Shown: positions 1 to 64,000 of the stretch, one piece after another
How positions within the stretch are numbered: the stretch's first letter is position 1
How the letters are laid out: the number at the start of each line of letters is the position of its first letter
The notes under the pieces: model-generated
What the model was told of the DNA's origin: nothing
Seen by the model: the letters and a program-made list of their open reading frames with translations, nothing else
Databases searched by the model: none
Source: Candidatus Doudnabacteria bacterium
Lineage (GTDB): Bacteria; Patescibacteriota; Doudnabacteria; UBA920
NCBI GenBank assembly: GCA_016788665.1
Contig: JAEUSF010000002.1
Location: forward strand, 73,387-137,386
Direction: 5' to 3'
Length of the DNA stretch: 64,000 nucleotides
Position numbers and translations under genes: made by a program

Positions 1-546
1 AGTTTTAAGCAAAAACTACAATACCTATCTTCTGCAAGCTATTTTTTATCTGGTGTTGTGGTTTTACTAAACGCAGCTCTACCAATTTTCGTCCTCTTTA
101 CTGGTATGCGGCCTCTGGAAATGACCACCATGGACTTGCTGGCAATTTTTTTGCCTTACATGGTACTTACCATATATGTACTACAAGTTTCCACTAACTA
201 CTCAGTAAGTTTTCGGGCAATCGCTTTTGCTGTGTCCAGCTTCTGGATACAAGTTAAAGCCTTAAACGCCGTTATTTGTGGACAGAAAAGCAAATTCAGC
301 GTAACTTCCAAAAAAAAGCTGGAAGGAAACTTCCTTTCCGTAATCATCCCTCATCTGACTTATGTTTGCTTAGCCATCTGGTCAATTTACACAGGCATAA
401 GCCGTGAAGGATGGTCTGCTTCGGTAATGAGTAATGTAGCGTGGATATTTTTTAACCTAAGCATGTTCGCACCTTTCATAGCAGCAGCACTGCCCAAATT
501 TAACTTCTTTGAAAAACCTATAGAGCAGCTGAAAACCGCTGCCTAA
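1..546 (+). CDS. C-terminal fragment (5' end outside window) of a processive family-2 glycosyltransferase (cellulose synthase/PgaC-like) membrane domain
   Basis: Frame 1 is open from nt 1. Multi-TM C-terminus with an F-x-V-T-x-K motif (KFSVTSKKK) of the kind that follows QxxRW in processive GT2 enzymes. The next gene follows 12 nt downstream. Confidence 0.4.
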   Translation, partial: SFKQKLQYLSSASYFLSGVVVLLNAALPIFVLFTGMRPLEMTTMDLLAIFLPYMVLTIYVLQVSTNYSVSFRAIAFAVSSFWIQVKALNAVICGQKSKFSVTSKKKLEGNFLSVIIPHLTYVCLAIWSIYTGISREGWSASVMSNVAWIFFNLSMFAPFIAAALPKFNFFEKPIEQLKTAA

Positions 547-558
547 ATTTAATACCTT

Positions 559-2079
559 ATGCACGAAAAGTCTAACGCCTCAAAAGCAGCAAGCACGCAA
601 TTATACGACCTGATATTTTTAAGCCTCCTGATGATTTTAGCTACCGCAATTTCGGCTTACTTTCTCCTACACCAAAGCATACGCCTGGACGAGTCACAAA
701 GTCTCTGGCAAAGCAGTCGCTCCTTAAAAGGGCTTATAAAAACCATCTCCCAAGATGTACACATGCCTTTATATTCGGTACTCCTACATTTATGGCAGCG
801 CTTAGTAGGTAACTCAATAGAAACAGCTAGAATACCCTCGTTATTTTTCTTTCTGCTTTCTATACCTGCTTTATATTCATTAGGCAAGCAAGCCTTCCAA
901 AAAAATATCGCTCGCTTTGCCTGCTTACTTTTTTCACTATCCCCCTTTATAAGCTGGTACGGAAACGAAACAAGAATGTACAGCCTTCTTACCTTGCTGA
1001 CCATTTTAAACCAGATCAGTTTCTTAAAACTAATAAGCAGCCTACAAAATAACCAGAACCATAGAATACTTTGGGCTTATTTTAGTCTGACCACCATCTT
1101 AGGAATATACACGCATTATTTTTTTTGGCTGGTTTTAACAACTCAATTTTTTTATCTTCTACTGACACACAAAAATTTATTAAAAAAATACTTTAATACT
1201 TTTATACTGATGCTAGGAATAATTTTATGCTCATTTGTCCCCTGGGTTTTACAAGTATTAAAAGTTGGCTTCTTTTCCAACACCACACCTCTCATAAATC
1301 TTCCAACTTATCTAAATCTTTTTAATAGTTTTACTCAATTTATTTTTGGCTTTCAAGCAGAAAAAATAAATACAATCATACTGTCTTTATGGCCAATAAC
1401 AGTATTAATGCTGTTCTTTTACCTGCAAAAAAATAACCGTCTAGACAAAAACGCTTTATATTTTTTACTAACCGCTTTTTTACCTCCCTTACTTATTTTT
1501 CTTATCAGCATAACAATTCGCCCCATTTTTGTTACCAGATACTTTATCTTCACCGTGCCCAGTTTGTTTTTATTTCTTAGCTGGCTTATATATGCCTACA
1601 GTAAAACTGTCTCCTATTTGCTCAAAACAACATTTGTATCAGCCATGATTTGCACGCTCTACTTACAAAATGTTTTACCCAACGCTCCCATTAAAGAAAA
1701 CTATCGTGCAGCCGCCTCCTACTTATCCTCCCAGTCTTCAAACCAAGATCTAATTGCAATTTCCGCCCCCTTCACCATATACCCCATAGAGTACTACTAC
1801 CAAGGTCCGGCGAAACTCGTGACAATCCCTTCCTGGAACCGATACGAAATAGGTCCGGTGCCTGAATTCTCGTTGGAAAATTTAAACTCGGAAAGCAAAA
1901 ATTTTGAGAAAGTTTACCAAAAAGTCTGGCTTGTGCTTTCGTACGACCAAGGTGAGGAAGCAGAAATAAAAAAATATTTTGATGAAAAATATCATAAAGT
2001 CGATGAACTCGTAATTTCAAACGGCCTCCGTTTATATGCCTACAAGCTCAGATACGACCCCCCAGTTTCCATACAATAA
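559..2079 (+). CDS. Integral membrane glycosyltransferase, GT39/GT83 (PMT/ArnT-like) family
   Basis: 506 aa with about 11 predicted TM helices. A DE-containing first extracytoplasmic loop (RLDESQS) and a soluble C-terminal domain give ArnT/PMT-like topology. Confidence 0.5.
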   Translation: MHEKSNASKAASTQLYDLIFLSLLMILATAISAYFLLHQSIRLDESQSLWQSSRSLKGLIKTISQDVHMPLYSVLLHLWQRLVGNSIETARIPSLFFFLLSIPALYSLGKQAFQKNIARFACLLFSLSPFISWYGNETRMYSLLTLLTILNQISFLKLISSLQNNQNHRILWAYFSLTTILGIYTHYFFWLVLTTQFFYLLLTHKNLLKKYFNTFILMLGIILCSFVPWVLQVLKVGFFSNTTPLINLPTYLNLFNSFTQFIFGFQAEKINTIILSLWPITVLMLFFYLQKNNRLDKNALYFLLTAFLPPLLIFLISITIRPIFVTRYFIFTVPSLFLFLSWLIYAYSKTVSYLLKTTFVSAMICTLYLQNVLPNAPIKENYRAAASYLSSQSSNQDLIAISAPFTIYPIEYYYQGPAKLVTIPSWNRYEIGPVPEFSLENLNSESKNFEKVYQKVWLVLSYDQGEEAEIKKYFDEKYHKVDELVISNGLRLYAYKLRYDPPVSIQ

Positions 2080-2087
2080 AGACGCGG

Positions 2088-3425
2088 TTATTTTGACAAT
2101 TTTGCCAACCCTAATGCATATTCAGGCCAAAATACTCCCGGCCCTGGCCCACCGTTACAACTCCCATCACTTTCTCCGGGAGGCTTTATCCAAAGATATG
2201 CATCTATACGCTCCTTACCAGTATTTAATGTCGGAACATTTCCAAGTGCCCTGCCGGAAGGATTACACCATTCGGAACCCAAAGCACCAAGGCCGTTTCT
2301 ACCAGTATCAATTACAAAATGCTTTCCTCCCACATAACTAGAAATTTTTTGTCCATATTCTGCATTTAAGCCAGTTTCAATAAAATTTGAAACATTCAAG
2401 CTAAATCCGTCGGCAGACCCAATACCCGATCGCTTTAGTCTGTCCGCCATTTCACTCGCACTCACCCAATTTGGATGCCCCGCATCCAAATACACATTTG
2501 TTCCATATTTTGTTTTTAAAATTTCAACTGCTTTCTTTAAAATTTCATACCGGGTATTTTTCAGCTGAGCATCTAAACAATCCGAAAGCGCTAAAGCATC
2601 GGGCTCTAAAATTATAATCGATTTTCCGTTTAAACCACTTGAAAAATCTGTTACCCATTTTAAGTATTTTTCCGCACTAGAACTACCCCCTGCGGAAAAC
2701 CCACCACAGTCACGAATAGGTATATTGTAAATAACAAGTACCGGAATTTTATTTTCAGTCTTGGCAGCAGTAACGATTTTTTCAACGTCTGCCTTTATAT
2801 TTTTATTCCACTCCCCAAACCATACGGCGGTTGGCTGTTTTAACTTTTCCATATATTTTACATCTTGCCCCCTCTGAACTTTCCAACTACTCATAACCTC
2901 ATCTAACATAATGCGCTTGGGTTCATATAAGCCCGAATCACCAGTTCGCGCACTTACCAAACCAACGGCTGGGGAAATAGACACAAGTGCAGAGCTATTT
3001 TGATTTTTCATCTGCTGTAAACTTAAAGAACTTTCTGCCTCCCCTATTTTCTTACCTTCGTAATCATAAGCTATAAAATTAATCCTGTAGGGTCCCAAGC
3101 CTTTCCAATTCCAACCACTAACATCTACAATCGCTTCTTTATGAGGATAGTCATGATAGCTATTATACATTTGGTTTAACTGGCCTCCATCAACCTGCCA
3201 AAACATATGATAAGTTTCTACAACGCGCCCTTGAACAACAGCCTTAAAAGGCTGCTGACCACTAACCTGCGCCATACGAACTGGCCACCAAATCTCAAGA
3301 GACTGCCAATCTGCTTCGACTTCAAAATTACGAAGGCCTCCCAAAACACTACCACTTACTACTAATACAACGAGTATTTTCACTCCTAAGCCGCACCTAA
3401 AAACATAACGTAAAATATTTATCAT
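2088..3425 (-). CDS. Secreted glycoside hydrolase family 6 (endoglucanase/cellobiohydrolase-like) with an N-terminal extra domain
   Basis: Signal peptide or TM anchor at the N-terminus. GH6 signatures are present: IYNIPIRDCGG (catalytic Asp region), IIILEPDALA (EPDSL-like), DAGHPNWV and WIKPPGESDG near the C-terminus. Confidence 0.7.
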   Translation of the reverse strand: MINILRYVFRCGLGVKILVVLVVSGSVLGGLRNFEVEADWQSLEIWWPVRMAQVSGQQPFKAVVQGRVVETYHMFWQVDGGQLNQMYNSYHDYPHKEAIVDVSGWNWKGLGPYRINFIAYDYEGKKIGEAESSLSLQQMKNQNSSALVSISPAVGLVSARTGDSGLYEPKRIMLDEVMSSWKVQRGQDVKYMEKLKQPTAVWFGEWNKNIKADVEKIVTAAKTENKIPVLVIYNIPIRDCGGFSAGGSSSAEKYLKWVTDFSSGLNGKSIIILEPDALALSDCLDAQLKNTRYEILKKAVEILKTKYGTNVYLDAGHPNWVSASEMADRLKRSGIGSADGFSLNVSNFIETGLNAEYGQKISSYVGGKHFVIDTGRNGLGALGSEWCNPSGRALGNVPTLNTGKERIDAYLWIKPPGESDGSCNGGPGPGVFWPEYALGLAKLSK

Positions 3426-3688
3426 AAATAAAATGTATTACGAACCTCTTCTTAATTTTTTTATTAACACTACCCTCGTGTCCAAGTGTAACAAAACCAC
3501 AATTTTATAACCATAAAGAAGCTTGTCACAATTCGTTATTATGACTTAGTTGCTAGCATTAAAATTTTTCTCCCCTTAATTTTATTTATTTTGCTTAAAC
3601 AAAATCATAAACGTATAATTTCCCCAAAATAAACCCAGTTTCAAACTTAGTAACCGTGTGGTAAAATATAGTAACTTAATAAAATTCT

Positions 3689-4063
3689 ATGAAAAATATT
3701 CTGTACCATTTATTATTTTTAGTATTTATATCGCTCATAAGCGGGTTTGTTTTACTTGGTCAGGCAGGGCAACTAGAACTTAACCAGGCGCTCGCAGTAA
3801 GCGGGGGTTTGGTACTCTATGCTTTAGCAATGGTTTTTGTCGGAGAAACCAAAGAAACAGACCAGCGCCAAAGTAACTTTAAAAATGTTTCTGCTAAAAC
3901 AGGGCTCACTGCAGCAATAGCAGTCTTATGCTTAGGACTTATGTATCAAATGCTTTTTACCAACACAATTGACTGGTGGCTTATAGCAAGCTTGGTAGCT
4001 ATAAATTTAACAAAGCTTATAACGCTAATTTTTTTAAACACCAACTCTAAGAGCCAGGTTTAA
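3689..4063 (+). CDS. Small membrane protein, unknown function
   Basis: 124 aa with 3-4 hydrophobic helices. Extended -10 element TGGTAAAAT about 25 nt upstream. Confidence 0.3.
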   Translation: MKNILYHLLFLVFISLISGFVLLGQAGQLELNQALAVSGGLVLYALAMVFVGETKETDQRQSNFKNVSAKTGLTAAIAVLCLGLMYQMLFTNTIDWWLIASLVAINLTKLITLIFLNTNSKSQV

Positions 4064-5417
4064 TTACCGTTAAAGCATTTCCACCCTCCAAAACCACAAA
4101 GAATTTTTCATCTTCACAATCAAAATCAACAGCCTTGGAATGTAAATCCAAGGCTGTTTTAAAATTTAAAACTAACCCATTTTTCGCCCAAACTTGGAAT
4201 TCCTTATCTTGTTCGTTAGTCGCTAAAAATATCCACCCAGACCTTTCAAATATTCCATTTACACTTGTATTTATATCCTGGCTAAAATCAGACAGTAAAG
4301 GCATAAAATTCAAATTGTTAAAAAAGTACAGCTGTTCGTATGCCCCGGCTACCAGCCCTGTCCTGCCGAAATACAGCTTGTCTCCTGCCAAATACAAAGC
4401 ATTGCCGTGTAATATACCGCTTCCATTGGGAGAAAAATTCGAAACTTCAACAATATTCGCCGGGTCCGAAACATTTAGAACCCAAACTTGCTTAACAGAA
4501 GGCGTGGCCACGTAGGCATAATTTCCGCTAACTTTTATGCTATTTGCAGTAGTTCCAAGCTCAAAAGACCCTTCTGCCCTTGGTGCACTAGGGTCTGTAA
4601 CATCTATAATGTAAAATTCTCGACTCTGCGATATTTCAGTGCCCAAGTAAATTCTTAAATTAGAATAATATAAACTCCTACCCGACGCAGCGCTTCCCGT
4701 AACATAGCTATAAACTAAAAAGGGCTCAGAGGGGTTTGAAATATTTATTATTTGCAGCTGGCTAACTGTGCTCAAATTTACCACATACGCCAAATCACCC
4801 ACCACCTTCACCCCACCCAAGCCCGGACCCGTATTTATAGAAGCAACCATGTGCGGATTTTCGGGCACAGAAATATCTACCACAAAAAAATCAGCGGACT
4901 GCAAAGTAGAAGAGTCGGCAGTTATATACGCAAACTTACCTTTTACATCTATGCCCGTAGCTTTTTCTCCCGTACCTAGAAATATTTGCCCGGGCAAAAC
5001 CGTTGGACTAGTCCAATTTCCCTTGAGGCTCAACCCGCAAGCATCACCTTCCCTAAAAGCGTCTTTGTGTATGTACACAAAAAACATTTCTGTCACACCT
5101 TGAGGCCAGAACACCTGACTTACAACTTTTCGCGACCAATTATTTATATACTGGGCCGAAACATTAACCCGAAACACTTCTTTAATTATAGTTTTGTTTA
5201 TAACAGCATTAAATTCGTTTTCAATTTCTGCTTTAGCAGCCTCCAATTCCGCCTGAGCTAATATAACCGCCTGCATATGAAGCTCTGAACGAAGCGCTAA
5301 AGACTGGTTTAAAAAAACCAAAGAAAAAACCGAAGCTGAAACTCCGGCAAGTAAAAATAACCCAACTATAGCTTCCAAGGATGCAAACCCTATTTTTCTT
5401 ACAACAGGATTCGCCAT
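4047..5417 (-). CDS. Type IV pilin-like protein: prepilin N-terminus fused to an LVIVD-repeat (beta-propeller-like) domain
   Basis: N-terminus KIGFASLEAIVGLFLLAG is a class III signal (G/F cleavage site with E at +5). The body carries repeated hydrophobic-x-V-hydrophobic-N/D-hydrophobic-S/T-D/N-P-S/A motifs, for example AYVVNLS...ISNPSEP, FYIIDVTDPSAP and VWVLNVSDPANI. Confidence 0.5.
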   Translation of the reverse strand: MANPVVRKIGFASLEAIVGLFLLAGVSASVFSLVFLNQSLALRSELHMQAVILAQAELEAAKAEIENEFNAVINKTIIKEVFRVNVSAQYINNWSRKVVSQVFWPQGVTEMFFVYIHKDAFREGDACGLSLKGNWTSPTVLPGQIFLGTGEKATGIDVKGKFAYITADSSTLQSADFFVVDISVPENPHMVASINTGPGLGGVKVVGDLAYVVNLSTVSQLQIINISNPSEPFLVYSYVTGSAASGRSLYYSNLRIYLGTEISQSREFYIIDVTDPSAPRAEGSFELGTTANSIKVSGNYAYVATPSVKQVWVLNVSDPANIVEVSNFSPNGSGILHGNALYLAGDKLYFGRTGLVAGAYEQLYFFNNLNFMPLLSDFSQDINTSVNGIFERSGWIFLATNEQDKEFQVWAKNGLVLNFKTALDLHSKAVDFDCEDEKFFVVLEGGNALTVIKPGS

Positions 5418-5421
5418 AATT

Positions 5422-6159
5422 CTATTCTCCTATTATCTCAGCTTTCACCAAATACCTTTTTAAAGCGGTTCCTATGGGGTAAGAAGTTTGTAAGCTCAAA
5501 ATTTTTCGACCTTCCGTATTTTGTGACAATACGGTTACATCGTCTGAATCAACAACACGCGTCTCATAAACTTTATACACGTACTCATATCCTTGCCTGT
5601 CAGTTATATTTATATAGTCCCCAATTTTAATCTCAGGCAACCTAGCAAACACACTCTTGAAATTTCCTTTTTTATACAAAAAATCCGACGAGTGCCCAAA
5701 AATGTAAACATTTCCAGCCAGACCCGCTTCTGCTGTCCCCATATAATGAACAACTCCGTTTTCCAAATTTTCCTGTAAGATTTTTTCTTCAGTCGAAGTT
5801 GCGTAAACTATAGGAGCTTGTATATTTAGCGTTGGTATTGCCAATAAATCAGGCTGTCCTTTTGGCCTAATGTTTTTAATGGGTAAATTACTTTCGTCGT
5901 AAGTCAAAAACACCTTAGGCCAAATAAGCGCCTTTATTTTTTCAGCAAAGTAACTTAAATTTAAAACCACAAACCCTAAAAGAACCGTGGAAAAAAATAT
6001 TCCATAAGTCTTTTTCCAATTTCGAGGATTTGTTTTTTCAAACCACTTTTTTCTAACTTCCTGTTCCGACACAACAGAAACTTTCACACGGCTTCTCGGC
6101 AAACTTTTTACTTTTTTATTTGTTTTTTTTTCGCTCTGCTTCATACTAGTAAAAAACAC
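5422..6159 (-). CDS. Sortase-family transpeptidase homolog (Ser at the catalytic Cys position)
   Basis: N-terminal TM anchor and a sortase-fold pattern: VYIFGHSS (His motif), GDYINITDRQGYEYVYKV, and a TLxTC-like strand ILSLQTSYP followed by Arg (KRYLV). The Cys codon position reads tct (Ser) on the minus strand at 5482-5484. Confidence 0.6.
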   Translation of the reverse strand: MFFTSMKQSEKKTNKKVKSLPRSRVKVSVVSEQEVRKKWFEKTNPRNWKKTYGIFFSTVLLGFVVLNLSYFAEKIKALIWPKVFLTYDESNLPIKNIRPKGQPDLLAIPTLNIQAPIVYATSTEEKILQENLENGVVHYMGTAEAGLAGNVYIFGHSSDFLYKKGNFKSVFARLPEIKIGDYINITDRQGYEYVYKVYETRVVDSDDVTVLSQNTEGRKILSLQTSYPIGTALKRYLVKAEIIGE

Positions 6160-6189
6160 CCTTAGACTTTGCTCAGGGTGTTTTTAGAT

Positions 6190-7437
6190 TTAGTCGTTGA
6201 ATTTTCTTCCAAACTTTCTGGCAGTTACAAACGAACCGGCCAAAACACCTAAATAGGCTAAAGCGGAAACAGGTCCCGTAACTGGCAAAGAGGTTGCCGC
6301 ACCTTTTACTTCGCCCACAGGCATGGGAACAGGGAGGGAATTTAGGTTTGCTGGCATACTAGTGCTTACGCCCGCAACCTGACCTGAGCTAGAACCACCA
6401 GAACCACCCGAAGGCGGAGTTGGCACTCCACTACCTCCAGAAGAAGGGGCAGGGCCACCGCCGCTTCCACCACCCGAACCGCCGCCGCCACTACCGCCGC
6501 CGGAAGGAGGAGTCAGACTGAAGTGCGCATTAGCTACTAAATTACCGGTTATAACAAAAGTACAGATAGGATTATTGCTGCCTATGCATGGACCGGAAGT
6601 CCAGGTGTCAGCAAAAGTTGAACCCGAGTCAGGAGTTGCGGTTAAAGTAACCTCTGTACCAGAAACATAAGTTTGAGAACAATCCTCGCCGCAGTTTATG
6701 CCTTCATCTGAACTATTAACAGTACCGGTACCGTCACCATTTTTAGTAACAGTTAAAGTATATTCCGGATTTTCCAAGTCATCTACAGTTACAGTACAAG
6801 TTTTTTCCTCACCGTTGGAAACTGTGGAATTACAGTCAGCAGAATATGAGTAAGCATAGCCTCCGTCTGAAACCAAAGTCACACCATAAGCACCAGAGTT
6901 TATATTGCTAGTCACCCCTGCTTCGGAACCGACAAAAGTTGTTAAAACTGGAGAGGTAGCGGTCAAATTTACAGTAAAATCTGGAGCTGCTTTAGTGCCA
7001 CTATTGTCATTGGTCACATTAACCACCACTTTAACTTTTCCAGGCTTTGAAGTGTTTGTAATAGTACAGGTAACGTCGTCACCAGAAGCCAAAGTTCCGC
7101 TGCAACCGCTATAACTTGCTTGGTATGCCGGCTCTTCGGTTTCGGTAATGTTAAAGCTACCTTCAATAGGGGTTAAAACTGTACCGGTTTCTTCACCAGG
7201 AAAGGTTTGCAAAAATATAGGCACGCCTGGCAAAGGAGGAATAACTACTGCGGTAATACTAAAGTTACCCGCAGTTTTACTGCCACCATTGTCATTTATA
7301 ACGTGCTTAATAACGGTAATCGTACCGTTTCCCAGAAGAGGAGCGTCGTCGGCTTTTACATGGCTAAAGTAAGCAATTTGAGAAATAATTGCTACCGAAA
7401 CAAACGTCTTGTATAAAAAAGATTTATATAAATTCAT
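6190..7437 (-). CDS. LPXTG-anchored surface protein with repeated Cna-B/prealbumin-like domains and a Gly/Ser-rich stalk
   Basis: Signal peptide at the N-terminus. Repeated T-C-T-(I/V)-T modules and a (GGS)n linker are present. The C-terminus LPVTG plus hydrophobic segment plus RKFGRKF is a classic sortase sorting signal. Confidence 0.7.
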   Translation of the reverse strand: MNLYKSFLYKTFVSVAIISQIAYFSHVKADDAPLLGNGTITVIKHVINDNGGSKTAGNFSITAVVIPPLPGVPIFLQTFPGEETGTVLTPIEGSFNITETEEPAYQASYSGCSGTLASGDDVTCTITNTSKPGKVKVVVNVTNDNSGTKAAPDFTVNLTATSPVLTTFVGSEAGVTSNINSGAYGVTLVSDGGYAYSYSADCNSTVSNGEEKTCTVTVDDLENPEYTLTVTKNGDGTGTVNSSDEGINCGEDCSQTYVSGTEVTLTATPDSGSTFADTWTSGPCIGSNNPICTFVITGNLVANAHFSLTPPSGGGSGGGGSGGGSGGGPAPSSGGSGVPTPPSGGSGGSSSGQVAGVSTSMPANLNSLPVPMPVGEVKGAATSLPVTGPVSALAYLGVLAGSFVTARKFGRKFND

Positions 7438-7500
7438 ATTGTTTATGCAAATAATTTTTTAAGTTTTTTATTTTCCCAATTATAACATATATTTAACATC

Positions 7501-7529
7501 TTGACAAGACCCCTTAAAATAGGTATAAT
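7501..7529 (+). promoter_or_regulatory. Perfect sigma70 consensus promoter TTGACA-17-TATAAT, followed by AGGAGG RBS at 7549-7554
   Basis: TTGACA at 7501-7506, a 17-nt spacer and TATAAT at 7524-7529. AGGAGG lies 8 nt before the ATG at 7563. Confidence 0.6.
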
Positions 7530-7562
7530 TTACAACACTATCCTAGCTAGGAGGATCCTCGA

Positions 7563-8033
7563 ATGAGGAAACTTGTTCTCTGTTTGTTTCTCACGGTCGC
7601 TGCAAACGCAGCTACCGTAAACATCTACCCCACGCTCGACTGCACCGTCGGAGGCACTTCGGCAGCCACAACAGGGCTGTGTGCAAATCCCAACGGTCCG
7701 ACCACAGTTGGGTTTGTTGTTGTAACCAACGACATGCTCAACCCCAGCGACCAGAACGACTGGGTCCAGGTCCTGGAGTTTCCGAATGCCGGTGGCGGCG
7801 TTGCCACCAACTTTCGACTCTACTCCGATCCGTTGACGTTTCCGAGCTTCGGCTCGGCGTCAACTACGGTGCCGTTTGCTACCCTATTTTCTGTATACAA
7901 CCCCGCGCAGGGGTTTGTGTACAACATCTACAACCCGCCTACCAACGGGGGCGGTAATGTTCCCGAGTCCGGCACCATGCTTATGGTTGCCGGAGGACTC
8001 GCAGGAATTGTTGCAGTCCGCCGAAAGGGCTGA
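7563..8033 (+). CDS. GC-rich secreted protein with a PEP-CTERM-like C-terminal sorting signal (VPESG-TM-RRKG)
   Basis: Signal peptide MRKLVLCLFLTVAANAA. C-terminus ...GNVPESGTMLMVAGGLAGIVAVRRKG. The ORF is about 58% GC against an AT-rich background. Confidence 0.55.
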   Translation: MRKLVLCLFLTVAANAATVNIYPTLDCTVGGTSAATTGLCANPNGPTTVGFVVVTNDMLNPSDQNDWVQVLEFPNAGGGVATNFRLYSDPLTFPSFGSASTTVPFATLFSVYNPAQGFVYNIYNPPTNGGGNVPESGTMLMVAGGLAGIVAVRRKG

Positions 8034-8046
8034 CGAAACAACAACC

Positions 8047-8090
8047 AAAAGGCCGACGAACCTACCAGTTCGCCGGCCTATTTTTTTATT
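8047..8090. terminator. Bidirectional intrinsic terminator between converging genes
   Basis: An A-run, an 11-bp GC-rich stem (GGCCGACGAAC / GTTCGCCGGCC with one mismatch) and a T7 run. Confidence 0.6.
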
Positions 8091-8099
8091 ATTTTTAAA

Positions 8100-8642
8100 C
8101 TATCTAGTTATACAAATAGGTCCTGTGCCAGCCAAAGCTGGTTCTACTGTCATTGCGCATACCGTAACCCTGCCACTTGTGTCTCTATACACAGAATAAC
8201 CGGTATCATAATCATCGTCCGTCGCCCACGATGCGGTTGTCGGAGTAGTGGTGCTCGGGTCAAATGGCATAGAAGTTATATAAGTAGGAACCAAACATTC
8301 AGCAATGTCGTAATACGACTGATTGGTTTTTTCACCCATACGTACTGCCGTTACCTCACTCACAGCAGAACTTGGTATGTCGGTACAGCCACTGCCTGGA
8401 AAAACACCTTTATTGTCTGCCACCCGCTGACCAATAGCGTTTAAAATTGCGTTAACATTACTGGTCCTCTGGGTGTTTCGGCTTTGAGCAAACTGCCTGG
8501 CAGGATTAATGGCAATTAAAACAATAACAGCCAAGACAGCTATCATGCCCATAACCACCAAAATTTCTATAAGCGTAAAACCTTTGTTTAACAAAGTGTA
8601 ATTTTTATTTTGCATAAATAAAATTAAATTATTAAATAGCAA
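8100..8642 (-). CDS. pilA: Type IV major pilin (PilA-like); probable true start at the Met 9 codons downstream (about 8615)
   Basis: MQNKNYTLLNKGFTLIEILVVMGMIAVLAVIV is a canonical prepilin leader (G|FTLIE) with a hydrophobic alpha1 helix. Cys pair in the C-terminal region. Confidence 0.75.
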   Translation of the reverse strand: MLFNNLILFMQNKNYTLLNKGFTLIEILVVMGMIAVLAVIVLIAINPARQFAQSRNTQRTSNVNAILNAIGQRVADNKGVFPGSGCTDIPSSAVSEVTAVRMGEKTNQSYYDIAECLVPTYITSMPFDPSTTTPTTASWATDDDYDTGYSVYRDTSGRVTVCAMTVEPALAGTGPICITR

Positions 8643-8684
8643 AAATTTATTTATGACGTGTCTAAAAAATACTGCATAAATTTT

Positions 8685-18980: not shown

Positions 18981-19510
18981 AGATATCGCTGATTAATCGC
19001 TGATAGTTACGCAGATAGACCGCTGATTTTTCTGCCCTACTTCAGCAATTGTTGTAATTCAGCTCAACTTTAGTATTTAACAAAAGCTAGTAGCCATTCT
19101 ACCACGAAAGTCAATACAGGTTCAAGAGTTAGGGCAAAAACTTCATGAAAATAAAAAAACCGCGCTTTTTTAAAACACGGCATGAACCTTAGGCTTTGAG
19201 GGAAAAAATTACGGCGACTTGCCGCTGATTTGTTCCCCACCAGCAAAAAGCTTTAACTTCCACCTCCCGGTAGTTCCTCCGCGCCAACTCGGCGCAAAGG
19301 GACGGAAGTATTTCAGGCACTTCGGCCTGATATGAAAAGCTAAGCTCGAACAGCTCGAGGCGGTCCCACGGGGTCCCTTCTACCCAACCTTCTACCCACC
19401 TCACGACGCAACGAGGAAGCCGGTTTTTCCTTTCAACAAACTCCTCTTTAGTCATGCACAAAAGTTAGCAAATTATAGACACCAAGTCAACATAAAAGTA
19501 TAATTAATTC

Positions 19511-21466
19511 ATGGACATTTCAGAAAAATACAAGCAGTTAAAAATCAGCTCTCTACCCACTTCGCCGGGCATCTATATATATAAAGACAAGGCAGATAGG
19601 ATTATTTACATTGGCAAAGCCAAAAACTTACGAGCGCGGGTAAAACAATATTTTCAAAACCACGACACCCGACCCCAAATCCCCTATCTTTTAAAAGACC
19701 TAATGTCACTGGACTACACTGTGGTAAGTTCCGAGCTGGAAAGTTTATATTTGGAAAGAACCTTAATCCAAAAACACCGCCCAAAGTACAACATAGAACT
19801 CAGGGATGACAAGTCATACACTTTTCTAGCGTTTGACTATAGCACAGAAATTCCCCAAATTTTAATTACACGAAGGATTGAAGAAAATAAATTTGAAAAA
19901 AGAAATTTTAGAGACGAAGGTAAACAGCCCCCTACCAGCTACCAGCTACAAGCTACTCACTATTTTGGCCCCTACTCTGCCGCTTACAAAGTCCGGGAAG
20001 TTCTAAAAACTATCCGCTATATTTTCCCGTACTGCTCAAATGCCAAGGTTTCAAAAAAACCCTGCTTTTACTTTCACCTGCATAGATGTCCCGGTGTTTG
20101 CGTTGGCCAAATGAGCCTTTCGGAATACAAGGCTCATTTAGAAAAAATAAAACTTTTTTTAAAGGGCAATTTTTCTCAAATTAAAAAAGAATTATCTAGC
20201 GAAATGAAGCAAGCCGCCTCAATACGCCTGTTTGAAAAAGCCGCGCGTTTCAGAAACCAAATCCGAGCTTTAGAGCTTCTGGAACAAAAGCAGCATGTTA
20301 TATTGCCCAAAAAAGTTTCCTGGGACGTTATTACTATGGCTTTTGAATCTAACACATACTGCATAAACCTTTTCAAAATTCGCGAAGGAAAACTAAGCGA
20401 CAAGCAGGATTTTGTTTTTGAAAATCATAAAAACTTGGCTCCGGAAACTTCGAAACCCGAAATTTTACAAAAATTTTTAGAAACTTACTACTTTGAAACC
20501 AGCGACCGTCCAGATAAAATTTATTTGGAATTTAAAAGCGAAAACGAATATATTATTTCAGACCTACTATACGACCGCTTTGGTAAAAAAACTAGAATTC
20601 AACAAGCAACACAGCAAGAACCTTTGTCGCTTCTAAAAATTTCCAAACAAAACGCTCAGGAATTTTTAAGGAGACATTTGGAAAGAACAGCGTCCGAATC
20701 TGACAAAGTTCAGGCGGGCATTTTACAGCTACAAGAAATTTTAAAGTTACCAGTCATCCCCCGACGCATTGAATGTTATGATATTTCCAATACCCAAGGC
20801 ACTAATCCCGTAGGAAGCATGGTGGTTTTTGAAAATGGCAAACCAGCCAAATCTCAATACAGAAAGTTTAAAATTCAAAGTAAAAATACACCTGATGACT
20901 TCACCATGATGAAAGAAATGCTCACCAGACGCTTTCTAAGAAGCGAAGGGGGGCTCCAAATTCCAAATTCTAACGAGCCCAATATAAAAAAAGTATCGAC
21001 TGCTCAACCACCCGCTACCAATCATAAATCGAGCTGGCCAATACCAGACTTGGTCGTCATAGACGGAGGCAAAGGACAACTTAACGCCGCACTTGAAACT
21101 CTGCAAAAATTTGAAATTTCGAATTTTAAGTTTCAAACCATAGGCCTTGCAAAAAGGATTGAAGAAATTTTCTTGCCAGGCAAGAGCAAGCCCATAGTAC
21201 TTTCACATTCCGAACCCGCCTTGCAAATGCTACAAAGGATTCGAGACGAAGCACACAGATTTGGAATTACTTTCCACCGCCTTCTTAGGTCAAAGCAAGC
21301 TGTTAAATCTGCTCTCGACGAGATACCAGGGGTTGGCATAAAAACAAAAAGGCTTTTAAAACAAAAATTCGGCACAGTCTCAAACATAAAAAATACCAGT
21401 TTAGAAGAACTTACTAATACAGTGGGCGAAAAATTAGCAAAAAAAATTAAGGAAAGTTTAAGTTAA
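19511..21466 (+). CDS. uvrC: Excinuclease ABC subunit C
   Basis: GIY-YIG N-terminus (GIYIYKDKADRIIYIGKAKNLRARV), UvrBC homology and a C-terminal RNase H-like/HhH region. Confidence 0.95.
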   Translation: MDISEKYKQLKISSLPTSPGIYIYKDKADRIIYIGKAKNLRARVKQYFQNHDTRPQIPYLLKDLMSLDYTVVSSELESLYLERTLIQKHRPKYNIELRDDKSYTFLAFDYSTEIPQILITRRIEENKFEKRNFRDEGKQPPTSYQLQATHYFGPYSAAYKVREVLKTIRYIFPYCSNAKVSKKPCFYFHLHRCPGVCVGQMSLSEYKAHLEKIKLFLKGNFSQIKKELSSEMKQAASIRLFEKAARFRNQIRALELLEQKQHVILPKKVSWDVITMAFESNTYCINLFKIREGKLSDKQDFVFENHKNLAPETSKPEILQKFLETYYFETSDRPDKIYLEFKSENEYIISDLLYDRFGKKTRIQQATQQEPLSLLKISKQNAQEFLRRHLERTASESDKVQAGILQLQEILKLPVIPRRIECYDISNTQGTNPVGSMVVFENGKPAKSQYRKFKIQSKNTPDDFTMMKEMLTRRFLRSEGGLQIPNSNEPNIKKVSTAQPPATNHKSSWPIPDLVVIDGGKGQLNAALETLQKFEISNFKFQTIGLAKRIEEIFLPGKSKPIVLSHSEPALQMLQRIRDEAHRFGITFHRLLRSKQAVKSALDEIPGVGIKTKRLLKQKFGTVSNIKNTSLEELTNTVGEKLAKKIKESLS

Positions 21467-21622
21467 ACTACTATATTAAGACAACGCGGCCAATTGCTAA
21501 ATAAAATACAGAATTGATTTTGCGTTTTAACTTCTTTCTTAGCTTGGTAGCCAACAATTGACAAATGCCTAACTATTTTGTACAATAATCCAGTCATTTT
21601 ATATTGTTGATTTTAAAAAAAT

Positions 21623-21838
21623 ATGAGACAAATATTGCAATTTATAGACATTTTAGTGATGGTTCTCCTAATTACCATAATTTCCCTTCAAAATAAATCT
21701 TCAGGCTTATCCAATGTGTTTGGAGGCTCCGGCAATATTGTGGCCACTCGAAGAGGTTTTGAAAAGTGGCTTTTCTACTCGACCATTGTTATTGGAAGCT
21801 TGTTCGTAATAATAAACATTTCTTTTCTGTTTTTATAA
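21623..21838 (+). CDS. secG: Preprotein translocase subunit SecG
   Basis: 71 aa with two TM segments and a SecG-like central GGSGNIVATRRGFE segment. Promoter TTGACA-17-TACAAT at 21558-21586. Confidence 0.65.
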   Translation: MRQILQFIDILVMVLLITIISLQNKSSGLSNVFGGSGNIVATRRGFEKWLFYSTIVIGSLFVIINISFLFL

Positions 21839-21910
21839 ACAAACCCCTTTTTAGACTCTAACTCCCCTTAAAATACAGTTCATGGTTCAGGGAAAATTAG
21901 CGTCAACAAA

Positions 21911-23635
21911 ATGAACGGCTACTCATACAATCCAATACCACTTTTAAAGCAAGTCTCAAAAGGATTTAAGGCTTTAAAAAACTTTCATCTTTCCGATATT
22001 CGGAAAGTTTTTTCATTAATGGGCAAAACCGAGAAAATTGTGGTTATGACTTTGGCATTGGGAGCTCTGGCAAGCCTAGCGGTTTCTGCCCGAGGTTTTT
22101 ATATAGAACAGACAAAAATCATACCGGCAGTTGGTGGCAGTATAACAGAAGGATTTGTTGGCCAACCGCAATACTTAAATCCTATACTTGCTACAAGCGA
22201 AGTCGATCAAGCTTTAACCAAATTAATATTTTCAGGACTCTATAAATACGGATCTCAAGGTGAAATAATACCTGACCTAGCCGAGGGCATGCCCCAAATA
22301 TCGGAAGACCAGAAAAGCTACACTATAAATATTAAACCCAATGCCATTTGGCACAATAACCAAAAACTTACTGCTGATGATATTGTTTTTACGGTCAATA
22401 TTTTAAAAAATCAGGACTTCAAAAGCCCTCTCAGAGGTTTTTGGCAAAACACCTTGGTGGAAAAAATTTCAGAAAATACCATAAGATTTACAACCAAGGA
22501 TATTTCCGGCCCTTTTATTCACAATCTTACTTTGCCCATAATACCTAAAAATTTATGGGAAAAAATAGATCCCGCCAGCTTCCTTCTGAGTGAAAACAAT
22601 CTAAAAGCCATAGGCTCTGGTCCTTATGCCATTGTACAAATAAACAAACTGCCAAGCGGCAAAATAGAGTCAATCACTTTATCTAGTTTTTCAAACTACC
22701 ATTCTGCCAGGGCAAACATTGAAACCTTCAGCATAAAATTTTACGACTCCGAAACGGACCAATTAAACGCCTTAAGGGGTCACGAAATCGATGCTGCTGG
22801 TATCGTACCACTGTTTGTTGAAGATATCTCACAAATTAGCAAAAACCTTAAAGAGCTCCATGCTGCTATCCCCCAATATCAAATAGCTTACTTTAACCTT
22901 AACGAAGGCCTAACTTCCCAAGATTTTATTCGTAGCGCTTTAACTTTGGCTACCGACAGGGAAAGTCTAATAAAAGAAGCTTTTAATTCCGGCAAGCAGG
23001 CCCCCGAAGACCCGTTAACAAAAAAAACTTTAAGCTCAACTTATAATTTTCAAACAGCTTCAGAAATTTTAGACAAAGCAGGATGGGTTATGCAAAATGG
23101 ACAAAGACAAAAAAATAACCAACCCCTTGGCTTAACCATAACCACAAGCGAGTCGCCCTCTAATATGAAAGCGGCCCAAAGCCTGCAAAAGCAATGGCAA
23201 AATTTAGGTATTCAAGTCAATATTGATATAAAGCCTTCCAAACAACTCATGGATGACGTTATAAAACCGCGGAAATTTCAGGTTCTAATTTTCTCTCAAA
23301 AATTCGGAGCGGACCCAGACCCGTTCTTTTTCTGGCATAGCAGTCAAAGCAAAGACCCAGGGCTTAACCTCACAGGCGTTTCAGATGCCAACTTAGACAA
23401 ATTATTAACCGAAGCCCGAAACACAACAAACTCTGAGAATCGCAATATAAAGTATGCCCAAATCAGCCAAATAATTAACTCTAAAAATTCTGTAATACTC
23501 TTAAACCAAACCGACTATTTTTATTTTATAAACCCTAAGGTACAAAATATAAATATTCAAAACCTTCATGATGTTTCTGCCAGATTTTACGACCTACCAA
23601 ATTGGTATTTAGAAACCAAACGAGTTTGGAAATAA
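21911..23635 (+). CDS. ABC transporter substrate-binding protein, family 5 (oligopeptide/dipeptide/nickel type)
   Basis: 574 aa with an N-terminal TM/signal anchor. Overall SBP_bac_5 architecture. Confidence 0.7.
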   Translation: MNGYSYNPIPLLKQVSKGFKALKNFHLSDIRKVFSLMGKTEKIVVMTLALGALASLAVSARGFYIEQTKIIPAVGGSITEGFVGQPQYLNPILATSEVDQALTKLIFSGLYKYGSQGEIIPDLAEGMPQISEDQKSYTINIKPNAIWHNNQKLTADDIVFTVNILKNQDFKSPLRGFWQNTLVEKISENTIRFTTKDISGPFIHNLTLPIIPKNLWEKIDPASFLLSENNLKAIGSGPYAIVQINKLPSGKIESITLSSFSNYHSARANIETFSIKFYDSETDQLNALRGHEIDAAGIVPLFVEDISQISKNLKELHAAIPQYQIAYFNLNEGLTSQDFIRSALTLATDRESLIKEAFNSGKQAPEDPLTKKTLSSTYNFQTASEILDKAGWVMQNGQRQKNNQPLGLTITTSESPSNMKAAQSLQKQWQNLGIQVNIDIKPSKQLMDDVIKPRKFQVLIFSQKFGADPDPFFFWHSSQSKDPGLNLTGVSDANLDKLLTEARNTTNSENRNIKYAQISQIINSKNSVILLNQTDYFYFINPKVQNINIQNLHDVSARFYDLPNWYLETKRVWK

Positions 23636-23680
23636 AATTTGCAAACAAGATTTAGTCAATTTTTTATATAAACAACACAG

Positions 23681-23767
23681 GCCCAGGTGGCGGAATTGGT
23701 ATACGCGCACGTTTCAGGTACGTGTGGGAGTAATCCCGTGGAGGTTCGAGTCCTCTCCTGGGCACCA
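23681..23767 (+). tRNA. tRNA-Leu (anticodon CAG), class II with a long variable arm, CCA encoded
   Basis: Acceptor stem GCCCAGG/CCTGGGC, anticodon stem CACGT/ACGTG with loop TTCAGGT (U33, CAG, G37), T arm GGAGGTTCGAGTCCTCT, and 3' ACCA. Confidence 0.85.
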
Positions 23768-24173
23768 AAATATTACAAGTAGAGTATCACCCTTTTGGTG
23801 ATCTCCCGAAGGGATGACAAATCTCTCCCGCGGCACCATTAAAATAAAACACACTTCTATTTAGCCAACAAATATTCTTAAATCTCGTTTGACAAAACCA
23901 ACAGGTATGCTATAATATATGAAATAAGTTTCTATTCGAAATAAAAATAGTTAATAAACACTATTTAGAATCATCGACATAGGTTTGTAAGCGTCTCGCA
24001 GGGACCCTAGTAAACGTATGCATGAATTTGACTAATGTTTGCTAATTGCGAGCAAATCTTTTTGGTCGGCCGAGTAAGCCACTAAATAAGATTCATTTCC
24101 AAGTTTTTTTTAACCTGGCAGATGACTAATTATTAAGGCCTTTAAACGCAACAAGGCCTAACATTTTTTGTAA

Positions 24174-26009
24174 ATGATAAAGAAACAAATGCCTAAGCGC
24201 TTTGGGCCAACAAAGCCAATGCAGCATATTCCTAAAGACGACGGGGTCAACAAAACCGACCCAAATCGTTTAGATATGCTCATACAAAAAGCCACTAGCC
24301 TGGCTTCCAATTTAACCACCAGTAGACACACTTCGAGCAGGCAGAATTTAAGAGTCATCCCCATGGGAGGCGTAGAAGAAGTTGGTGAAAATATGACCGC
24401 CTTTGAATTTGGCGACGATATTATAGTCATAGACATGGGTCTAGCTTTTCCGGACGACACTATGCCTGGAATAGACTATATTATTCCCGACACCAAATGG
24501 CTGGAAGAAAACAAAAAGCGCATACGTGGAGTAATAATCACCCATGGACACTTGGACCACATTGGCGCAGTCCCATACATTTTACCCAAACTCGGTGATC
24601 CGCCAGTCTACACCATGGCTCTAACTGCAGGTTTTATAAAAAAACGCCTAGAAGAGTTTGGTCTTTTAGGTCGCAGCAAAATAAACGTTTTAAATAAAGA
24701 CGACGTTTTAGCACTAGGAAGTTTCAAAATTAGATTCTTCCGACTTAACCACAGCATTCCGGACAGCATGGGACTTTCTATAACAAGTCCAGTCGGACAA
24801 ATTATTTACGCAACTGACTGGAAATTCGACCACACTCCGGCAGATGGAAAGCCAACAGAATTCGACAAAATTGCCCGCTTTGGAGCTGAAGGGGTCTTAC
24901 TATTAATGTCTGACTCTACCAATGCTGTTAAACCAGGTTACTGTGCCTCCGAAAGAGAAATAGGATTAACCATCGAACGAACCTTTGGCGATATAAAAGG
25001 AAGAATTATTTTTGCCAACTTCTCCACTAACATATCGCGTATACAGCAAGTTTTCGATGCAGCCGCCAAATTCAATAGAAAGGTAATTGTCACGGGACGC
25101 TCCTTAGTTAACAACATTGAAATAGCACTCTCTTTAGGCTATTTGAAAATTCAACCTAAAATAATTGTTAAGTCTGAAGCAGCCAAAAAATATCCAGATA
25201 ACCAAATTGTTATTTTAACAACCGGAGCACAAGGCGAAGAAGCGGCCGGACTTGCCCGTATTGCCAGAGGTGACCATAAAACGGTCAAAATAAAAAAAGG
25301 TGACACTACTATAGTTTCAGCGTCCCCCATCCCTGGCAACGAAAGAGCTATTTCCGCCATGCTGTCAAACCTTACCCGACTAGGCTCGCACGTTATTTAC
25401 AACAAAACACTGGACATACACACATCCGGACACGCCCACCAGGAAGAGCTTAAGCTCATGATGGCTTTAACCAAACCAAAGTATTTTATGCCTATACACG
25501 GCGAGCATCACATGATAGTTGCCCACGCTGAACTGGCAAAAACCATGGGCATGCCACCAGAAAATATTTTTACCCTGGACAATGGTCAAATTTTGGAAGT
25601 TGGCAGCGACAAAATTGCCAAGGTTACAACCGATGACAAAATTTCCAGTGGTTATGTATTTATTGATGGTCTTGGAGTTGGAGATGTTGGAGAAGTAGTC
25701 ATACGCGACAGACAAGTTATGGCCCAAGACGGCATGTTTGTCATAATAATTACTTTAAACCGCAGAGACGGGAAACTTATAAACCAACCTGACATTATTT
25801 CCCGCGGCTTTATTTACATGAAAGGTAACGACGACCTTATAAGAGAAGTAAAGCATGAGGTTAGAAAGCTGGTAGAAACTAAGGGTAAAGAAAAACTTGA
25901 ACCAAACTGGGCATACTTAAGAAATGTAATTCGCGACGAAGTCGGCGAATATCTGTATCAAAAAACCGAAAGACGTCCCATGGTCTTACCGGTCATAATC
26001 GAAATTTAA
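24174..26009 (+). CDS. rnj: Ribonuclease J (metallo-beta-lactamase/beta-CASP) with an N-terminal basic extension of about 60 aa
   Basis: RNase J-type opening RVIPMGGVEEVGENM, motif ITHGHLDHIG, and beta-CASP plus C-terminal domain. Confidence 0.9.
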   Translation: MIKKQMPKRFGPTKPMQHIPKDDGVNKTDPNRLDMLIQKATSLASNLTTSRHTSSRQNLRVIPMGGVEEVGENMTAFEFGDDIIVIDMGLAFPDDTMPGIDYIIPDTKWLEENKKRIRGVIITHGHLDHIGAVPYILPKLGDPPVYTMALTAGFIKKRLEEFGLLGRSKINVLNKDDVLALGSFKIRFFRLNHSIPDSMGLSITSPVGQIIYATDWKFDHTPADGKPTEFDKIARFGAEGVLLLMSDSTNAVKPGYCASEREIGLTIERTFGDIKGRIIFANFSTNISRIQQVFDAAAKFNRKVIVTGRSLVNNIEIALSLGYLKIQPKIIVKSEAAKKYPDNQIVILTTGAQGEEAAGLARIARGDHKTVKIKKGDTTIVSASPIPGNERAISAMLSNLTRLGSHVIYNKTLDIHTSGHAHQEELKLMMALTKPKYFMPIHGEHHMIVAHAELAKTMGMPPENIFTLDNGQILEVGSDKIAKVTTDDKISSGYVFIDGLGVGDVGEVVIRDRQVMAQDGMFVIIITLNRRDGKLINQPDIISRGFIYMKGNDDLIREVKHEVRKLVETKGKEKLEPNWAYLRNVIRDEVGEYLYQKTERRPMVLPVIIEI

Positions 26010-26012
26010 AAA

Positions 26013-26749
26013 GATGGGAGTCTTCTGGAAGACTCCCATCTTTTTTATTCGTCAATTAACAATTTTTCTAAATCTTTTCGCTCCCTGATTCTCTCGTAAC
26101 TATTTTCTACAAAACTTTCATAGCCATCGCTCGATTGCATATCTAAGATAAACTTTTTTTCACATAAAGTACCATTCCGCACACCCAAATAATCTAAATA
26201 GCTGCTCCATTGATACTTTTTAAGGCTCTCAACAATGCCTGAAACTTTTGGGTTCTGGTGTATATAAGCCGAAAGCCAAGCTAATTGGGAATCATTTTTT
26301 ATCAGCACTGACTTGAAAGCATCTTGGAAAAGATGCCCCACTCTACCATACTTCTTGTTAAAATATTTACTATAGCTGGTACAAATTTTAGAAACTAACT
26401 TACTTATTTCTGTATCTCCGTTTTGTCGGATTAATAAATGAAAATGGTTTGGCATTAAGCAATAACACAATAGTGTAAAAGCATCTGCTGGCAAACTTTT
26501 TCTTATATAGGAACCTCCAAGGTTTTTTTCGGCAAACGGCATGTTTTTTAAGGGAAATAAATTTTCTTTTAACCTGTAAAGAAAAAACTTAAAGTCATCT
26601 TCATCTTTAAAAATATCCATTTTCCCTACGCCACGGTTAAAAACATGATAACAAGCTTTAGGCGCAAAGTTTTTATAATCCCTATTGTTCATAGCCTACT
26701 GCTTATGCTTTAAACAAGTTTTGATGGGAGTCTTCTGGAAGACTCCCAT
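26013..26749. mobile_element. IS200/IS605-family minimal element (or RAYT/REP-like unit): Y1 HUH transposase flanked by identical 28-nt hairpins
   Basis: GATGGGAGTCTTCTGGAAGACTCCCATC occurs at 26013-26040 and again at 26722-26749 in the same orientation. The two copies flank only the tnpA gene, for a total of about 737 bp. Confidence 0.7.
26045..26692 (-). CDS. tnpA: IS200/IS605-family Y1 (HUH) transposase TnpA / REP-associated tyrosine transposase
   Basis: CYHVFNRG near the N-terminus, HUH motif LMPNHFHLL, and catalytic Tyr-containing helix (SYSKYFNKKY). Confidence 0.8.
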   Translation of the reverse strand: MNNRDYKNFAPKACYHVFNRGVGKMDIFKDEDDFKFFLYRLKENLFPLKNMPFAEKNLGGSYIRKSLPADAFTLLCYCLMPNHFHLLIRQNGDTEISKLVSKICTSYSKYFNKKYGRVGHLFQDAFKSVLIKNDSQLAWLSAYIHQNPKVSGIVESLKKYQWSSYLDYLGVRNGTLCEKKFILDMQSSDGYESFVENSYERIRERKDLEKLLIDE

Positions 26750-26774
26750 CATTCCAATATGCTATAATTGTAAC

Positions 26775-27752
26775 ATGAATAAACAAACCGTGGTCGGTGG
26801 TATTAGGCCCACCAACAAACTTCATATTGGCAACTACCTGGGCGCTTTAAAACAGTTTGTAGCTATAAGCAACGACAATCAAATTACCTCTTATTTCTTT
26901 ATTGTTGACCTGCATTCCTTAACCACTCCATTTGAACCAAAAGAACTTAAGACAAACATACTGGATGCTGCGGCCACTTACTTAGCCGCTGGTTTTAACC
27001 CAAAAAATTCCAATCTGTTCATCCAAAGTCATATACCAGAGCATGCTGAATTGGCCTGGATATTTAACTGCATAACTCCTTTAGGCGAACTGGAACGTAT
27101 GACCCAGTTTAAAGAAAAATCCCAACAACACGCAACCAATATTAACGCCGGGCTCTTAAGTTATCCGGTTTTAATGGCAGCCGATATTTTAATATATAAA
27201 CCAAACGGTGTATCGGTAGGAGAAGATCAGGTGCAACACGTTGAGCTGTCACGGGTGATTGCAAGAAAATTCAATAACAAATTTGGCAATACTTTTCCAG
27301 AACCCCAAACTTACATAAGAAAGCCATTGCGTATAATGTCACTCACGGATCCGACTAAAAAAATGAGCAAAACTGGCGACGAAGCCCTAAATATGGACGA
27401 CGAACCAAAAGAAATAGCAAGAAAGCTTAAAAAGGCCGTCACCGCATCAGAACCAGGAAAAAAATCTCCCGGTGAAGAAAACTTAATGTTTTTACTTAAC
27501 CACTTTGGTTCCGAAGAATCGGTACGACACTTTACCGAAGCACAAAACAGTGGCAAACTAAAATATTTTGAGCTCAAAGAAACCTTAGCTCAAAATATTT
27601 CCGACTACTTTGCGGAATTTCGAGAAAAGAAAAAAGAACTACTTTCCAAACCAGATTACTTGGCCCAAGTTTTAGGTGACGGTGCAAGAAAAGCAAGGGA
27701 AACTGCTCACAAAACAATCACCGAAGTCAAACAAAAAATCGGACTCCTATAA
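26775..27752 (+). CDS. trpS: Tryptophan--tRNA ligase (likely start is the ATG at 26775; the ORF is open from 26685)
   Basis: Class I aaRS HIGH-type motif (KLHIGNYLGAL) and KMSKT motif. About 325 aa. TATAAT lies 5 nt upstream of the ATG, leaderless-like. Confidence 0.9.
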   Translation: MNKQTVVGGIRPTNKLHIGNYLGALKQFVAISNDNQITSYFFIVDLHSLTTPFEPKELKTNILDAAATYLAAGFNPKNSNLFIQSHIPEHAELAWIFNCITPLGELERMTQFKEKSQQHATNINAGLLSYPVLMAADILIYKPNGVSVGEDQVQHVELSRVIARKFNNKFGNTFPEPQTYIRKPLRIMSLTDPTKKMSKTGDEALNMDDEPKEIARKLKKAVTASEPGKKSPGEENLMFLLNHFGSEESVRHFTEAQNSGKLKYFELKETLAQNISDYFAEFREKKKELLSKPDYLAQVLGDGARKARETAHKTITEVKQKIGLL

Positions 27753-27772
27753 TTTTATAGCGGTCCGATTTT

Positions 27773-28162
27773 TTGTTTGAAAAAGTCACAGGAGGATGCT
27801 CCATGTTTACTTGCGTTCTGTGGTTTTCCAAGTTTGTGGAAGTTTCAAGGCACTTCGATAAACTCGTAGCACAAGGCAACTGGGAAGGCATAACTATGCA
27901 TACCCCAAACCAAATGTGGCAACCTCAACAAGTTGGCCGCATGATGCTTATACCGGTTAAGCGAGACATTTTGCCAAAAAACTTCAATGCACGCCAGCAA
28001 CTTCCGATTTTAAAAATCTCTTTTTCTGACCAGTCACCTGTCGCAATAATTAATACGCTGCGCCACTTTGGCGCAATCCGTATCAGCGACACAGGGGTCA
28101 TAATCGACGAAGAATGGCTGGCTAAACTTGTAGGCACCATTGCGCCAAAAGCCGCAGCCTAA
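27773..28162 (+). CDS. Hypothetical protein (probable start ATG at 27803 after AGGAGGA RBS)
   Basis: 119-129 aa with no recognisable motifs. RBS AGGAGGA 7 nt upstream of the ATG. It begins immediately after the trpS terminator hairpin (27736-27772). Confidence 0.35.
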   Translation: MFEKVTGGCSMFTCVLWFSKFVEVSRHFDKLVAQGNWEGITMHTPNQMWQPQQVGRMMLIPVKRDILPKNFNARQQLPILKISFSDQSPVAIINTLRHFGAIRISDTGVIIDEEWLAKLVGTIAPKAAA

Positions 28163-28191
28163 CACTTTCAGACTGTTTACAAACGGTCTTT

Positions 28192-29616
28192 TTATTTTTT
28201 CACCAGCTCTACAACTTCTTTTATTTTATCTTCCAAAAGCTCCTTTGCATTGGCTTCCACATTTATACGAAGCAAACTTTCCGTATTGCTCTTTCTAACA
28301 TTAAACCGCCAATTTGGATAATTAAAACTTAAGCCGTCTATTTCTTCTATTTTAGAATCGCTGTACTTTTGCTTAAAAGCCGACAAGGCAGCAGCTAAAT
28401 TTGCCACTTTAAAATTCATTTCTTCTGAAATAAAAAACTTTTCCCTTAGAGTTTTTAAAATCTCCGAAAATTTTACACCTTCACCCGTGGAGGACAAAAT
28501 ATCCAGCACAATAAACAAGGGAAACAATCCGTTGTCCAAATAAAAAGTATCTTTAAAATAATAGTGTCCAGAAGTTTCGCTACCAAATACTGCACCTTCT
28601 TTTATCATTCTTTCTTTTATGAAACTATGACCAGCTTTTGTTTGGACTGGCACTCCCCCATTTTTCTCCACCATATAGTCTATAACCCTAACTACACGGG
28701 TATCGTGCACAATTTTTCCACCTGGAAACTTTTGTAAATAATACTCAGAAACTAAAGCATTCACATATGCCGGGGTGACAAAATCACCGTTTTCGTCAAA
28801 GAAAAAGCATCTATCTGCATCAGCATCCCACGCCACGCCCAAATCTGCCCCATGCTCTTTTAAAGCGGCAATTATTTCTGCTCTGTTTTCAGGTATAAGC
28901 GGATCCGGCCTGCCTAAAGGCAACGGGAAATTGCCGTCCAAACCTTCGTATACAACTTTTACGAAATTTGTTTTGGGAAAATATTTTTTTAAATATTCTA
29001 CCGACAAATTCCCCATGCCAAAATTCGTATTTGCAACTATTTTAAAGTTTTTAAACTTAGAAGTATCAAAATTGGAAATTACAAACTCAAAATACTCTTC
29101 CTTTATATCTTTCTGTATTACTGTCCCTGATTTGGAATTTGTTATTTGTAATTTGGAATTTGCATTTACCAAATCCCTGATTTGGTAAATGCCAGTATCT
29201 CCCGAAATAGGTTTACCTTTTTTCCCGACCAATTTTAAACCACCATACTCTTTTGGGTTATGACTAGCAGTAATTTGTATACCACCGTCTACGTCTAAAG
29301 TAGCGGCTGCATAGTAAAGCATATCGGTGGAAACCAAGCCCAAATCTACAACATTAACTCCAGCTTCTGTAAGACCCCGTATAACCGCCTCTGTAAACTC
29401 TTCTCCACTAAGCCTCATGTCGTGACCAACCACAATAGTTAATCCTTGATCCCCGCCTTGATCGACAGTTCGAGCTGGTTTAACCCTTGCTCCTTCACTC
29501 TCAGAAAGAAACTTAACATATGCCTGAGCAATTTTATAAACCACTTCAGTGTTAATTTGGCTCGGGTAAACTCCCCTTATGTCATAAGCTTTAAATATAG
29601 ATGTGTCGATATTCAT
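28192..29616 (-). CDS. Phosphoglucomutase/phosphomannomutase family (alpha-D-phosphohexomutase)
   Basis: Active-site loop TASHNPKEYGG, Mg-binding DADADR and sugar-binding GSETSGH motifs. Confidence 0.85.
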   Translation of the reverse strand: MNIDTSIFKAYDIRGVYPSQINTEVVYKIAQAYVKFLSESEGARVKPARTVDQGGDQGLTIVVGHDMRLSGEEFTEAVIRGLTEAGVNVVDLGLVSTDMLYYAAATLDVDGGIQITASHNPKEYGGLKLVGKKGKPISGDTGIYQIRDLVNANSKLQITNSKSGTVIQKDIKEEYFEFVISNFDTSKFKNFKIVANTNFGMGNLSVEYLKKYFPKTNFVKVVYEGLDGNFPLPLGRPDPLIPENRAEIIAALKEHGADLGVAWDADADRCFFFDENGDFVTPAYVNALVSEYYLQKFPGGKIVHDTRVVRVIDYMVEKNGGVPVQTKAGHSFIKERMIKEGAVFGSETSGHYYFKDTFYLDNGLFPLFIVLDILSSTGEGVKFSEILKTLREKFFISEEMNFKVANLAAALSAFKQKYSDSKIEEIDGLSFNYPNWRFNVRKSNTESLLRINVEANAKELLEDKIKEVVELVKK

Positions 29617-29716
29617 ATAAGATATTTTAGTATAAGTATTGTAACTTAAGCGTTAAAAATAAAAAAGACCTCGTTTTAAAAACAAGGTCAAAGAAAGAAA
29701 AGTCACATCTTCGTTA

Positions 29717-30022
29717 TTACCGACGACGCTCCCTCACCATTCTGTGGCGAATACTCCGAAAGCGATTGCGGGCGGCAAAGAGTTGTCCGACCGTTGTGAC
29801 TACGGTAAAGCACAACTGTCCGGTTACGAAGTTAATACCATAGCAGCCGCCCTGCAGGACTTCGACCCGGGTCGCTTTTTGTGCCAGACGATCAATAACC
29901 CGCTCGTCGGGTAAATCGTTAGGCACCTCGCTCATAAGCGCCGACACCCTCCTCAAGTCCCCCATAGCGACCGAGTCCAGATCCTTCTGTGTGGACCCCA
30001 AACACAATGTCTTGTGTATCAC
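29717..30022 (-). CDS. GC-rich hypothetical protein, Arg-rich C-terminus; start overlaps the stop of the upstream gene (ATGA)
   Basis: 101 aa, about 55% GC. No recognisable motif. Translationally coupled to 30019..30306. Confidence 0.4.
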   Translation of the reverse strand: MIHKTLCLGSTQKDLDSVAMGDLRRVSALMSEVPNDLPDERVIDRLAQKATRVEVLQGGCYGINFVTGQLCFTVVTTVGQLFAARNRFRSIRHRMVRERRR

Positions 30023-30342
30023 CCAAGCCTCCTTAAGTTGTAGCCCATAACACGAACTTCCAACTCGACCATACCACGCTTGCTGACCCGAACGTCAACT
30101 TCGCCTAAGGGAATATTCAAGCGGTTACTGGACGAACCACTCAGGGTCAGCGCCCCGCTCCTCAAGTCCTGTTGAAACGCATGGACCAAATCCATGCGCT
30201 CCTCCGCAGACAAGTCATCAACCTCACGCCTAGGTCGCGTCTTTTTCTTCCGTTGCACACAGCTCTTAGAGAGCACGACTTCCTGTTCGAAGCCAAAGAT
30301 CTGCATGATCCCTCCAAGGAACATGGTATAAAACAAAAACAT
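30019..30342 (-). CDS. GC-rich hypothetical basic protein (probable start 30306, MQIFGFEQE..., after GGAGGG RBS)
   Basis: About 95 aa. Own promoter TTGACA-17-TAAAAT (complement of 30341-30369). The preceding gene ends with an intrinsic terminator. Confidence 0.4.
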   Translation of the reverse strand: MFLFYTMFLGGIMQIFGFEQEVVLSKSCVQRKKKTRPRREVDDLSAEERMDLVHAFQQDLRSGALTLSGSSSNRLNIPLGEVDVRVSKRGMVELEVRVMGYNLRRLG

Positions 30343-30427
30343 TTTAATGAACTTTGTCTAAAATGTCAACACTAAATAAAAAAGCGGCAATTTTAACCGC
30401 TTAAGAAAATAAACTCTACTTAAAAAG

Positions 30428-30799
30428 CTAGTTTAAAGTGGCGTACCGAAAGCTGTATAAGGTGTCGACTACCACCACAGTCCTTTCGTCAACCCTGATC
30501 TTCACACAAATACCATCCGAATTACGACCCGGGCGCTCCTGAACCATCTGCGTTCTAAGAGGACGAAACATCCAATTGTTCTGGGCGGCGGACAACATCC
30601 ACCGGTACGCTTCCTCATCAGTCCGCGCCAGAGCCAAGGCAGCCTGCGTGCGCATAGCCTTTAACCACTCTTTAAAATCGGGGAGCTCTTTGGCAGCCCT
30701 CCCAACATCCAACTTTTCCAACTCCGCCGTCGTCATCAACCCTCCTCTAAGGAAATAAATATCAAAGCAAATACTACTCTTTTGGCAGAACAAGGTCAA
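30428..30799 (-). CDS. GC-rich hypothetical protein (probable start 30736, MTTAELEKLD..., after AGGAGGG RBS)
   Basis: About 102 aa. Promoter TTGACC-17-TAGTAT (complement of 30773-30801). Terminator hairpin AAGCGGTTAAAATTGCCGCTT plus T-run downstream. Confidence 0.4.
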   Translation of the reverse strand: MTLFCQKSSICFDIYFLRGGLMTTAELEKLDVGRAAKELPDFKEWLKAMRTQAALALARTDEEAYRWMLSAAQNNWMFRPLRTQMVQERPGRNSDGICVKIRVDERTVVVVDTLYSFRYATLN

Positions 30800-30973
30800 T
30801 AGCAGCCTATTGGCTAAAGTGCCAAAATAAAGTAAAATAAGCTACAGAATAATAACATAATACGGATCAACGGATTTTAATACCGATGATACTAATAATA
30901 CAGATGTGCGAGCATCTGCAACCGTTAGCATTATCTGAATCATCCGCATATATCTGTATATCGGCATCACATT

Positions 30974-32071
30974 ATGTCTTTTAAAATCGGGATCGTAGGT
31001 CTGCCAAACGTAGGCAAGTCCACACTTTTTAACGCAATTACCAAAAGCAAAGTCGAAGCAGCCAATTACCCGTTTGCCACCATAGACCCAAACGTGGGCG
31101 TTGTTGCCGTGCCCGACGAACGTCTAGCTAAATTAGCCGAACTGGAAAACAGTGAAAAAGTTGTACCAACAACCATTGAATTTGTGGACATTGCAGGGCT
31201 TGTAGCGGGCGCTCATAAAGGCGAAGGCTTGGGTAACCAATTCTTATCGCATATTCGTGAAGTAGACGCCATTATGGAGGTAGTTAGATTTTTTGAAAGC
31301 AAAGATATTATTCATGTTAACGGCAACGTAGACCCAAAAAGAGACATAGAAACCATTGCCATAGAACTTCAGCTAGCTGACTTACAAAACGTAGACAAGC
31401 GCTTGGAAACTATTGCCCGGCAAGTTAAGTCGGGTGAACGTGAGGCAATTGTAAAAAAAGGTGTACTAGAGAAATACAAAACAGCGCTTGAAGCCGGGCA
31501 TATGGCAAGCACGGTAACACTTACCGAAGACGAAAAAGAAAACTCCAAAGACATACAACTGCTCACGCTTAAACCCATGCTTTTTGTTTCCAACCAAGCT
31601 TTTGATTTAACGAAAAAAGAATTTCAAATTTCACCTGCCCGATCTGATCATTCAGGCGAGAATTTCAAATTGCCAGACTCAATTACAATAGATGCGCAGT
31701 TGGAATCTGAGCTGGCCGAACTAGAAGATGCCGATAGAGTGCAATATTTACAAGAGTTAGGACTTACTGAGTCAGGATTAGACAAAATTATAAAAACTGC
31801 ATACAAAACCTTGGGCCTAATAACTTTTATAACGGCAGGACCAAAAGAAAGTAAAGCCTGGACAGTAAAGCAAGGCAGCAAAGCTCCCCAAGCTGCAGGC
31901 AAAATTCACACAGACTTTGAAAAAGGTTTTATACGCGCCGAAGTTATTCAGTGGGACAAACTTTTAGAAGCCAAAGGCTATACAGGCGCCCGCGAAAAAG
32001 GCTGGCTTCGAGTAGAAGGCAAAGAATATATAATCTGTGATGGTGATGTAGTGCATTTTAGGTTTGCATAA
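30974..32071 (+). CDS. ychF: Ribosome-binding ATPase YchF (Obg-family GTPase)
   Basis: GIVGLPNVGKSTLFNA P-loop, G-domain motifs, and a C-terminal TGS domain with the typical YchF ending. Confidence 0.95.
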   Translation: MSFKIGIVGLPNVGKSTLFNAITKSKVEAANYPFATIDPNVGVVAVPDERLAKLAELENSEKVVPTTIEFVDIAGLVAGAHKGEGLGNQFLSHIREVDAIMEVVRFFESKDIIHVNGNVDPKRDIETIAIELQLADLQNVDKRLETIARQVKSGEREAIVKKGVLEKYKTALEAGHMASTVTLTEDEKENSKDIQLLTLKPMLFVSNQAFDLTKKEFQISPARSDHSGENFKLPDSITIDAQLESELAELEDADRVQYLQELGLTESGLDKIIKTAYKTLGLITFITAGPKESKAWTVKQGSKAPQAAGKIHTDFEKGFIRAEVIQWDKLLEAKGYTGAREKGWLRVEGKEYIICDGDVVHFRFA

Positions 32072-32167
32072 ATTGCTCAAATAAACGCAGACAGCTAAGC
32101 AGAAATAACGCTGAAAATAAAATACCCTGTCCAATTTGTTTCGGACAGGGTTTTACGTTTTGCTTAC

Positions 32168-32722
32168 CTAATACGGCACAACCGCGAACATGCAGCTGGG
32201 CCGAAATTTCTCGTAGACGCTTTTAAGTCGAAGCTTCTTCAAGCCCTCGTTCCCGCTCTCCTCGGTGGTCTCGGTGGTATACCCGTCCAGGTACGGATAA
32301 TACACTCCGTGGTTTTTGATAACTATCTTGTCTAGTGCCGCGACCGAACCAGATGGGGGTGCATGTCCGGACCGAGCCAGCGCCAACAACTCGTAGACTG
32401 TCGCCGGCCTGTACCGAACCTTTTCGAACTTTTCCAGCAAAGTCTCTGCGGGAAGCTCTAATCCTAGCCTCACCACCACAATCTTTACTTGGTAAGACTT
32501 AGGCGGCGGTGAGGAGAAAAGAACACCCGGAAAAGTCAAAAACCTATTATACTCGTTCAATCCCACCTCGTTCACCTGCTCCAAGAGTGGGCGGGCGAAG
32601 ACCTGAACCTCGGTCTCCAAAATAAGCCCAGCCGACTCTGCGGCATATGGCTTTTCGTACTTGCCGCAGGAAGCCAAAAAAATCAACATCAATACGCCCA
32701 ACATCTGCAAAAACATTGTCAC
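32168..32722 (-). CDS. GC-rich putative lipoprotein, unknown function
   Basis: Signal peptide with lipobox LASC. 184 aa, about 55% GC. -35 TTGACT (complement of 32778-32783) and AAGGAG RBS. Bidirectional terminator at 32117-32160. Confidence 0.45.
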   Translation of the reverse strand: MTMFLQMLGVLMLIFLASCGKYEKPYAAESAGLILETEVQVFARPLLEQVNEVGLNEYNRFLTFPGVLFSSPPPKSYQVKIVVVRLGLELPAETLLEKFEKVRYRPATVYELLALARSGHAPPSGSVAALDKIVIKNHGVYYPYLDGYTTETTEESGNEGLKKLRLKSVYEKFRPSCMFAVVPY

Positions 32723-32927
32723 TCCTTACCTTATACGACCAACAGATTTGCTAAATCATGCCAAAAAACTGCTCAAAAGTCAATACATACTATCTAGACA
32801 GAATGCCCAATAAATGCTAGAATTTAACAAATTAATCATATTCCTTGCCTATTTTACAGGTAAGGATAGAAAGCCCTATACCAGTCATTCTAAAGAATTT
32901 CCGATATAGGACGAAAGGAATCTTTCT

Positions 32928-33419
32928 ATGCCAAAGTATGAACTTATGTACCTTTTGGGCAGTACAGTTGCGGACACTGAAGTCCCCGCTGTCACCCAAA
33001 GAGTCTTAAAGCATATTGAGGACTTCGGTGGTTCTGAAGTTTCAGAACAGCAGTTAGGTAAGAAAAAATTAGCCTACCCTATTAAAAAAACCCGCAACGG
33101 ATTTTATGTTGTGGTGAATTTTGATATTGAAGCTAACAAAGTCAACGAGCTTGACGCCCGTATTCGCACCCAAGAACACGAAATAATCCGTTACATCTTG
33201 GTAAACCAAGATGAGCATTTACGAAGGCTAAGCCGGGACAAAGTAGCGCAGGCAAAGCTTACCCAAAAGCCGGAAGTTACCGAGGAAGTCGTCGCCAAAG
33301 CAGCGCCAATAGAAAAGGTAGCTAAAGAAGAAAAGCCAAGCATAAAAATTGAAGAAATAGACGATGCGGCTTTAGACAAGAAAATAGAAGAAGCTTTGAC
33401 AGAAGACCTGACAAAATAA
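32928..33419 (+). CDS. rpsF: 30S ribosomal protein S6 with a Lys/Glu-rich C-terminal extension
   Basis: MPKYELMYLL... is the S6 fold region. Operon with ssb and rpsR. Confidence 0.9.
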   Translation: MPKYELMYLLGSTVADTEVPAVTQRVLKHIEDFGGSEVSEQQLGKKKLAYPIKKTRNGFYVVVNFDIEANKVNELDARIRTQEHEIIRYILVNQDEHLRRLSRDKVAQAKLTQKPEVTEEVVAKAAPIEKVAKEEKPSIKIEEIDDAALDKKIEEALTEDLTK

Positions 33420-33502
33420 ATGCAAAATATAGAATGCTGAATGCAAAATTTCTGCATTTACATTCTGAATTCTAAATTCTTAATTCTGCATTCAACAATC
33501 TT

Positions 33503-33997
33503 ATGGATTTAAACAAAGTCATGATAATTGGCCGCTTAACACGCGACCCGGAACTCAGGACCATACCTTCCGGTGCCAATGTTTGCCAAATTGGTATTGC
33601 TACTGGTTATGCTTATACAAACCAGCAAACCGGACAAAAAGTAGAAAGCACCGAATTTCACAACGTAGTCTTATGGAGAAAGCTTGGAGAAATTGCGGCT
33701 CAATACCTAAAAAAGGGCGCTCGAGTTTACATAGAAGGCAGACTCCAAACACGCTCTTGGGACGGACAAGACGGCCAAAAGCGCTATAGAACAGAAATTA
33801 TAGCCGAAAACATGATAATGCTAGGCGACAATCCAAACCGAGGCTCCAGTCCAAACTTCTCTAGCCCCGGCTTCAGCCCAGCACCAGCAAAGCCAGCGCC
33901 TAGCCAAAACCAAACCCCTCCCCCGCCTCAAGAAGAACTTCCAACCATAGACCAGTCTATGGACGAAGGCGTAAGAGTGGAAGACATACCGTTTTAA
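33503..33997 (+). CDS. ssb: Single-stranded DNA-binding protein
   Basis: OB-fold N-terminal domain, Gly/Pro/Gln-rich tail and a C-terminal acidic tip ending DIPF. Confidence 0.95.
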   Translation: MDLNKVMIIGRLTRDPELRTIPSGANVCQIGIATGYAYTNQQTGQKVESTEFHNVVLWRKLGEIAAQYLKKGARVYIEGRLQTRSWDGQDGQKRYRTEIIAENMIMLGDNPNRGSSPNFSSPGFSPAPAKPAPSQNQTPPPPQEELPTIDQSMDEGVRVEDIPF

Positions 33998-34092
33998 ATC
34001 AAAATGCAAAAATTAAAATGAAAAATTATAAAGCCTCGCCGAGCGAAACAACTATAATTTTACACTTTTATATTTAAACTTTTAACTATTTT

Positions 34093-34335
34093 ATGAGACC
34101 TAATTACAACAATAACAACACTCAACCCCAGGTCAAAAAACAGTGCTACTTTTGTTCCAACAAAATGACCACCGTTGACTACAAGGACACCCAGACCCTG
34201 CGCCGGTTTATGACCCCACATGCCAAAATCATGTCCCATAACCGCACAGGCACCTGCCCTAAACACCAGCGCATGGTAACCTTGGCTTTAAAGCGAGCCA
34301 GACATATGGCCCTATTGCCATTTGTTTCCGCATAA
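34093..34335 (+). CDS. rpsR: 30S ribosomal protein S18
   Basis: CYFCSNK...DYKD..LRRFM...I......GTC.KHQR.V..A.KRAR is the S18 signature. Confidence 0.9.
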   Translation: MRPNYNNNNTQPQVKKQCYFCSNKMTTVDYKDTQTLRRFMTPHAKIMSHNRTGTCPKHQRMVTLALKRARHMALLPFVSA

Positions 34336-34438
34336 ACCCAAACACTGGTAAAAAAACACCAAATAACAAATACCAAATCTCAAAAAAGAGATCTTCAGGC
34401 TATTTGAAATTTGTAATTTTAATTTCGAATTTACACCT

Positions 34439-34999
34439 ATGGACATTTCAGATCTAAAACTCGGCACGATTCTTATGTACAATAATGAACCGTGGCAAAT
34501 AATTTGGTCAAACCGCATGCGCACAGCTCAAAGAAAACCGGTCATGCAAACCAAATTAAAAAATATAATCACAGGGAAAGTAATTGAATACTCTTTCAAG
34601 TTCGGTGAAAAAGTGGAAGAAGCAGACGTAACCCGAGAAAAAGCCAGTTTTCTATACGCAGACACCGACGGCACTCACTTCATGAACCAGGAATCCTTTG
34701 AAACAGTAGACATGCCGCTTGATGTAACCGAAGACCAAATACAGTTCTTAAAAGAAGGCTTTGAAGTTCAAATAGTGCGCTTCAATAACAAACCGGTTTC
34801 AGTCGAACTACCAATTAAAGTGCCTTTAAAAGTCGTAGAAGCTCCACCAGACACCAAGGGCAACAGTGGCGGTAATGTTACTAAACCGGTAAAACTGGAA
34901 ACTGGCCTTACTGTTGACGTACCTATGTTTATCAAAGAAGGCGAAACTATTAGAATAGACACCCGCACGGGCGAATATATTGAACGGGTTACAAGCTAA
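34439..34999 (+). CDS. efp: Elongation factor P
   Basis: 186 aa with three OB-like domains and a C-terminal GEYIERV-type ending. Confidence 0.85.
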   Translation: MDISDLKLGTILMYNNEPWQIIWSNRMRTAQRKPVMQTKLKNIITGKVIEYSFKFGEKVEEADVTREKASFLYADTDGTHFMNQESFETVDMPLDVTEDQIQFLKEGFEVQIVRFNNKPVSVELPIKVPLKVVEAPPDTKGNSGGNVTKPVKLETGLTVDVPMFIKEGETIRIDTRTGEYIERVTS

Positions 35000-35089
35000 A
35001 ACTCCAAATCAAGTTAATAAAAAATCACCATACGCACTAACTGTCCCCTGCTAAAAAAGGACCGGGTGGCTAAATGGTGATTTTTTATT

Positions 35090-35893
35090 TTATATTTCTA
35101 TTTCTACCACTTGCGGCGTATGGTCTGAAACCTCTTTTTGAGAGTGGTTTTTCAATAAAAGTTTCAAGTCAGGTGAAATAAATACCAAGTCCACTACCGC
35201 ACATGCGTAGGTTGTGGCCTTGTCTTTGTAATTCATATTGAAAGAAGTAACTCTTTCATCACGAAACACATTCACGAGTCTCTCTTCCAGCAAAGCAACA
35301 CTCTTTGTTCTTTGAGGTTTTTTTAAGTCCGGCTTACCGCCCACTTCTGGGTAAATATTTTCGTTTAAATTAAAATCACCAGATAGAACCGTTAATTCAT
35401 TTTCGGGTGGCAAGTTATTTAAAATTGTCCTAACCATCTCAAGTCTTCTTTCGGTATCACGGCCGTGCGTACCCCATATCCCATGCACATTAAAAATCTG
35501 CAAAATTTTATTGCTTGGAAGTTGAATACTTACTTGCAACATTCCTCTTGGAAACTCTTCGTAGCCACCGTTTTTATTCCACTCAACAAAAGACCTGTCA
35601 AACCAAATTTCTTTACTTGCCTGTATTGGGAACTTAGAAAGAACCATGTTTCCAAAAAAAGCAGGGTACTCCAAAGTCATTTCCTTTACCAATGGAAAGT
35701 AAGCATAGTACTTATAACCCAACTCTTTTAGCAAAGTTTCCTTCAAACGAAACCTTGCCGGGGCATTTAAATATTCCGTGTCTAAAACCTCCTGCAAACT
35801 TACAATATCAGCGTCCTGCTCTTTTAAAAACTCCAAAGCCGGCTTCAACAAATTACCCATCCAAATATTTAAATTTAAATACTTAATGTTCAT
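35090..35893 (-). CDS. Endonuclease/exonuclease/phosphatase (EEP) family protein
   Basis: N-terminal LNIWMG...DADIVSLQEV motif and the catalytic His/Asp pattern of the EEP fold. Confidence 0.75.
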   Translation of the reverse strand: MNIKYLNLNIWMGNLLKPALEFLKEQDADIVSLQEVLDTEYLNAPARFRLKETLLKELGYKYYAYFPLVKEMTLEYPAFFGNMVLSKFPIQASKEIWFDRSFVEWNKNGGYEEFPRGMLQVSIQLPSNKILQIFNVHGIWGTHGRDTERRLEMVRTILNNLPPENELTVLSGDFNLNENIYPEVGGKPDLKKPQRTKSVALLEERLVNVFRDERVTSFNMNYKDKATTYACAVVDLVFISPDLKLLLKNHSQKEVSDHTPQVVEIEI

Positions 35894-35963
35894 TTTAAAA
35901 TTATAAATTAAAATTTACTTATTTAAAAGGACGGCCTATGTGGCCGCCCTTTTAACACGCACT

Positions 35964-38042
35964 TTAATTCAGCCTAGAATCACTCCAGGACATTGGAGCT
36001 AAAATTGGTTTTTGAAAATCGTAAATATTTGCCGGAACAACCAAGCTGGAAGAACCCCTGTTGTTCAAAAATATTTCCCAAGACGGTACCGGCACCAAGC
36101 CCTGCTCATGAACAAAATATATTGTACTACCACTCTGCACCCAACTTCCCCACGGGTGTGAAGTATTTAAGTTGTTTATAATATAACCCGTACTAGGAAT
36201 ATTGTTATAGCCCACATTCAATACATTAGAGAATTTAAACCCAAACCCTGTAAAAATATGTGCCGAGGCAAAACCACTCTTTTGACCTCTATAAACAATA
36301 TATACTGTACCATTTTCAGAAATAAGCTGACCATTTGGATAAGTAGAAGAACCTAATACTCCACCATTTCCGCTTATTGTAAAGCTTGCTGTGGCGTTCC
36401 TGCCATAATTATCGCTCACCCTAACCTGAAAACTCGAGGACTGCGCATTTTGTGCAATGCCGGAAATAAATCCGCTTTGAGACAAAGACAACCCAACAGG
36501 CAACTGACCACTAACTACATAAAAATTATATGGTGCCGTACCGCCGTAAGCTTGCATCTGATAGCTATAGTACTGCCCCAAAGTTATAACAGGCAAAGTT
36601 GTATTGGAAAAGTTTAAAGTACCAGTATTGCCAGATCCAGAAACATTAACCATAACGGTTCCGCAAGCATAAGGACTATTTTGACACACTATTATAGCTG
36701 TATTTCCCTGCGTATTTCCGTAAACATACAAATTGCCGGCCGACAAGGATACCGATGCTACATAAGCGCTGCTATTAGATGATATATAGTAACTACCGTT
36801 GCCATAAATAGAAATATTTGCACTTTGCCCGGACGAAAGAGTTATATTGTTTTGGCTAAATGTTAAATTCTGTCCCCAACCCCCTCCGCTCACAGTTAAG
36901 TTAAGAGTTCCGCAAGTTGAGACGTTAGATGACTGGCATACTACCAGACTAGTAGAGCCCTGATTGTATGCCGTAACAGTAAGTTGATTGCCAGTTATAC
37001 TAACCGCCGCAATATATGAATTACTTCCACTGGAAATATAGTAACTTCCTGTGTAATTCTGAGAACCATAAATATAAACTGTAGTGCTCTGCCCGGCATT
37101 CATATTTAAACTACTTGGACTGAACCAAATATTACCGGAGTTAGAAGCGTTCACACTTACAAGCAAAGTTGCGCATGCATTGTTGTTATATTGGCAAACT
37201 ACCACATTTGCGCTGCCATTTCCTACTCCTCTTAAACTTAAAACATTCCCTGAAACCGTGGCCGAAACTACGTTATAATTGGAGTTTGAGGAAATATAGA
37301 ATGCCCCGCTATTTTGGTTATTGCTGTAAATGTTTATAGTGGAATTCTGATCCTGATTCAAATTTACTGTACTTTGACTAAACCACAAATTCCCATTTCC
37401 TTGCCCCGCATTTACCACAACATATATTGTATTACAAGAACCAGAAGTGTTATGACAAACATTTATAGTAGAACTACCGCTTTGACTGCCATACAAATTT
37501 AAAATTGATCCGGATACTGAAGCAGTAACAACCGAAGGATTACTGTTAGAAGAAATGTAATAAGAGGTGTTGTACCCATAGCCACTGCTACTTATAGAAA
37601 CCGCCAAACTTTGACCCACATTTAAAGTAGGATTTTGAGGACTAAACCATAAATTGCCCGAATTTCCGCAACCATAAAGACAACTGCCGACGCCTACAGA
37701 CACAGTATCAGAAGACTGGCTATTTACAGTCACATAAAACTGTTCCATACCCGAACCCAAATAAGTCGTAATATTCAAGCTGCCGTTATAGTCCGTCTGC
37801 CCTATTGGGTCAACAACAGTTGACCATAAGTTACTATTTTGAGCCTTAGCATACAACACAACCCTAGAATTAGAGTCACCATTACTAACAAAAACCTTAT
37901 AACTACCATAACCACCTTCTTGACTAACACTTAAAGAAGGCTTGCGACCGTAATTATAATACTGAGCGGAAGCTTCTGTCATTAAACCCATAGCCAGAAA
38001 ACAAACCGCGACCACACCTCCCAAAATTTTAATTGTTTTCAT
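35964..38042 (-). CDS. Secreted protein with about six tandem Big_2-like (bacterial Ig-like) repeats and a C-terminal domain
   Basis: Signal peptide at the N-terminus. About 80-aa repeats of the form NLWFSxxxxxLNxGQS..V.IxxS...YYISSNSN..VxxxSVSGN.L...G...GS..xxVC. The DNA-level tandem repeats span about 36200-37700. Confidence 0.6.
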   Translation of the reverse strand: MKTIKILGGVVAVCFLAMGLMTEASAQYYNYGRKPSLSVSQEGGYGSYKVFVSNGDSNSRVVLYAKAQNSNLWSTVVDPIGQTDYNGSLNITTYLGSGMEQFYVTVNSQSSDTVSVGVGSCLYGCGNSGNLWFSPQNPTLNVGQSLAVSISSSGYGYNTSYYISSNSNPSVVTASVSGSILNLYGSQSGSSTINVCHNTSGSCNTIYVVVNAGQGNGNLWFSQSTVNLNQDQNSTINIYSNNQNSGAFYISSNSNYNVVSATVSGNVLSLRGVGNGSANVVVCQYNNNACATLLVSVNASNSGNIWFSPSSLNMNAGQSTTVYIYGSQNYTGSYYISSGSNSYIAAVSITGNQLTVTAYNQGSTSLVVCQSSNVSTCGTLNLTVSGGGWGQNLTFSQNNITLSSGQSANISIYGNGSYYISSNSSAYVASVSLSAGNLYVYGNTQGNTAIIVCQNSPYACGTVMVNVSGSGNTGTLNFSNTTLPVITLGQYYSYQMQAYGGTAPYNFYVVSGQLPVGLSLSQSGFISGIAQNAQSSSFQVRVSDNYGRNATASFTISGNGGVLGSSTYPNGQLISENGTVYIVYRGQKSGFASAHIFTGFGFKFSNVLNVGYNNIPSTGYIINNLNTSHPWGSWVQSGSTIYFVHEQGLVPVPSWEIFLNNRGSSSLVVPANIYDFQKPILAPMSWSDSRLN

Positions 38043-38078
38043 ATAATTTATGATTAGTTTGTAGCATTATATTATGGC

Positions 38079-38609
38079 TTAAGTAAGGGGCTTTGTCAAG
38101 GTCTGCTTATTTTTTTCAAGCTTCACCCCTAAAACCGCCTTCACGGCTTCACCCGCATATACAAGCGAGGTTTTTGGCTCCGCATTACATACTTCGCCCG
38201 CCGCCCAAATCCCTGGCACCGATGTTTTCTGGTCAGCGTCCACTTTAATTTTTCCGCCAATAGTTTTTTGAGTCAAAGTCTCAAAATCTACCGGCCCTCC
38301 TCCAATTGTTATAAGAACATTTTTAGCATAATCCACCTGACCATTTTTTTGCTCGACCGCAAAACTCACAATTTGTTTATCTAAACCCATAGCCTCACTT
38401 TTATTTTTAAAACTAACGCACCTCGAGTTTTTAATTACTAACTTTATTTTTTCTTCTATTTGCCTAAGGTTTATAAACCCAAGCTCATCTTCAGTATAAA
38501 ATTCCAAAAGCGTCTTTGTTACTACCAAAGTTTTTATTCCTTCATGGTCAGCCGCAATGGCAGCGGTAGATCCGGCCAAACCGGCACCAATTATAATAAG
38601 GTCATACAT
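38079..38609 (-). CDS. Truncated thioredoxin-reductase-like FAD-binding protein (FAD domain only; no NADPH domain or CxxC); possibly a gene remnant
   Basis: N-terminal GxGxxG (IIIGAGLAGSTAA) and C-terminal TSVPGIWAAGEV (TrxB-like FAD motif). At 176 aa it is far shorter than the 325-aa paralog at 40196..41173. Confidence 0.45.
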   Translation of the reverse strand: MYDLIIIGAGLAGSTAAIAADHEGIKTLVVTKTLLEFYTEDELGFINLRQIEEKIKLVIKNSRCVSFKNKSEAMGLDKQIVSFAVEQKNGQVDYAKNVLITIGGGPVDFETLTQKTIGGKIKVDADQKTSVPGIWAAGEVCNAEPKTSLVYAGEAVKAVLGVKLEKNKQTLTKPLT

Positions 38610-38728
38610 AACTTTAGTTTAGAACCGAAAGTAAAATGTGTAAACCCCTACCCTCTTACACGAAATCTGCACAAATAAAATACCCTCCTAATGGAGGATA
38701 TATATTTACATTAAATATATGAGTGAAA

Positions 38729-39667
38729 TTATGGATTCAGCTCACGACCATCCTTTGGTTCTTTAATGCTTTCTAAAACCAAAGCGGTAACTGCTCCAAG
38801 TAAAATTATCGCTCCAGCTATCTGATAAACACCCAAAGCAATACCTAAAAATTTCCAATTTATTAAACTCAAAGCCAAAGGGTATCCAAGCTCCATAAGA
38901 GTTGCGGTTGAAGCTTTTGTATTTTTTAACCCAAAATAATAAAGCAGCAATGCAAAAAACCCTGTAAGTAGCGAAATTATAATAGTATTCCGCCAAAAAT
39001 ACGGGCTCATTAAACCAAATTGCATTTTTTCAAACGCTAGAACGTAAACGAGTAAAAACACAAAACCCAACACAAACCTTAAGCCGGTAACAAACTGGAA
39101 ATTTAAATCAAAAAGAAGAGCGCGTCCCACAACTGTTCCTCCGGCCCATAACAAAGCAGCTAATACTGCCAATGCCGGCCCATGCCAACTTACTCCCTCC
39201 ACTGCTTCCCAAATATTTAAAGGGGAAATAGCCCCAAATGAAATTAAGTACCCGCCCAACAAGGCAGGTATAACCAATAGCCAAAATTTTAAACTAATTT
39301 TTTCTTTTAAAAATACCGCTGCCAATAATATAGCAAACAAGGGCTGAAATTTTTGCAACAGAGCAGCCACGGTAAAATTGTAATTCATGGCCACTGCGCC
39401 CTGCACAAAAAGTATGGCAGCCAAGGCTGAAGCCCCAGCACCAATATACAGAAGGCCCAACATTTTTTTAAAATCAAGTTTATAAAAATCCGCTCGGTGA
39501 CGTATTAAGCCGGGCAACGAAACCAAACCATTAAACATGTGTTCTAAAAAGGCAACGAATCCAGTCCCCAAACCGCCTACCAATAAAGGCTTTCGAAACG
39601 GAGCATCACCCGCCCATAAAAGCGAAGCTAAAAAAACTATTACCGCCCCCGATTTCTTTTTATTCAT
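38729..39667 (-). CDS. EamA/DMT-family transporter (10 TM)
   Basis: Two EamA-like repeats, each with 5 TM segments. Confidence 0.7.
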   Translation of the reverse strand: MNKKKSGAVIVFLASLLWAGDAPFRKPLLVGGLGTGFVAFLEHMFNGLVSLPGLIRHRADFYKLDFKKMLGLLYIGAGASALAAILFVQGAVAMNYNFTVAALLQKFQPLFAILLAAVFLKEKISLKFWLLVIPALLGGYLISFGAISPLNIWEAVEGVSWHGPALAVLAALLWAGGTVVGRALLFDLNFQFVTGLRFVLGFVFLLVYVLAFEKMQFGLMSPYFWRNTIIISLLTGFFALLLYYFGLKNTKASTATLMELGYPLALSLINWKFLGIALGVYQIAGAIILLGAVTALVLESIKEPKDGRELNP

Positions 39668-39674
39668 GTTTGTA

Positions 39675-40073
39675 TTACTGATCCCTTAAGAGCACTTTAT
39701 TATTTATTACCACCTTCTTAACATCTCTCTCAATTTGTTCCTTTAAAGATTTTGTATTATTAAATTTTTTAAAGGGTCTTAAATAGTTTATTAACACCAG
39801 TTCAATTTTTCTGTTATATAAATTTCCCCTAAACCCTATTAAGTGTGCCTCAATTTTTGGCAAGTTATTTTTATCTATAGGCCCTATTACTATTGCTGCA
39901 TTATAACTTTTATATTTTTTATCCGATGTTTTGTATCCTGCTACCCCTGACCAGACTCCCAATTTAATCTTCATACCACTTCTTACAAATTGCCTGCGAT
40001 CCAAATTTGCCGTAGGGTACCCAAGCTTTCTGCCATAACCATCTCCTTTTATAACAGTGCCTTTGATTAACAT
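39675..40073 (-). CDS. Riboflavin kinase (monofunctional, RibF C-terminal-domain type)
   Basis: Motif GTVIKGDGYGRKLGYPTANL (compare GxVxxGxxRGxxLGFPTAN). Confidence 0.7.
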   Translation of the reverse strand: MLIKGTVIKGDGYGRKLGYPTANLDRRQFVRSGMKIKLGVWSGVAGYKTSDKKYKSYNAAIVIGPIDKNNLPKIEAHLIGFRGNLYNRKIELVLINYLRPFKKFNNTKSLKEQIERDVKKVVINNKVLLRDQ

Positions 40074-40195
40074 ATTTAAAAATATTTTCCGATCCTAATC
40101 TACGAATTAAATCCGAATCTGCTAATAACTGCGGATACACAACATCTGTAGACACCCGTAGATTTAGATTGCAGTATTGGTAAATTCGGATCGGG

Positions 40196-41173
40196 TTAAT
40201 GACCTTCTTGTTCTGCCAAATATTTCTCTACATCTAGCGCCGCCATACAGCCCATACCTGCTGCGGAGATAGCCTGTCTATATCTAGGATCATTTACGTC
40301 ACCCGCGACGAACACCCCTTCTGTATTGGTATGCGTATGATTAAAAACTTTAACATAACCTTTTTCATCTGTTTCTATACCGGCTTCTTTAAAAATTTTG
40401 GTGGTCGGAGTATGCCCAATTGCCACAAAAAAACCTTGCGCTGACAAAACCTCTTCCTGTCCGCTTTGATTATGCTTTATTTTTACACCTTCTACTTTTT
40501 CTTCTCCTATAATATCGGTGATTGCGACATTGGTTACAAACTTTATTTTGGAGTTTGCCCTAGCACGCGCCAACATTATTTTACTTGCTTTAAAATCTTC
40601 TCTTCTATGAACTATAGTCACCGACTTACCAAACTTTGTTAAAAAATTTGCCTCTTCCATTGCGCTATCGCCACCACCAGCTACCACAATGTCCTTGTCT
40701 TTAAAGAAAAAACCGTCACAAGTTGCACAAGCACTTACGCCCTTTCCCCGAAGTCGCTGTTCGTTAGGAAGACCAAGCCAATTAGCCGTAGCACCTGTTG
40801 CGATAATAACCGAATTTGCAAGAAATTCTTCTGAAGAAGTTTTTACAGCAAAAGGTTTCTTAGAAAAATCAACAGCAACAGCATTATCACGAACTAATTT
40901 TGTCCCAAATCTTTCAACCTGTTTTATCATGTTATCCATAAGCTCAGGACCCATAATACCATTTACAAATCCCGGAAAATTTTCCACTTCTGTAGTTTGC
41001 ATAAGCTGTCCGCCCGGCTCCAAACCAGCAATCACCAAAGGTTTCAAATCAGCTCTTGCGGCATATAAGGCTGCGGTAAGACCCGCCGGGCCAGAACCTA
41101 TGATTATAACGTTATGAGTAATCTTGTCTAACATAAATGTTTTGAGTGATGAGCGATAGGTTACCGGTAACAA
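40196..41173 (-). CDS. trxB: Thioredoxin-disulfide reductase
   Basis: FAD GxGxxG motif, redox-active CATCDG, NADPH-binding GGGDSAMEEA and a C-terminal FAD motif. Confidence 0.9.
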   Translation of the reverse strand: MLPVTYRSSLKTFMLDKITHNVIIIGSGPAGLTAALYAARADLKPLVIAGLEPGGQLMQTTEVENFPGFVNGIMGPELMDNMIKQVERFGTKLVRDNAVAVDFSKKPFAVKTSSEEFLANSVIIATGATANWLGLPNEQRLRGKGVSACATCDGFFFKDKDIVVAGGGDSAMEEANFLTKFGKSVTIVHRREDFKASKIMLARARANSKIKFVTNVAITDIIGEEKVEGVKIKHNQSGQEEVLSAQGFFVAIGHTPTTKIFKEAGIETDEKGYVKVFNHTHTNTEGVFVAGDVNDPRYRQAISAAGMGCMAALDVEKYLAEQEGH

Positions 41174-41258
41174 ATACTAAAAATACTTAATTCCATTAAC
41201 CCCTTAATGCTCACCAGTTACTATTATTGTCTATTTATTTTAAAGCAAAAAAACCTTC

Positions 41259-41287
41259 TTGACAAACCTAAAGACGAAGTTTATAAT
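41259..41287 (+). promoter_or_regulatory. Perfect sigma70 consensus promoter TTGACA-17-TATAAT
   Basis: TTGACA at 41259-41264, a 17-nt spacer and TATAAT at 41282-41287. Followed by an 83-nt structured 5' UTR and an AAGGA RBS. Confidence 0.55.
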
Positions 41288-41376
41288 CACAGGTCCCCTG
41301 CTTGTTTGTGGGGGAAACAGAACATTAACAAACGCCTCACACTCTGAGGCAATAAGGAGGGCGGAAAGGAAATCCT

Positions 41377-41646
41377 ATGTCCTTTTTGTTCCTGATGGTC
41401 GTGTTTGCCATGGCCTCTCTTGCACATGCCGCCGGCGCCACTATGCGCCTGAGCAGTTTCTTGAGAAAGCAAAGCCTAAAAAAACAAACACTCCCAAAAG
41501 CAGTTACGGCCCTTATGGCCGCCGCGCAGCTTTCAGAGCTAGCAAGCCTTATAGAACACGCTTCGTTCGTGCATTTTGTTGGAGCAGCGATGGTTCTGGT
41601 AGTCTTGTTAGCTGTTAAGTCAGGAACCGAAGAACATGGGTTGTAG
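41377..41646 (+). CDS. GC-rich small (89 aa) Ala/Leu-rich protein with a signal peptide and a C-terminal hydrophobic anchor
   Basis: N-terminal MSFLFLMVVFAMASLAHAAGA and C-terminal FVGAAMVLVVLLAVKSGTEEHGL. Flanked by the consensus promoter and the 41711-41752 terminator. Confidence 0.4.
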   Translation: MSFLFLMVVFAMASLAHAAGATMRLSSFLRKQSLKKQTLPKAVTALMAAAQLSELASLIEHASFVHFVGAAMVLVVLLAVKSGTEEHGL

Positions 41647-41710
41647 GCAAAACCGCCTCCCCAAAAACCCAAGGGTTTCCTGATACCATGTCACGCGAGT
41701 GACAGAATCT

Positions 41711-41752
41711 AAAATCCCCGAGAGCTTACGCTTTTCGGGGATTTTCTATTTT
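41711..41752 (+). terminator. Intrinsic terminator
   Basis: AAAATCCCCGA / TCGGGGATTTT 11-bp stem followed by a T-rich tract. Confidence 0.6.
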
Positions 41753-41808
41753 CTAAAGGATAAAGCCTGCCCGGATGACCTGTTCGGACAGAGATAAAGC
41801 CTGAACCT

Positions 41809-42882
41809 CTACTTATATTCTCCCAGTATGAGAGGTAGATCCATTTTTTCTCCGTTGCGAAGAATGGTTACCAAAATTTGGTTTCCAGCCTCATAGCGCA
41901 ACACTTCTGTATCTAACTGATTCACCTGATTAATTTCCTTTTTATTTAAATGAGTAACAATATCGTTAACTTTTATACCTGCCAAAGCGGAAGGACTCCC
42001 CACCTCAACCTTTAAAACCACAGCCCCCTTATCTGTAGGCAAATTATTTTCAGTTTGAATAGTTTTAGTCAAACCCACAAAACTCAAACCCAAATATGGG
42101 CGACTTACTTTGCCCAAAGTTTTAAGCTGTTCAACTGATGTCTTTATCGTATTTACAGGGACTGCAAACCCTATACCTTGAGCAGTTGCATCAATTAAAG
42201 TATTCATACCTACAACTTCCCCTGCCATGTTAACCAAAGGCCCGCCGCTATTACCAGGGTTTATAGAAGCATCTGTTTGAATTAAATTTTGCAAACGAGG
42301 TTTAGGATTGCTTTCAGTGCCGACATTTACCGCCCTGGAAAGCCCAGACACAACTCCGCGCGTAACAGTATTCTGGTACTTGCCCAAAGTATTCCCTATT
42401 GCAAAAACAGTTTGACCAGTTTCCAATCCACTCGAATCCGCCAAGGCCGCAGGCACGAGACCAGTCGTCTCTATTTTTATAAGTCCAATGTCGTTATATT
42501 TGTCGGTTCCCACTACCCGAGCATCATAAGTTTTGCCGTCTGCAAACATAACTGTATATTTGCCTTCCGGTTCATTTATAACATGCTGGTTAGTAACTAT
42601 ATAGCCATCTGCTGACAAAATAAACCCCGTGCCAGAAACTTCTGTTGACTCAAATTTTATAGTAGGAGTATTTTCAACTTTGTTAACCCCCAAAATATTC
42701 ACCACGCTAGACTTTGCCTTCCGTACAGCCAAAATAGCCTGCTGCTCATCTGTCGTCGGCTTTGAAGACGTTGGCTTGATAGGGTTTAACTTAACATTTT
42801 GACCAACAACCTGGGTCGAAAAAGCCAAAAAACCCCCAATTGCCACAGGTGCCAAAAATTTCGCAATTCTATTGCTTTTCAT
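41809..42882 (-). CDS. htrA: HtrA/DegP-family periplasmic serine protease with PDZ domain
   Basis: Signal/TM anchor at the N-terminus. Catalytic triad context TNQHV, D..L.K and GNSGGPLVN. PDZ domain at the C-terminus. Confidence 0.9.
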   Translation of the reverse strand: MKSNRIAKFLAPVAIGGFLAFSTQVVGQNVKLNPIKPTSSKPTTDEQQAILAVRKAKSSVVNILGVNKVENTPTIKFESTEVSGTGFILSADGYIVTNQHVINEPEGKYTVMFADGKTYDARVVGTDKYNDIGLIKIETTGLVPAALADSSGLETGQTVFAIGNTLGKYQNTVTRGVVSGLSRAVNVGTESNPKPRLQNLIQTDASINPGNSGGPLVNMAGEVVGMNTLIDATAQGIGFAVPVNTIKTSVEQLKTLGKVSRPYLGLSFVGLTKTIQTENNLPTDKGAVVLKVEVGSPSALAGIKVNDIVTHLNKKEINQVNQLDTEVLRYEAGNQILVTILRNGEKMDLPLILGEYK

Positions 42883-43087
42883 AATATTTATTTATTTATT
42901 TATACAAACCATATTATAGCAAATAATATTGTTTTCATTCATACATTTGGCATTTTAAAATATTATTCTCATTTTGATAAGGAATTTATTTTCTACCAAC
43001 GGCTTTTTAACCTTTGGGTCAGAAAGAGCTATTAGACTATCTTTATTGATTAAGATAATTAAGTAAAAAAGTCAGGAGGTGAAAAAT

Positions 43088-43183
43088 ATGGCAAAAAATT
43101 CTAAACAAGGTAGAGGCTGGCACGGCGACTCAGAAGGACATGCACGCGCCGGCAGCCAATCCCATAAAAACGACAGACGCTAA
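43088..43183 (+). CDS. Very small basic hydrophilic protein (31 aa), possibly stress-related
   Basis: AGGAGGTGAAAAAT-ATG translation signal and no competing long ORF. MAKNSKQGRGWHGDSEGHARAGSQSHKNDRR. Confidence 0.4.
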   Translation: MAKNSKQGRGWHGDSEGHARAGSQSHKNDRR

Positions 43184-43247
43184 ATGGAATAAAATCCCAT
43201 CGTCTTAAAGTATAAATTAACAAAAACTTTGCTAGGAGGTGAAAAAT

Positions 43248-43373
43248 ATGTCCCACAACCACAACAATTCCAAAAGCAGAAACACTTCCTCGAACCAAGA
43301 CTCCTGGGAACGAACATCGAAGCAAAACGAACAAGCTTCGCGCAGTAACAGAGAAGCCAACAAAACTGAATAA
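43248..43373 (+). CDS. Very small hydrophilic protein (41 aa), a paralog-like tandem partner of 43088..43183
   Basis: Identical AGGAGGTGAAAAATATG initiation region. Followed by a terminator hairpin (ATCAGCAG...CTGCTGAT) at about 43388-43425. Confidence 0.4.
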   Translation: MSHNHNNSKSRNTSSNQDSWERTSKQNEQASRSNREANKTE

Positions 43374-43614
43374 ACAAAATTAACAAAATCAGCAGCCTTT
43401 GAAAGACTGCTGATTTTAGCATTTTTAGGCTAAAAACGGCCAAAATACCTGTATACACACCAGTCTATATATGCTATACTTATTAGGCAATAACTATTGT
43501 AACAAATCTAGTCGAATTTTAATCCCATAGCTTACTTGCGCTTTCCCGCACACTAAAATTTTTATATATATTTTATAGACGGTTAAGTTCTTATTATTTA
43601 TAATTCCAAAAATT

Positions 43615-43812
43615 ATGAACGGTGTTGTAAAAAAGAAAATGGACAAAGGCTTCGGCTTTATAACCATTGAAGGACAAAATCAAGATTTGTTCTTTCACAG
43701 CAACTCTTTGGTTGATATAACCTTCGAAGAGCTAAACGTAGGCGATGCAGTTTCCTTTGAAATAGAAGATTCCCCAAAAGGAAAAAATGCAGTCAGCGTA
43801 AGAAAAGTTTAA
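43615..43812 (+). CDS. cspA: Cold-shock protein, CspA family
   Basis: KGFGFI RNP1-like motif, 65 aa. The long AT-rich 5' UTR is typical of csp genes. Confidence 0.9.
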   Translation: MNGVVKKKMDKGFGFITIEGQNQDLFFHSNSLVDITFEELNVGDAVSFEIEDSPKGKNAVSVRKV

Positions 43813-43868
43813 TACTTTTTAAAAAACCTCCCTTACTTGCCTTTGGCAACAGGGAGGTTTTTTTATTC
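43779..43868 (+). repeat. Direct repeat copy A (csp 3' end plus terminator), about 90 bp
   Basis: Matches 45606-45695 with about 3 mismatches. Confidence 0.75.
43824..43868. terminator. Bidirectional intrinsic terminator, part of the duplicated segment
   Basis: CCTCCCT...AGGGAGG stem flanked by an A-run and a T-run. The identical copy lies at 45650-45695. Confidence 0.65.
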
Positions 43869-43891
43869 TATAATAAACTTTTGTAATTAGA

Positions 43892-45526
43892 TTAATTTTT
43901 ATTCTGCTCTGCCTCAAGTCGGATACGCAGCTCATCAAATTTTTTTTCTAATTCCGAAACCTGATCATCATGTTTGTTTCTTATAAACGTACTAGTTTCG
44001 TAATACTTTTCCTCTACTAGTTTCCTCTTTTCTTTGACTTCTTCCCAACCTACTTTTCCAGACCTATATACATCGGTTATATTATCCCGCGCCTTAATCT
44101 GATCATCCTTTGCTTTTTGGGATTCTTTTATATATTCCTGTCTTATTGCCCAAAATGCCTCATTTCGATTATTCCTCAAATTAAAACTTAGGTCTCCGCC
44201 ACCGAATCTAAAAAATAAACTTCCTTGCGAACCTAACTGAACCTGTCTTGTATTTTTTTCGAACCACTCATGCTTGCTTTCTAGGGAAGTCCCGGCAGGA
44301 AAATAGGCATCATCGCTTAAACGTTTTATTAACTGCTCAAATTCATAAGCCAACCCCTGCCTGTCCACAAAGGTTATTAGGTCATTCCCATTCACTAAAG
44401 CAAAATATATGTCTATATGCTCCTTACTTCCCACCTCATTGAATTTTACCAACTTTGACCAACTAAAATCCTGAATCCCTTCGTCGGTTAAAACAATTAC
44501 CGCTCGTTGCGAACCTGCATTTTCCGGAAGCAGTTTTTTTTCCAATACTTGATCCAACGAATTAAACAGTTGTTCATTTCCACCACTTAGCCTCAAATTC
44601 GACAGCGTCTCTTCTAGCTTTTCTGAAGGAACTTTCTTATAACTATCCAAGTCAGCACCTCTTTCAAAGGTAACAACATGGTTGGTGTCTGAACTAAAGT
44701 CTGAAGGCATTTGTTTAAACGCTTCACCAAACTTTTTACCCAAACGACCATAATCGTCCGACATAGATTCGCTCCGATCCGCCAAAATGGTAATTTTGTC
44801 ATAACTGGCCATAATTTCTACCAACTTAGCGTACTGAACTTCCACTTCGTTATCTCCCGGTAATTCAAAAGCCACCCGCGCATAACGCGCTTGGTCGTAT
44901 AATCCAGACAACTGCTCCCCAGAAAGTTTTTTTATTTCTTCTGGCTTATACCTTTCTTTCGTCGCCGGATTAATTAACTGAGTAATTGGTAAAAAACCTA
45001 CTCCCCAAGAACCTGCGGCTATCCGTTTGGTATAAGTCTTACGCCGAAACTGGCGCAGTGCGGTTGGATCTATCTGAGAGGAAAACTTATATGTCTCAAT
45101 AATATTCCGAAGCAACCCGTCCAAAGCTTTAAGTCTTTCGGTACTTAAACCTTCATTTCCCTTTTCCCATTTTTTTGTTGGCCTTTCGTCACTAGAAACC
45201 TCAATGCTTATACGACTTGAATTTAGCTTTGTAAACTTTTCCTTGTTATTATATTCTTCCAAAAATTTTTCAATTTTAGTTCTAATTTCTACCTCAGCCC
45301 TCCCGTTTAATTCAGCCGCGTCGACAGGGAAGGAGTTAGCAAAATCAAAATTTTCTAAAGCTTGAGTCTTTTTTGTCTCAGCCTTTTCACCCACCAAACC
45401 AGATTTAAAGTCCGAGCAACCCGGTATTAACAAGCTAGCCCCTAAGACCACCCACCTAGCAAGCCCAAAAGCCTTTTTTTTATACTCTTCGCCTCTAAAA
45501 CCCGATTCAAAACTTCTTTCCGACAT
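43892..45526 (-). CDS. Putative lipoprotein with a von Willebrand factor A (vWA) domain
   Basis: N-terminal signal with Cys (LLIPGCSD). MIDAS motif DxSxS (ADRSESMS) and VIVLTDEG. Native-type extended -10 TGGTAATAT upstream and no SD. Flanked by the about 90-bp direct repeats. Confidence 0.6.
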   Translation of the reverse strand: MSERSFESGFRGEEYKKKAFGLARWVVLGASLLIPGCSDFKSGLVGEKAETKKTQALENFDFANSFPVDAAELNGRAEVEIRTKIEKFLEEYNNKEKFTKLNSSRISIEVSSDERPTKKWEKGNEGLSTERLKALDGLLRNIIETYKFSSQIDPTALRQFRRKTYTKRIAAGSWGVGFLPITQLINPATKERYKPEEIKKLSGEQLSGLYDQARYARVAFELPGDNEVEVQYAKLVEIMASYDKITILADRSESMSDDYGRLGKKFGEAFKQMPSDFSSDTNHVVTFERGADLDSYKKVPSEKLEETLSNLRLSGGNEQLFNSLDQVLEKKLLPENAGSQRAVIVLTDEGIQDFSWSKLVKFNEVGSKEHIDIYFALVNGNDLITFVDRQGLAYEFEQLIKRLSDDAYFPAGTSLESKHEWFEKNTRQVQLGSQGSLFFRFGGGDLSFNLRNNRNEAFWAIRQEYIKESQKAKDDQIKARDNITDVYRSGKVGWEEVKEKRKLVEEKYYETSTFIRNKHDDQVSELEKKFDELRIRLEAEQNKN

Positions 45527-45605
45527 ATAATCAATACTATTAATGATAATTTATATTACCATAAATTAGCCGTTTTTAACTTAATGCCTAACCTTACAGG
45601 CCTTA

Positions 45606-45695
45606 CAAAAGGAAAAAACGCAGTCAACCTAAGAAAAGTTTAATACTTTTTAAAAAACCTCCCTTACTTGCCTTTGGCAACAGGGAGGTTTTTTT
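45606..45695 (+). repeat. Direct repeat copy B: duplicated csp 3' coding fragment plus terminator, about 90 bp
   Basis: Matches 43779-43868. It retains the last 8 csp codons (KGKNAVNLRKV versus KGKNAVSVRKV) and the terminator hairpin. Confidence 0.75.
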
Positions 45696-46098
45696 ATTAC
45701 TACGCAGCTTGGTTTTCCGCAGGGGCGGCAACTGGCGCTGTCTGGGTTTCCGGAGCCGGGCTAACTGGTTCCGTAGTGGTAGCATCTGTCTTTTGTTCGT
45801 CTGACATAACTGTATTCCTTTCGTATCCCGCTTCGGCAGACCCGAAGTTAACAGGACTACCTTATCTGAGCGAGACCATATTAGGGTAAATTGGCCCAGT
45901 AAGATATTTAGCCAGTGACTCATTATAACACTAACCAGCAAGAATAGATAGCTAGGAAACTACTGAAAACTGTCCTCCCCATTTACAAAAAATTTTCTCA
46001 TAAAAGTTCATTAATAGTTTTTGTAACTAGGATATTATATTGACACAATTAGTTAGGTACCTTACTATTATATATAAATCTAATTCATACGAACTCGT

Positions 46099-46539
46099 AT
46101 GCAAAAACTTGAATTAAGCCCATTAAGAAAACTCTTTCATACTGTCATACTTCTTTCCAAAAAGGATATGGTACGCAGATTCGCCGAAACGAATATTCAT
46201 CTTTCACAACTTCAGTTCTGGGTATTGGTAACCATTCGCGAACACCCGACTACCTTAAATGAAATAGCAAAAAAATTTGGTATAAAGCCGCCTTCCCTAA
46301 CACCGGTTGTAAGAATGCTAGAAAAAACCGGCTACCTGCAAAAAAAACCCGACGCCCATGACGGCAGAAAGTTCCAGCTAATAAATACAAAAAAAGGTGA
46401 ACAGGTCTTAAACAAATTACCCCTAAATACTTCAAAAGATGCGCTGAATGCCGCCTTCGAAAAACTTACGTCTACTAAACAAAGACAGCTTCTAAAACTA
46501 CTAGAGGAATTAATTTCAAATTTTGAATACCATGAATAA
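46099..46539 (+). CDS. MarR-family transcriptional regulator
   Basis: Winged-HTH segment LSQLQFWVLVTIREHPTTLNEIAKKFGIKPPSLTPVVRMLEKTGYL. Directly upstream of the ABC exporter pair. Confidence 0.85.
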   Translation: MQKLELSPLRKLFHTVILLSKKDMVRRFAETNIHLSQLQFWVLVTIREHPTTLNEIAKKFGIKPPSLTPVVRMLEKTGYLQKKPDAHDGRKFQLINTKKGEQVLNKLPLNTSKDALNAAFEKLTSTKQRQLLKLLEELISNFEYHE

Positions 46540-48265
46540 AGAACCAACTTTAAAACCTACCGAACCCAGTATATTTGGCGTAGTAAAACCCTACAACAAA
46601 CTCATAATCCCGCTTATACTGCTGGCAATTTTAAGCAATTCACTTGCCCTATGGCTCCCCCGTTTACTTTCCCATGGCATAGACGCTTACTTGCGTGGGG
46701 AAATTTTGAACAACATATTCTGGCAATTTGGCATCACTGCCTGCATAATTTTTATTCTAACCTTTTTACAAAGCATTGTTCAAACTTATGCTTCTGAGCG
46801 AGTAGCTAAAGACCTTAGACAAACATTGTCTGAAAAAATCTCCTCTCAAACTTTTGCCGAGGTTCAGACAATAACCCCGTCGAAACTGTTGACTAATTTA
46901 ACTTCAGACATGGATGCAGTAAAAAACTTTGTAGGTCAGGTAATAGTAAACCTGGTCTCCTCGCTTGTTCTTATATTTGGCGCAAGCATACTCCTTCTTT
47001 CCATTAATTGGAGGCTGGGCCTAGCTGTTTTGTCCATTATTCCAATAATTGGGATTGCTTTCTTTTTAATTATACGAAAAGTTAGCGGCTTTTTTTTAAA
47101 GGCCCGAGAAATAATAGACTGGTTAAACAAAGTAATAAACGAAAGCATATTGGGTGCCGCACTAATTCGCGTTATTAATTCCCAAACTACTGAGCACGCA
47201 AAATTCTCCGCAGCAAATAGCAAAGCGCGGGAAGTTGGAACCGCCATCCTTAAACTCTTTTCAGCCCTTATTCCCATTGTAACCTTTGTCTCCAACTTGG
47301 CCGTTCTAATTATTTTAGTCTTTGGTGGTCGCTTTGTTATAAACGGCTCAATGTCGCTGGGCGAGTTCGCCTCCTTTAACAGCTATCTGGTCATTTTAAT
47401 ATTCCCAATTATTTTAATTGGGGTAATGAGTAACTTTATTGCGCAAGCCCAAGCTTCTTACGGACGTGTTATGGCGGTTTTAAATTCCCCTGCCCCGCAG
47501 GAAGACGGCAAACTATCGGCCAAACTTTCCGGCCTGTTAGAAATAGAAAATTTAAATTTAAGTTTTGGCGAAAAAACTGCGCTTAAAAATATAAATTTAA
47601 AAATAGAACCGAAAAGCAAAGTAGCCATAATTGGCCCCACAGCTGCCGGCAAAACCCAGCTCTTAAATTTAATTATCGGACTAATTAAACCCTCCTCGGG
47701 CAAAGTTAAATTCGACGGAAATAGTTTAGAAGAATATCAAAGAGAAGCTTTGTACAAACAAGTAGGACTTGTTTTTCAAGATAGTATTATTTTTAACATT
47801 TCGCTTAGGGAAAATATTGCCTTTAACACAGAGGTTAATGCGCAAGATCTGGACAAAGCTATTAAAACCGCCGAACTTGGCGAGTTTATTCAAAGCTTAC
47901 CCAAAGGTCTGGATACTGTTGTTTCTGAACGAGGCACAAGCCTTTCCGGCGGGCAAAAACAACGTATAATGCTTGCACGAGCCCTTGCCATTAACCCTAA
48001 AATTCTCTTGCTCGACGACTTTACCGCCCGTGTAGACACCGCAACAGAAAAAAAGATTCTCAAAAATGTGTCTGTCAACTACCCAGAACTTACTTTGGTT
48101 TCTGTAACACAAAAAATTTCTTCGGTTGAAAGCTATGACCAGATTATAGTTCTCATGGAAGGCGAAATTATAGCTTCGGGCAGGCACGAGGAACTTATGC
48201 ACCTATCTCCGGAATATGTCCAAATTTACAATTCACAGCAAAGCACCAATGAACTACAATCTTAA
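46523..48265 (+). CDS. ABC exporter, fused permease-ATPase (type I exporter; half of a heterodimer)
   Basis: 6 TM segments plus an NBD with Walker A GPTAAGKTQL, signature LSGGQKQR and Walker B LLLDD. Confidence 0.85.
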   Translation: MNTMNKEPTLKPTEPSIFGVVKPYNKLIIPLILLAILSNSLALWLPRLLSHGIDAYLRGEILNNIFWQFGITACIIFILTFLQSIVQTYASERVAKDLRQTLSEKISSQTFAEVQTITPSKLLTNLTSDMDAVKNFVGQVIVNLVSSLVLIFGASILLLSINWRLGLAVLSIIPIIGIAFFLIIRKVSGFFLKAREIIDWLNKVINESILGAALIRVINSQTTEHAKFSAANSKAREVGTAILKLFSALIPIVTFVSNLAVLIILVFGGRFVINGSMSLGEFASFNSYLVILIFPIILIGVMSNFIAQAQASYGRVMAVLNSPAPQEDGKLSAKLSGLLEIENLNLSFGEKTALKNINLKIEPKSKVAIIGPTAAGKTQLLNLIIGLIKPSSGKVKFDGNSLEEYQREALYKQVGLVFQDSIIFNISLRENIAFNTEVNAQDLDKAIKTAELGEFIQSLPKGLDTVVSERGTSLSGGQKQRIMLARALAINPKILLLDDFTARVDTATEKKILKNVSVNYPELTLVSVTQKISSVESYDQIIVLMEGEIIASGRHEELMHLSPEYVQIYNSQQSTNELQS

Positions 48266-50009
48266 CAAACCAGAAGCCGGAAAGAAAACTTCGACCTGGC
48301 AAGCGGGCAAAAAACTGTGGCCATTGCTCGTAGAGGAAAAAAATATTATATTTGCAGCGGTTTTAGCTGTGGCTATAAATTCATTCCTAAACCTTCTTGC
48401 ACCATGGCTTATTGCCCATGTTGTGGATGCCTATATTATTCGTAAGAATTTTGAAGGCGTGCTTACTTTCTCCGGCATAATTCTGGTTATGTATCTGTTT
48501 GGGCTTATTACGAGCTATATGCAGACCAGGCTAATGGGCGGTGTGGGACAAAGAGTGCTCTACCGTTTGCGCAACCAAGTTTTTAACAAACTCCAAGAGC
48601 TGCCTGTTGACTTCTTTAACCAAAATAAAGCCGGGGACTTAATTTCACGCATTAACAACGACACGGACAAAATTAACCTGTTTTTCTCACAGTCTGTTGT
48701 CCAATTCATGAGCAGTATTTTTCTTATGCTCGGCGCGGCCGTATTCCTACTTAGCATAAACCTTAAGCTTGGAGCGGCTACTCTTGCTCCCGCAGTACTA
48801 CTCTTAATAGTTACCAGAGCACTTTCAGCCTGGGTAAAAAACAAAAATCTAGCCAGCTCCCAGTCTTTGGGCGGCTTAAGTTCGGAAATTCAAGAGAGTC
48901 TAAATAACTTTAAAGTCATAATAGCTTTTAACCGCCGCGACTATTTTAAAAAGCGCTTCCAGGAGGTAAACAACATAAACTACGAAGCTGCAATTGCAGC
49001 CGGCGTCGCAAACAACACTTTTACCCCCATATATGGACTCGCCTCTAACTTGGGACAGCTTATTGTGCTGGTCTATGGTATTATGCTTATTTCCTCCGGA
49101 CAATTTACTGTTGGACTACTTATTAGTTTTGTGGCTTACGCTAGTAATTTCTACAATCCTTTAAGGCAGCTGGCGGCACTTTGGGCAAATTTCCAGGCCG
49201 CGCTTGCCAGCTGGGACCGCGTACATGAAATATTAGCAATGGAAAGTAATTTGCCAAAAATCACCCAAGCCTCAAACATCAAAGCAACCAATGCGCTTCT
49301 GGAATTTAAACATGTTAGCTTTGGCTACACCGAAGGCAAAGAAGTTTTGCACAATATAAATTTACTTCTTGAAAAAGGTAAAACATACGCACTTGTAGGA
49401 CCCACCGGTGGGGGTAAAACCACCACCGCTTCCTTAATGGCAAGACTATATGACCCAACCTCAGGCGAAGTATTTTTAGACGGAAAAGATATTCGTTCAT
49501 ATTTGCCTGCCGAACGTACAAAAAAAGTCGGTTTTATTTTGCAGGAGCCTATTCTCTTTACAGGTACGGTCAAAGAAAATATTTTATACGGCAACGAACA
49601 GTACTCTTCCCTTAGCGAAGAAGAGTTAACAAATATTATTCATAAAGCCGGCTTGGAAAAAATACTGGAAAGATTCGACAAAGGACTTAAAACTCAACTT
49701 ACTGCCAGCGGTGATGCGGTTAGCCTTGGACAAAAACAGCTTATTGCCTTTATGCGTGCCGTGCTTCGTAATCCTGACATACTTATACTCGACGAGGCCA
49801 CTGCTAACATAGACACCGTAACCGAACAACTCCTGGAAGAGATTTTAAAAAACCTTCCCGCCCATACAACTAAAGTTATAATTGCACACAGGCTCAATAC
49901 CATACAAAACGCAGATGATATTTTCTTCGTTAACTCCGGCTCGGTAACCGAAGCCGGCTCCATGGATCACGCCATGGAAATGCTGCTTCACAACGAAAGA
50001 AATAGTTAA
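48216..50009 (+). CDS. ABC exporter, fused permease-ATPase (second half of the heterodimer)
   Basis: 6 TM segments plus an NBD with GPTGGGKTT, SLGQKQL and ILILDEAT. Overlaps the upstream gene. Confidence 0.85.
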   Translation: MSKFTIHSKAPMNYNLNKPEAGKKTSTWQAGKKLWPLLVEEKNIIFAAVLAVAINSFLNLLAPWLIAHVVDAYIIRKNFEGVLTFSGIILVMYLFGLITSYMQTRLMGGVGQRVLYRLRNQVFNKLQELPVDFFNQNKAGDLISRINNDTDKINLFFSQSVVQFMSSIFLMLGAAVFLLSINLKLGAATLAPAVLLLIVTRALSAWVKNKNLASSQSLGGLSSEIQESLNNFKVIIAFNRRDYFKKRFQEVNNINYEAAIAAGVANNTFTPIYGLASNLGQLIVLVYGIMLISSGQFTVGLLISFVAYASNFYNPLRQLAALWANFQAALASWDRVHEILAMESNLPKITQASNIKATNALLEFKHVSFGYTEGKEVLHNINLLLEKGKTYALVGPTGGGKTTTASLMARLYDPTSGEVFLDGKDIRSYLPAERTKKVGFILQEPILFTGTVKENILYGNEQYSSLSEEELTNIIHKAGLEKILERFDKGLKTQLTASGDAVSLGQKQLIAFMRAVLRNPDILILDEATANIDTVTEQLLEEILKNLPAHTTKVIIAHRLNTIQNADDIFFVNSGSVTEAGSMDHAMEMLLHNERNS

Positions 50010-50100
50010 AACTCCTGACACTCTCAAATAAAAGCGCTCTATAAAGGAGCGCTTTTATTGTTTACCTACACGTCTTTATTTTTACCGCGGCACCAACCTG

Positions 50101-51192
50101 TTAATAATCCTTATGCCCATACTCTTTAAGTTCGTCCATTTTTTTCTTAAAAAATTTACCAAATCGTTTATCTTTTTGCCTTTTTTGCACCGTATTCATT
50201 TTATAAAACCCGGCTTCTTTTTTTAAATTGAGATAATTATTATATTTATCCTTACTAAGTTCGCCGGAAGCTACCGCCGCTCTAACAGCACAATCCGGCT
50301 CGTGAACATGAGAGCAGTCGGTGTACTTACAATTTTTTTCCAAAACAACTACATCCTCAAACGAACCCGACACACCCTGCTCGGAGTCCACAAGCCCAAC
50401 TTCGCGAATACCCGGATTATCTATTAGGATTCCCCCATTTTCTAATACGTACATTTCACGACTTGTGGTAGTATGCTTACCCTTGTCTGTGTTTTCATTA
50501 ATGCTTTTTGTTTTTATACTTTCATCACCGACAAGTTTTTTTACTAAAGAAGATTTTCCAACCCCGGAGGAACCCAAAAAACAATAAGTCTTTCGCGGGG
50601 TTATATATGTCTCCAGCTCCTGCAAACCGGATTCTTTTAAAATACTAGTGCAAATAACATGTACCCCTGGCATACGATTTTGTATTTCTGAAACTTTAAC
50701 AATCAGTTCTTCCGGAGTAACAAGGTCGGCTTTATTTAAAACCACCGCAGGCTCAATCTGACCATCTCTCGCCAGCGCAACATATCTCTCCAGCCTATTT
50801 ATGTTATAGTCGCTGTTTACCGATTCCACTACAAACACTATATCTATATTGGAAGCTATAACCTGCACTTCGTCCTTGCCGGCGGATTTTCTTTTTAAAA
50901 TTGTTTTTCTGGGAAGGATTCCCCGCACCACCGCCTGGTCCTGGTTTAACTTCTCTATAACCACCCAATCGCCAACGGCAGGATAGTCCTCCCTCGAACT
51001 CGCGTTGTATATTTGCTTACCAGTAATTTTTGCTAAGAATTCTTCATCCCCAGTTTTTACTTTGTAGCCACCCCTGTATTCAGAAATAACTCTTGCAACT
51101 AAAAATCTCTCCAGCCCCATTGCTTTTCGACCTTCTTCAAAAAACTCATTATACCCCATTGCTATTAATTCTTGCGTGTTTATATTCTGCAT
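50101..51192 (-). CDS. rsgA: Ribosome small-subunit-dependent GTPase A (RsgA/YjeQ)
   Basis: Circularly permuted GTPase with GSSGVGKSSL after the G4 region, an OB N-terminal domain and a C-terminal zinc finger C..C..H..C. Confidence 0.85.
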   Translation of the reverse strand: MQNINTQELIAMGYNEFFEEGRKAMGLERFLVARVISEYRGGYKVKTGDEEFLAKITGKQIYNASSREDYPAVGDWVVIEKLNQDQAVVRGILPRKTILKRKSAGKDEVQVIASNIDIVFVVESVNSDYNINRLERYVALARDGQIEPAVVLNKADLVTPEELIVKVSEIQNRMPGVHVICTSILKESGLQELETYITPRKTYCFLGSSGVGKSSLVKKLVGDESIKTKSINENTDKGKHTTTSREMYVLENGGILIDNPGIREVGLVDSEQGVSGSFEDVVVLEKNCKYTDCSHVHEPDCAVRAAVASGELSKDKYNNYLNLKKEAGFYKMNTVQKRQKDKRFGKFFKKKMDELKEYGHKDY

Positions 51193-51386
51193 TTGTATAT
51201 TATAGCTAAGTTTGTCTTTAAAGAATAGAAAATATAAAAAAATACCAAAAACCTTTTCTTTTGTATTTGTAAAACAAAACTAAACTGGTCGTAAGTTAAT
51301 AAAAGAAAATATGGTCCTCTGCTACAGTCTGCTATAACACATAAAAAAAAGCCTGCCTCTAAGACAGACTCGCTGCTAACGTACGA

Positions 51387-51965
51387 CTACCGCCCAACCA
51401 ACTCCCGGTTTTCGGGAACCGTCGCATGCGGCGGCGTGACCACAGGAAGACGCGGTCCAGCCTGTGCGCTAAAACGCGTGCCTACACCACACATCCAAAC
51501 CATAAGACGCGCCAGCACAGACGCCCGCTGCGCCACCTGCACCGCCGGCGGCATGCTCAGTTCCACCCTTTCGCTCGCACCGGCGAGCGACAAAACACGT
51601 ACGCACTGGTTCTCGTTAAGGCGCTGCAGAAGCAGCTCCCGTCCGTTGTCAAACCGAACCCCGTCGCGGTGAATGTAGGCGTCGACCCCCAACTGAGTGA
51701 AAGTCACCAGCTCAGTCTCCCTGACAGCAAATTCTTTCCGAAGCCGCACGGGGATATCCTCCAACATCAACTGCGCACCGGGTGGAATGCACACAGCGCA
51801 CAACATATGGGCACTGTGGTTATTGCCCTGCTCAACCACATCGCGGAATGCAGGGTCACCGGACGAGACCATCCCCATTGACCCGCCCGGAAAGCGGACC
51901 GTTACCAGCGTCTCGCCTTCATTAGCAAGGCGATTTTTGTGTGCGTGCAAGCTATAGTCGCACAT
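51387..51965 (-). CDS. GC-rich hypothetical protein (N-terminus MCDYSLHAHKNRLA...)
   Basis: 192 aa, about 60% GC. Promoter TTGACC-17-TAGACT (complement of 52022-52050) and AAAAGAGGA RBS. No assignable domain. Confidence 0.45.
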   Translation of the reverse strand: MCDYSLHAHKNRLANEGETLVTVRFPGGSMGMVSSGDPAFRDVVEQGNNHSAHMLCAVCIPPGAQLMLEDIPVRLRKEFAVRETELVTFTQLGVDAYIHRDGVRFDNGRELLLQRLNENQCVRVLSLAGASERVELSMPPAVQVAQRASVLARLMVWMCGVGTRFSAQAGPRLPVVTPPHATVPENRELVGR

Positions 51966-52099
51966 TGTGATCCTCTTTTCTACATGTAGTAAAGCCCCTC
52001 AGAAAGGAGCTTGATGCAGAAAGTCTACACAAAAAAGTAGCACTGGTCAACTCTATACATAAAAAACCTCTTTTAAATATTTAAAAGAGGTTTTTTGAA

Positions 52100-52903
52100 C
52101 TATTCCAAGTCATTAAAATCATAAACGTTCAAATGTCTATCCCCGTTTAAAGAGTCCTTTTCTATTTCTTCTAAATCCTCATCTAACAATTTTATAGCTT
52201 CTGGAGCGTTTGAATTACCAGGCTTTATTGCCAACAGAACTGAATTCCTATGTAACTGTATGTCCAAACCACCCGCTTCGACACTTGCTGTGTTGTAAAC
52301 CGGTAAACTCGCCACATCATAACCCAACTTTTTAAATACATTTTCAAATTGCTCGTAGTCTTTTGCTACTGACCCTGAATAATTTACACTCTTCCCCAAA
52401 TTTGCAAAGACTCCTTTAAATATTCCGCCTGGAACCAAAACTTCGTCCAGCCTTTTTATGGCTAAATTCGGGTAAGCAGAATAAGCAACAGAATACATAG
52501 CCAAAATTCCACCAACCGAGTTGTTCTTTATTCCTCTTAAAGTTTCTGTGCCGGTTAAACGAGCCTTGTCAGGTGGAAAGTTTCTAAATAATTCCGGATC
52601 CCTACTCAAAGCTGTAACACTAAAGTCTAACCCTTGTGCCATTGGCATTTGGCTAATTTTCTTAGCCGCATTTCCACTACCTGTGCCTATATCTAAAATT
52701 CTATTTGAGCTTAAAGTTTTTACATACTCGAAAACATGCATAAGACCACCCATTCTGTACACTACTTCCCTTCCGCTTCGCGAAGTTATATATTTATTCC
52801 CCACCAAACTTTCTGGAGCGGTTTCCTGTTTTCTGGCGTTATTTATTTGCTCAGCTATTTTTTTTCTTTCGTAATAGTATTTTATTTTTTCCACGTTTTC
52901 CAT
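52100..52903 (-). CDS. Class I SAM-dependent methyltransferase
   Basis: Motif I ILDIGTGSGNAA and the downstream Rossmann pattern. Terminator hairpin at 52062-52099. Confidence 0.75.
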   Translation of the reverse strand: MENVEKIKYYYERKKIAEQINNARKQETAPESLVGNKYITSRSGREVVYRMGGLMHVFEYVKTLSSNRILDIGTGSGNAAKKISQMPMAQGLDFSVTALSRDPELFRNFPPDKARLTGTETLRGIKNNSVGGILAMYSVAYSAYPNLAIKRLDEVLVPGGIFKGVFANLGKSVNYSGSVAKDYEQFENVFKKLGYDVASLPVYNTASVEAGGLDIQLHRNSVLLAIKPGNSNAPEAIKLLDEDLEEIEKDSLNGDRHLNVYDFNDLE

Positions 52904-52972
52904 ACCGATTTCTACTCAAATAATGTTTAATTCATTATAACAAATATTCTGTTTTACTTATTACACAACCTA

Positions 52973-53899
52973 TTGATAAAACAGTCAGTTAAGTATAGAA
53001 TTATATCCTGTAAGTTTTCAATCCCAGAGGGAGGACCGATGAACTTTTCCACATACCTTGAGGTACTGTTGTCCGCCAAAGAAGCGGCGGCAAAAATCCC
53101 CTTGGGGGTCTACGACCCCATTGTCTGGCCTGAGCTAAGACCAGACGCGCCGACAGCAATGCTGTTGTCCGCGCATCCAGACGACGAATGGCTGTCCTTT
53201 ATGCCGCTGGGTTTGCGGCTACGGCGAGAAGGCTACAACGTTGTTGTGGTCGCTGTTACCTTAGGGCGGCCCGAACAGCACGCGCGACGCCTTAGCGAAC
53301 TAACAGCTGCCTGCCGCTACGGCGGCATGGAACTGTGCGTTCCGGGACCCGAAGGCAAAGGCCTACGGGACCAAATCAGAAACGAAAATGGGGAAACATT
53401 TTCCGGCGCTGTAGAAGAGGTGCTGAAACTAACCAACCGCTACATGCCCAAAGTGTTCATAACACACCACGCGGAAGACGGACACCGGGACCACAAAAGC
53501 TGCAATCGTTTGGCCAAAATTGCGACTGCCTGCAGCAAACAGCACACATTCCTCGTCGAAACGGAATACTGGCAAGACATTGGCGAACCCAACTGCCAAC
53601 TCGAAGTAGCATACCTAGACGTAGTCCGCGTTATGGAGGGTGTCAGTTTCCACAAGGGGGAACTGGAAAGGAACCCTTACCACTTAACCTACCCTCTACT
53701 CGGTATGCTGAATGCCCAGTACGTAGAACGCGTTGTGGGGTTTGGCAACCCCGCGGCGAAATTTCAGTTCTCGGTAATACTGAAGCTGACGGTGTTTAAA
53801 ATGGGCCGCCAGTACGACTACAAACACCCTAGCCAACTCAGCACGGACCAGTCAGTGTCCATGCTCTTTCCGGAAAAACCAACCACAACGTCAGTTTAA
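52973..53899 (+). CDS. GC-rich PIG-L/LmbE-family N-acetylglucosaminyl deacetylase (probable start 53039 after GAGGGAGG RBS)
   Basis: LLSAHPDDE motif and DGHRDH (HxDH) metal-binding motif. Promoter TTGATA-17-TAGAAT at 52973-53001. About 55% GC. Confidence 0.7.
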   Translation: MIKQSVKYRIISCKFSIPEGGPMNFSTYLEVLLSAKEAAAKIPLGVYDPIVWPELRPDAPTAMLLSAHPDDEWLSFMPLGLRLRREGYNVVVVAVTLGRPEQHARRLSELTAACRYGGMELCVPGPEGKGLRDQIRNENGETFSGAVEEVLKLTNRYMPKVFITHHAEDGHRDHKSCNRLAKIATACSKQHTFLVETEYWQDIGEPNCQLEVAYLDVVRVMEGVSFHKGELERNPYHLTYPLLGMLNAQYVERVVGFGNPAAKFQFSVILKLTVFKMGRQYDYKHPSQLSTDQSVSMLFPEKPTTTSV

Positions 53900-54195
53900 A
53901 CAACTGCCGTTTTTTTATTAAACGAAGATTGAGATACATGAAGACTGACTCGCGATTTAATCCAATCTTTGTGTGTTCTTGTCTGTGGTCGCTCAGCTGT
54001 TAGCAAGCACCTCTCTTTTAGTTCAATGTATAAAGTTTCAATATGCCTCCAATGCTTTTGCTGTTCTAAATCAAAAAGCTTAGAATCTTCATCCTTAAAA
54101 ATCAAACTAAAAACACCATTCCGGGTGTGTCCCTCGACTCGGCTGCACTCGCTCGGGACAAAATAAAATACCCCATACATTGGGGTATTTTATTT

Positions 54196-54270
54196 TGGTA
54201 GCGCTACGGAGAATCGAACTCCGATTTAGTGGATGAAAACCACTTGTCCTAACCATTAGACGATAGCGCC
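54196..54270 (-). tRNA. tRNA-Glu (anticodon TTC)
   Basis: On the minus strand: acceptor GGCGCTA, anticodon stem AGTGG/CCACT with loop TTTTCAT (U33, TTC, A37), T arm GGAGTTCGATTCTCC, discriminator A and CCA. Confidence 0.8.
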
Positions 54271-54409
54271 AAAAGATTGAATTAAGAAGTAGGAATAAAG
54301 ATTAGGAATAAAACCACACTTAACTTTTGAAATTTTAACATAATTGAGCTTTTTTTTCAAGGGCTCAGTTAAGGCCAAATTTGCATTTTCCCAACAAAAA
54401 AGAGAAGCT

Positions 54410-54916
54410 CTAGGCTTTCTCAATCTTATATGGACTATTTAACTCTTCTTCGGCTCGATTAGCAAAACCAATAAACAACGCTATATCCTGAGCACTCATA
54501 GTACGCGGCTTGGTGTCTTTTATACACAGAACTCCTATAGGCTGCCCATCTTTCCGGTTACGCAACGCCATACCGGCATAAAACCTCACAAATGGCGGAC
54601 CAACTACATACGGGTTGTCAGAAAACCTTGGGTCCAGTTTAGTGTCTTCTACAATAAATATATATTTGCTGAGCATTGCATGACCACAAAAAGATATTTC
54701 TCTTTTACCTTCCTTGGTGGGCAACCCCTGGCAAGATTTAAACCATTCCCTGTCCCTGTCTATAATAGATATGGTACAAATAGGAACAGAAAACCATTCC
54801 ACCACTTCTTTTGTCAGCCTATCAAACCTTTCCTCTGGCTTAGTATCTAAGACTTGCAGACTATGCAGGCTAAGAAGCCTGGCGTCCTCGTCAACTGGCA
54901 TAGGCGAAATTTGCAT
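54410..54916 (-). CDS. Stand-alone GAF-domain protein
   Basis: DEDARLLSLHSLQVLDTKPEERFDRLTKEVVEWFSVPICTISIIDRDREWFKSCQGL is canonical GAF N-terminal consensus. 168 aa. Confidence 0.8.
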   Translation of the reverse strand: MQISPMPVDEDARLLSLHSLQVLDTKPEERFDRLTKEVVEWFSVPICTISIIDRDREWFKSCQGLPTKEGKREISFCGHAMLSKYIFIVEDTKLDPRFSDNPYVVGPPFVRFYAGMALRNRKDGQPIGVLCIKDTKPRTMSAQDIALFIGFANRAEEELNSPYKIEKA

Positions 54917-54927
54917 GTTTATTCTAT

Positions 54928-55431
54928 TTAATTGTTCGTTTTAGGAATAACCGTCTGAATACCTAAAAAATATTTCACCTCCCCCTCGTCACCAAGAATA
55001 GGAGAAATACGAATACTGGCATCGTATAGCTCTCCGTTCTTCTTTTTATTTAGTACTTGAAAAACTACTGCCTTTTTTTCTTCTAAAATGCTTTTCCAAA
55101 GCCTTTTATAAAATTCTTCTGGCATTTGCCTTCCCCATATAGCTGGGGTTTTCCCCACTACCTCATTTTGGGTATAGCCTGTTACCGCTTCCACTTGAGG
55201 ATTAATATATAAAATAACACCATTACAGTCCGTCAAAAAAACCTGGCTTCCTCCGTCTTCCAAAACTGAATTAATTGTGCCACAACGCAAGCATTTTATT
55301 TCAATCTTTGCATTCTCTCCATGCTGCTTACCCAAAAGCTTGTTGCAGCTTTTGCAGCGAAACTCGTACCAAAAGTTGGAGTCTAAGTGACTATGTGGAA
55401 ATTGTAAACTCAAATCTTCGTTTAAATTCAT
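54928..55431 (-). CDS. Zinc-ribbon plus PAS-domain protein (no output domain)
   Basis: N-terminal C-x2-C...C-x2-C (CKSCNKLL...CLRCGT), then PAS-like FLTDCNGVILYINPQVEAVTGYTQNEVVGK. Confidence 0.6.
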   Translation of the reverse strand: MNLNEDLSLQFPHSHLDSNFWYEFRCKSCNKLLGKQHGENAKIEIKCLRCGTINSVLEDGGSQVFLTDCNGVILYINPQVEAVTGYTQNEVVGKTPAIWGRQMPEEFYKRLWKSILEEKKAVVFQVLNKKKNGELYDASIRISPILGDEGEVKYFLGIQTVIPKTNN

Positions 55432-55590
55432 TGGCTTAAAAAAACAAAGCCCAACCCGACAGTTAATCTGCAGTGTTGAGCTTCGAGAGCTACTATATAA
55501 CTAGAGTAACATATATTTTTTTTATTGACAATTTTAAACTCAAACTATTTTAAAAAAAGACCTTCGCTGAACGAAAGTCTTTTTTAAAAA

Positions 55591-55956
55591 CTATTTTGCT
55601 AACTCGCCGGCATAAAAGCCACTCAATGTTTGCACAAACTTAGCTCCCCCACCATGCTGCTTGGTAAAAGCTTCGGTACCGTCCTGACCACAAATGCCTA
55701 AAATTGCTTTTTGTCCGCCCGGATGTTTCTTTATCCATTCAGTTAAGTTATAAACTTTGGAATTCACAACGGATAAACAGTTTTCTGCAGAATTAGCAAG
55801 GGCAATTTCAGACATGGTGTAAACTTTGACCTGTTCAGAATTTCCTCCCGAAGCTTTTTGCCCTGAAGCCTGGTTATTATTTGTTGTAGAAGATTGCCCG
55901 GCACAGCCAGCGGCTATAAAGCTAAATAAAAAAGTAGCAATAAGAAATTTTTTCAT
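55591..55956 (-). CDS. Cytochrome b5-like heme-binding domain lipoprotein
   Basis: Signal plus lipobox (IAAGC). VYTMSEIALANSAENCLSVVNSKVYNLTEWIKKHPGG and TEAFTKQHGGG match the cyt-b5 HPGG/His pattern. Confidence 0.55.
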   Translation of the reverse strand: MKKFLIATFLFSFIAAGCAGQSSTTNNNQASGQKASGGNSEQVKVYTMSEIALANSAENCLSVVNSKVYNLTEWIKKHPGGQKAILGICGQDGTEAFTKQHGGGAKFVQTLSGFYAGELAK

Positions 55957-56045
55957 AAGTTTATTTAATAATAGCCTTTAAATACTAATTTATCCATTAA
56001 ATTTTTGCAAATTAATTGCAATATTTTGCGTACCCTTACATTTAA

Positions 56046-56951
56046 GTGTATTATTTGCTTATGACTTGGCTTTTTTTTGCACTCCTAGCGCCCTTAATTT
56101 GGGCAATTACCAACATAATAGACAAATTTGTTTTGTCTAAGATTACCGACGACTACTGGATACCGGCAATCTTTTTTTCTTTTGCAGGCCTAGCTACAGG
56201 ACTAACTATTTTTGTTTTTAAAGGTTACGAACCAGTTACACCAGTAGTTATATTTACAGCATTAGGAGCCGGCTCTGCCTACTTTTTTGCCGAGCTTTAC
56301 TATTTTAAGGCTGCTCAAAAAGAAGAAATTTCACGAGTCATCTCACTTGTCTACCTGGACCCTCTTTTTACGGCAATTTTTGCAGCCATATTTTTAAAAG
56401 AGTTTTTTTCTTTTACCAGCTACGTTGGCGTGGCCTGCATGACCTTTGGAGCCTTCTTAATATCTTACAATTTTGAATCGGGTTGGAAAAATAAAAACAT
56501 AGCCTGGCTGGCAGTTATATCCGCTGCTTTATTTGGGGCCTCAAATATATTAAGTGACTTGTTTGTAACTGAACAAAACGCCTGGACTATTTTCGCATTT
56601 ATACGGCTTGGCACTTTCCTAAGCACTTTACCCTGGACTCTGCACAAGCGTCAGAAAATTTTAAATTTTATTCGACACCGAACACAAAACTCCGCTCTGA
56701 TATTTTTAAACAGCTTAATGGTAGTCTTTGGCACTTTACTCTTTTTATTTGCCCTCTCAAAAGGCTTTGCCACATTCACCGCTTCTTTAGCCGCACTGCA
56801 GCCTTTATTCGTCCTAATCATTGTCTGGTTTTTAAGTCAATTTTTTCCTCACATTTTAAAAGAAAATTTGAACAAAAAAACTTTTTTGCAAAAGCTGGTG
56901 GCCGCAATAATTTTGCTTGTGGGAGCTTTTCTTCTCCATTCCCAAATTTAA
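56046..56951 (+). CDS. EamA/DMT-family transporter
   Basis: 301 aa, 10 TM segments, duplicated EamA-type halves. Confidence 0.7.
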   Translation: MYYLLMTWLFFALLAPLIWAITNIIDKFVLSKITDDYWIPAIFFSFAGLATGLTIFVFKGYEPVTPVVIFTALGAGSAYFFAELYYFKAAQKEEISRVISLVYLDPLFTAIFAAIFLKEFFSFTSYVGVACMTFGAFLISYNFESGWKNKNIAWLAVISAALFGASNILSDLFVTEQNAWTIFAFIRLGTFLSTLPWTLHKRQKILNFIRHRTQNSALIFLNSLMVVFGTLLFLFALSKGFATFTASLAALQPLFVLIIVWFLSQFFPHILKENLNKKTFLQKLVAAIILLVGAFLLHSQI

Positions 56952-56991
56952 AAAACCCTGCTCCATAAAAAGGAGCAGGGTTTTTTAAATA

Positions 56992-57669
56992 CTATTTTTT
57001 TCGCTTGTCTGAAAGTATAAGTCCGTCCTTTAACTCCAAAACTCTTTCTGACATTTCGGCAAACTCTTTTTCATGAGTTACCATTACTATAGTCTGCCCG
57101 GCTTTATGAAGGTCTAAAAAAACTTTTAAAATTTCCCGTGAAGTGGTAGTGTCTAAGTTTGCTGTCGGCTCGTCGGCAAACAAAATTTTTGGGTCATGCG
57201 CAATAGCCCTAGCTATAGAAACTCTTTGTTGTTGACCGCCAGATAATTGACTGGGCAAATTATCAGCTTTTTCCTTCAAACCAACTCTTTCCAAATTCCT
57301 CATTGCCTTAGCATATGCTGCATCTGTCTCCATATCTTGCATAAGCATTGGTAAAACAACATTTTCCAAAGCAGTTAGCTCGGGCATAAGAGCATAATCC
57401 TGAAAAACATATCCCAAAGAATTTAGGCGAAACAAAGTTCTCTGGTCGCTTGGCAAAGCACTTACTTCGATATTGTCTATGAAAATCTGGCCTTGGGTGG
57501 GATGGTCTAAAAGAGAAAGCTGATACATTAAAGTGGACTTCCCCGCACCGGAAGGTCCAATTATAGAAACAAACTCACCAGATTCTATATTTAGGTCTAT
57601 ACCCTTAAGCACCTGGGTTTCCAACTCCCCACTCATATAAGTTTTTACTATATTATTTGCTTTTATCAT
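56992..57669 (-). CDS. ABC transporter ATP-binding protein (MacB/LolD/FtsE-type)
   Basis: Walker A GPSGAGKSTL, signature LSGGQQQRVSIARA and Walker B ILFADEPT. Confidence 0.9.
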   Translation of the reverse strand: MIKANNIVKTYMSGELETQVLKGIDLNIESGEFVSIIGPSGAGKSTLMYQLSLLDHPTQGQIFIDNIEVSALPSDQRTLFRLNSLGYVFQDYALMPELTALENVVLPMLMQDMETDAAYAKAMRNLERVGLKEKADNLPSQLSGGQQQRVSIARAIAHDPKILFADEPTANLDTTTSREILKVFLDLHKAGQTIVMVTHEKEFAEMSERVLELKDGLILSDKRKK

Positions 57670-57745
57670 TTTACTCCGAATGAATAGATCCGTCTTTGAC
57701 GGAAACCATAATTTTGAACTTTGATATTTACACTTTCAACTTATG

Positions 57746-59032
57746 CTACCTTCCCAATATTGAATCTAAAGTATTTTTCTTAACAATTATCCTAGCCGGT
57801 ATAAAACCCGCTAAAAGAGTTATTAGCATTAAAACTCCTGCCCTAGCCAAAGAACCGCTTACGCTTGCCGCTAAAATGCCGTCACTAAATGGAAAGTCTA
57901 AAGGATTCTGGTCGAAATATGGCTTCAAAAACAAAAACACAAGTCCAAAACCTAAAATACTACCAGTTAGTCCGTAAAAAATAGCTTGAAATATGTACGC
58001 AGTTTCTATAGCGCGAGCACTTATGCCTATGCCTTTTAAAATCCCTATATACTTTCTTCTTGTTACAGCATTAATAAAAATAACTATAAAAATAGTTATC
58101 GAGGCAACCACCAACGCAATACCTCCTATTACATTACCTAAGACTCCGAAAGTACTCTCTATGTCACGCAAAAAAGAAGGTATGGCTTCTTTATAGGTTT
58201 GCACTCTAACCTTACTTAAGTCTGTTTGGGACTTAAGAGCAAAAAGAATTTCACCTGTATCGGGAACAGAAGTTTTTATAGCTATCTCTTGAACATTAAG
58301 GTCGATATTTTGCGTAAGTTTTCTGAGCTCAGAATCCAACACAAAAGAACGCTGAGACACCTGGTCCACTTTGCTTTTTATTATACCCTTAACTATAAGT
58401 TCTTTACTTATTTGCACAGCCGAACCATTCTGCGAACCATTTATAGTTAGCCTAACCTTGTCCCCCACCTTAACACCTCTTAAAATAGTAAAACCTGGAA
58501 AATTAGCATCGGCAAAATTCGAATACTCTTTTATAAGACTGGCGCCAACTAGAATATAACCCTCGTCGCCAGGCTCCAAAGCCTTGCCTTCTAAAACTAA
58601 ATCCGAAAGTCCAGTCACCTTCTCTTCGTCTTCCGGATCTATACCAACAACAGAACCGCCATTTTCGTTAGGAGACTCTTTGCCCGACGGATTCTGTCCC
58701 AAATCTGCTCTTATTTTTCCCGACACGACAGTTCTTGCTGAAACCGCCTCGACTCCACCCAGGCTCTTAGCTAAAGAAACCAAAGTTTGGCTTTTTTCTA
58801 TGTTGGCAATACGCTCCTGAGGAGTTATAAGTATGTCGCCCGAATATCTATCCCTAAACTGTTCATAAGAGCCTGTTAAAAGTCCAACCAAAATACCATT
58901 TACCACGACCAAGTTTAAAAAGGTCAAAGTCATTATAAAAATAATAAGCACAGTAGTGCCTATGCTCGCACGTTTTATCTGCCTAAAGGCTAAAAAAAAT
59001 CCCACCTGGAGGGATATAAGATATTTTTTCAT
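57746..59032 (-). CDS. ABC transporter permease, FtsX/MacB-like with a large extracytoplasmic domain
   Basis: N-terminal TM segment, a periplasmic domain of about 230 aa and a C-terminal 3-TM FtsX module. Adjacent to the ATPase gene. Confidence 0.8.
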   Translation of the reverse strand: MKKYLISLQVGFFLAFRQIKRASIGTTVLIIFIMTLTFLNLVVVNGILVGLLTGSYEQFRDRYSGDILITPQERIANIEKSQTLVSLAKSLGGVEAVSARTVVSGKIRADLGQNPSGKESPNENGGSVVGIDPEDEEKVTGLSDLVLEGKALEPGDEGYILVGASLIKEYSNFADANFPGFTILRGVKVGDKVRLTINGSQNGSAVQISKELIVKGIIKSKVDQVSQRSFVLDSELRKLTQNIDLNVQEIAIKTSVPDTGEILFALKSQTDLSKVRVQTYKEAIPSFLRDIESTFGVLGNVIGGIALVVASITIFIVIFINAVTRRKYIGILKGIGISARAIETAYIFQAIFYGLTGSILGFGLVFLFLKPYFDQNPLDFPFSDGILAASVSGSLARAGVLMLITLLAGFIPARIIVKKNTLDSILGR

Positions 59033-59102
59033 ATGCTTATTTTAAAGGAAAACCCGAATTTAGTCCAATAAAAAAGCGACCGTTTTACTGGTCGCGTCGC
59101 GG

Positions 59103-59858
59103 CTATTGCGCCACGACTTTTTGTTGCCGGTTTAGCTCCCTGCGGGTCCCGCACGCAGCTACAAGCAGCTCCCGCGCTTTACCAAATTCCCCATTTTTGA
59201 AAAGATTACGAGCTTCTTGGGTTATCCGTTGCGATTCAGCCATGAAGTCGGGAGGGAACTCTGGCGTAATTCGCAGTAGATCTGCGCACAGCTCCTCTAT
59301 CTTCCGACTGCGAATCTCGTACTGGCCTGTACTTTGCACGCCCCCACTCACGTGCCTGCCTCTTCGCTCAGCGAGCCTGCGGGATCGCAAACTTTCGGAC
59401 ATTTTCCTTGTATGCAACCTCTCCTGCCGAATCAATGCCTCTACTTGCTGCGCAAGCCAGCAGTCCATGTCCTTTGCCAATAAGAATAGCAAGAACGATG
59501 GCTTTTTGACACCCTCCTCAGCAGCTTCCCTTACAAACCGGCTGTAAAGCCAAACCAGCCGACGAAGTGCGACAAGGAACAGCGTAAAGCAAAGAACCAA
59601 CGAGACTATCAAACTGTCTCGGCCGTCCCGCCACTTAGCAAGCCACCCATAGGTATTTTGCCAAGCAATCGTCAGACACTCTGCACCACATTCCTTTTGG
59701 TGCTTTAGAGCTTGATCCACCAAGCCCTTGTATATGTTCTGTGCCAATAAGGCAAGAGAGCTTTCAACCAGCGGGGTAAAAACTGCAATCCCCGCCGCCA
59801 GACCAAGAGCCACAGACATCACGATCACGGCAACGCACCTTTGACGGAAAATCTCCAT
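59103..59858 (-). CDS. GC-rich hypothetical membrane protein (2 TM)
   Basis: 251 aa, about 57% GC. Promoter TTGATA-17-TAAAAT (complement of 59932-59960) and GAAGGAGG RBS. Bidirectional terminator at 59961-59995. Confidence 0.4.
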   Translation of the reverse strand: MEIFRQRCVAVIVMSVALGLAAGIAVFTPLVESSLALLAQNIYKGLVDQALKHQKECGAECLTIAWQNTYGWLAKWRDGRDSLIVSLVLCFTLFLVALRRLVWLYSRFVREAAEEGVKKPSFLLFLLAKDMDCWLAQQVEALIRQERLHTRKMSESLRSRRLAERRGRHVSGGVQSTGQYEIRSRKIEELCADLLRITPEFPPDFMAESQRITQEARNLFKNGEFGKARELLVAACGTRRELNRQQKVVAQ

Positions 59859-60004
59859 ACCGCCTCCTTCAAATCAGAAAGTCTAGGGCAACGCATGGTG
59901 GCCCTCATTACCCGCATTTGGATAATAGAAGATTTTAACAGTTTTACAGAAAATTATCAATATAAAACCCCCAAAGAATTTCTTTGGGGGGTTTTATACA
60001 ACAC

Positions 60005-60358
60005 TTACATTTCTTTCATAAAGAACGTTTCTTTTACAACTTTGCCGTCTTTAACTTCATAAAAACCATACTCCTTCACAGATACTCTGTCCTGGCCTTT
60101 AAACTTTACATCCATACTTATTTCCAATAAAAAGCTGTCTTTAGCAACATACGCCTTACTCACACCGCCTCCAAAAAACTGCTCAACCGAAGCCATAACT
60201 GCCTTAGTCTTTTCCATAACCGGCAACTTCCCAACCACCACCTGACCATCCTGTTCAACATTTACCACATCATCGGCATAAAGCTCTTCTTGAGCCTGAG
60301 TATTTTTACCTTCGTTGATATACTTTATTATTTGTTCTGCTACTTCCTGAGTTGTCAT
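60005..60358 (-). CDS. Small NTF2-like/SnoaL-like fold protein (tentative)
   Basis: 117 aa with an alpha+beta pattern. Weak similarity judged by eye only. Confidence 0.3.
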   Translation of the reverse strand: MTTQEVAEQIIKYINEGKNTQAQEELYADDVVNVEQDGQVVVGKLPVMEKTKAVMASVEQFFGGGVSKAYVAKDSFLLEISMDVKFKGQDRVSVKEYGFYEVKDGKVVKETFFMKEM

Positions 60359-60412
60359 ATTATTAAATAATTCTGTTTTTCACACCCTGTATGAAAAACT
60401 ATAAATTCTAAA

Positions 60413-60700
60413 TTATGCCTTAGGCTTTCGAATATCTTTTACCAAATGCATTAAAAGATTTATTGTGTATTCGGCATTTACAGCATAATACACCTCCTGC
60501 CCTTTTCGTTCATCAACAACCAAGTTGCAAGATTTTAAGGTCTTTAAATGCTGGGAAACTGCTGGCTGACTTAAGTTTACAAGTTTAACCAACTCCCCCA
60601 CGGTCTTTCTGCCCCTAAGCAATGCTTCAATAATTCGATAACGCGAAGCATTACCTATTCCCTTTCCAAACTTTTCAATTTCATTGCACAGATCTGTCAT
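60413..60700 (-). CDS. ArsR/SmtB-family transcriptional regulator
   Basis: HTH NASRYRIIEALLRGRKTVGELVKLVNLSQPAVSQHLKTLK. Confidence 0.85.
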   Translation of the reverse strand: MTDLCNEIEKFGKGIGNASRYRIIEALLRGRKTVGELVKLVNLSQPAVSQHLKTLKSCNLVVDERKGQEVYYAVNAEYTINLLMHLVKDIRKPKA

Positions 60701-60759
60701 ATAAATATATTAGCATATGCTTATATCTTGTCAAGGCCAATTGCTGCTATAATTAGCCC

Positions 60760-61041
60760 ATGAAAAAAAAATTAAATAAAAAACAGTTTTTTTATTTTTA
60801 CATACTTCTTTGTAAAGACAACTCCCTGTACTGTGGCAGCACGAAAAATTTACAAAAACGCGAACTCGCCCACAACACCAACAAAGGTTCTGCCTATGTG
60901 CGCTCTAGAGGAGGGGGTAAAATTATTTATTTTGAAAAGTTTGACAGTTGGAGCGAAACCTTAAAACGCGAAGCCCTGGTAAAAAAATGGAATCGGAGCC
61001 AAAAACTTTTACTAACCAAATTCCAGGACAAGCGGAAGTAG
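60760..61041 (+). CDS. GIY-YIG nuclease-family small protein
   Basis: FYFYILLCKDNSLYCGSTKNLQKRELAHN is a GIY-YIG core. 93 aa. Confidence 0.8.
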   Translation: MKKKLNKKQFFYFYILLCKDNSLYCGSTKNLQKRELAHNTNKGSAYVRSRGGGKIIYFEKFDSWSETLKREALVKKWNRSQKLLLTKFQDKRK

Positions 61042-61122
61042 TCAATATTTGATATAATAACTTCAATATATTATTAGCCTTGCTTTGACTGCTCAAAAAA
61101 AAGCAGCAAAAAGCTCCAAACT

Positions 61123-61728
61123 ATGAAAACTTCGAAATATTTGTCCTTAAGTATGGCCATTTGGCTCCCTACCGCAATAACCATAACCCTTCTAAGCGCT
61201 CTGGCTTACTTGGGCGTACAACAAGTCTACAGACAAAATGCGAACGACCCTCAAATTCAAATGACACAAGAAGCGGCTAAAGAACTTTCTCAGTTGGAAG
61301 ACCTAAACTCTTTAGCGGGGACCTTGGGAAATATGGACATATACAATACTTTAAATGCTTTTATTGTTATATATGACGAATCAGGCAAACCGATTGCAGG
61401 CAATGGTTTTATAAATGACCAACTGCCAAGTTTACCCGGTGGAGTTTTTTCGGAAGCCAAGAAAAAGTCTGACCACAGATTTACCTGGGCTCCAACTCAA
61501 AATGACCGTTATTCTGCGGTTCTTAAAAGCTTCAGCGGAAAACAAAACGGTTTTATGCTTGCGGGCAGAAGCCTTAGGTTAGTAGAAGAGAGAACCAAAA
61601 ACTTTGCTTTAATATTGGCCGTAACTTGGGGCGCAGCCATGCTCCTAAGCTTTGCCATGTCTTTTATATCAGTCCGCATTTTACGCAAACAGTTTGCCTC
61701 ACATTCACACGAGCATAGCTCAATATAA
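61123..61728 (+). CDS. Membrane protein resembling the TM1-periplasmic-TM2 sensor module of a histidine kinase, ending right after TM2
   Basis: Two TM helices bracket a soluble segment of about 130 aa. A post-TM2 basic stretch (VRILRKQ) is followed by a stop. No kinase domain. Confidence 0.35.
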   Translation: MKTSKYLSLSMAIWLPTAITITLLSALAYLGVQQVYRQNANDPQIQMTQEAAKELSQLEDLNSLAGTLGNMDIYNTLNAFIVIYDESGKPIAGNGFINDQLPSLPGGVFSEAKKKSDHRFTWAPTQNDRYSAVLKSFSGKQNGFMLAGRSLRLVEERTKNFALILAVTWGAAMLLSFAMSFISVRILRKQFASHSHEHSSI

Positions 61729-61730
61729 CC

Positions 61731-62318
61731 ATGGTTCATTTTGTTAACCTATTCCTCTCTTGGATAGAAGCTTCCAAATACACACTTCTCTTTTTTGGAT
61801 CAATAGCCGAAGGCCCGATACTTACTTTAACATCGGGCTTTTTGGTACGACTTAAACAACTAGACTTGGTTCCGGCTTACTTTTTACTGGTAGCGGGAGA
61901 CTTTACTGCAGACATTGTTTGGTACAACATAGGCAGACACGGAGCAAGAAGACTTATAAATAGGTTCGGAAGTTTTTTCAACATTACTCCTGAAATTATA
62001 AGCAAGGTTGAAAAACGCTTTCACACTTACCAAACACCAATTTTATTTTTATCAAAAATCACTATGGGCTTTGGCTTTGGACTAGCAACACTTCTAGTAG
62101 CCGGTATGCTTAAAGTGCCTTTAAAAAACTATATTCTCCTTAATTTAACTGGTGGGTTAATATGGACAGCTCTTTTGCTAATACTAGGGTATTTTTTTGG
62201 CAACGCTTACATACTTGTCGCCAAACCCTTCCGTGCCATATTTTTAGCTTTACTCATACTTCTAGTTGGCTTTGGGCTCTACGGCATAAACCGTTACCTA
62301 GTAAAAAAAGAAATATGA
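61731..62318 (+). CDS. DedA/VTT-domain membrane protein
   Basis: DedA consensus segment FLSWIEASKYTLLFFGSIAEGPILTLTSGFLV...GDFTADIVWYNIGRHGARR. Confidence 0.8.
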   Translation: MVHFVNLFLSWIEASKYTLLFFGSIAEGPILTLTSGFLVRLKQLDLVPAYFLLVAGDFTADIVWYNIGRHGARRLINRFGSFFNITPEIISKVEKRFHTYQTPILFLSKITMGFGFGLATLLVAGMLKVPLKNYILLNLTGGLIWTALLLILGYFFGNAYILVAKPFRAIFLALLILLVGFGLYGINRYLVKKEI

Positions 62319-63040
62319 TATCCATAATAATTCCTACCCTGAATGAAGAAAAAGTTTTAGAAAAAACGCTCCTCGCTTTACGAAAACTTATTTCTACACC
62401 CTTTGAAATAATAATCTCTGACGGAGGAAGCAGAGACGACACCTTAAACATTGCTCGAAAATACGCTCACAAAGTTGTCGAGTGCGAAAAAGGAGTAAAA
62501 CAAACCATCGCTCTTGGCCGCAATTTGGGTGCCAAATATTCTAACGGAGACATGTTAGTTTTTCTAGATGCAGATGTGGAAATTCCTGAAATTAATACAT
62601 TCTTTGAAACGGCGGTAAATAAATTTGAAAATCAAAAAAATCTGGTCGGTCTGAGCGTTTTTTTAAAAGTCTTTCCACAACATGCCACTCTTTCAGACAA
62701 GTTATTTTTTAAGCTAGTAAATTATATACATTACACAGCAAATCATCTGTTACCGCTTGGTTCTGCTTCGGGAGAGTTTCAAATGATAACACGACAAGCT
62801 TTTTTAGCAGCAGGGGGCTACAGAACCGACTTAGCTGTGGGTGAAGATGTAGAAATGTTTTCCAGACTCAGGAAGTTAGGTAAAACCAGAATCGAAGCCG
62901 GTCTCCACGTCTTACATACCGGACGACGAGCCCATGCTGTAGGCTGGGGAAAGCTATGGTATTTATGGATAAAAAATAACTTAATTTTTATTAAATTATT
63001 TAACAGATCTTTTACCAAAGAATGGACTGCAATAAGATAG
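62315..63040 (+). CDS. Family-2 glycosyltransferase (start ATG 62315, overlapping the dedA stop as ATGA)
   Basis: MISIIIPTLNEEKVLEKTL, DGGSRDDT and a DAD motif (FLDADVEIP). Confidence 0.8.
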   Translation: MISIIIPTLNEEKVLEKTLLALRKLISTPFEIIISDGGSRDDTLNIARKYAHKVVECEKGVKQTIALGRNLGAKYSNGDMLVFLDADVEIPEINTFFETAVNKFENQKNLVGLSVFLKVFPQHATLSDKLFFKLVNYIHYTANHLLPLGSASGEFQMITRQAFLAAGGYRTDLAVGEDVEMFSRLRKLGKTRIEAGLHVLHTGRRAHAVGWGKLWYLWIKNNLIFIKLFNRSFTKEWTAIR

Positions 63041-63093
63041 CAGCGGTTAAAAAAACCGCTTCCCTATTGAATTTGGGAAGCGGTTTTTTTATT

Positions 63094-63579
63094 TTACTCA
63101 ACTATTAAATTACCTTTCATACCCATTGCTCGATGTTGTCCTACCGAACAATAGTATTCAAATGTACCTGTCTTATCTGCCGTAAAAATTATTTCAGCAC
63201 TTTTATCCGCCTGAATTTGAGGAGTACGAACACTATATTCGTCAATCACCAAATCATGGAAACCAACCTTATTATTAAAAACAATTTTTACCGTATCCCC
63301 TCTTTTAACTCGAATTTCCGCAGGAGAAAAACTAAAATTATTGCCGACTATGTTAAAAACTTTTTCCTCGGAACTTGGTTTAGTTTCCCCGCTTACCGAC
63401 CCTATAACAGCGTCTTGTTTTTCCACCATACCTGCCGCTTGTTGCTTAAGCTGGGCTGAATCTTTATTAAAAAAAACTATAGCACCTAACGCCACAACCA
63501 ACACCACAACACTAACAGTCCACATTGAGCCATGGGCTGGCTTTTTTTGGCCTTGAGAATCCTCTGAATTATTTTCCAT
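63094..63579 (-). CDS. Membrane-anchored cupredoxin (plastocyanin/azurin-like type-1 copper protein)
   Basis: N-terminal TM segment. Copper ligands GFHDLVID (His) and YYCSVGQHRAMGM (Cys-x3-His-x2-Met). Confidence 0.7.
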   Translation of the reverse strand: MENNSEDSQGQKKPAHGSMWTVSVVVLVVALGAIVFFNKDSAQLKQQAAGMVEKQDAVIGSVSGETKPSSEEKVFNIVGNNFSFSPAEIRVKRGDTVKIVFNNKVGFHDLVIDEYSVRTPQIQADKSAEIIFTADKTGTFEYYCSVGQHRAMGMKGNLIVE

Positions 63580-63696
63580 TTATTTCCTTTCATTAAATAT
63601 ACTTTTGCTATTTTAGCATATAAAAAAAATTGTTAAAAATACGCTAAAAACCGCCCCTCCAAGGCGGTCTTTAGTAAAAACAAATACTCTCTTGCC

Positions 63697-64000
63697 TTAT
63701 GGAGCCATTTCCCCTCGGTCTGTTCTGCTCATAACTATAAGCCCTGTTATCGCACGCCCGATCAGGTAGTAAACTAAAATTGCAATCAAACTCCCCCATT
63801 CCAACACTCCACCGTTCTCTAAAGTCATGGGCCTAAATACATTCAAAAAAGGGTTAACTAAAGGAGTACTTAACCTGTACACAAAATCAGTAAAGCCTGC
63901 CGCCGGGTTAGCCGCTAAAATCCTCAGCAAAAATCTAAGCGCAATCACAGATTCCAAAATCCCCACAACAAACCAAACTAACTGCGTAAGTCTAAATATC
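63697..64000 (-). CDS. YggT-family membrane protein (N-terminus probably beyond the window end)
   Basis: YggT/Ycf19-like two-TM repeat pattern. The reading frame stays open to the window edge. Confidence 0.55.
   Translation of the reverse strand, partial: IFRLTQLVWFVVGILESVIALRFLLRILAANPAAGFTDFVYRLSTPLVNPFLNVFRPMTLENGGVLEWGSLIAILVYYLIGRAITGLIVMSRTDRGEMAP

Follow-up and report, generated by a model that had tools for sequence, protein, structure and literature searches.

In Streptomyces, the cslA-glxA-cslZ cluster encodes a GH6 enzyme (CslZ) beside a cellulose-synthase-like GT2 (PMC9040799; PMC8892547; our comparison with this cluster draws on PMC9040799 and bioRxiv 10.1101/2023.11.20.567928). 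Proteobacterial BcsABZC operons combine the synthase BcsA with the GH8 enzyme BcsZ (PMC8892547). The clostridial ccsABZ operon, a Gram-positive-type cellulose operon, has a membrane-tethered endoglucanase of a family other than GH8 (Scott et al. 2020, as reviewed in PMC8892547), which indicates, as far as the account in that review goes, that the hydrolase family is interchangeable. In the same account the ccsABZ hydrolase is a GH5 enzyme and the operon is accompanied by a BcsB homologue and O-acetylation genes, with no mention of a GT-C transferase. A separate group of systems, the three-component GtrA/GtrB/GT-C glycosylation systems (also ArnC-ArnT and CsbB-GtcA-YfhO), decorates O-antigen, teichoic acids or lipid A.

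The locus described here opens a stretch of 64,000 nucleotides, referred to as the window, from the metagenome-assembled genome of an uncultured Candidatus Doudnabacteria organism (CPR/Patescibacteria), which is the source of the two complete proteins in Table 1. An earlier note on this DNA had claimed a partial GT2, a GT39/ArnT-like transferase and a secreted GH6 hydrolase; all three genes are real, with open reading frames exactly as described there. The convergence that it reported is also present: the stop codons of the GT-C and GH6 genes are 8 nt apart. It had missed the invariance of the GT-C partner, the absence of PilZ and BcsB, and the unclassified N-terminal module of the GH6 enzyme. 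The GC content of the locus is 0.38-0.45, and promoter and terminator scans of positions 1-4200 gave scores no better than those of shuffled sequence. Taken jointly with the mechanism of synthesis and trimming set out below, the region is probably the last two-thirds (3') of an operon that is conserved in Patescibacteria, with the order GH8, BcsA-like GT2 and GT-C, plus a convergent GH6 accessory.

Table 1. Features of the locus, with coordinates in the window.
Feature	Position	Strand	Basis
3' end of BcsA-like processive GT2 (181 codons + stop)	1..546	+	open frame entering from window edge
FxVTxK gating-loop motif, F-S-V-T-S-K	295..312	+	alignment to KFNVTAK of E. coli BcsA
GT-C fold glycosyltransferase gene, 506 aa, MBL8029890.1	559..2079	+	ORF, Pfam PMT_2
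D44-E45 of R-L-D-E motif, first extracytoplasmic loop after TM1	688..693	+	putative catalytic acidic pair
GH6 endoglucanase gene, 445 aa, MBL8029891.1	2088..3425	-	ORF, Pfam PF01341
GH6 catalytic domain, residues ~172-445	2091..2912	-	complete catalytic set
N-terminal ~95-aa all-beta module of GH6, residues ~40-136, unclassified	3018..3308	-	predicted structure
Signal peptide or membrane anchor of GH6, MINILRYVFRCGLGVKILVVLVVSGSVLGGLRNFEVEA	3312..3425	-	read from sequence

The complete operon is visible in related genomes. The closest relative (L002) mirrors seven genes of the window and encodes, with 5-nt intergenic gaps, a GH8 of 400 aa, a GT2 of 517 aa and the GT-C, with the GH6 convergent; the best NCBIfam match of this GH8 is the BcsZ model (7.7e-43). 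Among GTDB representative genomes the best locus has 58% identity. Conservation was counted across metagenomic loci anchored on the GT-C gene. A GT2 is directly upstream of the GT-C in 50 of 52 loci, and a BcsZ-like GH8 comes immediately before the GT2 in all 42 loci with enough flank, as it does in L002, L082 and L083. The synthase has the GT-C gene as its invariant partner in the operon and, given the 12-nt gap that follows the GT2 stop codon and the position of GT2 in these loci, the two are co-transcribed. What had looked like a GH6 in place of the usual GH8 is an artefact of the window edge, because in relatives the GH8 sits directly upstream of GT2 and so has not been replaced. In the source genome, to judge from these relatives, it almost certainly lies just past the edge.

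The GH6 gene is a frequent but non-obligatory accessory of the operon. It is found within 10 kb in 16 of 22 loci (15/20 after removal of near-duplicates) and is both convergent and directly downstream in 16 of 49. With GH6 as the anchor, species-representative genomes yield 11 type-A clusters and 5 diverged type-B clusters; among GH6 loci of the CPR type, roughly 40% have no synthase nearby. GH6 is not rare in CPR: of the 8,000 candidates scored, 6,477 were matches, and the named top matches are nearly all Patescibacteria. Loci with other taxon labels, such as 'Acidobacteriaceae' (L019), 'Actinomycetota' (L056) and 'Gammaproteobacteria' (L005, L014), are on short contigs with CPR-type genes, and their labels are probably the result of mis-binning.

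In the type-B clusters, which come from Saccharibacteria, Peribacteria and Rubrobacteraceae, the same parts recur but in fused form. GT-C and GH8 form a single open reading frame of 942 aa in L011 and 954 aa in L027, and the same fusion is indicated by tblastn in L012. A small GT2 is fused to the processive GT2 in L011 and L034, and by tblastn in L012. Each of these fusions is again accompanied by a convergent GH6. For the small GT2s, the best matches are ArnC, PpgS, AglJ and Dol-P-hexose transferases. The type-B synthases look more PgaC-like than CelA-like, scoring higher with PgaC/XrtP-type models.

The gene content differs from that of each of the cellulose systems named above. As in BcsABZC, a BcsA-aligned GT2 with the DxD, (T/A)ED, QxxRW and FxVTxK motifs shares an operon with a BcsZ-like GH8; unlike BcsABZC, the CPR cluster lacks PilZ, BcsB, BcsC and BcsQ and has an extra GH6, and the GT-C gene occupies the position of BcsB. 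No BcsB family match was found in Pfam-annotated genes within +/-8 kb of L082 and L083 or in the window ORFs at 1-8 kb, and neither BcsC nor BcsQ was found in the annotated neighbourhoods of L082 and L083. The Streptomyces csl cluster is likewise a monoderm-type system, with a BcsA-like GT2 that lacks BcsB and BcsC, an adjacent GH6 in the opposite orientation and, as the gene that follows the synthase, an obligatory membrane partner that is not a Bcs protein; GT2 and GH6 are likewise close together in the Streptomyces loci L072 and L076. This precedent removes the argument that a GH6 beside a synthase is unusual in itself. However, in Streptomyces the partner is GlxA, a copper radical oxidase, and in CPR it is a GT-C transferase, no GlxA-like gene flanks the operon in the window, L002, L082 or L083, the Streptomyces system has no GH8, and identity between the CPR GT2 and CslA is only ~30%.

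The product of the truncated first frame comprises the C-terminal transmembrane helices and gating loop of a BcsA-like GT2, the catalytic GT-A domain of which would lie beyond the window. A Pfam search with the 181-aa fragment gave no match and a word-indexed homologue search gave one. Against NCBIfam it matched TIGR03030 CelA (6.6e-10, profile positions 393-562), and its only sequence matches in the PDB were to E. coli BcsA (residues 518-689, 5.4e-5), with fragment residues 99-104 (FSVTSK) aligned to the gating-loop motif; FxVTxK is reportedly typical of cellulose synthases, as known from the BcsA structures of Morgan et al. The fragment is 77% identical to the C-terminus (residues 337-517) of the full-length 517-aa L002 orthologue, which aligns with BcsA 7lby (1.7e-51, E. 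coli BcsA residues 213-684) and contains the GT-A motifs NDG, DAD, AED and QHFRWARG; a QQFRW motif is found in the homologue P0121. A PilZ domain is absent from the window GT2, as its frame stops at 546, ~17 residues past the last transmembrane helix, and BcsA residue 689, up to which it can be aligned, lies ahead of PilZ. The L002 orthologue likewise has no PilZ match.

The L002 GT2 scores 262 bits with the CelA model, compared with 78 for PgaC and 41 for NodC, but misses the NCBIfam equivalog cut-offs (262 versus 699 bits for TIGR03030; 210 versus 992 for PRK11498). The GT2 therefore reads as a relative of CelA and no equivalog of it. Because the score is far under the CelA cut-off and the type-B synthases are more PgaC-like, product specificity cannot be read from sequence, and the same two observations would fit a GT2 that makes mixed-linkage glucan, a (gluco)mannan, chitin, a PNAG-like polymer or a lipid-linked oligomer, on which the hydrolases would then act. 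The operon neighbourhoods frequently contain GH113, which is a mannanase family, and GH8 also includes chitosanases, lichenases and xylanases. We nevertheless regard such a polymer as quite unlikely, since the window-type GT2 clearly prefers the CelA model, the fragment has only BcsA as sequence relatives in the PDB with FxVTxK aligned, the GH8 matches BcsZ best, and characterised GH6 enzymes are overwhelmingly beta-1,4-glucanases.

The second gene encodes a GT-C transferase with the PMT_2/ArnT fold. Its product matches Pfam PMT_2 (PF13231, E=2.3e-10, 41.3 bits versus a gathering score of 26.1) and is named 'glycosyltransferase family 39 protein' by NCBI, and its best NCBIfam match is a remote mycobacterial mannosyltransferase model (53 versus 900 bits). 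A sequence search against the PDB gave no match, and structural relatives emerged from fold comparison only. The AF2 model (pLDDT 86, pTM 0.87) is closest in Foldseek to ArnT (5ezm, TM 0.61/0.58), with further matches to STT3, PglB, ALG9 and Pmt4, all of them, ArnT included, at prob 1.0. Residues R42-L43-D44-E45 are invariant in 24 homologues at 41-61% identity, and by analogy with PMT and ArnT enzymes D44-E45 may form the catalytic acidic pair.

The GT-C fold and the acidic motif in loop 1 are features shared with the three-component glycosylation systems. In L001, L082, L089, L096, L107, L110 and others the operon has GtrA- and GtrB/ArnC-like genes at its flanks, a GtrB-like GT2 is within 10 kb in 7 of 22 loci, and the small GT2 fused to the synthase in type B adds to the resemblance; within the window, no GtrA/GtrB pair adjoins the operon. 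The known systems modify the acceptors named above, whereas the CPR cluster would act on a synthase-dependent glucan. The PMT_2 assignment and the GT39 name could instead mean that the GT-C is a PMT-like protein O-glycosyltransferase, unrelated to glucan synthesis, that decorates secreted proteins, for instance at the Ser/Thr/Pro-rich linkers of GH6 and of further surface proteins. Homologous CPR GH6 enzymes do have long P/T/S/A-rich linkers in the alignment, and in actinobacteria the linkers of cellulases are O-mannosylated by Pmt. Such a role is nonetheless very unlikely: the coupling of the GT-C is to the synthase, near-absolute across the loci counted, and not to GH6, its fusion partner is GH8 and not a protein substrate, and its best structural match, ArnT, is a lipid- and glycan-modifying enzyme, with Pmt1/2/4 aligning to the N-terminal part of the model only.

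The third gene encodes what its sequence indicates is an intact GH6 endoglucanase. Beyond the Pfam match (E=4.7e-59, 201 bits versus a cut-off of 27), which bears out the family named in the earlier note, the protein matches 46 PDB GH6 sequences, and its best solved relatives are M. tuberculosis CelA1 (Rv0062; 1up0, 2.4e-63) and T. fusca Cel6A/E2 (1tml). The motifs picked out before are located at residues 238-242 (RDCGG), 274-279 (EPDALA) and 412-421 (WIKPPGESDG). In alignment to 1tml numbering, Y233, D239, D276 (the acid), D314 and D420 correspond to TfCel6A Y73, D79, D117, D156 and D265; they are invariant in homologue alignment A1, and both disulfide pairs (C240/C283 and C387/C423) are retained. 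The enzyme has the GH6 fold of the open-cleft, endoglucanase subtype and is not a cellobiohydrolase, and with every catalytic residue intact it is not a pseudogene. By reading, the sequence has no lipobox and a lipoprotein was rejected; CslZ, in contrast, is a lipoprotein and has no extra module. The N-terminal signal or anchor segment is a low-confidence helix in the predicted model.

The N-terminal module is modelled with 8 strands at a pLDDT of ~90 and has no Pfam or PDB sequence match, whereas CelA1 and Cel6A carry CBM2 or no module. Among 1.84 billion proteins it was found in only 342 representatives, fused to GH5, GH12, GH44, GH113, GH6, CHAP and FG-GAP proteins; other lineages have PA14/GLEYA or CBM60 at the same position on GH6. 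We regard this beta-sandwich as a candidate carbohydrate-binding or surface module.

The occurrence of this module on GH5, GH12, GH44 and GH113 enzymes counts against a role in glucan synthesis, as such a pattern is just as characteristic of CAZymes that degrade. Possibly together with the GH8, the GH6 might be a nutritional glucanase that acts on environmental, plant or host beta-glucans for a sugar-fermenting episymbiont, with proximity to the synthase reflecting a general 'glycan island'. In L004, L007, L067 and L077 the GH6 is beside a GH113 enzyme instead of a synthase, about a quarter of operons (5-6 of about 20) have no GH6 within 10 kb, and published surveys interpret the glycoside hydrolases of CPR as catabolic (PMC9868632). 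Against this, GH8 is inside the operon wherever flank allowed it to be counted and is fused to GT-C in type B, the GH6 stays convergent beside synthase modules of two very different types, in lineages far apart that include Rubrobacteraceae, and CslZ is an existing synthase-linked GH6. We consider scavenging unlikely. Of the two functions put forward in the earlier note, synteny and the fusions favour synthesis and trimming of a beta-glucan, although the argument from unusualness does not hold.

We therefore favour, as the probable reading, a synthase-dependent machine for a cellulose-like surface glucan, in which the synthase has a GT-C as obligatory partner and two glucanases do the trimming; both hydrolases, GH8 and GH6, belong to beta-1,4-glucanase families. 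The GT2 would polymerise a beta-1,4-glucan from nucleotide sugar and thread the chain through its own membrane channel, in the manner of BcsA but without PilZ/c-di-GMP control and without BcsB. The GT-C, as its obligatory membrane partner, would most likely act at the outer face, transferring a sugar from a polyprenyl-phosphate donor to the nascent glucan or its acceptor; this donor would be made by the small GT2 of GtrB/ArnC type, which many relatives have in an adjacent or fused form. A second possibility is that the GT-C substitutes for BcsB. A membrane-anchored BcsZ-like GH8 and the GH6 would trim, release or remodel the polymer at the cell surface, with the beta-sandwich module tethering or targeting the GH6.

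A more far-reaching proposal, which we put forward tentatively, is that the locus represents an undescribed envelope-glycan machine that is widely conserved in CPR and present in some Actinomycetota. It would consist of a PilZ-less and BcsB-less BcsA-type synthase with an obligatory GT-C that is fed by a GtrB/ArnC-like polyprenyl-phosphate-sugar synthase; its product would be a cellulose-like surface glucan, decorated or anchored, that GH8 and GH6 would process, the GH6 module would found a new carbohydrate-binding module family, and the polymer could serve as episymbiont attachment or cell-wall material. Within the library of papers searched, we found no description of the cluster in work on CPR cellulose synthases, GH6, endoglucanases and glycosyltransferases or on BcsA with GT-C partners, an absence that is no proof of novelty.

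CPR/Patescibacteria account for a large share of bacterial diversity and have tiny genomes and a host-attached lifestyle, and their envelope polymers are almost uncharted. A strictly conserved operon of GH8, synthase and GT-C suggests that these bacteria invest in a cellulose-like surface glycan and that they use a new variant of the synthase-dependent pathway, with a possible BcsB-independent way of running a BcsA-type synthase. The GH6 N-terminal module is a candidate new carbohydrate-binding module, and the genes of the operon provide testable candidates for host attachment or cell-wall material.

We confirmed all three ORFs that the earlier note had placed at the left edge of the window, namely a partial GT2, a membrane transferase and a GH6 hydrolase. 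The GT2 fragment has no Pfam match. It aligns to the membrane region at the C-terminal end of the CelA model, its PDB matches are limited to residues 518-689 of E. coli BcsA, and its FSVTSK motif falls on the BcsA FxVTxK gating loop. Alignment to BcsA also shows that a PilZ domain is missing, with the protein stopping before that region. No PDB entry is related in sequence to the GT-C protein, whose structure model (pTM 0.87) shows a GT-C fold resembling that of ArnT (TM 0.61) and also those of STT3, PglB, ALG9 and Pmt4; an R-L-D-E motif after TM1 is invariant among homologues. The hydrolase is unambiguously assigned by its sequence to GH6. Among solved structures, a PDB sequence search placed it closest to M. 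tuberculosis CelA1 (2.4e-63) and T. fusca Cel6A, and alignment equates Y233, D239, D276, D314 and D420 with TfCel6A Y73, D79, D117 (the acid), D156 and D265. The catalytic set and both disulfide pairs are invariant across 25 homologues. MBL8029891.1 and MBL8029890.1, encoded on a 151-kb contig of a Candidatus Doudnabacteria MAG, match the window GH6 and GT-C proteins, respectively, with 100% identity.

Features of the glycan cluster and of related loci (L, loci in relatives; P, homologous proteins; positions are in the window unless a locus is named)
Feature	Position	Strand	Basis
GT2 C-terminal fragment, 181 codons	1-546	plus	CelA model TIGR03030, 6.6e-10
GT-C transferase, 506 aa	559-2079	plus	Pfam PMT_2 above threshold
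GH6 hydrolase, 445 aa	2088-3425	minus	Pfam PF01341, E=4.7e-59
GH6 N-terminal ~95-aa beta-sandwich module, residues ~40-136	3018-3308	minus	structure model
Other occurrences of the N-terminal module	P0242-P0384; L082 11180-11464		
Module-bearing GH113 enzyme	L082 9662-11476; also L003, L004, L007, L010, L015, L021, L067, L077		
PMT_2~GH8 fusions	L011 11833-14661; L027 10891-13755; L012 ~4589-7372 (from tblastn)		
Small ArnC/GtrB-like GT2~processive GT2 fusions	L011 14609-16921; L034 13785-16010		

In the closest relative (L002), seven successive genes of the window have counterparts, with identities of 54-82%. There, a membrane-anchored GH8 is followed by the GT2 and the GT-C, with intergenic gaps of 5 nt and a convergent GH6. 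The GH8 matches the BcsZ model (7.7e-43), and the 517-aa GT2 aligns to E. coli BcsA 213-684 (1.7e-51), carries the motifs DAD, AED and QHFRWARG, and scores 262 bits against CelA versus 78 against PgaC and 41 against NodC. Two Pfam-annotated metagenomic contigs (L082 and L083) have the same gene order. We also searched metagenome contigs with the GT-C protein as anchor, taking as denominators the loci with enough flank. A GT2 lies directly upstream of the GT-C in 50/52 loci and a GH8 lies upstream in 42/42. GH6 occurs within 10 kb in 16/22 (15/20 without near-duplicates) and is convergent and directly downstream, as in the window, in 16/49; a GtrB-like small GT2, often accompanied by GtrA, is found within 10 kb in 7/22. 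A search anchored on GH6 gave 11 loci with this cluster in species-representative genomes. From these counts, the GH8-synthase-GT-C operon is the invariant core of the cluster and GH6 a frequent accessory. The idea that GH6 stands here in place of the usual GH8 is almost certainly an artefact of the window edge. Of the two functions that the earlier note had offered, synthesis and trimming of a polymer is the better supported, although the oddity it claimed is not real.

The N-terminal module of the GH6 enzyme is confidently predicted to be an eight-stranded beta domain; by sequence it matches nothing in Pfam or the PDB. Among 1.84 billion representative proteins, searched exhaustively with HMMER, only 342 carry the module, fused in one to five copies to GH5, GH12, GH44, GH113, GH6, CHAP or FG-GAP proteins, and it is apparently confined largely to CPR. 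Its fusion to many GHs, and the replacement of the module by PA14/GLEYA or CBM60 at the same GH6 position in other lineages, make it a candidate new carbohydrate-binding or surface-targeting module. A GH113-family enzyme of ~600 aa with the module at its C-terminus is repeatedly encoded next to the CPR GH6 and the synthase operon; the window lacks this enzyme.

Five GH6 loci (L008, L011, L012, L027 and L034) initially looked as if they had no such cluster, but they carry a diverged version of it. In the saccharibacterial locus L034, a 741-aa fusion of a small GT2 to the processive GT2 is followed by a PMT_2 protein and a GH8, with a PA14-GLEYA-GH6 protein convergent. The peribacterial locus L011 has this same GT2 fusion (770 aa) followed by a 942-aa PMT_2~GH8 fusion, and its convergent GH6 bears two copies of the N-terminal module. 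On a complete Rubrobacteraceae chromosome (L027), a small GT2, a processive GT2 and a 954-aa PMT_2~GH8 fusion are accompanied by a convergent CBM60-GH6. The small GT2s of the diverged clusters best resemble ArnC, PpgS, AglJ and Dol-P-hexose transferases, all polyprenyl-phosphate sugar synthases. The fusions tie GT-C to GH8 and the lipid-sugar synthase to the polymerase. GH6 could instead be a nutritional glucanase, in keeping with the presence of its N-terminal module on many degradative GHs and with the existence of some GH6 loci without a synthase. However, the recurrence of a convergent GH6 beside two very different versions of the synthase module argues that it is functionally part of that module.

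We propose that the GT2 builds a beta-1,4-glucan chain and exports it in the manner of BcsA, but without PilZ/c-di-GMP control and without BcsB. GT-C, which occupies the usual gene position of BcsB, would work on the outer face, most plausibly transferring a polyprenyl-P-linked sugar onto the glucan or joining the glucan to an acceptor. Alternatively, it may have a structural, BcsB-like role, or it could be a protein O-glycosyltransferase. GH8 and GH6 would trim, release or remodel the polymer. A cellulose-like product is favoured by the presence of two beta-1,4-glucanase families, by the CelA-like scores and by the FxVTxK motif. A competing possibility is a different polymer: the synthases of the diverged clusters look more PgaC-like, and polymer identity is not fixed by sequence alone. 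Elsewhere in the window (61731-63040, plus strand), two overlapping genes encode a homologue of DedA/UptA-like undecaprenyl-phosphate transporters (6.9e-14) and a 292-aa GT2 (PF00535). This GT2, which weakly resembles the GtrB-like gene found in related clusters (31% over 96 aa), may supply GT-C with its polyprenyl-P-sugar donor. A phosphomanno/phosphoglucomutase is encoded at 28192-29616.

An LVIVD-repeat beta-propeller protein (456 aa; 4047-5417, minus strand; PF08309, 7e-22) has an N-terminus (…RKIGFASLEAIVGLFLLAGV…) that resembles a type IV pilin/pseudopilin prepilin signal, with no Pfam N_methyl match; its gene also adjoins GH6 in L002 (54% identity). At 5422-7437 (minus strand), a sortase (PF04203) is encoded beside a 415-aa SpaA-like/InlB-B-repeat surface protein that contains a stretch rich in Gly and Ser, carries an LPVTG sorting signal at its C-terminus and is 82% identical in L002. 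With these features the 415-aa protein is predicted to be a surface protein or pilin anchored by sortase, and it is encoded right next to the glycan genes. A small secreted protein (156 aa; 7563-8033, plus strand) has a C-terminus that weakly resembles PEP-CTERM (E=7e-4, under the gathering score); if real, this would be odd for a CPR genome. The gene for this protein is followed by a type IV pilus block (8100-12316, minus strand) of two N-methyl-motif pilins, a PilC-like T2SSF protein and a PilB/T-like T2SSE ATPase; an additional T2SS/T3SS pilus-N domain protein is encoded at 35964-38042. Further along, an IS200-like Y1 transposase ORF (26045-26692, minus strand; PF01797, 1e-11) overlaps by 8 nt with the start of a neighbouring class I (Trp/Tyr-type) tRNA synthetase gene. 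Every 2-kb bin of the window (1-64000) has a negative GC skew (-0.04 to -0.27), whatever the gene orientation; this strand asymmetry is strong and uniform, and the window lies on one replichore.

The closest published system is Streptomyces cslA-glxA-cslZ, in which a BcsB-less synthase has an obligatory unusual partner and a neighbouring GH6, CslZ (PMC9040799; PMC8892547). The cluster has its synthase core and GH8 in common with proteobacterial BcsABZC, and the clostridial ccs system shows that one hydrolase family can stand in for another (PMC8892547). The nearest analogue of GT-C with a small GT2 is three-component glycosylation of the Gtr/Arn type. In none of these systems is a BcsA-type synthase paired with a GT-C, and we found no description of the cluster in the literature searched on CPR/Patescibacteria or BcsA/GT-C pairing. 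The main points of interest of the cluster are the GT-C partnership, the gene fusions and the candidate new module.

Follow-up and report, generated by a model that had tools for sequence, protein, structure and literature searches.

The minus-strand gene at positions 4047..5417 of the window (the whole 64,000-nucleotide stretch of Candidatus Doudnabacteria DNA analyzed here) encodes a bimodular minor pilin, in which a pilin module with a predicted GspI/EpsI-like fold is followed by a seven-bladed LVIVD beta-propeller. The protein is probably processed by prepilin peptidase and incorporated as a core minor pilin into the tip complex of a type IV pilus, where its acidic propeller would serve as an adhesin, comparable with PilY1 and PilX2. 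The first-pass annotation had suggested a tip adhesin or large minor pilin, and this is still the best reading, adhesion being the presumed function of the propeller.

Domain structure of the LVIVD pilin

The open reading frame encodes 456 amino acids (mature form ~48.6 kDa, pI 4.9), and its product is 100% identical to the NCBI MAG protein JNN11_01460 from Candidatus Doudnabacteria. The sequence begins with the leader peptide MANPVVRKIG (residues 1-10; 5388..5417, minus strand), which is short and basic/hydrophilic and has Gly at position -1, as expected of a class III signal; cleavage by prepilin peptidase is predicted between G10 and F11. The alpha-1 helix that follows (residues 11-67; 5217..5387, minus strand; AF2 pLDDT >90) starts with F(+1)ASLE(+5), in which the Glu is E15, and continues into the hydrophobic stretch AIVGLFLLAGVSASVFSLVFL, the arrangement of Glu +5 and hydrophobic alpha-1N typical of type IV pilins. 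This helix would be the pilin stalk and would pack in the filament core. Together with a four-stranded antiparallel sheet (residues 74-116; 5070..5198, minus strand), it forms the lollipop shape of a type IV pilin, probably a GspI/EpsI-type minor-pilin fold. The pilin module spans residues 11-~125, the linker residues ~117-133, and the propeller residues 134-455, a layout that fits the definition of a modular pilin by Raynaud et al. 2021: a pilin module, a short linker and a module whose use is not restricted to pili.

The propeller (4053..5018, minus strand) is modeled by AF2 with a pLDDT of 92.8 as a closed ring of four-stranded blades built from LVIVD repeats, with a single LVIVD-like strand in each blade (FFVVDIS, LQIINIS, FYIIDVT, VWVLNVS, LYFFNNL, FQVWAKN and LTVIKPG). 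Pfam LVIVD (PF08309 / IPR013211, the LVIVD repeat) matches the protein in three stretches with E=7e-22 (76.9 bits versus a gathering cutoff of 20.2) and also matches all 59 full-length homologues, so that the proposal of an LVIVD-repeat propeller is borne out both by the domain match and by the predicted seven-bladed fold. Conservation falls mainly on structural positions of the LVIVD type that recur from repeat to repeat. Searches with the full-length profile against solved structures gave marginal matches to YncE-type propellers (E~2e-3), and a Foldseek search of the propeller against the PDB returned generic propellers at no more than 14% identity and no match to the bimodular arrangement; matches of this kind give no clue to specificity. 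Likeness to propeller enzymes is weak, and was seen for the phosphotriesterase 5hrm (profile E=0.0086; also found by Foldseek) and the quinoprotein-like 4r5o (Foldseek). The propeller is acidic in 59/59 homologues (pI 4.05-5.45, net charge -5 to -28), which disfavors a DNA-binding propeller.

The protein has just two cysteines: Cys127 (5037..5039, minus strand) lies in the linker that leads from the pilin module to blade 1, and Cys434 (4116..4118, minus strand) lies in blade 7. Across the 59 homologues, the two alignment columns are both Cys in 32 sequences and neither is Cys in 27, with no mixed cases. Given this perfect covariation, we predict a Cys127-Cys434 disulfide that would staple the linker to the last blade, which in turn points to an extracytoplasmic location.

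The prepilin signature

The class III signal is supported by conservation across the family: E15 is invariant across the 59 full-length homologues, G10 is conserved in more than 90% of them (and invariant in a 15-sequence subset), and the G-x4-E motif is present in 64/80 genomic relatives. Recognition by Pfam N_methyl had been proposed by the first-pass annotation as a check on this signal, and formally the check went against it, as neither PF07963 (N_methyl) nor TIGR02532 matches the window protein at E<=1. PF07963 matches 7/59 homologues and TIGR02532 matches 2/31 homologue N-terminal modules. Among the same 31 modules, ComGE models match 16 (best E=1.7e-9) and PilV models 15, and GspI/XpsI models also find matches; the window protein itself reaches significance with none of the PilV, ComGE, GspI and XpsI sequence models. 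The N-terminal profile gave only marginal matches to solved structures (geopilin/PilA, E 0.08-0.8). A non-exhaustive search for a prepilin peptidase, made up of a six-frame scan of the 64-kb window for the GxGDxK motif and of Pfam on 20 further ORFs, found none. Despite the failure of the prepilin HMMs on the window sequence, we keep the class III reading, because the evidence from the family, the fold and the operon synteny described below outweighs that result.

A vacant slot in the type IV pilus operon

A type IV pilus operon lies on the same strand at 8100..12316 (minus strand; Pfam/NCBIfam). It encodes the PilB ATPase (11099-12316), the PilC platform protein (10015-11097), a GspH/ComGD-like pilin of 146 amino acids (9578-10018), a GspJ/ComGF-like pilin of 166 amino acids (9084-9584), a PilX/GspK-like protein of 132 amino acids that has no Glu +5 (8685-9083), and the major pilin of 180 amino acids (8100-8642), where the H, J and K class labels of the other minor pilins rest on weak NCBIfam matches (E 0.001-0.01). 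The LVIVD pilin gene is found 2.7 kb downstream of this operon, in a separate predicted transcription unit that it shares with the genes of a sortase and an LPXTG protein.

To get a comparative view, we used the 15-sequence alignment subset of the 59 homologues to find related loci, and compared 80 species-level loci. In 65/80 of these, a PilC gene precedes the LVIVD pilin gene on its own strand by no more than 1.4 kb (median gap 495 nt); among the loci with enough upstream DNA, only two are without it. The LVIVD pilin is inside the type IV pilus operon in 65 of the 71 loci that could be judged. When the window's pilins served as queries, 66/67 loci showed, in full or in part, the order PilB, PilC, 146-aa pilin, LVIVD pilin, 166-aa pilin, 132-aa protein, 180-aa pilin. 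Relatives of the window gene are thus encoded with PilB/PilC-type genes and other pilins, in a slot between the 146-aa and 166-aa pilin genes that in the window holds nothing; tblastn found no second LVIVD copy in the window. Minor-pilin genes are ordered gspH-I-J-K, fimU-pilV-W-X and comGD-E-F-G, and the operon place of the LVIVD pilin, after an H-like and before J-/K-like pilins, mirrors these orders.

The family is widespread. LVIVD pilins were found, among others, in Doudna-, Azam-, Lipton-, Brenner-, Taylor-, Terry- and Jorgensenbacteria, as well as in Wolfe-, Colwell-, Nomura-, Staskawicz-, Falkow- and Uhrbacteria and in Paceibacterota. When the 150 top-ranking representatives (50% identity) are considered, 85 match the LVIVD pilin from end to end.

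Association with a sortase cassette

Directly upstream of the LVIVD pilin gene, in a shared transcription unit, is a sortase gene (5422..6159, minus strand; Pfam Sortase E=5e-24, and above the cutoff of NCBIfam sortase_fam). The gap between the two genes is 4 nt, and the Shine-Dalgarno sequence AGGAG of the LVIVD pilin (5427..5431, minus strand), read 9 nt before its ATG, falls within the 3' end of the sortase gene, the stop codon of which is at 5422-5424; this placement suggests that translation of the pilin is coupled to that of the sortase. The first gene of the unit encodes an LPVTG-anchored surface protein of 415 amino acids (6190..7437, minus strand) with Pfam SpaA_2 prealbumin-like and InlB B-repeat matches and the C terminus ...SLPVTGPVSALAYLGVLAGSFVTARKFGRKFND. 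Consensus scans placed a putative sigma-70-like promoter upstream of this gene (TTGTCA-17-TATAAT with TG, 11/12; 7479..7507, minus strand) and a strong intrinsic-terminator-like hairpin (8050..8079, minus strand; stem of 13 bp) behind the major pilin gene, and the hairpin would set the sortase unit apart from the pilus operon.

The trio of LPXTG protein, sortase and LVIVD pilin recurs in five loci: the window, L001, L002 (= L007), L008 and L009. A tblastn search with the window's sortase (E<=1e-5, a threshold that divergent sortases could escape) found no sortase beside the 65 in-operon loci, and linkage to a sortase thus appears to be limited to one small clade. In a further locus, L010, the LVIVD pilin gene directly follows the major pilin gene, with no sortase cassette, and its gene order looks like an intermediate between the in-operon slot and the displaced gene of the window. 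A neighbor-joining tree, which carries no support values, tentatively groups the post-sortase LVIVD pilins as a monophyletic clade, and places the second copies that L002, L008 and L009 hold inside the operon, again tentatively, on a divergent long branch. The first-pass annotation had located the gene outside the main pilus operon and near the sortase/LPXTG pair; both statements stand, and the comparison refines them: the usual place of the gene is a conserved operon slot, from which it was displaced in this lineage.

The C terminus of the LVIVD pilin (...ALTVIKPGS; ...GGNALTVIKPGS) has no LPXTG motif, hydrophobic segment or basic tail. As this C-terminal sorting signal is absent, we rejected the LVIVD pilin as a sortase substrate.

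Comparison with known propeller and modular pilins

Modular pilins of the type IV class include two from Streptococcus sanguinis, PilB, which carries a vWA module, and PilC, which carries a lectin module (Raynaud et al. 2021, PNAS), and such pilins have been proposed to be tip adhesins (PMC8179133). They share with the LVIVD pilin a class III signal, a small pilin module, a short linker and a bulky C-terminal module, although the latter is a vWA or lectin module in S. sanguinis and a seven-bladed propeller here. The pilin+LVIVD architecture is already catalogued and is common among CPR bacteria: Dataset S1 of Raynaud et al. 2021 contains at least 30 IPR012902 + IPR013211 proteins, in which the repeat occurs 1, 2, 4, 5, 6 or 13 times, and the text mentions an example from Candidatus Falkowbacteria, calling the LVIVD motif 'of unknown function' and giving no fold, operon position or pilin class. 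The window protein would escape the InterPro query of that study, because IPR012902-type models do not match it.

A functional precedent comes from TM7x (Nanosynbacter lyticus, Saccharibacteria), in which the minor pilin PilX2 of the thin T4P-2 pilus carries a heptabladed propeller; its deletion halves host binding but leaves filaments in place, and the protein is dispensable for filament extrusion and competence (PMC11623550). PilX2 is a candidate tip adhesin with a non-canonical signal that is missed by software, no PilD signal being predicted (PMC11623550). Unlike the LVIVD pilin, for which no RCC1 match was found at E<=1, the PilX2 propeller is described as RCC1-type (the two were compared by description), and the phylum differs as well, LVIVD pilins coming from Doudnabacteria and other non-Saccharibacteria CPR.

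In type IVa pili of Pseudomonas, Neisseria and Myxococcus, the PilY1/PilC protein places a seven-bladed propeller at the tip along with core minor pilins, and is involved in priming and adhesion (PMC8179133, PMC11623550). PilY1 lacks the class III signal and the alpha-1 helix of a pilin and, not being one itself, attaches to minor pilins by non-covalent docking; its propeller is of the IPR008707/PF05567 family, whereas the LVIVD propeller is covalently fused to a pilin of probable GspI/PilV class. The PilY1-family Pfam model (PF05567) does not match the window protein at E<=1. The LVIVD pilin is therefore not a member of the PilY1/PilC family, and the likeness is functional only. The core minor pilins GspI/EpsI/XcpV (minor pseudopilin I of the T2SS), PilV and ComGE, in turn, have ~100-130 amino acids and no extra domain, to which the LVIVD pilin adds a propeller of 320 amino acids.

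Proposed role and alternative explanations

We propose that the precursor would enter the membrane through its class III signal, and that a prepilin peptidase would cut after Gly10 and methylate Phe11. The pilin module, which its fold and operon position place in a probable GspI/PilV/ComGE class, would then join the 146-aa, 166-aa and 132-aa minor pilins to form the priming complex, and this complex would come to lie at the tip once PilB/PilC polymerized the 180-aa major pilin underneath. The predicted ~36 kDa propeller, rigid, disulfide-stapled and acidic, is probably too bulky for the filament body, which argues for display at the tip, where it may bind a surface ligand (a glycan or protein) on a host, partner cell or substrate. 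One polypeptide would in this way do the job of PilY1 plus a minor pilin in Proteobacteria, or of PilX2 in Saccharibacteria. Comparison among loci indicates that the gene, which in most CPR genomes comes second among the minor-pilin genes that follow pilC, moved to the operon end in this lineage, and that an LPXTG and sortase cassette then cut it off from the operon; it is now apparently co-transcribed and translationally coupled with that cassette.

A tip or priming subunit that serves chiefly another purpose than cell adhesion, either priming and stabilization of pilus assembly in the manner of PilY1 or capture of DNA or another nutrient for uptake, as in competence pili, is an unlikely alternative. 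Nucleotide synthesis is missing from CPR bacteria, for which DNA uptake via type IV pili has been suggested, and this would suit a capture role; the many ComGE matches among homologue N-terminal modules recall competence pilins, and near-universal membership in the core operon, rather than accessory status, fits a role in assembly. Acidic propellers are nevertheless unfavorable for bulk DNA binding, and PilX2 of TM7x is needed for host binding but for neither extrusion nor competence (PMC11623550); moreover, priming and adhesion are compatible with each other. That the propeller is an enzyme delivered on the pilus, such as a hydrolase acting on host surface polymers, rather than a binding module, is hardly probable. 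Peptidase modules are among the modular pilins listed by Raynaud et al., and there is the faint resemblance to 5hrm and 4r5o, but this amounts to generic propeller similarity at 10-12% identity, catalytic-family HMMs do not match the LVIVD pilin at E<=1, and the pattern of conservation is mostly structural.

The genomic setting of the window gene could also suggest that the protein never enters a pilus. It might be a membrane-anchored surface propeller with an uncleaved signal-anchor helix, as its location within a sortase/surface-protein unit and the missing prepilin HMM matches would allow; the analogous PilX2 likewise has no predicted PilD signal. We consider this very unlikely, since a plain anchor explains neither the invariant Glu +5 and conserved Gly -1, nor the folded, probably GspI-type module between helix and propeller, nor the fixed place between minor pilin genes. 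Least probable of all is a functional tie to the sortase instead of the pilus, whether as a substrate of this enzyme or in partnership with the LPXTG protein. The 4-nt gap, the Shine-Dalgarno region shared with the sortase gene and the recurrence of the trio speak for such a tie, but the protein carries no sorting signal, the linkage is confined to few loci against 65 in-operon loci with no sortase detected by tblastn, and L010 has the gene at the operon end with no cassette. A processed core minor pilin with an adhesive propeller at the pilus tip accordingly remains the preferred reading.

Implications for CPR pili

Nothing is overturned by these results, as modular pilins, including pilin+LVIVD proteins, and the TM7x propeller pilin have already been described. 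In annotation terms, what had been a 'hypothetical protein' can now be named as the probable GspI-class minor pilin that the adjacent pilus operon lacks. A broader reading, which is possible but on balance doubtful, is that the LVIVD pilin is the universal GspI-class core pilin of most non-Saccharibacteria CPR pili, combining the PilV and PilY1 roles in one chain as the primary host-recognition determinant, and that in the Doudnabacteria lineage of the window it has been rewired with a sortase-anchored protein into a single adhesion regulon. If so, pilus-tip and cell-wall adhesins would be made together in that lineage.

CPR/Patescibacteria are ultrasmall and live attached to other microbes, and what is known of their host recognition and attachment comes largely from a few cultivated Saccharibacteria. 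As the LVIVD-pilin family is large and diverse, variation of the propeller surface could be mined for host specificity, and a propeller-bearing minor pilin in a fixed operon slot across dozens of CPR lineages is an obvious candidate for the host-binding tip.

Architecture and predicted prepilin signal of the LVIVD pilin

The LVIVD pilin is encoded by a single open reading frame (positions 4047-5417, minus strand; 456 aa) that coincides exactly with the feature marked in the first-pass annotation, and all of the sequence strings quoted there are found in its product. Its Shine-Dalgarno sequence (AGGAG, 9 nt before the ATG) falls within the last codons of the sortase gene, the stop codon of which (5422-5424) leaves a gap of 4 nt. 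An identical sequence is already recorded as a 'hypothetical protein' in a Candidatus Doudnabacteria MAG. A Pfam search confirmed the proposed LVIVD repeats (PF08309, E=7.2e-22, 76.9 bits versus a cutoff of 20.2) and gave a weak match to the generic Beta_propel family. No other Pfam family, N_methyl included, matched at E<=1, PilY1 and RCC1 gave no Pfam match, and the NCBIfam scan gave no TIGR02532 match.

An AlphaFold2 model built from 59 full-length homologues was confident (mean pLDDT 92.8, pTM 0.87). In it, a 57-residue helix (residues 11-67) leads into a sheet of four antiparallel strands (74-116); a short helix and a linker come next, and then 28 strands (134-455), thus the seven four-stranded blades of the beta-propeller that had been proposed from the repeats. 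Only two cysteines occur in the protein, one in the linker (C127) and one in blade 7 (C434); in the 59 homologues these columns hold a Cys pair in 32, neither in 27 and a mixed state in none. At the sequence level, this covariation is the signature of a predicted disulfide stapling the linker to the last blade, a pattern that would fit a secreted, rigid two-module protein.

The N-terminus had also been read as a class III signal peptide. Curated HMMs (N_methyl, TIGR02532) did not recover this signal from the single sequence, but conservation across the family did: among the 59 homologues (27-54% identity), Gly10 at position -1 is more than 90% conserved, and no more than five columns, Glu15 at +5 among them, are invariant. 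Homologue N-termini follow the pattern G-[QF]-[ST]-x-[LI]-E-[ILV]-[LIM]-[IV]-A. N_methyl matched seven of the 59. For the 31 N-terminal modules of homologues, the ComGE model matched 16 (best E=1.7e-9), PilV (TIGR02523) 15, and GspI/XpsI models a few; JGI annotates one homologue as 'pseudopilin PulG'. The G-x4-E motif plus a hydrophobic stretch was present in 64 of 80 genomic relatives, with the predicted +1 residue being Gln in 28 (GQSTLE, Q at +1) and Phe in 23. Gln at +1 is unusual in class III signal peptides and may be the reason that standard prepilin models often miss LVIVD pilins. A post hoc class III-type regular expression, applied to all six frames of the 64-kb window, gave four matches against 0.2 expected, namely the LVIVD pilin and three pilins of the pilus operon.

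A fixed position in CPR pilus operons

The strongest evidence for pilus membership of the LVIVD pilin family is genomic context. In individual look-ups, homologues lie within type IV pilus operons, with T2SSF (PilC) on one side and small N_methyl pilins on the other. Scanning a single genome for each species, we obtained 80 loci from many CPR lineages, of which 65 had a same-strand PilC ending at most 1.4 kb upstream of the LVIVD pilin gene. The median gap was 495 nt, that is, one small pilin gene, and in nine loci the gene abuts PilC. A contig end interrupts nine of the remaining loci, and only two loci with ample DNA upstream had no PilC. Using tblastn with the window's own proteins as queries, we found the order PilB, PilC, pil146 (146-aa pilin), LVIVD pilin, pil166 (166-aa pilin), p132 (132-aa PilX/GspK-like protein) and pil180 (180-aa major pilin), whole or as a subset, in 66 of 67 loci.

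Minor-pilin genes are known in the orders gspH-I-J-K, fimU-pilV-W-X and comGD-E-F-G. The operon order mirrors these and fits both the probable GspI-class fold of the LVIVD pilin's module and its neighbors' weak resemblance to ComGD/ComGE, ComGF and E5-less PilX/GspK subunits. The fourth minor-pilin position is occupied by p132 (8685-9083, minus strand), for which Pfam and NCBIfam gave no family match. In p132 a hydrophobic stretch comes right after a Gly (SPG, then YIMVTSVIMAS), and Glu is absent at +5, a feature typical of GspK/PilX-type subunits.

The family is large: a profile search returned 11,624 representatives (50% identity) at E<=1e-30, with giant multi-propeller LVIVD proteins counted among them. 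Of the best 150, 85 matched end to end (about 440-725 aa). The giants are common (2,000-6,900 aa, 9-26 matched stretches; P0121-P0126 and others), and in L003 (1-6259) the gene for one of them directly precedes the pilus operon. In P0124 (1,998 aa) and P0251 (1,295 aa) a complete pilin-propeller unit comes first and further domains follow.

A probable relocation into a sortase unit

The window's operon runs from PilB (11099-12316) through PilC, pil146, pil166 and p132 to the major pilin (8100-8642). No gene lies between pil146 and pil166 and no second LVIVD copy occurs within the 64 kb, leaving the displaced LVIVD pilin as the only candidate I-class minor pilin here. The major pilin is followed by a strong terminator-like hairpin (8079-8050), a small plus-strand ORF, a promoter match (11 of 12; 7507-7479; like the hairpin, from a consensus scan only), an LPVTG protein, the sortase and the LVIVD pilin, in line with the earlier placement outside the operon and near the sortase/LPXTG pair.

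The same LPXTG protein-sortase-LVIVD pilin trio is found in the closest relatives, L001 (54% identity) and L002, L008 and L009 (44-45%). In the latter three, the canonical slot is still occupied by an additional, divergent LVIVD pilin (L002 3530-4984; L008 ~1982-3440; L009 ~2062-3530; N-terminus GQST[IV]E), so that these sister-clade genomes have two, one in the operon and one after the sortase. L010 (36% identity) lacks the sortase cassette, and its LVIVD pilin gene directly follows the major pilin. Most simply, the gene would first have moved from slot 2 to the end of the operon, and the sortase cassette would have been inserted afterward. This history is compatible with a crude neighbor-joining tree, in which the post-sortase copy is nearer to other genomes' in-operon genes than the resident in-operon copy is. 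A 124-aa multi-pass membrane protein with no family assignment (3689-4063, plus strand) converges on the LVIVD pilin with a 17-nt overlap at its 3' end; its gene is kept beside the LVIVD pilin in L001 and lies close by on the downstream side in L010, with one gene between.

Other genes near the operon and in the window

In this monoderm CPR genome, the pilus operon is flanked by two small ORFs with PEP-CTERM-like C-termini, at 7563-8033 (plus strand, GC 0.565, ...VPESGTMLMVAGGLAGIVAVRRKG) and 12497-13156 (minus strand, GC 0.583, ...TPEPATFFLVGAMLVAAGLAKAKGGVV), versus a GC of 0.36-0.41 in neighboring genes. Both are kept in L001 at 78-87% amino acid identity, far above the 54% of the LVIVD pilin. 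For the first, the promoter scan gave a perfect match (TTGACA-17-TATAAT); the second has only two relatives among 5.8 billion proteins, and no exosortase was found among the window ORFs scanned. An 826-aa protein with no Pfam match lies directly upstream of PilB (13579-16059, minus strand), as does its 837-aa counterpart in L001.

Beside the LVIVD pilin, region 58-3425 includes a 506-aa PMT_2-like membrane protein (559-2079) and a GH6 glycoside hydrolase (2088-3425, E=5e-59). The matching L001 neighborhood (11968-17638) extends to a cellulose-synthase-like GT2 and a GH8, which suggests a beta-glucan synthesis/processing cluster beside adhesion genes. Far from the operon, a 692-aa protein (35964-38042, minus strand) matching T2SS-T3SS_pil_N (pilus formation protein N-terminal region, E=1e-10) and DUF7076 may be a further surface protein related to pili or secretion.

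Proposed mode of action and known counterparts

Architecture, fold and operon membership of the family support the first-pass reading of a large minor pilin, with tip display and ligand binding as proposed steps. A prepilin peptidase encoded elsewhere would cleave the protein after G10, and the alpha-1 helix would join the H-, J- and K-like subunits in a priming complex of minor pilins that becomes the pilus tip. There the ~36-kDa propeller would be displayed, because a bulky, rigidly attached module cannot fit along the filament, an argument already made for modular pilins in general (PMC8179133), and could bind a ligand carried by a host or partner cell. All 59 homologues have an acidic propeller (pI 4.05-5.45, net charge -5 to -28), a property that speaks against DNA being its bulk ligand.

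Among experimentally studied proteins, the best analogue is PilX2 of the Saccharibacteria member TM7x. This CPR minor pilin combines a heptabladed RCC1-type propeller with a signal unrecognized by software, and its deletion halved host binding and left filaments and competence intact (PMC11623550). PilY1 of Proteobacteria is a functional analogue, although itself no pilin and of a different propeller family. Modular pilins were defined by Raynaud et al. (2021), whose Dataset S1 contains at least 30 proteins in which IPR012902 precedes 1-13 copies of IPR013211, the LVIVD repeat, and whose text mentions a Candidatus Falkowbacteria protein with this motif 'of unknown function' (PMC8179133). The repeat was defined computationally in 2004 from archaeal and bacterial surface proteins (PMC2447325); a search of the literature turned up no characterized function for it. 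The combination of pilin and LVIVD repeats is thus already known, and the LVIVD pilin is no surprise to specialists. We found no description in the literature of the probable GspI-class nature of the pilin module, its fixed operon slot across many CPR lineages, or its rewiring into a sortase unit in one lineage. The evidence supports placing the LVIVD pilin among the modular minor pilins, with a propeller as its extra module, and makes it a good candidate adhesin, a useful re-annotation of what had been a 'hypothetical protein'.

Follow-up and report, generated by a model that had tools for sequence, protein, structure and literature searches.

In the 64-kb stretch of Candidatus Doudnabacteria DNA analysed here (the window), a gene for a sortase homolog and the gene for a secreted surface protein, its proposed substrate, lie next to each other on the minus strand. 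The sortase gene occupies positions 5422 to 6144 and specifies 240 aa from the ATG at 6144, which is also the start of the corresponding NCBI protein (P0001). The product is 100% identical to an NCBI MAG protein named 'sortase [Candidatus Doudnabacteria bacterium]'. Started from the GTG at 6159 instead, the ORF (5422-6159, minus strand) would be longer and yield 245 aa. Since this GTG falls inside the stem of a terminator-like hairpin, the 240-aa protein appears to be the more likely product.

The substrate gene (6190 to 7437, minus strand) encodes a 415-aa protein with a signal peptide, two SpaA_2 prealbumin-like regions, an InlB-B-repeat-like domain, a Gly/Ser/Pro linker and a C-terminal cell-wall sorting signal, as judged from its translation and domain matches (PF19403, E=1.6e-8; PF18998, E=5.8e-8). 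Its sorting motif, LPVTG, is read directly from the codons TTG CCA GTT ACG GGA at 6288-6274 on the minus strand, and is followed by the hydrophobic stretch PVSALAYLGVLAGSFVTA and the basic tail RKFGRKFND. The canonical LPVTG surface protein that the original prediction placed beside the sortase is present. Only one other ORF in the window has a C-terminal tail that resembles a sorting signal. A PEP-CTERM-like neighbour was considered as a second substrate and judged unlikely, as its relatives carry VPEP or IPET motifs, which are not LPxTG-like.

Upstream of the substrate gene, a consensus scan identified a putative promoter, TTGTCA-17 nt-TATAAT with a TG extension (7479 to 7507, minus strand), that matches 11 of 12 consensus positions. 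Between the two genes, the terminator- or attenuator-like hairpin AAAAACACCCU...AGGGUGUUUUUU (6152 to 6185, minus strand) has a dG of -16.5 kcal/mol and a z of -3.58 against shuffles; it may cause partial termination and thereby set the substrate:enzyme ratio. The near-consensus promoter, the tight gene spacing and the attenuator-like hairpin together suggest that the locus is expressed.

Downstream, a gene for an LVIVD-repeat beta-propeller protein (4047 to 5417, minus strand; PF08309, E=7e-22) starts 5 nt past the sortase stop, and the N-terminus of its product reads as type-IV-prepilin-like (KIG|FASLE). This gene is a member of the local operon and lies outside the conserved module, being retained beside the sortase in only 5 of 80 loci. 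In the source genome, the locus sits inside a type IV pilus cluster. Type IV pilins, the LVIVD propeller and a small membrane protein were tried as parts of the module and rejected, as they are conserved in about 3-9 close loci only.

Sortase fold and active-site residues

The product of 5422-6144 is a bona fide sortase-fold protein. It matches the Pfam Sortase family PF04203 with 84.8 bits (E=5e-24, cutoff 26.6) and TIGR01076 with a score of 50.0 (cutoff 39.35). Its AF2 model has a mean pLDDT of 87.6, with most of the catalytic domain above 90. Foldseek returned sortases of classes C, D, A and E as top matches (E~1e-11); all 50 PDB matches listed were sortases (E from 2e-11 to 2e-9), and the best chains aligned over about 143-160 columns at 2.2-2.7 A. 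In the PDB profile search, SrtD of Clostridium perfringens (4d70) came first (E=1.8e-18), with a serine of our protein aligned on its cysteine.

The features on which the homology had been proposed, namely a TM anchor, GHS, GDYINITD...YEYVYKV, a TLxTC-like strand and a downstream Arg, are all found at the positions given, the motifs reading FGHSSD, GDYINITD...YEYVYKV and LSLQTSYP. The N-terminal membrane anchor YGIFFSTVLLGFVVLNLSYF (5947 to 6006, minus strand) covers residues ~52-71 of the 245-aa ORF, and AF2 models residues 41-61 (240-aa numbering) as a helix. As read from the sequence, the protein lacks the DP[FWY] lid of class C and ends in KAEIIGE with no C-terminal TM.

Based on HMMER alignments with the solved sortases 4d70, 4d7w, 8t28 and 6ixz, His156 of FGHSSD (CAC, 5692 to 5694) and Arg235 (AGG, 5455 to 5457) coincide with the catalytic His and the conserved Arg, while Ser226 of LSLQTSYP (TCT, 5482 to 5484) falls exactly on the catalytic Cys (all codons on the minus strand). 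This agrees with the serine originally reported at the nucleophile position. Its codon, read from 5484 to 5482, is also, as had been pointed out, a single G/C transversion away from TGT. The family HMM, the beta-barrel fold, the His and Arg positions and the adjacent LPxTG-type substrate are those of the sortase superfamily, and the catalytic Cys that PF04203, TIGR01076 and MEROPS C60 place in the TLxTC motif is Ser226 here. The whole protein contains no cysteine. With serine in the Cys column and no cysteine elsewhere, the protein is therefore a sortase homolog by descent and not a cysteine transpeptidase.

No curated class model reaches its cutoff. The scores were 63.2 (cutoff 165) and 63.8 (cutoff 140) for the class D models NF033746 and NF058671, 40.5 (cutoff 160) for class E (NF033747), 39.7 (cutoff 160) for class C (NF033745) and 34.8 (cutoff 166) for class F. 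With SrtD 4d70 and with classes A, C and E, the protein shares the beta-barrel fold, the N-terminal anchor, the His and Arg residues, the Thr before the nucleophile and, likewise, a neighbouring substrate that ends in LPxTG, a TM and a basic tail. It differs from classes A, C, D and E in the nucleophile, which is Cys in those classes, and in the x of TLxTC, where they have a hydrophobic residue and our protein has Gln; it also scores far under every curated class model. In addition, the motifs of class D, LPxTA(TN), and class E, LAxTG, differ from the LPxTG found beside serine sortases.

Conservation of the serine and cysteine-type relatives

An exhaustive HMMER search over 1.84e9 representatives gave 4,713 matches, the best 150 of which were compared. 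The motif L-Q-T-S-[YW]-P-x-G-T...R was found in 118 of these 150, including all of the top ~95 representatives of 50%-identity clusters. Every match down to E~1e-29 is of the serine type, and cysteine-type relatives (L-[IM]-T-C) are first met below that significance. Serine was also found in 120 of 120 homologs from a word-seeded search, which is biased to QTSYP-containing matches; the exhaustive HMMER search was relied on instead. The serine-for-cysteine replacement is thus confirmed as a clade-wide trait and not one transversion in one genome. Serine at the nucleophile position defines a large clade, with Candidatus Doudnabacteria (Patescibacteria/CPR) at its centre. This clade has no fewer than 118 clusters at 50% identity and was confirmed in 80 or more species-level genomes, with 166 candidate loci.

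Within this clade, His and Ser are present in 118 of 118 sequences, Arg in 117 (the one exception being truncated) and the Thr at position -1 in 115. This conservation of His, Arg and Thr at least equals that in the cysteine-type relatives, where His occupies the catalytic position in 32 of 32. None of the 118 representatives has Ala, Gly or Thr at the nucleophile site. Among 81 motif instances from 80 related loci, the serine is encoded by TCT (30), TCC (20), TCG (20), TCA (9) and AGC (2), a synonymous turnover that indicates purifying selection on this residue over a long time. An ortholog with 67% identity and the same synteny (L001) also keeps the serine.

Two further positions differ in their residue frequencies between the clade and its cysteine-type relatives. 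At position -2, the clade-specific Gln224 (CAA, 5488 to 5490, minus strand) corresponds to Gln in 117 of 118 serine-clade sequences, whereas 31 of 32 cysteine relatives have Met or Ile. Gln224 lies on the same strand face as the nucleophile and might contribute to serine activation or to the oxyanion hole. Asp159 of GHSSD is found in 110 of 118 serine-clade sequences versus 6 of 32 cysteine relatives. A Ser-His-Asp triad through Asp159 was considered and rejected: the closest cysteine relatives (P0214, P0242 and P0219) carry this Asp too, so it is no serine-specific adaptation.

The nearest relatives of the clade are cysteine-type Patescibacteria/CPR sortases with 36-45% identity, to which NCBI gives the names class D or class E sortase. 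These proteins (P0214, P0235 and P0242 among them) come from the same superphylum and have GHSS(D), the PxGT..R block and an N-terminal anchor in common with the clade; they differ in the motif L-[IM]-T-C-x-P-x-G-T...[KR]R, with the Cys kept and a hydrophobic residue at -2. In a neighbour-joining tree with the nucleophile columns masked, one branch separates 31 of the 32 cysteine sequences from all 118 serine sequences, the sole cysteine sequence on the serine side being P0235; this is an unrooted bipartition test, the midpoint-rooted monophyly test being uninformative. The serine clade probably arose once, from cysteine-type CPR sortases.

Cysteine-type sortases were not encountered beside the serine enzymes. 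None is encoded in the window, and the 1.19 Mb of DNA flanking 80 serine sortases contains none, versus 82 of the serine type. Among the few cysteine-type relatives that carry a taxon name, none is labelled Doudnabacteria.

Pairing with the surface protein gene

The LPxTG substrate gene is the sole conserved neighbour of the serine sortases. In 67 of 83 cases, the adjacent upstream ORF on the same strand ends in LP[RVK]TG followed by a TM and a basic tail, an intact arrangement which argues that processing is still under selection. The motif is LPRTG in 56 of these substrates, LPVTG in nine and LPKTG in two, with Pro and not Ala at position 2 in all 67. No LPxTG gene was present in the flanks fetched for about 10 of the 83 clade members, nor next to the gene of L081, the single cysteine-type relative whose context was examined. 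In three or four lineages, substrate and serine sortase are fused into a single ORF, with the order surface domain-LPRTG-TM-basic-TM-Ser-sortase in P0126 (=L041), P0145 and P0167.

Proposed mechanism and alternative readings

Based on these observations, we propose, with somewhat better than even confidence, that the product of the locus is an active sortase anchored in the membrane, in which Ser226 acts with His156 and Arg235, and which processes the upstream surface protein as its dedicated substrate through an oxy-ester. The substrate would first be exported by Sec, after which its C-terminal TM and basic tail would keep it in the membrane. The sortase would recognise (V[LK]GAxT/S)-LPVTG, and Ser226, replacing the usual Cys and aided by His156, Arg235 and probably the clade-specific Gln224, would attack the Thr-Gly bond, giving an acyl-enzyme joined by an oxy-ester where other sortases form a thio-ester. 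This intermediate would be resolved by an amine, most likely one carried by a peptidoglycan precursor, and the adhesin-like protein would be fixed to the cell wall. The broader statement that Doudnabacteria and allied Patescibacteria have swapped a cysteine sortase for a serine sortase, with a Ser-His-Arg site, a helper Gln and an oxy-ester, is in our judgement about evenly poised between true and false.

The original prediction had left three options for the serine: a genuine variant, a pseudo-enzyme or a sequencing error. On the comparative evidence, the genuine serine-nucleophile variant appears the best-supported of these; the pseudo-enzyme is disfavoured, and the error is excluded.

It is unlikely that an active serine enzyme produces a different outcome, either as a hydrolase (sheddase) that sets the LPxTG protein free or by transfer to an acceptor other than peptidoglycan, such as lipid, the S-layer or a pilus subunit lysine. 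Oxy-ester acyl-enzymes are more prone to hydrolysis than thio-esters and partition to water more readily, but the serine DD-transpeptidases (PBPs) form acyl-enzymes that are efficiently aminolysed. Ester hydrolysis was the reason for which subtilisin was turned into thiol-subtilisin for ligation (context: PMC7921005). The SpaA_2 pilin-like domains of the substrate and the type IV pilus cluster around the locus would suit such an outcome. Nevertheless, the pilus context is kept in only 5 of 80 loci, the locus has a single substrate gene in which no YPKN-type pilin motif is seen, and the TM and basic retention signal, together with a membrane-anchored enzyme, fit classical sorting.

The protein might instead be a pseudo-enzyme that binds LPxTG without catalysis, as a retention factor, chaperone or scaffold for the neighbouring surface protein, with sorting performed by another enzyme or by none; we consider this quite improbable. 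In SrtA of Staphylococcus aureus, the engineered C184S makes this exchange at the equivalent site and leaves the enzyme almost inactive, as cited in PMC4827206, and serine therefore fails in an unadapted sortase active site. Metacaspase 4 of Trypanosoma brucei is a natural Cys-to-Ser homologue that is a pseudo-peptidase (PMC3220528). Moreover, neither an acid partner for the His nor an obvious serine-activating adaptation is established in our protein. However, dead enzymes are expected to drift, and the His, Arg, Thr and Ser are kept across 118 clusters at <50% identity, with no relaxed conservation of the catalytic residues and with a serine codon that turns over only synonymously. The natural clade further departs from the C184S mutant in its co-varying Gln224 and Tyr/Trp227 and in being under strong purifying selection. 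The lack of a cysteine sortase in the flanking DNA, the absence of the Doudnabacteria label among the taxon-named cysteine-type relatives, and the tight pairing, even fusion, with substrates whose signals are intact also speak against a non-catalytic partner.

A nucleophile supplied elsewhere, by another Cys or a recoded codon, is very improbable. Cys is absent from our protein and from the catalytic domains of 97 of 118 clade members, and it is conserved in no alignment column; the different active-site cysteine that would have refuted the original prediction was not found. Recoding is implausible because all standard Ser codon families occur at the site. An error of sequencing or assembly, or an inactivating TGT-to-TCT mutation that arose recently in the source genome alone, for which one transversion would suffice, can be dismissed, because the serine is invariant in 118 of 118 representatives and in 120 of 120 close homologs from independent assemblies, is written with five codons across 80 genomes, is shared by the L001 ortholog and changes together with Gln224.

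That the serine is invariant throughout a diverse clade found in nature implies that the sortase scaffold may be tunable to serine. To our knowledge, Cys is the nucleophile in every sortase class described (A-F), and textbooks present sortases as cysteine transpeptidases. A natural serine sortase was not found described in the literature searchable as full text, a body from which many subscription journals are absent. If the proposed activity is correct, the enzyme would be an LPxTG transpeptidase that needs no thiol, and the first with the sortase/C60 fold to use serine in nature. It would add a further natural Cys/Ser nucleophile swap to those such as that of the chymotrypsin-fold PA clan, and would reveal second-shell changes behind the swap, e.g., the Gln at -2. 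Sortase inhibitors directed at Cys would by nature have no effect on such an enzyme. As it would also resist oxidation and thiol reagents, it could be used for 'sortagging' and so give protein engineering a redox-insensitive ligase. It would also bear on how adhesins are displayed at the surface of the ultra-small CPR episymbionts.

Chemical precedent for a serine sortase is provided by cell-wall transpeptidation, which proceeds on either acyl-enzyme, serine in the PBPs and cysteine in the LD-transpeptidases, although the folds and substrates of these enzymes are unlike those of sortase. Rhombosortase, of the GlyGly-CTERM system (Haft 2011, PMC3237569), likewise processes sorting signals by means of a nucleophilic serine, and its partner proteins carry tripartite signals at the C-terminus; its rhomboid intramembrane protease fold and its signal are both unrelated, and the likeness is one of analogy only.

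Sortase homology of the window protein

The Ser-sortase ORF (5422-6159, minus strand) encodes 245 aa from a GTG codon. Because GTG 6159 sits within a hairpin stem, we took 6144 as the start; from this ATG, the NCBI copy of the protein (P0001, "sortase [Candidatus Doudnabacteria bacterium]") has 240 aa and 100% identity to the window protein. The sortase signature of the original prediction was recovered in full: a hydrophobic anchor (residues 52-71 of the 245-aa ORF) follows a basic N-terminus, His156 lies in the FGHSSD motif (codon CAC, 5694-5692), GDYINITD...YEYVYKV is also present, and Arg235 is located downstream (codon 5457-5455). The serine predicted at the nucleophile position is Ser226 of the LSLQTSYP motif (codon TCT, 5484-5482). 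In HMMER alignments with the solved sortases 4d70, 4d7w, 8t28 and 6ixz, LQTS falls on xxTC, placing Ser226 on the catalytic Cys, while His156 and Arg235 fall on the catalytic His and Arg. A different conserved Cys, named beforehand as counting against this reading, was not found, the protein containing no cysteine at all.

The protein scores 84.8 bits against the Pfam Sortase model PF04203 (cutoff 26.6) and 50 against TIGR01076 (cutoff 39.35). Its AlphaFold2 model, based on 61 homologs, has a mean pLDDT of 87.6, mostly above 90 in the catalytic domain, and the top Foldseek matches in the PDB are all sortases, of classes C, D, A and E (E ~1e-11). Alignment and model together indicate that this is a real sortase homolog with Ser on the catalytic Cys position.

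The Ser-sortase belongs to the sortase superfamily by descent. Nevertheless, we placed it in none of the classes A-F, since it lacks the catalytic Cys by which the family is chemically defined and reaches no curated class model (class D, 63 vs cutoff 165; E, 40.5 vs 160; C, 39.7 vs 160; F, 34.8 vs 166). The closest proteins are CPR Cys sortases labelled class D or E by NCBI and, among solved structures, Clostridium perfringens SrtD. CPR sortases as such are already known (fam000526; PMC6744442). No description of a natural serine sortase was found in full-text literature searches, whose coverage leaves out many subscription journals, and such an enzyme would surprise a sortase specialist.

Conservation and extent of the Ser clade

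All 120 homologs recovered by a word-seeded search have Ser. Since this search is biased towards shared pentapeptides, we also scanned 1.84 billion cluster representatives exhaustively with HMMER; 4,713 of them matched at E<=1e-3, including 95 at E<=1e-30. The best 150 of these, when aligned, comprised 118 Ser and 32 Cys sequences, one sequence being truncated. Every hit down to E ~1e-29 carries L-Q-T-S-[YW]-P-x-G-T...R; the best-scoring relative of the Cys type is the representative P0214 (E=3.7e-29), and the motif of this group is L-[IM]-T-C-x-P-x-G-T...[KR]R. His and Ser are invariant in the Ser clade (118/118 each), Arg is found in 117/118 and Thr at position -1 in 115/118. Position -2 is Gln in 117 of the 118 Ser sequences vs Met/Ile in 31 of the 32 Cys relatives, which makes Gln the most diagnostic co-change with Ser; Tyr/Trp at +1 also co-varies. 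Asp159 (GHSSD), although enriched in the Ser clade, was dropped as a Ser-specific "triad" residue because the nearest Cys relatives share it.

We masked columns -2 and +1 as well as the nucleophile column and built a neighbour-joining tree. One of its branches has all 118 Ser sequences together with a single Cys sequence (P0235) on one side, and the other 31 of the 32 Cys sequences on the opposite side. This split is consistent with one ancient Cys/Ser switch.

Scanning GTDB at one genome per species gave 166 confirmed loci, 80 of which were fetched. Their nucleophile codons are TCT (30), TCC (20), TCG (20), TCA (9) and AGC (2), a variety that points to synonymous turnover under selection for serine. 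These five codons exclude the sequencing error that had initially been left as an option, as well as a recent point mutation or codon recoding at Ser226.

Record titles of the 80 loci name 17 Candidatus Doudnabacteria, 11 "Patescibacteria group" and one Candidatus Paceibacter, the others being MAGs with generic labels. Eleven TPA MAGs titled "uncultured Gammaproteobacteria" and ~34 titled "Candidatus Saccharibacteria" carry the Patescibacteria-type gene pair (e.g., loci L020, L031, L055 and L072); these titles look like placeholders, unfit for inferring the host range of the clade. The named Cys relatives belong to other CPR lineages (Peregrinibacteria, genetic-code-4 bacteria and "Patescibacteria group"), and none is labelled Doudnabacteria.

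Six Ser-clade proteins of 311-369 aa (P0129, P0150, P0174, P0180, P0182 and P0194) have an extra domain between membrane anchor and catalytic domain. In five of them, all but P0174, this domain abounds in DTD(G/S)DG-type Asp repeats; PF18884 (Pfam) is recorded for P0129. None of the six has an LPxTG motif of its own.

Coupling to an LPxTG protein and proposed mechanism

The predicted neighbouring surface protein was confirmed directly upstream of the sortase gene, at 6190-7437 (minus strand): its 415 aa comprise a signal peptide, SpaA_2 prealbumin-like and InlB-B-repeat-like domains, a Gly/Ser/Pro linker and the C-terminus ...VKGAATS-LPVTG-PVSALAYLGVLAGSFVTA-RKFGRKFND, with the LPVTG motif at 6288-6274. 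Only one other ORF in the 64-kb window has a sorting-signal-like C-terminus, and the window holds no second sortase homolog.

An ORF with LPxTG, hydrophobic segment and basic tail lies directly upstream, on the same strand, of 67 of 83 Ser-sortase genes (LPRTG in 56, LPVTG in 9 and LPKTG in 2; median 846 aa, longest 1,965 aa). In two more loci an LPxTG protein is found a few kb away, and in one more there is a fusion. By all-against-all comparison of the loci, no neighbour other than the LPxTG gene is conserved: the type IV pilin genes, LVIVD propeller and small membrane protein near the window copy are shared with just 3-9 close relatives. No Cys-type sortase was found in the 1.19 Mb around the 80 Ser-sortases, vs 82 of the Ser type. 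Upstream genes of loci L001-L080 share the extended consensus (Q)-V-L-G-A-x-T-E-LPRTG, its window counterpart being E-V-K-G-A-A-T-S-LPVTG, which suggests a recognition element longer than the pentapeptide.

Three independent cluster representatives (P0126, P0145 and P0167) encode surface domain-LPRTG-TM-basic-TM-Ser-sortase as a single ORF; P0126 corresponds to L041 8858-10429, in an NCBI Doudnabacteria MAG. By Rosetta-stone reasoning, such fusions argue that sortase and surface protein pair directly as enzyme and substrate. With substrate and enzyme in one polypeptide, self-processing is a possibility.

We propose that the Ser-sortase is a membrane-anchored Ser-His-Arg enzyme that would recognise the LPxTG signal of its dedicated neighbour. 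Ser226 would attack the Thr-Gly bond to form an oxy-ester acyl-enzyme, and an amine acceptor, most probably a peptidoglycan precursor, would then resolve it. Gln224, which lies on the Ser226 face of the strand in place of a hydrophobic residue, is the leading candidate for the change that adapts the site to Ser, whether by positioning, activation or oxyanion stabilisation. Serine DD-transpeptidases exist, so this chemistry is feasible. Two rivals were kept. Because oxy-esters favour hydrolysis (context: PMC7921005), the protein could instead be a Ser hydrolase or use an altered acceptor, which we consider unlikely. That it is a dead pseudo-enzyme seems likewise unlikely: natural Cys-to-Ser pseudo-peptidases are known (PMC3220528) and engineered SrtA C184S is nearly inactive (PMC4827206), but the entire catalytic constellation is strictly conserved and the sorting signals are intact.

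Expression signals and genomic surroundings

The intergenic region 7438-7562 carries two divergent, near-perfect putative sigma-70-type promoters: TTGTCA-17-TATAAT with TG (7507-7479, minus strand; 11/12 match), facing the LPVTG gene, and TTGACA-17-TATAAT (7501-7529, plus strand; 12/12 match), facing a PEP-CTERM-like gene. Between substrate and sortase genes, an A-tract, hairpin and U-tract (6185-6152, minus strand; dG -16.5 kcal/mol, z -3.6), missed by a consensus terminator scan owing to its long loop, plausibly attenuates read-through, which would yield less enzyme than substrate.

A type IV pilus cluster (4047-5417 and 8100-12316, minus strand) surrounds the sortase and its substrate gene. 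It comprises a T2SSE ATPase (11099-12316), a T2SSF platform protein (10015-11097), several N_methyl pilin-like genes (8100-10018) and an LVIVD beta-propeller gene (4047-5417) with a prepilin-like N-terminus (KIG|FASLE), which starts 5 nt past the Ser-sortase stop. A similar N_methyl+LVIVD gene occurs on the contig of P0235, the nearest Cys relative.

The small secreted PEP-CTERM-like protein (7563-8033, plus strand; tail VPESGT-TM-RRKG), divergent from the adjoining LPVTG gene, scores 20.0 bits with PF07589 (cutoff 20.7) and 18.4 with TIGR02595 (cutoff 16). Its gene has a GC3 of 0.64, vs 0.31-0.40 in every neighbouring gene. Four other genomes have similar GC-rich genes with VPEP or IPET tails no more than ~2.5 kb from the Ser-sortase (L001 8002-8328, minus; L026 2966-3661, plus; L045 7427-8074, minus; L073 1130-1894, plus), with GC3 of 0.55-0.71 in loci of 0.39-0.46 GC. 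No exosortase family was detected among the window's long ORFs (>=117 aa; 54 scanned with Pfam). As PEP-CTERM/exosortase is a Gram-negative system, the presence and composition of such genes in Patescibacteria are puzzling.

Just outside the cluster are a PMT_2 glycosyltransferase (559-2079, plus strand) and a cellulase-type glycoside hydrolase family 6 gene (2088-3425, minus strand; PF01341, E=5e-59), the latter noteworthy for a reduced CPR genome. Additionally, an IS200-like (Y1_Tnp) transposase gene (26045-26692, minus strand) adjoins a class I Trp/Tyr-tRNA synthetase gene (26685-27752, plus strand), with an overlap of a few bases at the synthetase start.

Follow-up and report, generated by a model that had tools for sequence, protein, structure and literature searches.

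GC-rich cassettes among native genes

The window, the whole 64,000-nucleotide stretch analysed here, belongs to a public MAG of Candidatus Doudnabacteria, a tiny soil bacterium of the CPR/Patescibacteria with an AT-rich genome. Its overall GC content is 40.3%, and 52 native ORFs give a baseline of 0.394±0.029 for GC and 0.363±0.048 for GC3. Ten ORFs in 8-9 transcription units depart from it, with GC of 0.50-0.60, GC3 of 0.56-0.67 and GC3 z-scores of 4.1-6.5: 7563-8033 (GC.565, GC3.64), 12497-13117 (.58,.61), 19189-19455 (.52,.57), 29717-30022 (.55,.64), 30019-30306 (.53,.64), 30428-30736 (.53,.64), 32168-32716 (.52,.66), 51387-51965 (.60,.67), 53039-53899 (.54,.62) and 59103-59858 (.52,.56). 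Two further ORFs are weaker outliers, 41377-41646 (.50,.52, z 3.3) and 27803-28162 (.46,.48, z 2.3), and a possible cassette at 45702-45807 amounts to a 35-aa ORF. The strong compositional outliers reported by the first-pass annotation are thus borne out, GC and codon usage being far from uniform when measured; its range of 55-62% GC is too high for most of them, the real span being 50-60%. GC1 and GC2 of the cassettes are shifted as well as GC3, and their proteins are rich in Ala, Arg, Val and Pro and poor in Ile, Lys and Asn. One native exception, rpsR (34093-34335), has a GC3 of.60. Housekeeping genes flank the cassettes, namely uvrA/uvrC, ychF, rpsF, ssb, RNase J, TrpRS, PGM, type IV pilus genes and rsgA.

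Cassettes 1 and 2 encode proteins with a signal peptide and a PEP-CTERM-like tail. Cassette 1 (7501-8087, forward strand) consists of a TTGACA-17-TATAAT promoter (7501-7529), whose -35 box overlaps back to back with that of the native gene 6190-7437, a TAGGAGG Shine-Dalgarno (SD) site (7548-7554), a 156-aa ORF (7563-8033) and a terminator (8050-8087). Its product (MBL8029896.1, entered at NCBI as a PEP-CTERM sorting domain-containing protein) ends in VPESG-TM-RRKG; it scores 18.4 with TIGR02595 (cut-off 16) and 20.0 with PF07589, under the gathering threshold of 20.7. In cassette 2 (12400-13240, reverse strand), the ORF 12497-13117 yields 206 aa from Met14, the annotated start being at 13156; its promoter is TTGACT-17-TATAAT (13212-13240), its SD TAGGAGG and its terminator 12400-12434, and the leader holds a hairpin with a T-run (13178-13201). 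The tail reads TPEPA-TM-KAKGG and scores 15.5 with PF07589, also under the gathering threshold; the N-termini of the two products are weakly similar (E 0.013). Both thus share with exosortase substrates the signal peptide, the P-E-P/S motif, the hydrophobic helix and the basic tail. They differ in that a single curated threshold is passed, by one gene of the two, that the window contains no exosortase gene, and that the native surface machinery here is monoderm-style, with a sortase (5422-6159) and an LPVTG substrate (6190-7437).

The other small cassettes are mostly of orphan type. Cassette 3 (19153-19455, reverse) fills the divergent uvrC-uvrA gap with an 88-aa ORF (19189-19455) and a terminator (19153-19181). 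Cassettes 4 and 5 (29661-30799, reverse) form two units with three genes, all three with GGAGG sites: the first has the promoter TTGACC-17-TAGTAT (30771-30799), a 102-aa ORF (30428-30736) and a terminator (30378-30402); the second has TTGACA-17-TAAAAT (30341-30369), the overlapping ORFs 30019-30306 and 29717-30022, and a terminator (29661-29689). Cassette 6 (32119-32783, reverse), with TTGACT-17-CATGAT (32755-32783), an SD site and a terminator (32119-32151), encodes a predicted lipoprotein of 182 aa (32168-32716, lipobox LASC). Weaker is cassette 7 (41259-41745, forward; MBL8029930.1, annotated on the same strand), where TTGACA-17-TATAAT (41259-41287) is followed by an 89-nt leader, an 89-aa ORF (41377-41646) for a protein with a signal peptide and a C-terminal TM helix, and a terminator (41711-41745). 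Cassette 10 (59070-59960, reverse) comprises TTGATA-17-TAAAAT (59932-59960), the SD GAAGGAGG, a 251-aa ORF (59103-59858) for a membrane protein whose C-terminal module is conserved, and a terminator (59070-59095). A weak or older candidate (27803-28193, forward) has an AGGAGG site, a 119-aa ORF (27803-28162) and a terminator (28170-28193); no convincing promoter of its own was found, and starting 50 nt past TrpRS, it is probably transcribed together with that gene. Searched against 1.84 billion cluster representatives, six cassette proteins match only themselves or sister genomes, with 11 matches in total.

Cassette 8 (51343-52050, reverse) encodes a 192-aa protein of the uncharacterised 'MCDYSLH' family (51387-51965), with the promoter TTGACC-17-TAGACT (52022-52050), a 56-nt leader with the SD AAGAGGA, and a terminator (51343-51369). 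Cassette 9 (52973-53899, forward) carries TTGATA-17-TAGAAT (52973-53001), a GGGAGG SD and a 286-aa ORF (53039-53899); a search for a hairpin terminator gave no clear one. Its product is a PIG-L/LmbE deacetylase, a relative of BshB and MshB, with the AHPDDE metal-binding motif and a PF02585 match above the gathering score (E 4.7e-16), although it scores far under the equivalog cut-offs of BshB1, MshB and Mca.

Predicted expression signals

Nine units have a sigma-70-type promoter match with a spacer of exactly 17 nt, as originally described. Mismatches to the consensus number 0 (7501-7529 and 41259-41287), 1 (13212-13240 and 30341-30369), 2 (52973-53001 and 59932-59960) or 3 (30771-30799, 32755-32783 and 52022-52050). 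The mean is 2.0 for cassettes, 3.2 for natives and 3.6 for shuffled upstream regions. Since 40% of the shuffles reach it, a single three-mismatch site is close to chance; one of these, 52022-52050, is kept in one relative. The promoter type is the same in native genes. The predicted units lie between native transcription units, which agrees with their description as separately transcribed and outside native operons.

Leaders of the cassettes are 33-94 nt long, generally with a strong AGGAGG site. An anti-SD duplex with dG <= -6 occurs in 10/12 cassette genes vs 3/51 natives (Fisher p = 1e-7), against a background of 16% inside cassette coding sequence. The claim of strong ribosome-binding sites therefore holds for most cassettes; of the two exceptions once named, 29717 and 41377, the former does have AAGGAGG, and by the same duplex measure no SD was found for 19189. 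A hairpin with a T-run, the dedicated terminator claimed for most cassettes, follows 10/11 units. In related CPR contigs, SD sites accompany 12/20 GC3-outlier ORFs vs 81/666 of the remaining ORFs.

Native genes, in line with the earlier description, rarely have an SD, and several start just past a -10 box: in seven of them TATAAT stands exactly 6 nt before ATG, which suggests leaderless mRNAs. The SD sites would be needed in the cassettes because their mRNAs are predicted to be leadered, unlike the native ones.

Relatives, donors and allele exchange

Seven of the genes (19189, 27803, 29717, 30019, 30428, 51387 and 59103) have same-locus, still GC-rich orthologues in a sister MAG whose native synonymous sites (dS) are saturated with respect to the window. 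A recent, genome-specific gain of each cassette is therefore not supported. Among eighty genomes related more distantly (UvrA 58-83% identical), none showed a homologue of a cassette; uvrC-uvrA synteny is conserved there, in places uvrA-pilB too, and the uvrC-uvrA gap is variable. The first-pass annotation had held that same-locus orthologues of the same composition would speak against foreign genes. Such orthologues exist for seven genes, yet they do not overturn a foreign origin: syntenic distant relatives lack the cassettes that could be checked there; acquisition would therefore have occurred at the base of the sub-clade, or the cassettes spread within it.

Between orthologues, the cassette proteins differ by 12-60%, and dN/dS is below 0.3 wherever measurable. 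That of 19189 (P0127, 69% aa identity, GC3.45) adjoins uvrC in the sister MAG (L083), and that of 27803 (L082) occupies the same locus with 76% identity and a GC3 of.49. In L165, ychF and rpsF flank the cassette 6 homologue (P0122, 88% aa), and the cassette 2 gene is missing from two relatives (L085 and L098) in which uvrA adjoins pilB. At the cassette 10 locus of L081, the orthologue (P0124, GC3.57) likewise adjoins FtsX; it is only 40% identical, whereas FtsX is 94% identical. Either great age combined with very rapid evolution or an independent replacement could explain this divergence.

Cassette alleles are mosaic between lineages. At the three-gene locus, whose homologues occur in sister genomes only (P0123, P0125, P0126, P0128 and P0132), similarity among the window, L164 and L082 is patchwise. 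Identity of 32168 at fourfold sites is.73, vs.46-.58 in the flanking native genes, while its amino-acid identity (.88) is lower than theirs (.91-.95). GC-rich orthologues despite saturated dS are not predicted by neutral amelioration, so recent exchange between lineages or selection on composition must be assumed.

A donor is demonstrated for a single cassette, 51387-51965. Its product shares 69-70% identity with proteins of Bryobacterales/Solibacter. In an NJ tree it is nested within Acidobacteriota, and the sequences from Alphaproteobacteria (Bradyrhizobium, Xanthobacteraceae, Pseudolabrys) branch outside. GC3 in this family declines from about.75 in the donor to.67 in the window and.61 in the sister genome (L003), with which homology starts exactly at the -35 box; the upstream neighbours differ. 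The tree shows directly that the gene is foreign, from Bryobacterales-type Acidobacteriota.

The PIG-L protein is 100% identical to an NCBI entry of Candidatus Doudnabacteria (P0001). Its next-best matches (46/44/42% identical) come from ~55% GC contigs, where the gene is compositionally native; these look like CPR genomes, one being named Kaiserbacteria. Its source is probably a GC-richer CPR lineage, the direction being read from composition and patchiness. High-GC Proteobacteria, the expected donors, thus give way to Bryobacterales for one cassette and CPR-like contigs for the other. PIG-L borders an insertion scar (53896-54270, reverse), made of an N-terminal HEPN_AbiU2 remnant (53896-54180) and tRNA-Glu (54196-54270). 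In the sister genome L081, the equivalent tRNA-Glu is followed by a complete HEPN_AbiU2 gene (496 aa) and two further genes; PIG-L is not at this locus. Comparison of the two sequences shows a replacement of the HEPN gene by PIG-L.

Origin of the cassettes

We consider it likely that the GC-rich units, autonomous and moron-like, reached this AT-rich, largely SD-independent chromosome by horizontal transfer, as accessory genes or genomic islets. Each would lie between native units, with one or two foreign ORFs preceded by a sigma-70-type promoter and a leader bearing a strong SD, and followed by an intrinsic terminator; promoter function is predicted from the motifs. Donors would be mixed, from the GC-rich surrounding community, and the cassettes beyond 51387 and PIG-L may be fast-evolving orphans. 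Whether they entered at about the base of a small sub-clade or spread inside it, the units would be retained by purifying selection and reshuffled among sister lineages by homologous recombination, which together would explain both the persistent GC-richness and the mosaic alleles. At none of the cassettes was an integrase, a target-site duplication or a terminal repeat found; transfer may have proceeded by uptake, then illegitimate or homology-assisted recombination. The proposed repeated acquisition of foreign cassettes is supported in part, a foreign origin being shown directly for 51387-51965 and likely for PIG-L; recent events in each genome are not supported.

It is improbable that the genes are native and vertically inherited, with selection keeping their GC-rich codons and SD sites, for instance in a class of genes under separate regulation or with high translation. 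The seven orthologues that stay GC-rich despite saturated native dS, the better conservation of synonymous sites in some cassettes than in their flanks, and the GC3 of the clearly native rpsR would all suit this reading. However, 51387 is nested inside Acidobacteriota, distant relatives of equal synteny lack the cassettes that could be checked there, PIG-L takes the place of a gene that the sister genome has, and the shift extends to GC1, GC2 and amino-acid composition; the mosaic alleles explain the low dS, with no need for selection at silent positions.

Somewhat less probable still is an origin as phage morons or as decayed cargo of prophages, carried in by temperate phages that infect either the CPR bacterium or its host. 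The units are built like morons and PIG-L adjoins a tRNA gene, but the flanking genes are housekeeping, the window contains no phage structural or integrase genes, no att-like repeats were found, and neither IMG/VR nor the PLSDB plasmids include a relative of either PEP-CTERM cassette. Finally, the pattern might be an artefact, with GC-rich reads misassembled into the AT-rich contig, or the result of engineering with synthetic expression cassettes; near-consensus promoters and BamHI sites beside two start codons might speak for this. It is effectively refuted by three independent public assemblies (NCBI JNN11, GCA_964523855.1 and the Logan assembly of SRR12901019), which reproduce five native-cassette junctions; besides, GGATCC occurs at chance frequency (7 observed vs 5.9 expected), the promoter type is common to native genes, and the orthologues are 12-60% diverged in protein.

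Horizontal transfer into Patescibacteria, with other phyla among the donors, is documented: a survey found mostly transfers between Patescibacteria, with Omnitrophota and Bacteroidota as outside donors (mSystems 2025, PMC12455944). The present cassettes resemble such islets as small foreign inserts of atypical composition in a streamlined CPR genome, with donors among Patescibacteria and other phyla, and with membrane, surface and unknown-function genes prominent. They differ in that one donor is of the Bryobacterales and that the units are single-transcript with full predicted expression signals, among natives that are SD-poor and apparently leaderless.

The moron concept goes back to Juhala and Hendrix. 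A moron is defined as a promoter, ORF and terminator unit with a GC content unlike its neighbours ('The moron comes of age', PMC3594210). Common to both are the independent unit between resident genes, its odd composition and its horizontal spread; the units described here, however, lie outside any phage or prophage. In integrons, the cassettes lack promoters, bear attC sites and stand in arrays at an attI/intI platform. They too are mobile single-ORF units with varied, mostly unknown functions, whereas the present units are scattered, have their own predicted promoters and share no repeats.

The products are heterogeneous, and the collective function once presumed for the cassettes is not upheld: together they are not one functional system. 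The islets are common to, and exchanged within, one sub-clade, and the pattern is one of ordinary horizontal gene transfer, in an unusually clean example.

Composition and expression signals of the GC-rich units

The window has a GC content of 40.3%, and its 52 native ORFs average 0.394 in GC (sd 0.029) and 0.363 in GC3 (sd 0.048). Ten ORFs named in a first-pass annotation as GC-rich cassettes, designated here by their first coordinate, reach GC values of 0.52-0.60 and GC3 values of 0.56-0.67, with GC3 z-scores of 4.1-6.5. The ORF 41377-41646 is a weaker GC3 outlier (z 3.3) and 27803-28162 the weakest (z 2.3). A two-state HMM applied to the raw sequence retrieved the same GC-rich segments, plus one linker in a native LPVTG protein. 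GC1, GC2 and amino-acid usage are shifted as well, with Ala, Arg, Val and Pro increased and Ile, Lys and Asn decreased. The atypical composition and codon usage of islets is thus found in ten ORFs, by GC3 z-score and HMM; the cassettes stand as compositional outliers, and the 55-62% GC initially ascribed to them is too high for most.

The additional HMM segment (6263-6528, 61% GC) was rejected as a cassette. It encodes a Gly/Ser/Pro linker within the native gene 6190-7437, immediately before the LPVTG sortase signal, and a sortase gene (5422-6159) adjoins. The sole native gene with cassette-like GC3 (0.60) is 34093-34335, between ssb and the next gene. The translation alone identifies it as ribosomal protein S18 (rpsR); it has neither an SD nor other foreign features, and its GC3 may reflect codon selection in a highly expressed gene. 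On the minus strand, the gap between 43892-45526 and 46099-46539 (45702-45960) comprises a TTATAAT box in a ~100-nt leader and a 35-aa Thr/Pro/Ala-rich ORF (45702-45807) with no Rfam match; what had been listed as a possible cassette is at most a tiny ORF or RNA. Two tRNAs were the only matches of the Rfam scan; none of the GC-rich patches is therefore a structured RNA of a known family.

Predicted -35/-10 pairs with a 17-nt spacer precede nine units, among them perfect TTGACA-17-TATAAT matches at 7501 and 41259 and TTGACT-17-TATAAT at 13212. Promoter mismatches average 2.0 for cassettes, against 3.2 for native upstream regions and 3.6 for shuffled sequence. Cassette leaders are 33-94 nt long, and a hairpin followed by a T-run closes 10 of 11 units. 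A strong SD precedes 10 of 12 cassette genes and 3 of 51 native ones (Fisher p = 1e-7), the chance rate within GC-rich cassette coding sequence being 16%. In seven native genes (starting at 19511, 26775, 35090, 50101, 56061, 57746 and 60760), TATAAT lies exactly 6 nt upstream of the ATG, the geometry expected of leaderless mRNAs. This suggests that such mRNAs may be widespread among the native genes of this CPR lineage; a literature search found no paper describing them in Patescibacteria. The own promoters, dedicated terminators and strong ribosome-binding sites claimed for the cassettes, amid native genes mostly without SD, are largely borne out as sequence predictions.

At 7479-7529, the -35 boxes of two divergent promoters, TTGTCA for native 6190-7437 and TTGACA for cassette 7563-8033, overlap back to back within the palindrome CTTGACAAG; the DNA that carries the promoter of 7563-8033 is therefore native and AT-rich. 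In 12497-13117, the predicted promoter is separated from the SD by a hairpin and T-run that resemble a terminator (13178-13201). This hairpin would be either the terminator of the upstream 13269-13574, the promoter match then being unused, or an attenuator.

The pattern is a property of the clade and not of the window only, since on related CPR contigs an SD occurs in 12 of 20 GC3-outlier ORFs against 12% of ordinary ORFs (crude ORF calls; Fisher p = 1e-6). Outliers with a strong SD are found on the AT-rich CPR contigs L119 (2693-2971), L144 (9032-9319), L114 (301-1920), L101 (853-1716) and L108 (2470-3276). The GC3-outlier ORFs of related contigs include ACP-like genes and signal-peptide proteins, and one outlier protein carries a planctomycete-type secretion motif, 'ESLERREMLA', at its N-terminus.

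Products and phylogenetic affinities

The cassettes encode two PEP-CTERM-like secreted proteins, a lipoprotein, membrane proteins, a PIG-L deacetylase and several small unknowns; seven products other than PIG-L exactly match MBL80299xx proteins of the window MAG (locus tags JNN11_01xxx). The products are heterogeneous and offer no grounds for proposing a collective function. The PEP-CTERM-like 7563-8033 scores 18.4 with TIGR02595 (cut-off 16) and 20.0 with PF07589 (threshold 20.7). For 12497-13117 the PF07589 score is 15.5 (threshold 20.7), and a TPEPA motif is visible. PEP-CTERM signals are a feature of diderm exosortase systems, whereas the window shows a sortase as its native machinery; no exosortase was found among about 20 native window proteins scanned against Pfam. 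Neither of these two cassettes has relatives in IMG/VR (viral) or PLSDB (plasmid). Six cassette proteins, joined and searched with phmmer against 1.84 billion cluster representatives, gave 11 hits, all of them self or sister-genome.

The clearest foreign affinity is that of 51387-51965, member of an uncharacterised family that we call MCDYSLH, with 526 relatives in the genome-collection scan. Its best relatives come from Bryobacterales/Solibacter, at 69-70% identity, compared with 40-55% for other Acidobacteriota and about 33% for Bradyrhizobium. In a neighbour-joining tree, 51387 and its sister-genome orthologue fall inside Acidobacteriota, beside two Bryobacterales sequences, and this nesting in Bryobacterales is the incongruent phylogeny characteristic of islets. 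GC3 falls from about.75 in the donor through.67 in the window to.61 in the sister genome, a series that partial amelioration would produce. A comparison of the window with the sister contig L003 finds that homology starts exactly at the -35 hexamer, the upstream neighbours being different; both the -35 and the -10 hexamers are kept and the spacer varies. The portable unit thus includes its own promoter.

The MCDYSLH family has no match in Pfam or NCBIfam, and its profile finds none among PDB sequences; a single-sequence AlphaFold model of the 51387 protein is poor (pLDDT 47). A LysR regulator follows the gene in 11 of about 30 homologue-bearing loci examined, which is not informative. A 51387 homologue also lies on a second 'Saccharibacteria' contig, L006, whose short length does not permit a judgement.

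The PIG-L gene (53039-53899) matches PF02585 at 59.9 bits against a gathering threshold of 28.2, and the metal-binding H-P-D-D motif is legible in its translation as 'SAHPDDEW'; both marks of the PIG-L/LmbE family are thus present. From Met23, the protein is 100% identical to the NCBI entry 'PIG-L family deacetylase [Candidatus Doudnabacteria bacterium]', and its closest non-self homologues are only 46, 44 and 42% identical. These are encoded on CPR-like contigs of about 55% GC that also carry core genes, ribosomal ones among them, and there the gene has the composition of its surroundings; one relative bears the name Kaiserbacteria. The comparison is suggestive of a PIG-L phylogeny incongruent with that of the organism.

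The sister MAG (GCA_964523855.1) has no PIG-L at this locus. There, the same tRNA-Glu is followed by an intact 496-aa HEPN_AbiU2 gene (L081 14865-16355), abortive-infection-like, and then by two more genes. In the window an N-terminal stub of HEPN_AbiU2 (53896-54180, a 94-aa ORF keeping the first ~70 codons) abuts the end of PIG-L and adjoins the tRNA-Glu gene (54196-54270). An intact gene in the sister, a stub in the window and the absence of PIG-L from the former indicate a replacement event.

Age of the units and probable exchange between lineages

The native genes of the window encode a type IV pilus, a sortase and its LPVTG substrate, uvrA/uvrC, ychF, rpsF-ssb-rpsR, RNase J, TrpRS, rsgA and an IS200-like transposase, a set that fits the CPR/Patescibacteria assignment. 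The sister MAG, represented by L003/L081, L082 and L083, is syntenic, with native proteins 58-94% identical, and its synonymous sites are saturated relative to the window (dS from 1.3 up, fourfold-site identity.3-.46). It was deposited as 'uncultured Candidatus Saccharibacteria' and the window MAG as Candidatus Doudnabacteria; given the synteny and protein identity, one of the two labels is probably loose.

Orthologues of 19189, 27803, 29717, 30019, 30428, 51387 and 59103 occupy the same loci in the sister MAG and are still GC-rich (GC3.45-.61). By the refuting condition that the first-pass annotation itself set, these seven count against recent insertion.

Further away, the 80 metagenome loci retrieved with a UvrA query (58-83% identity) contain no homologue of any cassette. 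The closer ones keep the order TrpRS-RNase J-SBP-uvrC/uvrA, and a few have pilB directly after uvrA. In these relatives the uvrC-uvrA gap measures 180-1,770 bp and holds unrelated small ORFs. For the cassettes 12497 and 19189, distant relatives with conserved uvrC-uvrA synteny, extending in places to uvrA-pilB, offer no homologue; together with PIG-L, these two display the patchy presence at syntenic loci that is typical of islets.

Other genes vary too. An IS200-like Y1 transposase gene (26045-26692; PF01797, E 1e-11) separates RNase J from TrpRS; the sister contig L082 lacks it at this position, and the distant L102 has a homologue at the corresponding one. An EamA transporter gene (56046-56951) and a SnoaL-like + ArsR pair (60005-60700) are absent at the matching positions of L081; being AT-rich and native in composition, they indicate a flexible genome that is not GC-rich only.

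The three-gene GC-rich locus (29650-30900) is, judged from nucleotide and protein identities, a recombination mosaic among three genomes, represented by the window, L164 (1-1119) and L082 (950-2100). For 30428-30736, the window matches L082 (fourfold-site identity.77), and L164 has only ~45% protein identity; for 29717-30022, it matches L164 (.77) and not L082 (.38). Between them, 30019-30306 is 100% identical in nucleotides in L164 and L082; one gene is therefore identical between two genomes in which its neighbours are 35-55% different.

The 32168 protein is.88 identical to its homologue in L165, from a sister genome, against.91-.95 for the flanking S6, SSB and YchF, and its fourfold-site identity is.73, against.46-.58 in the flanks. 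Higher dN with lower dS fits younger alleles spread by recombination under weaker constraint. The 59103 product shares no more than 40% identity with its positional orthologue, next to an FtsX at 94%. Wherever measurable, cassette dN/dS stays under 0.3, which shows that selection acts on the products.

For the persistently high GC of cassettes common to genomes of saturated divergence, we prefer recent exchange; selection on composition is a possible alternative. Along with the mosaic alleles, the persistent GC suggests that sister CPR lineages actively exchange accessory genes.

Nature of the islets and implications

We conclude that the GC-rich units are horizontally acquired islets with a moron-like anatomy, set among housekeeping genes of a cellular chromosome. 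Mobility signatures are common in islets, without being obligatory. At the cassettes we found no integrase, flanking direct or inverted repeats, target-site duplications or terminal repeats, only terminators; PIG-L alone adjoins a tRNA gene (tRNA-Glu). Horizontal transfer into Patescibacteria is documented, mostly from other Patescibacteria and also from other phyla (PMC12455944).

Phage morons have a similar anatomy: like them, the units are autonomous promoter-ORF-terminator modules with a composition unlike that of their neighbours (PMC3594210). Morons, however, reside in a phage or prophage, whereas the flanks here are housekeeping genes, and no viral relatives were found in IMG/VR for the two cassettes scanned. 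Integron cassettes are promoterless ORFs with attC in an intI/attI array; the present units have their own promoters, share no repeats and are scattered over 52 kb. Deliberate insertion, also raised at first, and a chimeric origin are excluded, as the junctions recur in three independent assemblies and BamHI sites are no more frequent than chance would give. The cassettes are not a new kind of genetic element.

Taken together, the cassettes could be a pool of surface, secreted and small proteins that is specific to the lineage, recombines, and is drawn from the genes of partners. The Bryobacterales-derived gene and the diderm-style PEP-CTERM signals would then designate Acidobacteriota as the physical host of a soil Doudnabacteria episymbiont, with two initiation regimes, one leaderless or SD-independent for the core and one SD-led for acquired genes. 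We regard this combination as rather unlikely. If true, the two regimes would let the acquired genes stay under separate regulation, and stay GC-rich, long after transfer.

The divide between SD-less, probably leaderless native genes and acquired genes led by an SD can serve in practice to find transferred genes in genomes of this kind, and is a natural experiment in which imported mRNAs meet a ribosome that rarely uses SD pairing. Little is known about the hosts of soil CPR bacteria or about their gene flow, and a clean set of foreign islets, one of them traceable to Bryobacterales, offers a testable lead on the neighbours or host of this Doudnabacteria lineage.

Follow-up and report, generated by a model that had tools for sequence, protein, structure and literature searches.

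A putative surface protein gene with a degenerate PEP-CTERM-type tag, most likely of foreign origin, in a sortase-bearing Doudnabacteria genome

Introduction

PEP-CTERM systems are found in lineages that possess a periplasm as well as an outer membrane, and such species generally lack sortases (Haft 2023 preprint). The 64-kb stretch analysed here, termed the window, is part of a 151-kb contig of a Candidatus Doudnabacteria (CPR) MAG and encodes a sortase and, close to it, a 156-aa protein whose C-terminus resembles a PEP-CTERM signal. The locus raises the question of which enzyme, if any, acts on this signal, and how a gene of this type came to be there. PEP-CTERM tags are thought to be strictly tied to exosortases and outer-membrane bacteria. 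The presence of two PEP-CTERM-type genes, both conserved and apparently well expressed, in a CPR bacterium with a sortase is therefore informative either way. If an exosortase is present, the genes could give a first indication that Patescibacteria have an exosortase-type system; if the enzyme is absent, they could represent a natural case of a sorting tag surviving and mutating after transfer.

Results and discussion

The gene and its regulatory elements

The PEP-CTERM-like ORF (7563..8033, + strand) encodes 156 aa and has a GC content of 0.565, versus 0.40 for the window overall. Upstream lies a sigma-70-type consensus promoter (7501..7529, + strand) matching the consensus at 12 of 12 positions, with the -35 hexamer TTGACA at 7501-7506, the -10 hexamer TATAAT at 7524-7529, and a 17-nt spacer between them. 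Only one other 12/12 match occurs in the 64-kb window; promoters with at most one mismatch number 8, versus 0.44 expected from shuffles, and a count of 8 was attained by no shuffle. The ribosome-binding site AGGAGG (7549..7554, + strand) is followed by the ATG 8 nt downstream. A divergent promoter (7479..7507, - strand; 11/12: TTGTCA, 17 nt, TATAAT, with a TG extension) faces the gene of an LPVTG surface protein, and its -35 hexamer overlaps the plus-strand -35 hexamer within the palindrome TCTTGACAAGA.

Downstream of the ORF, a bidirectional intrinsic terminator (8050..8079, both strands) with a 13-bp stem is common to the PEP-CTERM-like gene and the convergent pilin gene. The hairpin has a folding energy of -18 kcal/mol (z = -4.9 versus shuffles) and is followed on the + strand by a T-run and on the - strand by TTTTGGTTGTT, which allows use by either gene. 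The perfect promoter and AGGAGG site, the GC-rich 156-aa ORF and the strong bidirectional terminator, all described in a preceding sequence-only reading, were thus found at the positions given there. The gene forms a self-contained unit, in which the promoter matches the consensus, the ribosome-binding site is strong and the terminator is its own, and it is probably strongly expressed.

Conservation in an independent assembly

In an independent, diverged assembly from another sample (Logan SRR12901019, locus L001, 88% identical), the gene lies between the same neighbours. Both promoter hexamers and the ribosome-binding site are identical in L001, and the terminator differs by a single loop substitution that leaves the stem as it is. 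The ortholog P0002 is 79% identical overall to the window protein, and dN/dS between the two is 0.14. The gene is real, conserved, and under purifying selection. The first 16 residues of the sorting domain, VPESGTMLMVAGGLAG, are 16/16 identical in the orthologs, with 4 synonymous changes only. Conservation of this segment is tighter than a generic membrane anchor requires.

The GC content changes abruptly at both ends of the gene, as it would if a GC-rich fragment had been mis-joined into an AT-rich contig through assembly error or contamination. However, the junctions on both sides recur in the 88%-identical assembly, as do both junctions of the second PEP-CTERM-like gene described below, and the AT-rich promoter and the pilin-shared terminator are contiguous with the ORF. 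A chimera is effectively refuted by the recurrence of the junctions for both genes, and the probability that we leave to it is negligible.

A degenerate PEP-CTERM-type tag

By inspection, the N-terminus, MRKLVLCLFLTVAANA followed by ATV, is organised (n/h/c) like a Sec signal peptide and includes an AxA cleavage site, and the predicted signal peptide covers residues 1-16 (7563..7610, + strand). The C-terminal sorting-type domain (7959..8030, + strand) has a three-part layout, the VPESG motif, the hydrophobic helix TMLMVAGGLAGIVAV and RRKG immediately before the stop codon, at the extreme C-terminus. An AF2 model of the 156-aa protein predicts helices at residues 2-16 and 138-155. Both the signal peptide and the VPESG-helix-RRKG end, as previously proposed, are consistent with these predictions.

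The suggested scan with TIGR02595 (NCBIfam) returned a match above the cut-off (18.4 versus 16 bits), in which residues 133-155 align with model positions 1-23 of 24, whereas Pfam PF07589 was marginally missed (20.0 bits versus a gathering score of 20.7). The third residue of the motif is Ser (P-E-S), not the Pro of the Pro-Glu-Pro signature, and the window protein scores only 6.7 bits with a family-specific C-terminal HMM. The description of the protein as PEP-CTERM-like therefore stands on the TIGR02595 match and on the canonical tags of its homologs (see below), and falls short at the PF07589 threshold and at the third Pro. The suggestion of a VPDSG-CTERM variant found no such backing: TIGR03778 was not among the six families matched at E <= 10 by the 156-aa protein, and no LPXTG-anchor model was among them either. 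Although VPESG is nearly the same string as the V-P-[D/E]-S-G of the VPDSG class, the window motif is a lineage-specific change inside a canonical PEP family and not a member of that class. Judged from these matches and alignments, the C-terminus is a PEP-CTERM-type domain in a degenerate copy.

The protein is like those of the PEP-CTERM/exosortase system (TIGR02595, PF07589; Haft et al.) in that it combines an N-terminal signal peptide with a tag at the extreme C-terminus (motif, helix, basic cluster), has homologs with canonical tags, and is small and without an enzymatic domain. It is unlike them in having P-E-S in place of P-E-P, in being encoded by a compositionally foreign gene in a CPR host with a sortase, in the absence of an exosortase from the 64 kb, and in that only two tagged genes, not dozens, were seen there. 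A 100% identical NCBI protein is already named 'PEP-CTERM sorting domain-containing protein [Candidatus Doudnabacteria bacterium]'. With that label in place, and the protein known by sequence only, the practical consequence of the assignment is small; the gene is an interesting oddity, not a new kind of system.

A rare family of small secreted proteins

A phmmer search against 1.84 billion representatives returned only 8 matches to the window protein, with E-values from 5.8e-09 to 1e-05 for P0005-P0009. A profile search with the family returned 39 matches, among them the window protein (P0001) at 1.7e-49, P0001 itself being part of the query alignment. Pattern scans with the protein found no relatives in GTDB representative genomes or JGI metagenomes. 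The homology extends over the full length (alignment A4), with a conserved Cys and the blocks G[YF]VV, W-x-D/Q-V-L-x-F, FP[ST][FY], and YNI[FYH]; the invariant or nearly invariant columns include C27, G50, W67, F105, P134, and E135. N-termini equivalent to that of the window protein are present in all family members, and TIGR02595 matches 19 of the 28 aligned members. On this alignment, the 156-aa protein is one of about 30 small, predicted secreted proteins that form a rare family without a name.

VPESG of the window protein aligns column for column with the VPEP/TPEP tags of the homologs. P-E-P is present in 26/26 aligned members outside the Doudnabacteria lineage, and P-E-S is confined to the window protein and P0002 among the 28 aligned members; the Pro-to-Ser and Ala-to-Gly changes in the tag are specific to the Doudnabacteria lineage. 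Homologs with readable context lie on contigs of 45-66% GC. Two of these contigs carry outer-membrane genes, L004 with TonB-dependent receptors, OEP and MlaDE, and L008 with TonB-dependent receptors and a TonB protein. The GC content of the homolog gene is near that of its genome in all five contexts examined (L004, L005/L006, L007 from GCA_017883415.1, L008, L090-L092). The homolog P0009 (L002) is GC-rich but preceded by an AT-rich leader with TTGACA and AGGAGG, and is a candidate for another CPR copy, one with a canonical VPEP.

PepA, the flocculation protein of Zoogloea (NF033554; Gao et al. 2018, as cited in the literature searched), is like other structural PEP-CTERM proteins of that genus a small, secreted, non-enzymatic protein, and in this the window protein resembles it. 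The PepA model gave weak matches in 11/28 family members; the window protein, however, scored 8.1 bits versus a cut-off of 80, and is therefore not a PepA ortholog. A structural or adhesive role at the surface is plausible for the 156-aa protein, but the comparison gives no basis for a floc or EPS phenotype.

Foreign composition and horizontal acquisition

GC3 of the gene is 0.64, versus a window median of 0.37 (z ~5). At four-fold degenerate codons, the gene uses C at 0.38 and G at 0.22, resembling the homolog P0005 (C 0.36, G 0.27) and not the native bulk genes (C 0.21, G 0.17). Synonymous sites of the GC-rich genes evolve about 3 times more slowly than those of native neighbours, which may point either to ongoing cassette exchange between Doudnabacteria lineages or to selection maintaining the foreign codon usage.

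The gene could instead be native and merely foreign-looking, its bias produced by a Gly, Ala, Pro, Thr, and Val composition together with translational selection for C-ending codons at a very high expression level, and its PEP-like end a convergent hydrophobic tail. Native highly expressed genes do favour C-ending codons (C at NNY codons 0.64 versus 0.37 in bulk genes; GC3 of rpsR 0.60), the promoter is perfect and the ribosome-binding site strong, and the gene has diverged less than its neighbours at synonymous sites, as codon selection predicts. However, G-ending four-fold codons are enriched (0.22-0.29), whereas they are depleted in native highly expressed genes (0.12), and the LPVTG neighbour has a similar amino-acid composition but a GC3 of 0.33. 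The full-length homology to a family of which the other members examined are on 45-66% GC contigs, two of these with outer-membrane genes, and in which the tag aligns column by column, also argues against a native origin, as does the absence of the gene from the related pilus loci examined, which are mostly from CPR. We consider a native gene very unlikely. Horizontal acquisition, most likely from an outer-membrane-bearing bacterium, is the best reading of the composition and the homologs. Part of the high GC3 could still reflect selection for C-ending codons if the gene is highly expressed, and the native rpsR has the same C3 bias.

Autonomous promoter-gene-terminator units of deviant GC content are known from phages as 'morons'. 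The gene is like these in that it stands alone with a consensus promoter and a terminator to itself and differs from its flanks in GC content; it is unlike them in its chromosomal setting, which is not a prophage, and in that PHROGs and the phage, plasmid, and viral collections gave no matches. Relatives were absent from IMG/VR and from the phage and plasmid collections, and neither of the two PEP-CTERM-type genes matched PHROGs or PADLOC. No integrase-like Pfam match was obtained among the ORFs scanned, which comprised part of the ORFs near the inserts, and no tRNA gene lies beside either insert. A mobile-element origin was rejected on these searches.

A second PEP-CTERM-like gene

A second GC-rich gene (12497..13117, - strand; locus tag JNN11_01510) encodes a predicted secreted protein of 206 aa with a GC3 of 0.61 and the PEP-CTERM-like end TPEPATFFLVGAMLVAAGLAKAKGGVV. 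Its true start is likely the ATG at 13117, behind a TAGGAGG site, and the promoter upstream (13212..13240, - strand; 11/12 consensus) is kept in locus L003. TIGR02595 gave 12.6 bits for the second protein, below the cut-off, and the canonical TPEP (TPEPA) is retained by the gene in both lineages. The comparison with its ortholog P0004 gave a dN/dS of 0.18.

Two PEP-CTERM-type genes thus lie within 64 kb, and the mature parts of their products are essentially unrelated. Homology of the two proteins is unproven: a weak similarity over 37 residues near the first Cys loop reached E = 0.013 in a single comparison.

Pilus operon and sorting enzymes nearby

The two GC-rich genes bracket a type IV pilus operon (8100..12316, - strand) encoding pilin, three minor pilins, PilC, and PilB. 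For PilB, most of the nearest homologs among GTDB genomes come from Patescibacteria. Neither family members nor PEP-CTERM-like C-termini were found in 160 pilus loci, mostly of Patescibacteria (1.24 Mb + 0.61 Mb = 1.85 Mb), and a general association of PEP-CTERM proteins with CPR pilus operons was rejected on this count.

On the other side of the 156-aa gene lie a sortase gene (5422..6159, - strand; PF04203 84.8 bits, TIGR01076 50 bits) and the gene of its probable cognate substrate (6190..7437, - strand), a 415-aa surface protein with SpaA-like and InlB B-repeat domains that ends in LPVTG, a helix and RKFGRK. Action of the sortase on the 156-aa protein is only hypothetical. Beyond this one LPVTG protein, no candidate substrate was found that could define the local motif range of the sortase. 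No exosortase was found among the ORFs of the 64-kb window with at least 4 predicted transmembrane segments, which were assigned to EamA (twice), PMT_2, FtsX, two ABC exporters, and a cellulose-synthase-like C-terminus, or, in the case of a 124-aa ORF (3689-4063) that gave no exosortase match, were too small. The sequence-only reading, which had named the sortase as the only sorting enzyme nearby and had seen no exosortase in the window, was correct on both points. The window begins inside a cellulose-synthase-like gene, followed by genes for a PMT_2 glycosyltransferase and a GH6 hydrolase. Polysaccharide loci of that kind often house exosortases.

Fate of the tag

Our preferred reading, to which we give a probability of about 0.5, is that this Doudnabacteria lineage horizontally acquired the gene, which lies between the sortase/LPVTG module and the type IV pilus operon. 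Its product, from a rare PEP-CTERM family otherwise found on GC-rich contigs (two with outer-membrane genes), would be a small surface protein. For this product we infer export, topology, lack of cleavage at the tag and a surface function as follows. The signal peptide would direct Sec export and be cut after ANA, and a Cys-containing, beta-rich domain of about 115 residues would face the cell exterior. Transfer would be stopped by the C-terminal helix, whose RRKG end would lie at the cytoplasmic face, and the same helix would hold the protein in the cell membrane. Given the change from PEP to PES and the lack of an exosortase nearby, the tag most likely acts as a plain C-terminal membrane anchor, an uncleaved relic of the exosortase signal of the donor. 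The polysaccharide-type locus at the window start, the presence of two tagged genes, the 16/16 identity within the tag and the retention of TPEP in the second gene sit less easily with this reading.

Most of these features also speak for a working exosortase system. In that case an enzyme of the exosortase/archaeosortase family, encoded elsewhere in the genome, would cleave both tagged proteins and attach them to a surface component; it may have been co-acquired and may be specific for a VPESG-type variant. Exosortases and PEP-CTERM proteins strictly co-occur across genomes (Haft preprint), the TIGR02595 cut-off is passed, the motif is conserved without change, as is the first half of the helix, and both tagged genes are conserved with their three-part signals intact. 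However, the multi-transmembrane ORFs of the window include no exosortase, the third Pro, invariant otherwise, has been lost, and the host has a sortase/LPXTG system, as is typical for cells lacking an outer membrane. PEP-CTERM-like proteins also numbered 0 in the pilus loci (1.85 Mb), most of which are from other CPR, and no paper in the literature searched links exosortases or PEP-CTERM proteins to Patescibacteria, the single co-occurrence being an entry in a reference list. A working exosortase is thus possible, but we regard it as doubtful.

The neighbouring sortase offers another candidate enzyme. VPEP(A)(S) may have been converted after transfer to VPESG, an [LVI]-P-x-[TS]-G-like signal that the sortase would cleave for attachment to the wall. 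The sortase and its LPVTG substrate are encoded directly upstream, the divergent promoter region is common to the LPVTG gene and the 156-aa gene, and the Pro-to-Ser and Ala-to-Gly changes fall at exactly the positions that create P-x-S-G. The two signals share the same three-part architecture, and the local LPVTG signal likewise has almost no spacer before its helix. The description of TIGR03778 calls VPDSG intermediate between VPEP and LPXTG. However, VPESG fits only the loose pattern [LVI]Px[TS]G and deviates at two positions, Val at position 1 and Ser at position 4 being no documented motif of this sortase; LPXTG-anchor models were not returned, no further candidate substrates that could define the local motif range were found, and the TPEPA kept by the second gene does not resemble a sortase signal. 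We consider conversion to a sortase signal highly improbable.

GC-rich islands in the window

The window contains about 11 foreign-looking, GC-rich ORFs, about one ORF in six, including the two PEP-CTERM-type genes. Two unrelated genes of this type among so few foreign ORFs are more than chance capture would give, which hints that the tag itself is useful here. A broader form of the acquisition may be considered, in which a CPR episymbiont took over finished surface proteins from a neighbour or host with a GC-rich genome and an outer membrane, placed them under consensus promoters at both ends of the pilus operon, and re-purposed the exosortase tag without an exosortase. The tag would serve either as a bare anchor or, through VPEP-to-VPESG, as a target of the sortase next to it, and both genes would stand within the set of about 11 GC-rich promoter-gene-terminator units. 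In this full form the scenario is unlikely. A CPR genome of 40% GC can hold many single-gene islands of 52-60% GC, and such islands bear on how reduced symbionts gain surface functions, possibly also on the identity of their partners. About ten further GC-rich ORFs of the window are compositionally deviant, and most of them have promoter-like and terminator-like elements of their own.

PEP-CTERM-like gene and its expression signals

The PEP-CTERM-like ORF (7563-8033, +; 156 aa) is preceded by a -35 TTGACA (7501-7506) and a -10 TATAAT (7524-7529) with a 17-nt spacer, and by AGGAGG 8 nt 5′ of the ATG. A hairpin at 8050-8079 (13-bp stem, -18 kcal/mol, z = -4.9), with T-runs beyond it on both strands, is common to this gene and the convergent pilin gene. 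A typical Sec signal peptide (MRKLVLCLFLTVAANA/A) opens the protein, VPESG-TMLMVAGGLAGIVAV-RRKG closes it, and the gene has 56.5% GC vs 40% for the window; each element described in the sequence-only reading, from promoter to terminator and from signal peptide to tail, was thus located. Besides this promoter, only one site in the window matches the consensus perfectly (12/12); allowing up to one mismatch gives 8 sites vs 0.44 expected from shuffles, indicating that consensus promoters are a genuine trait of the Doudnabacteria genome. The divergent promoters of the upstream LPVTG surface-protein gene (-) and the PEP-CTERM gene (+) overlap back to back (7479-7529), and a palindrome, TCTTGACAAGA (7499-7509), is common to both -35 hexamers.

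An identical protein is deposited at NCBI as 'MAG: PEP-CTERM sorting domain-containing protein [Candidatus Doudnabacteria bacterium]', on a 151-kb contig, and the nearest relatives of the PilB in the window come mostly from Patescibacteria genomes (≤61% identity). An ortholog with 79% identity, P0002, lies between the same neighbours on an independent Logan contig, L001, on which the promoter hexamers and RBS are identical, the terminator stem is unchanged and the loop carries one substitution. As P0002 occurs in the same surroundings on an independent contig, a chimeric assembly was ruled out, and the dN/dS of 0.14 between the two genes shows that 7563-8033 is a protein-coding gene under purifying selection.

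C-terminal tail and protein family

TIGR02595, the model suggested earlier as a check, matched residues 133-155 with 18.4 bits (cut-off 16), and Pfam PF07589 gave 20.0 bits (gathering 20.7), while the VPDSG-CTERM model, also proposed then, generated no match at E ≤ 10. phmmer, run exhaustively on 1.84 billion representatives, returned only eight relatives, and a profile search 39 matches, nearly all of them unnamed metagenome proteins of 155-250 aa. Family members combine a signal peptide and the C-terminal tag with a beta-rich domain that contains Cys and has conserved blocks. In a 28-sequence alignment, TIGR02595 matched 19 members; all 26 from outside the Doudnabacteria lineage carry P-E-P, and P-E-S is confined to the window protein and its ortholog. 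The tail is therefore homologous to a PEP-CTERM domain, with its signature residue altered in the Doudnabacteria lineage, and this homology is stronger evidence of its nature than the HMM scores. The product is a PEP-CTERM-family protein, already so labelled by the NCBI pipeline; its host is unexpected and its motif degenerate.

One family member, P0009 (32% identity to the window protein), is encoded at 143-676 of a 701-bp contig (L002; ENA ERZ1758447) and has a canonical VPEPSS tag. The gene has a GC of 0.59 behind an AT-rich leader with TTGACA and AGGAGG; it may be a second copy, carried by an AT-rich genome that is possibly CPR.

Composition and origin

The GC3 of 7563-8033 (0.64) and its ortholog (0.66) exceeds the window median of 0.37, and its four-fold codon usage is like that of the homologs and unlike that of native genes, marking it as compositionally foreign. 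Where the context of a homolog could be read, its contig had 45-66% GC and the gene GC was near that of the surroundings. Outer-membrane machinery is encoded on two such contigs: L004 has OEP/TolC and MlaDE, L008 has a TonB protein, and each also has TonB-dependent receptors with CarboxypepD_reg domains. Such a domain mix is common in Acidobacteriota. Among 80 PilB loci of GTDB genomes (1.24 Mb) and 80 metagenomic pilin loci (0.61 Mb), which are mostly, not exclusively, from Patescibacteria, none has a family member or a PEP-CTERM-like C-terminus, and the closest pilus operons examined had no such gene behind the pilin. The best reading is horizontal acquisition before the two sampled lineages split. 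Selection may maintain part of the codon bias, since native highly expressed genes also favour C-ending codons (rpsR, GC3 0.60).

Neighbouring genes and the second PEP-CTERM-like gene

Upstream and divergent is the gene for a surface protein of 415 aa with LPVTG, a helix and RKFGRK at its C-terminus; beyond it lies a sortase gene, adjoined by one for a 456-aa LVIVD-repeat (beta-propeller) protein (4047-5417), whose N-terminus (…KIGFASLEAIVGLFLLAG…) resembles a prepilin-type leader. Downstream and convergent is a type IV pilus operon (8100-12316), and directly upstream of that operon is a second GC-rich gene (12497-13117, -; GC3 0.61) whose product has a signal peptide and ends in TPEPATFFLVGAMLVAAGLAKAKGGVV, scoring 12.6 bits with TIGR02595, under the cut-off. 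This gene has an 11/12 promoter in front and a syntenic ortholog (80% identity, dN/dS 0.18); the mature parts of the two window proteins are essentially unrelated. The start of this gene is probably ATG 13117, which has an RBS and agrees with the ortholog, rather than the annotated-style position 13156. A terminator-like hairpin, AAAAAACCGTGCAAACGGTTTTTT (~13193-13170, -), separates promoter from start, a layout (13117-13240, -) kept in the sister-lineage locus; the hairpin may terminate transcription of the 101-aa gene upstream or act as an attenuator in the leader. Outside the main pilus operon, 35964-38042 encodes a further surface/pilus-associated protein, secreted and of 692 aa, with PF13629 ('pilus formation protein N-terminal region') and DUF7076 domains.

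Compared with the sister lineage, dS was 0.72 for 7563-8033 and 0.82 for 12497-13117, about three times lower than in three flanking native genes (compared regions 8100-9083 and 13269-13574), where dS was > 2 and saturated; a fourth native piece, the short stretch of the first 51 codons of pilB, gave 0.97. The entire intergenic region between the LPVTG and PEP-CTERM genes is 91% identical between lineages, and a neighbouring one is barely alignable. Synonymous-site selection or later cassette exchange between the lineages are possible explanations of the low dS.

Exosortase search and processing of the tag

The earlier claim that the window has no exosortase held when all ORFs with at least four predicted membrane helices were considered: these were assigned to EamA transporters, a PMT_2 glycosyltransferase, FtsX, two ABC exporters and the C-terminal part of a cellulose-synthase-like protein, and the remaining one (3689-4063, 124 aa) is too small and has no exosortase match. 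From its signals, 7563-8033 would be strongly transcribed and translated, and its product exported by Sec, cleaved after ANA and held by the C-terminal helix on the outer face of the cell membrane, with RRKG inside. We favour, with a probability of roughly 0.5, an unprocessed anchor that is a relic of an exosortase signal, because the host possesses a sortase system and the tag has lost its signature Pro, because outer-membrane lineages are where PEP-CTERM systems have been described (Haft 2023 preprint), and because no link between exosortases and CPR was found in the searchable literature. The main alternative, which we consider less likely, is a real exosortase encoded elsewhere in the Doudnabacteria genome; in its favour are the presence of two tagged genes, the perfect conservation of VPESGTMLMVAGGLAG with synonymous changes only, and a polysaccharide-type cluster at the start of the window. 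More speculatively, the adjacent sortase may now take VPESG for an LPXTG-type motif, which seems quite improbable. None of the findings demonstrates a new mechanism; the interest lies in the enzyme question and in the broader occurrence of single-gene units with foreign GC.

The polysaccharide-type cluster (1-3425), a few kb from the PEP-CTERM gene, comprises a cellulose-synthase-like GT2 gene open from base 1 (1-546; the window opens inside it), a PMT_2-family glycosyltransferase gene (559-2079) and a GH6 glycoside hydrolase gene (2088-3425, 201 bits).

Other GC-rich ORFs and a small ORF

The second perfect 12/12 promoter (41259-41287) serves a small ORF overlooked by ORF lists (41377-41646; 89 aa, GC3 0.52), with an AGGAGG RBS, a signal peptide, a C-terminal hydrophobic helix and a strong terminator at its end, near 41713-41745. 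Rfam gave no RNA family above chance in 41259-41745.

GC3 in the window is bimodal, with 52 ORFs at 0.25-0.47, 11 at 0.56-0.67 and none between. The 11 include 7563-8033, 12497-13117 and the native rpsR (34093-34335), whose bias is C3-driven. The eight others are 19189-19461, 29717-30022, 30019-30342, 30428-30799, 32168-32722, 51387-51965, 52973-53899 and 59103-59858. G-ending codons exceed C-ending ones in six of these eight, and 29717-30022 leans likewise; 52973-53899 is C3-driven and alone among the eight has a significant family match (PIG-L deacetylase). PADLOC generated zero matches on these ORFs, and PHROGs two weak ones, to families of unknown function. Most of these ORFs come with a TTGACx promoter-like site and a terminator-like hairpin of their own, and in this they resemble phage 'morons'.
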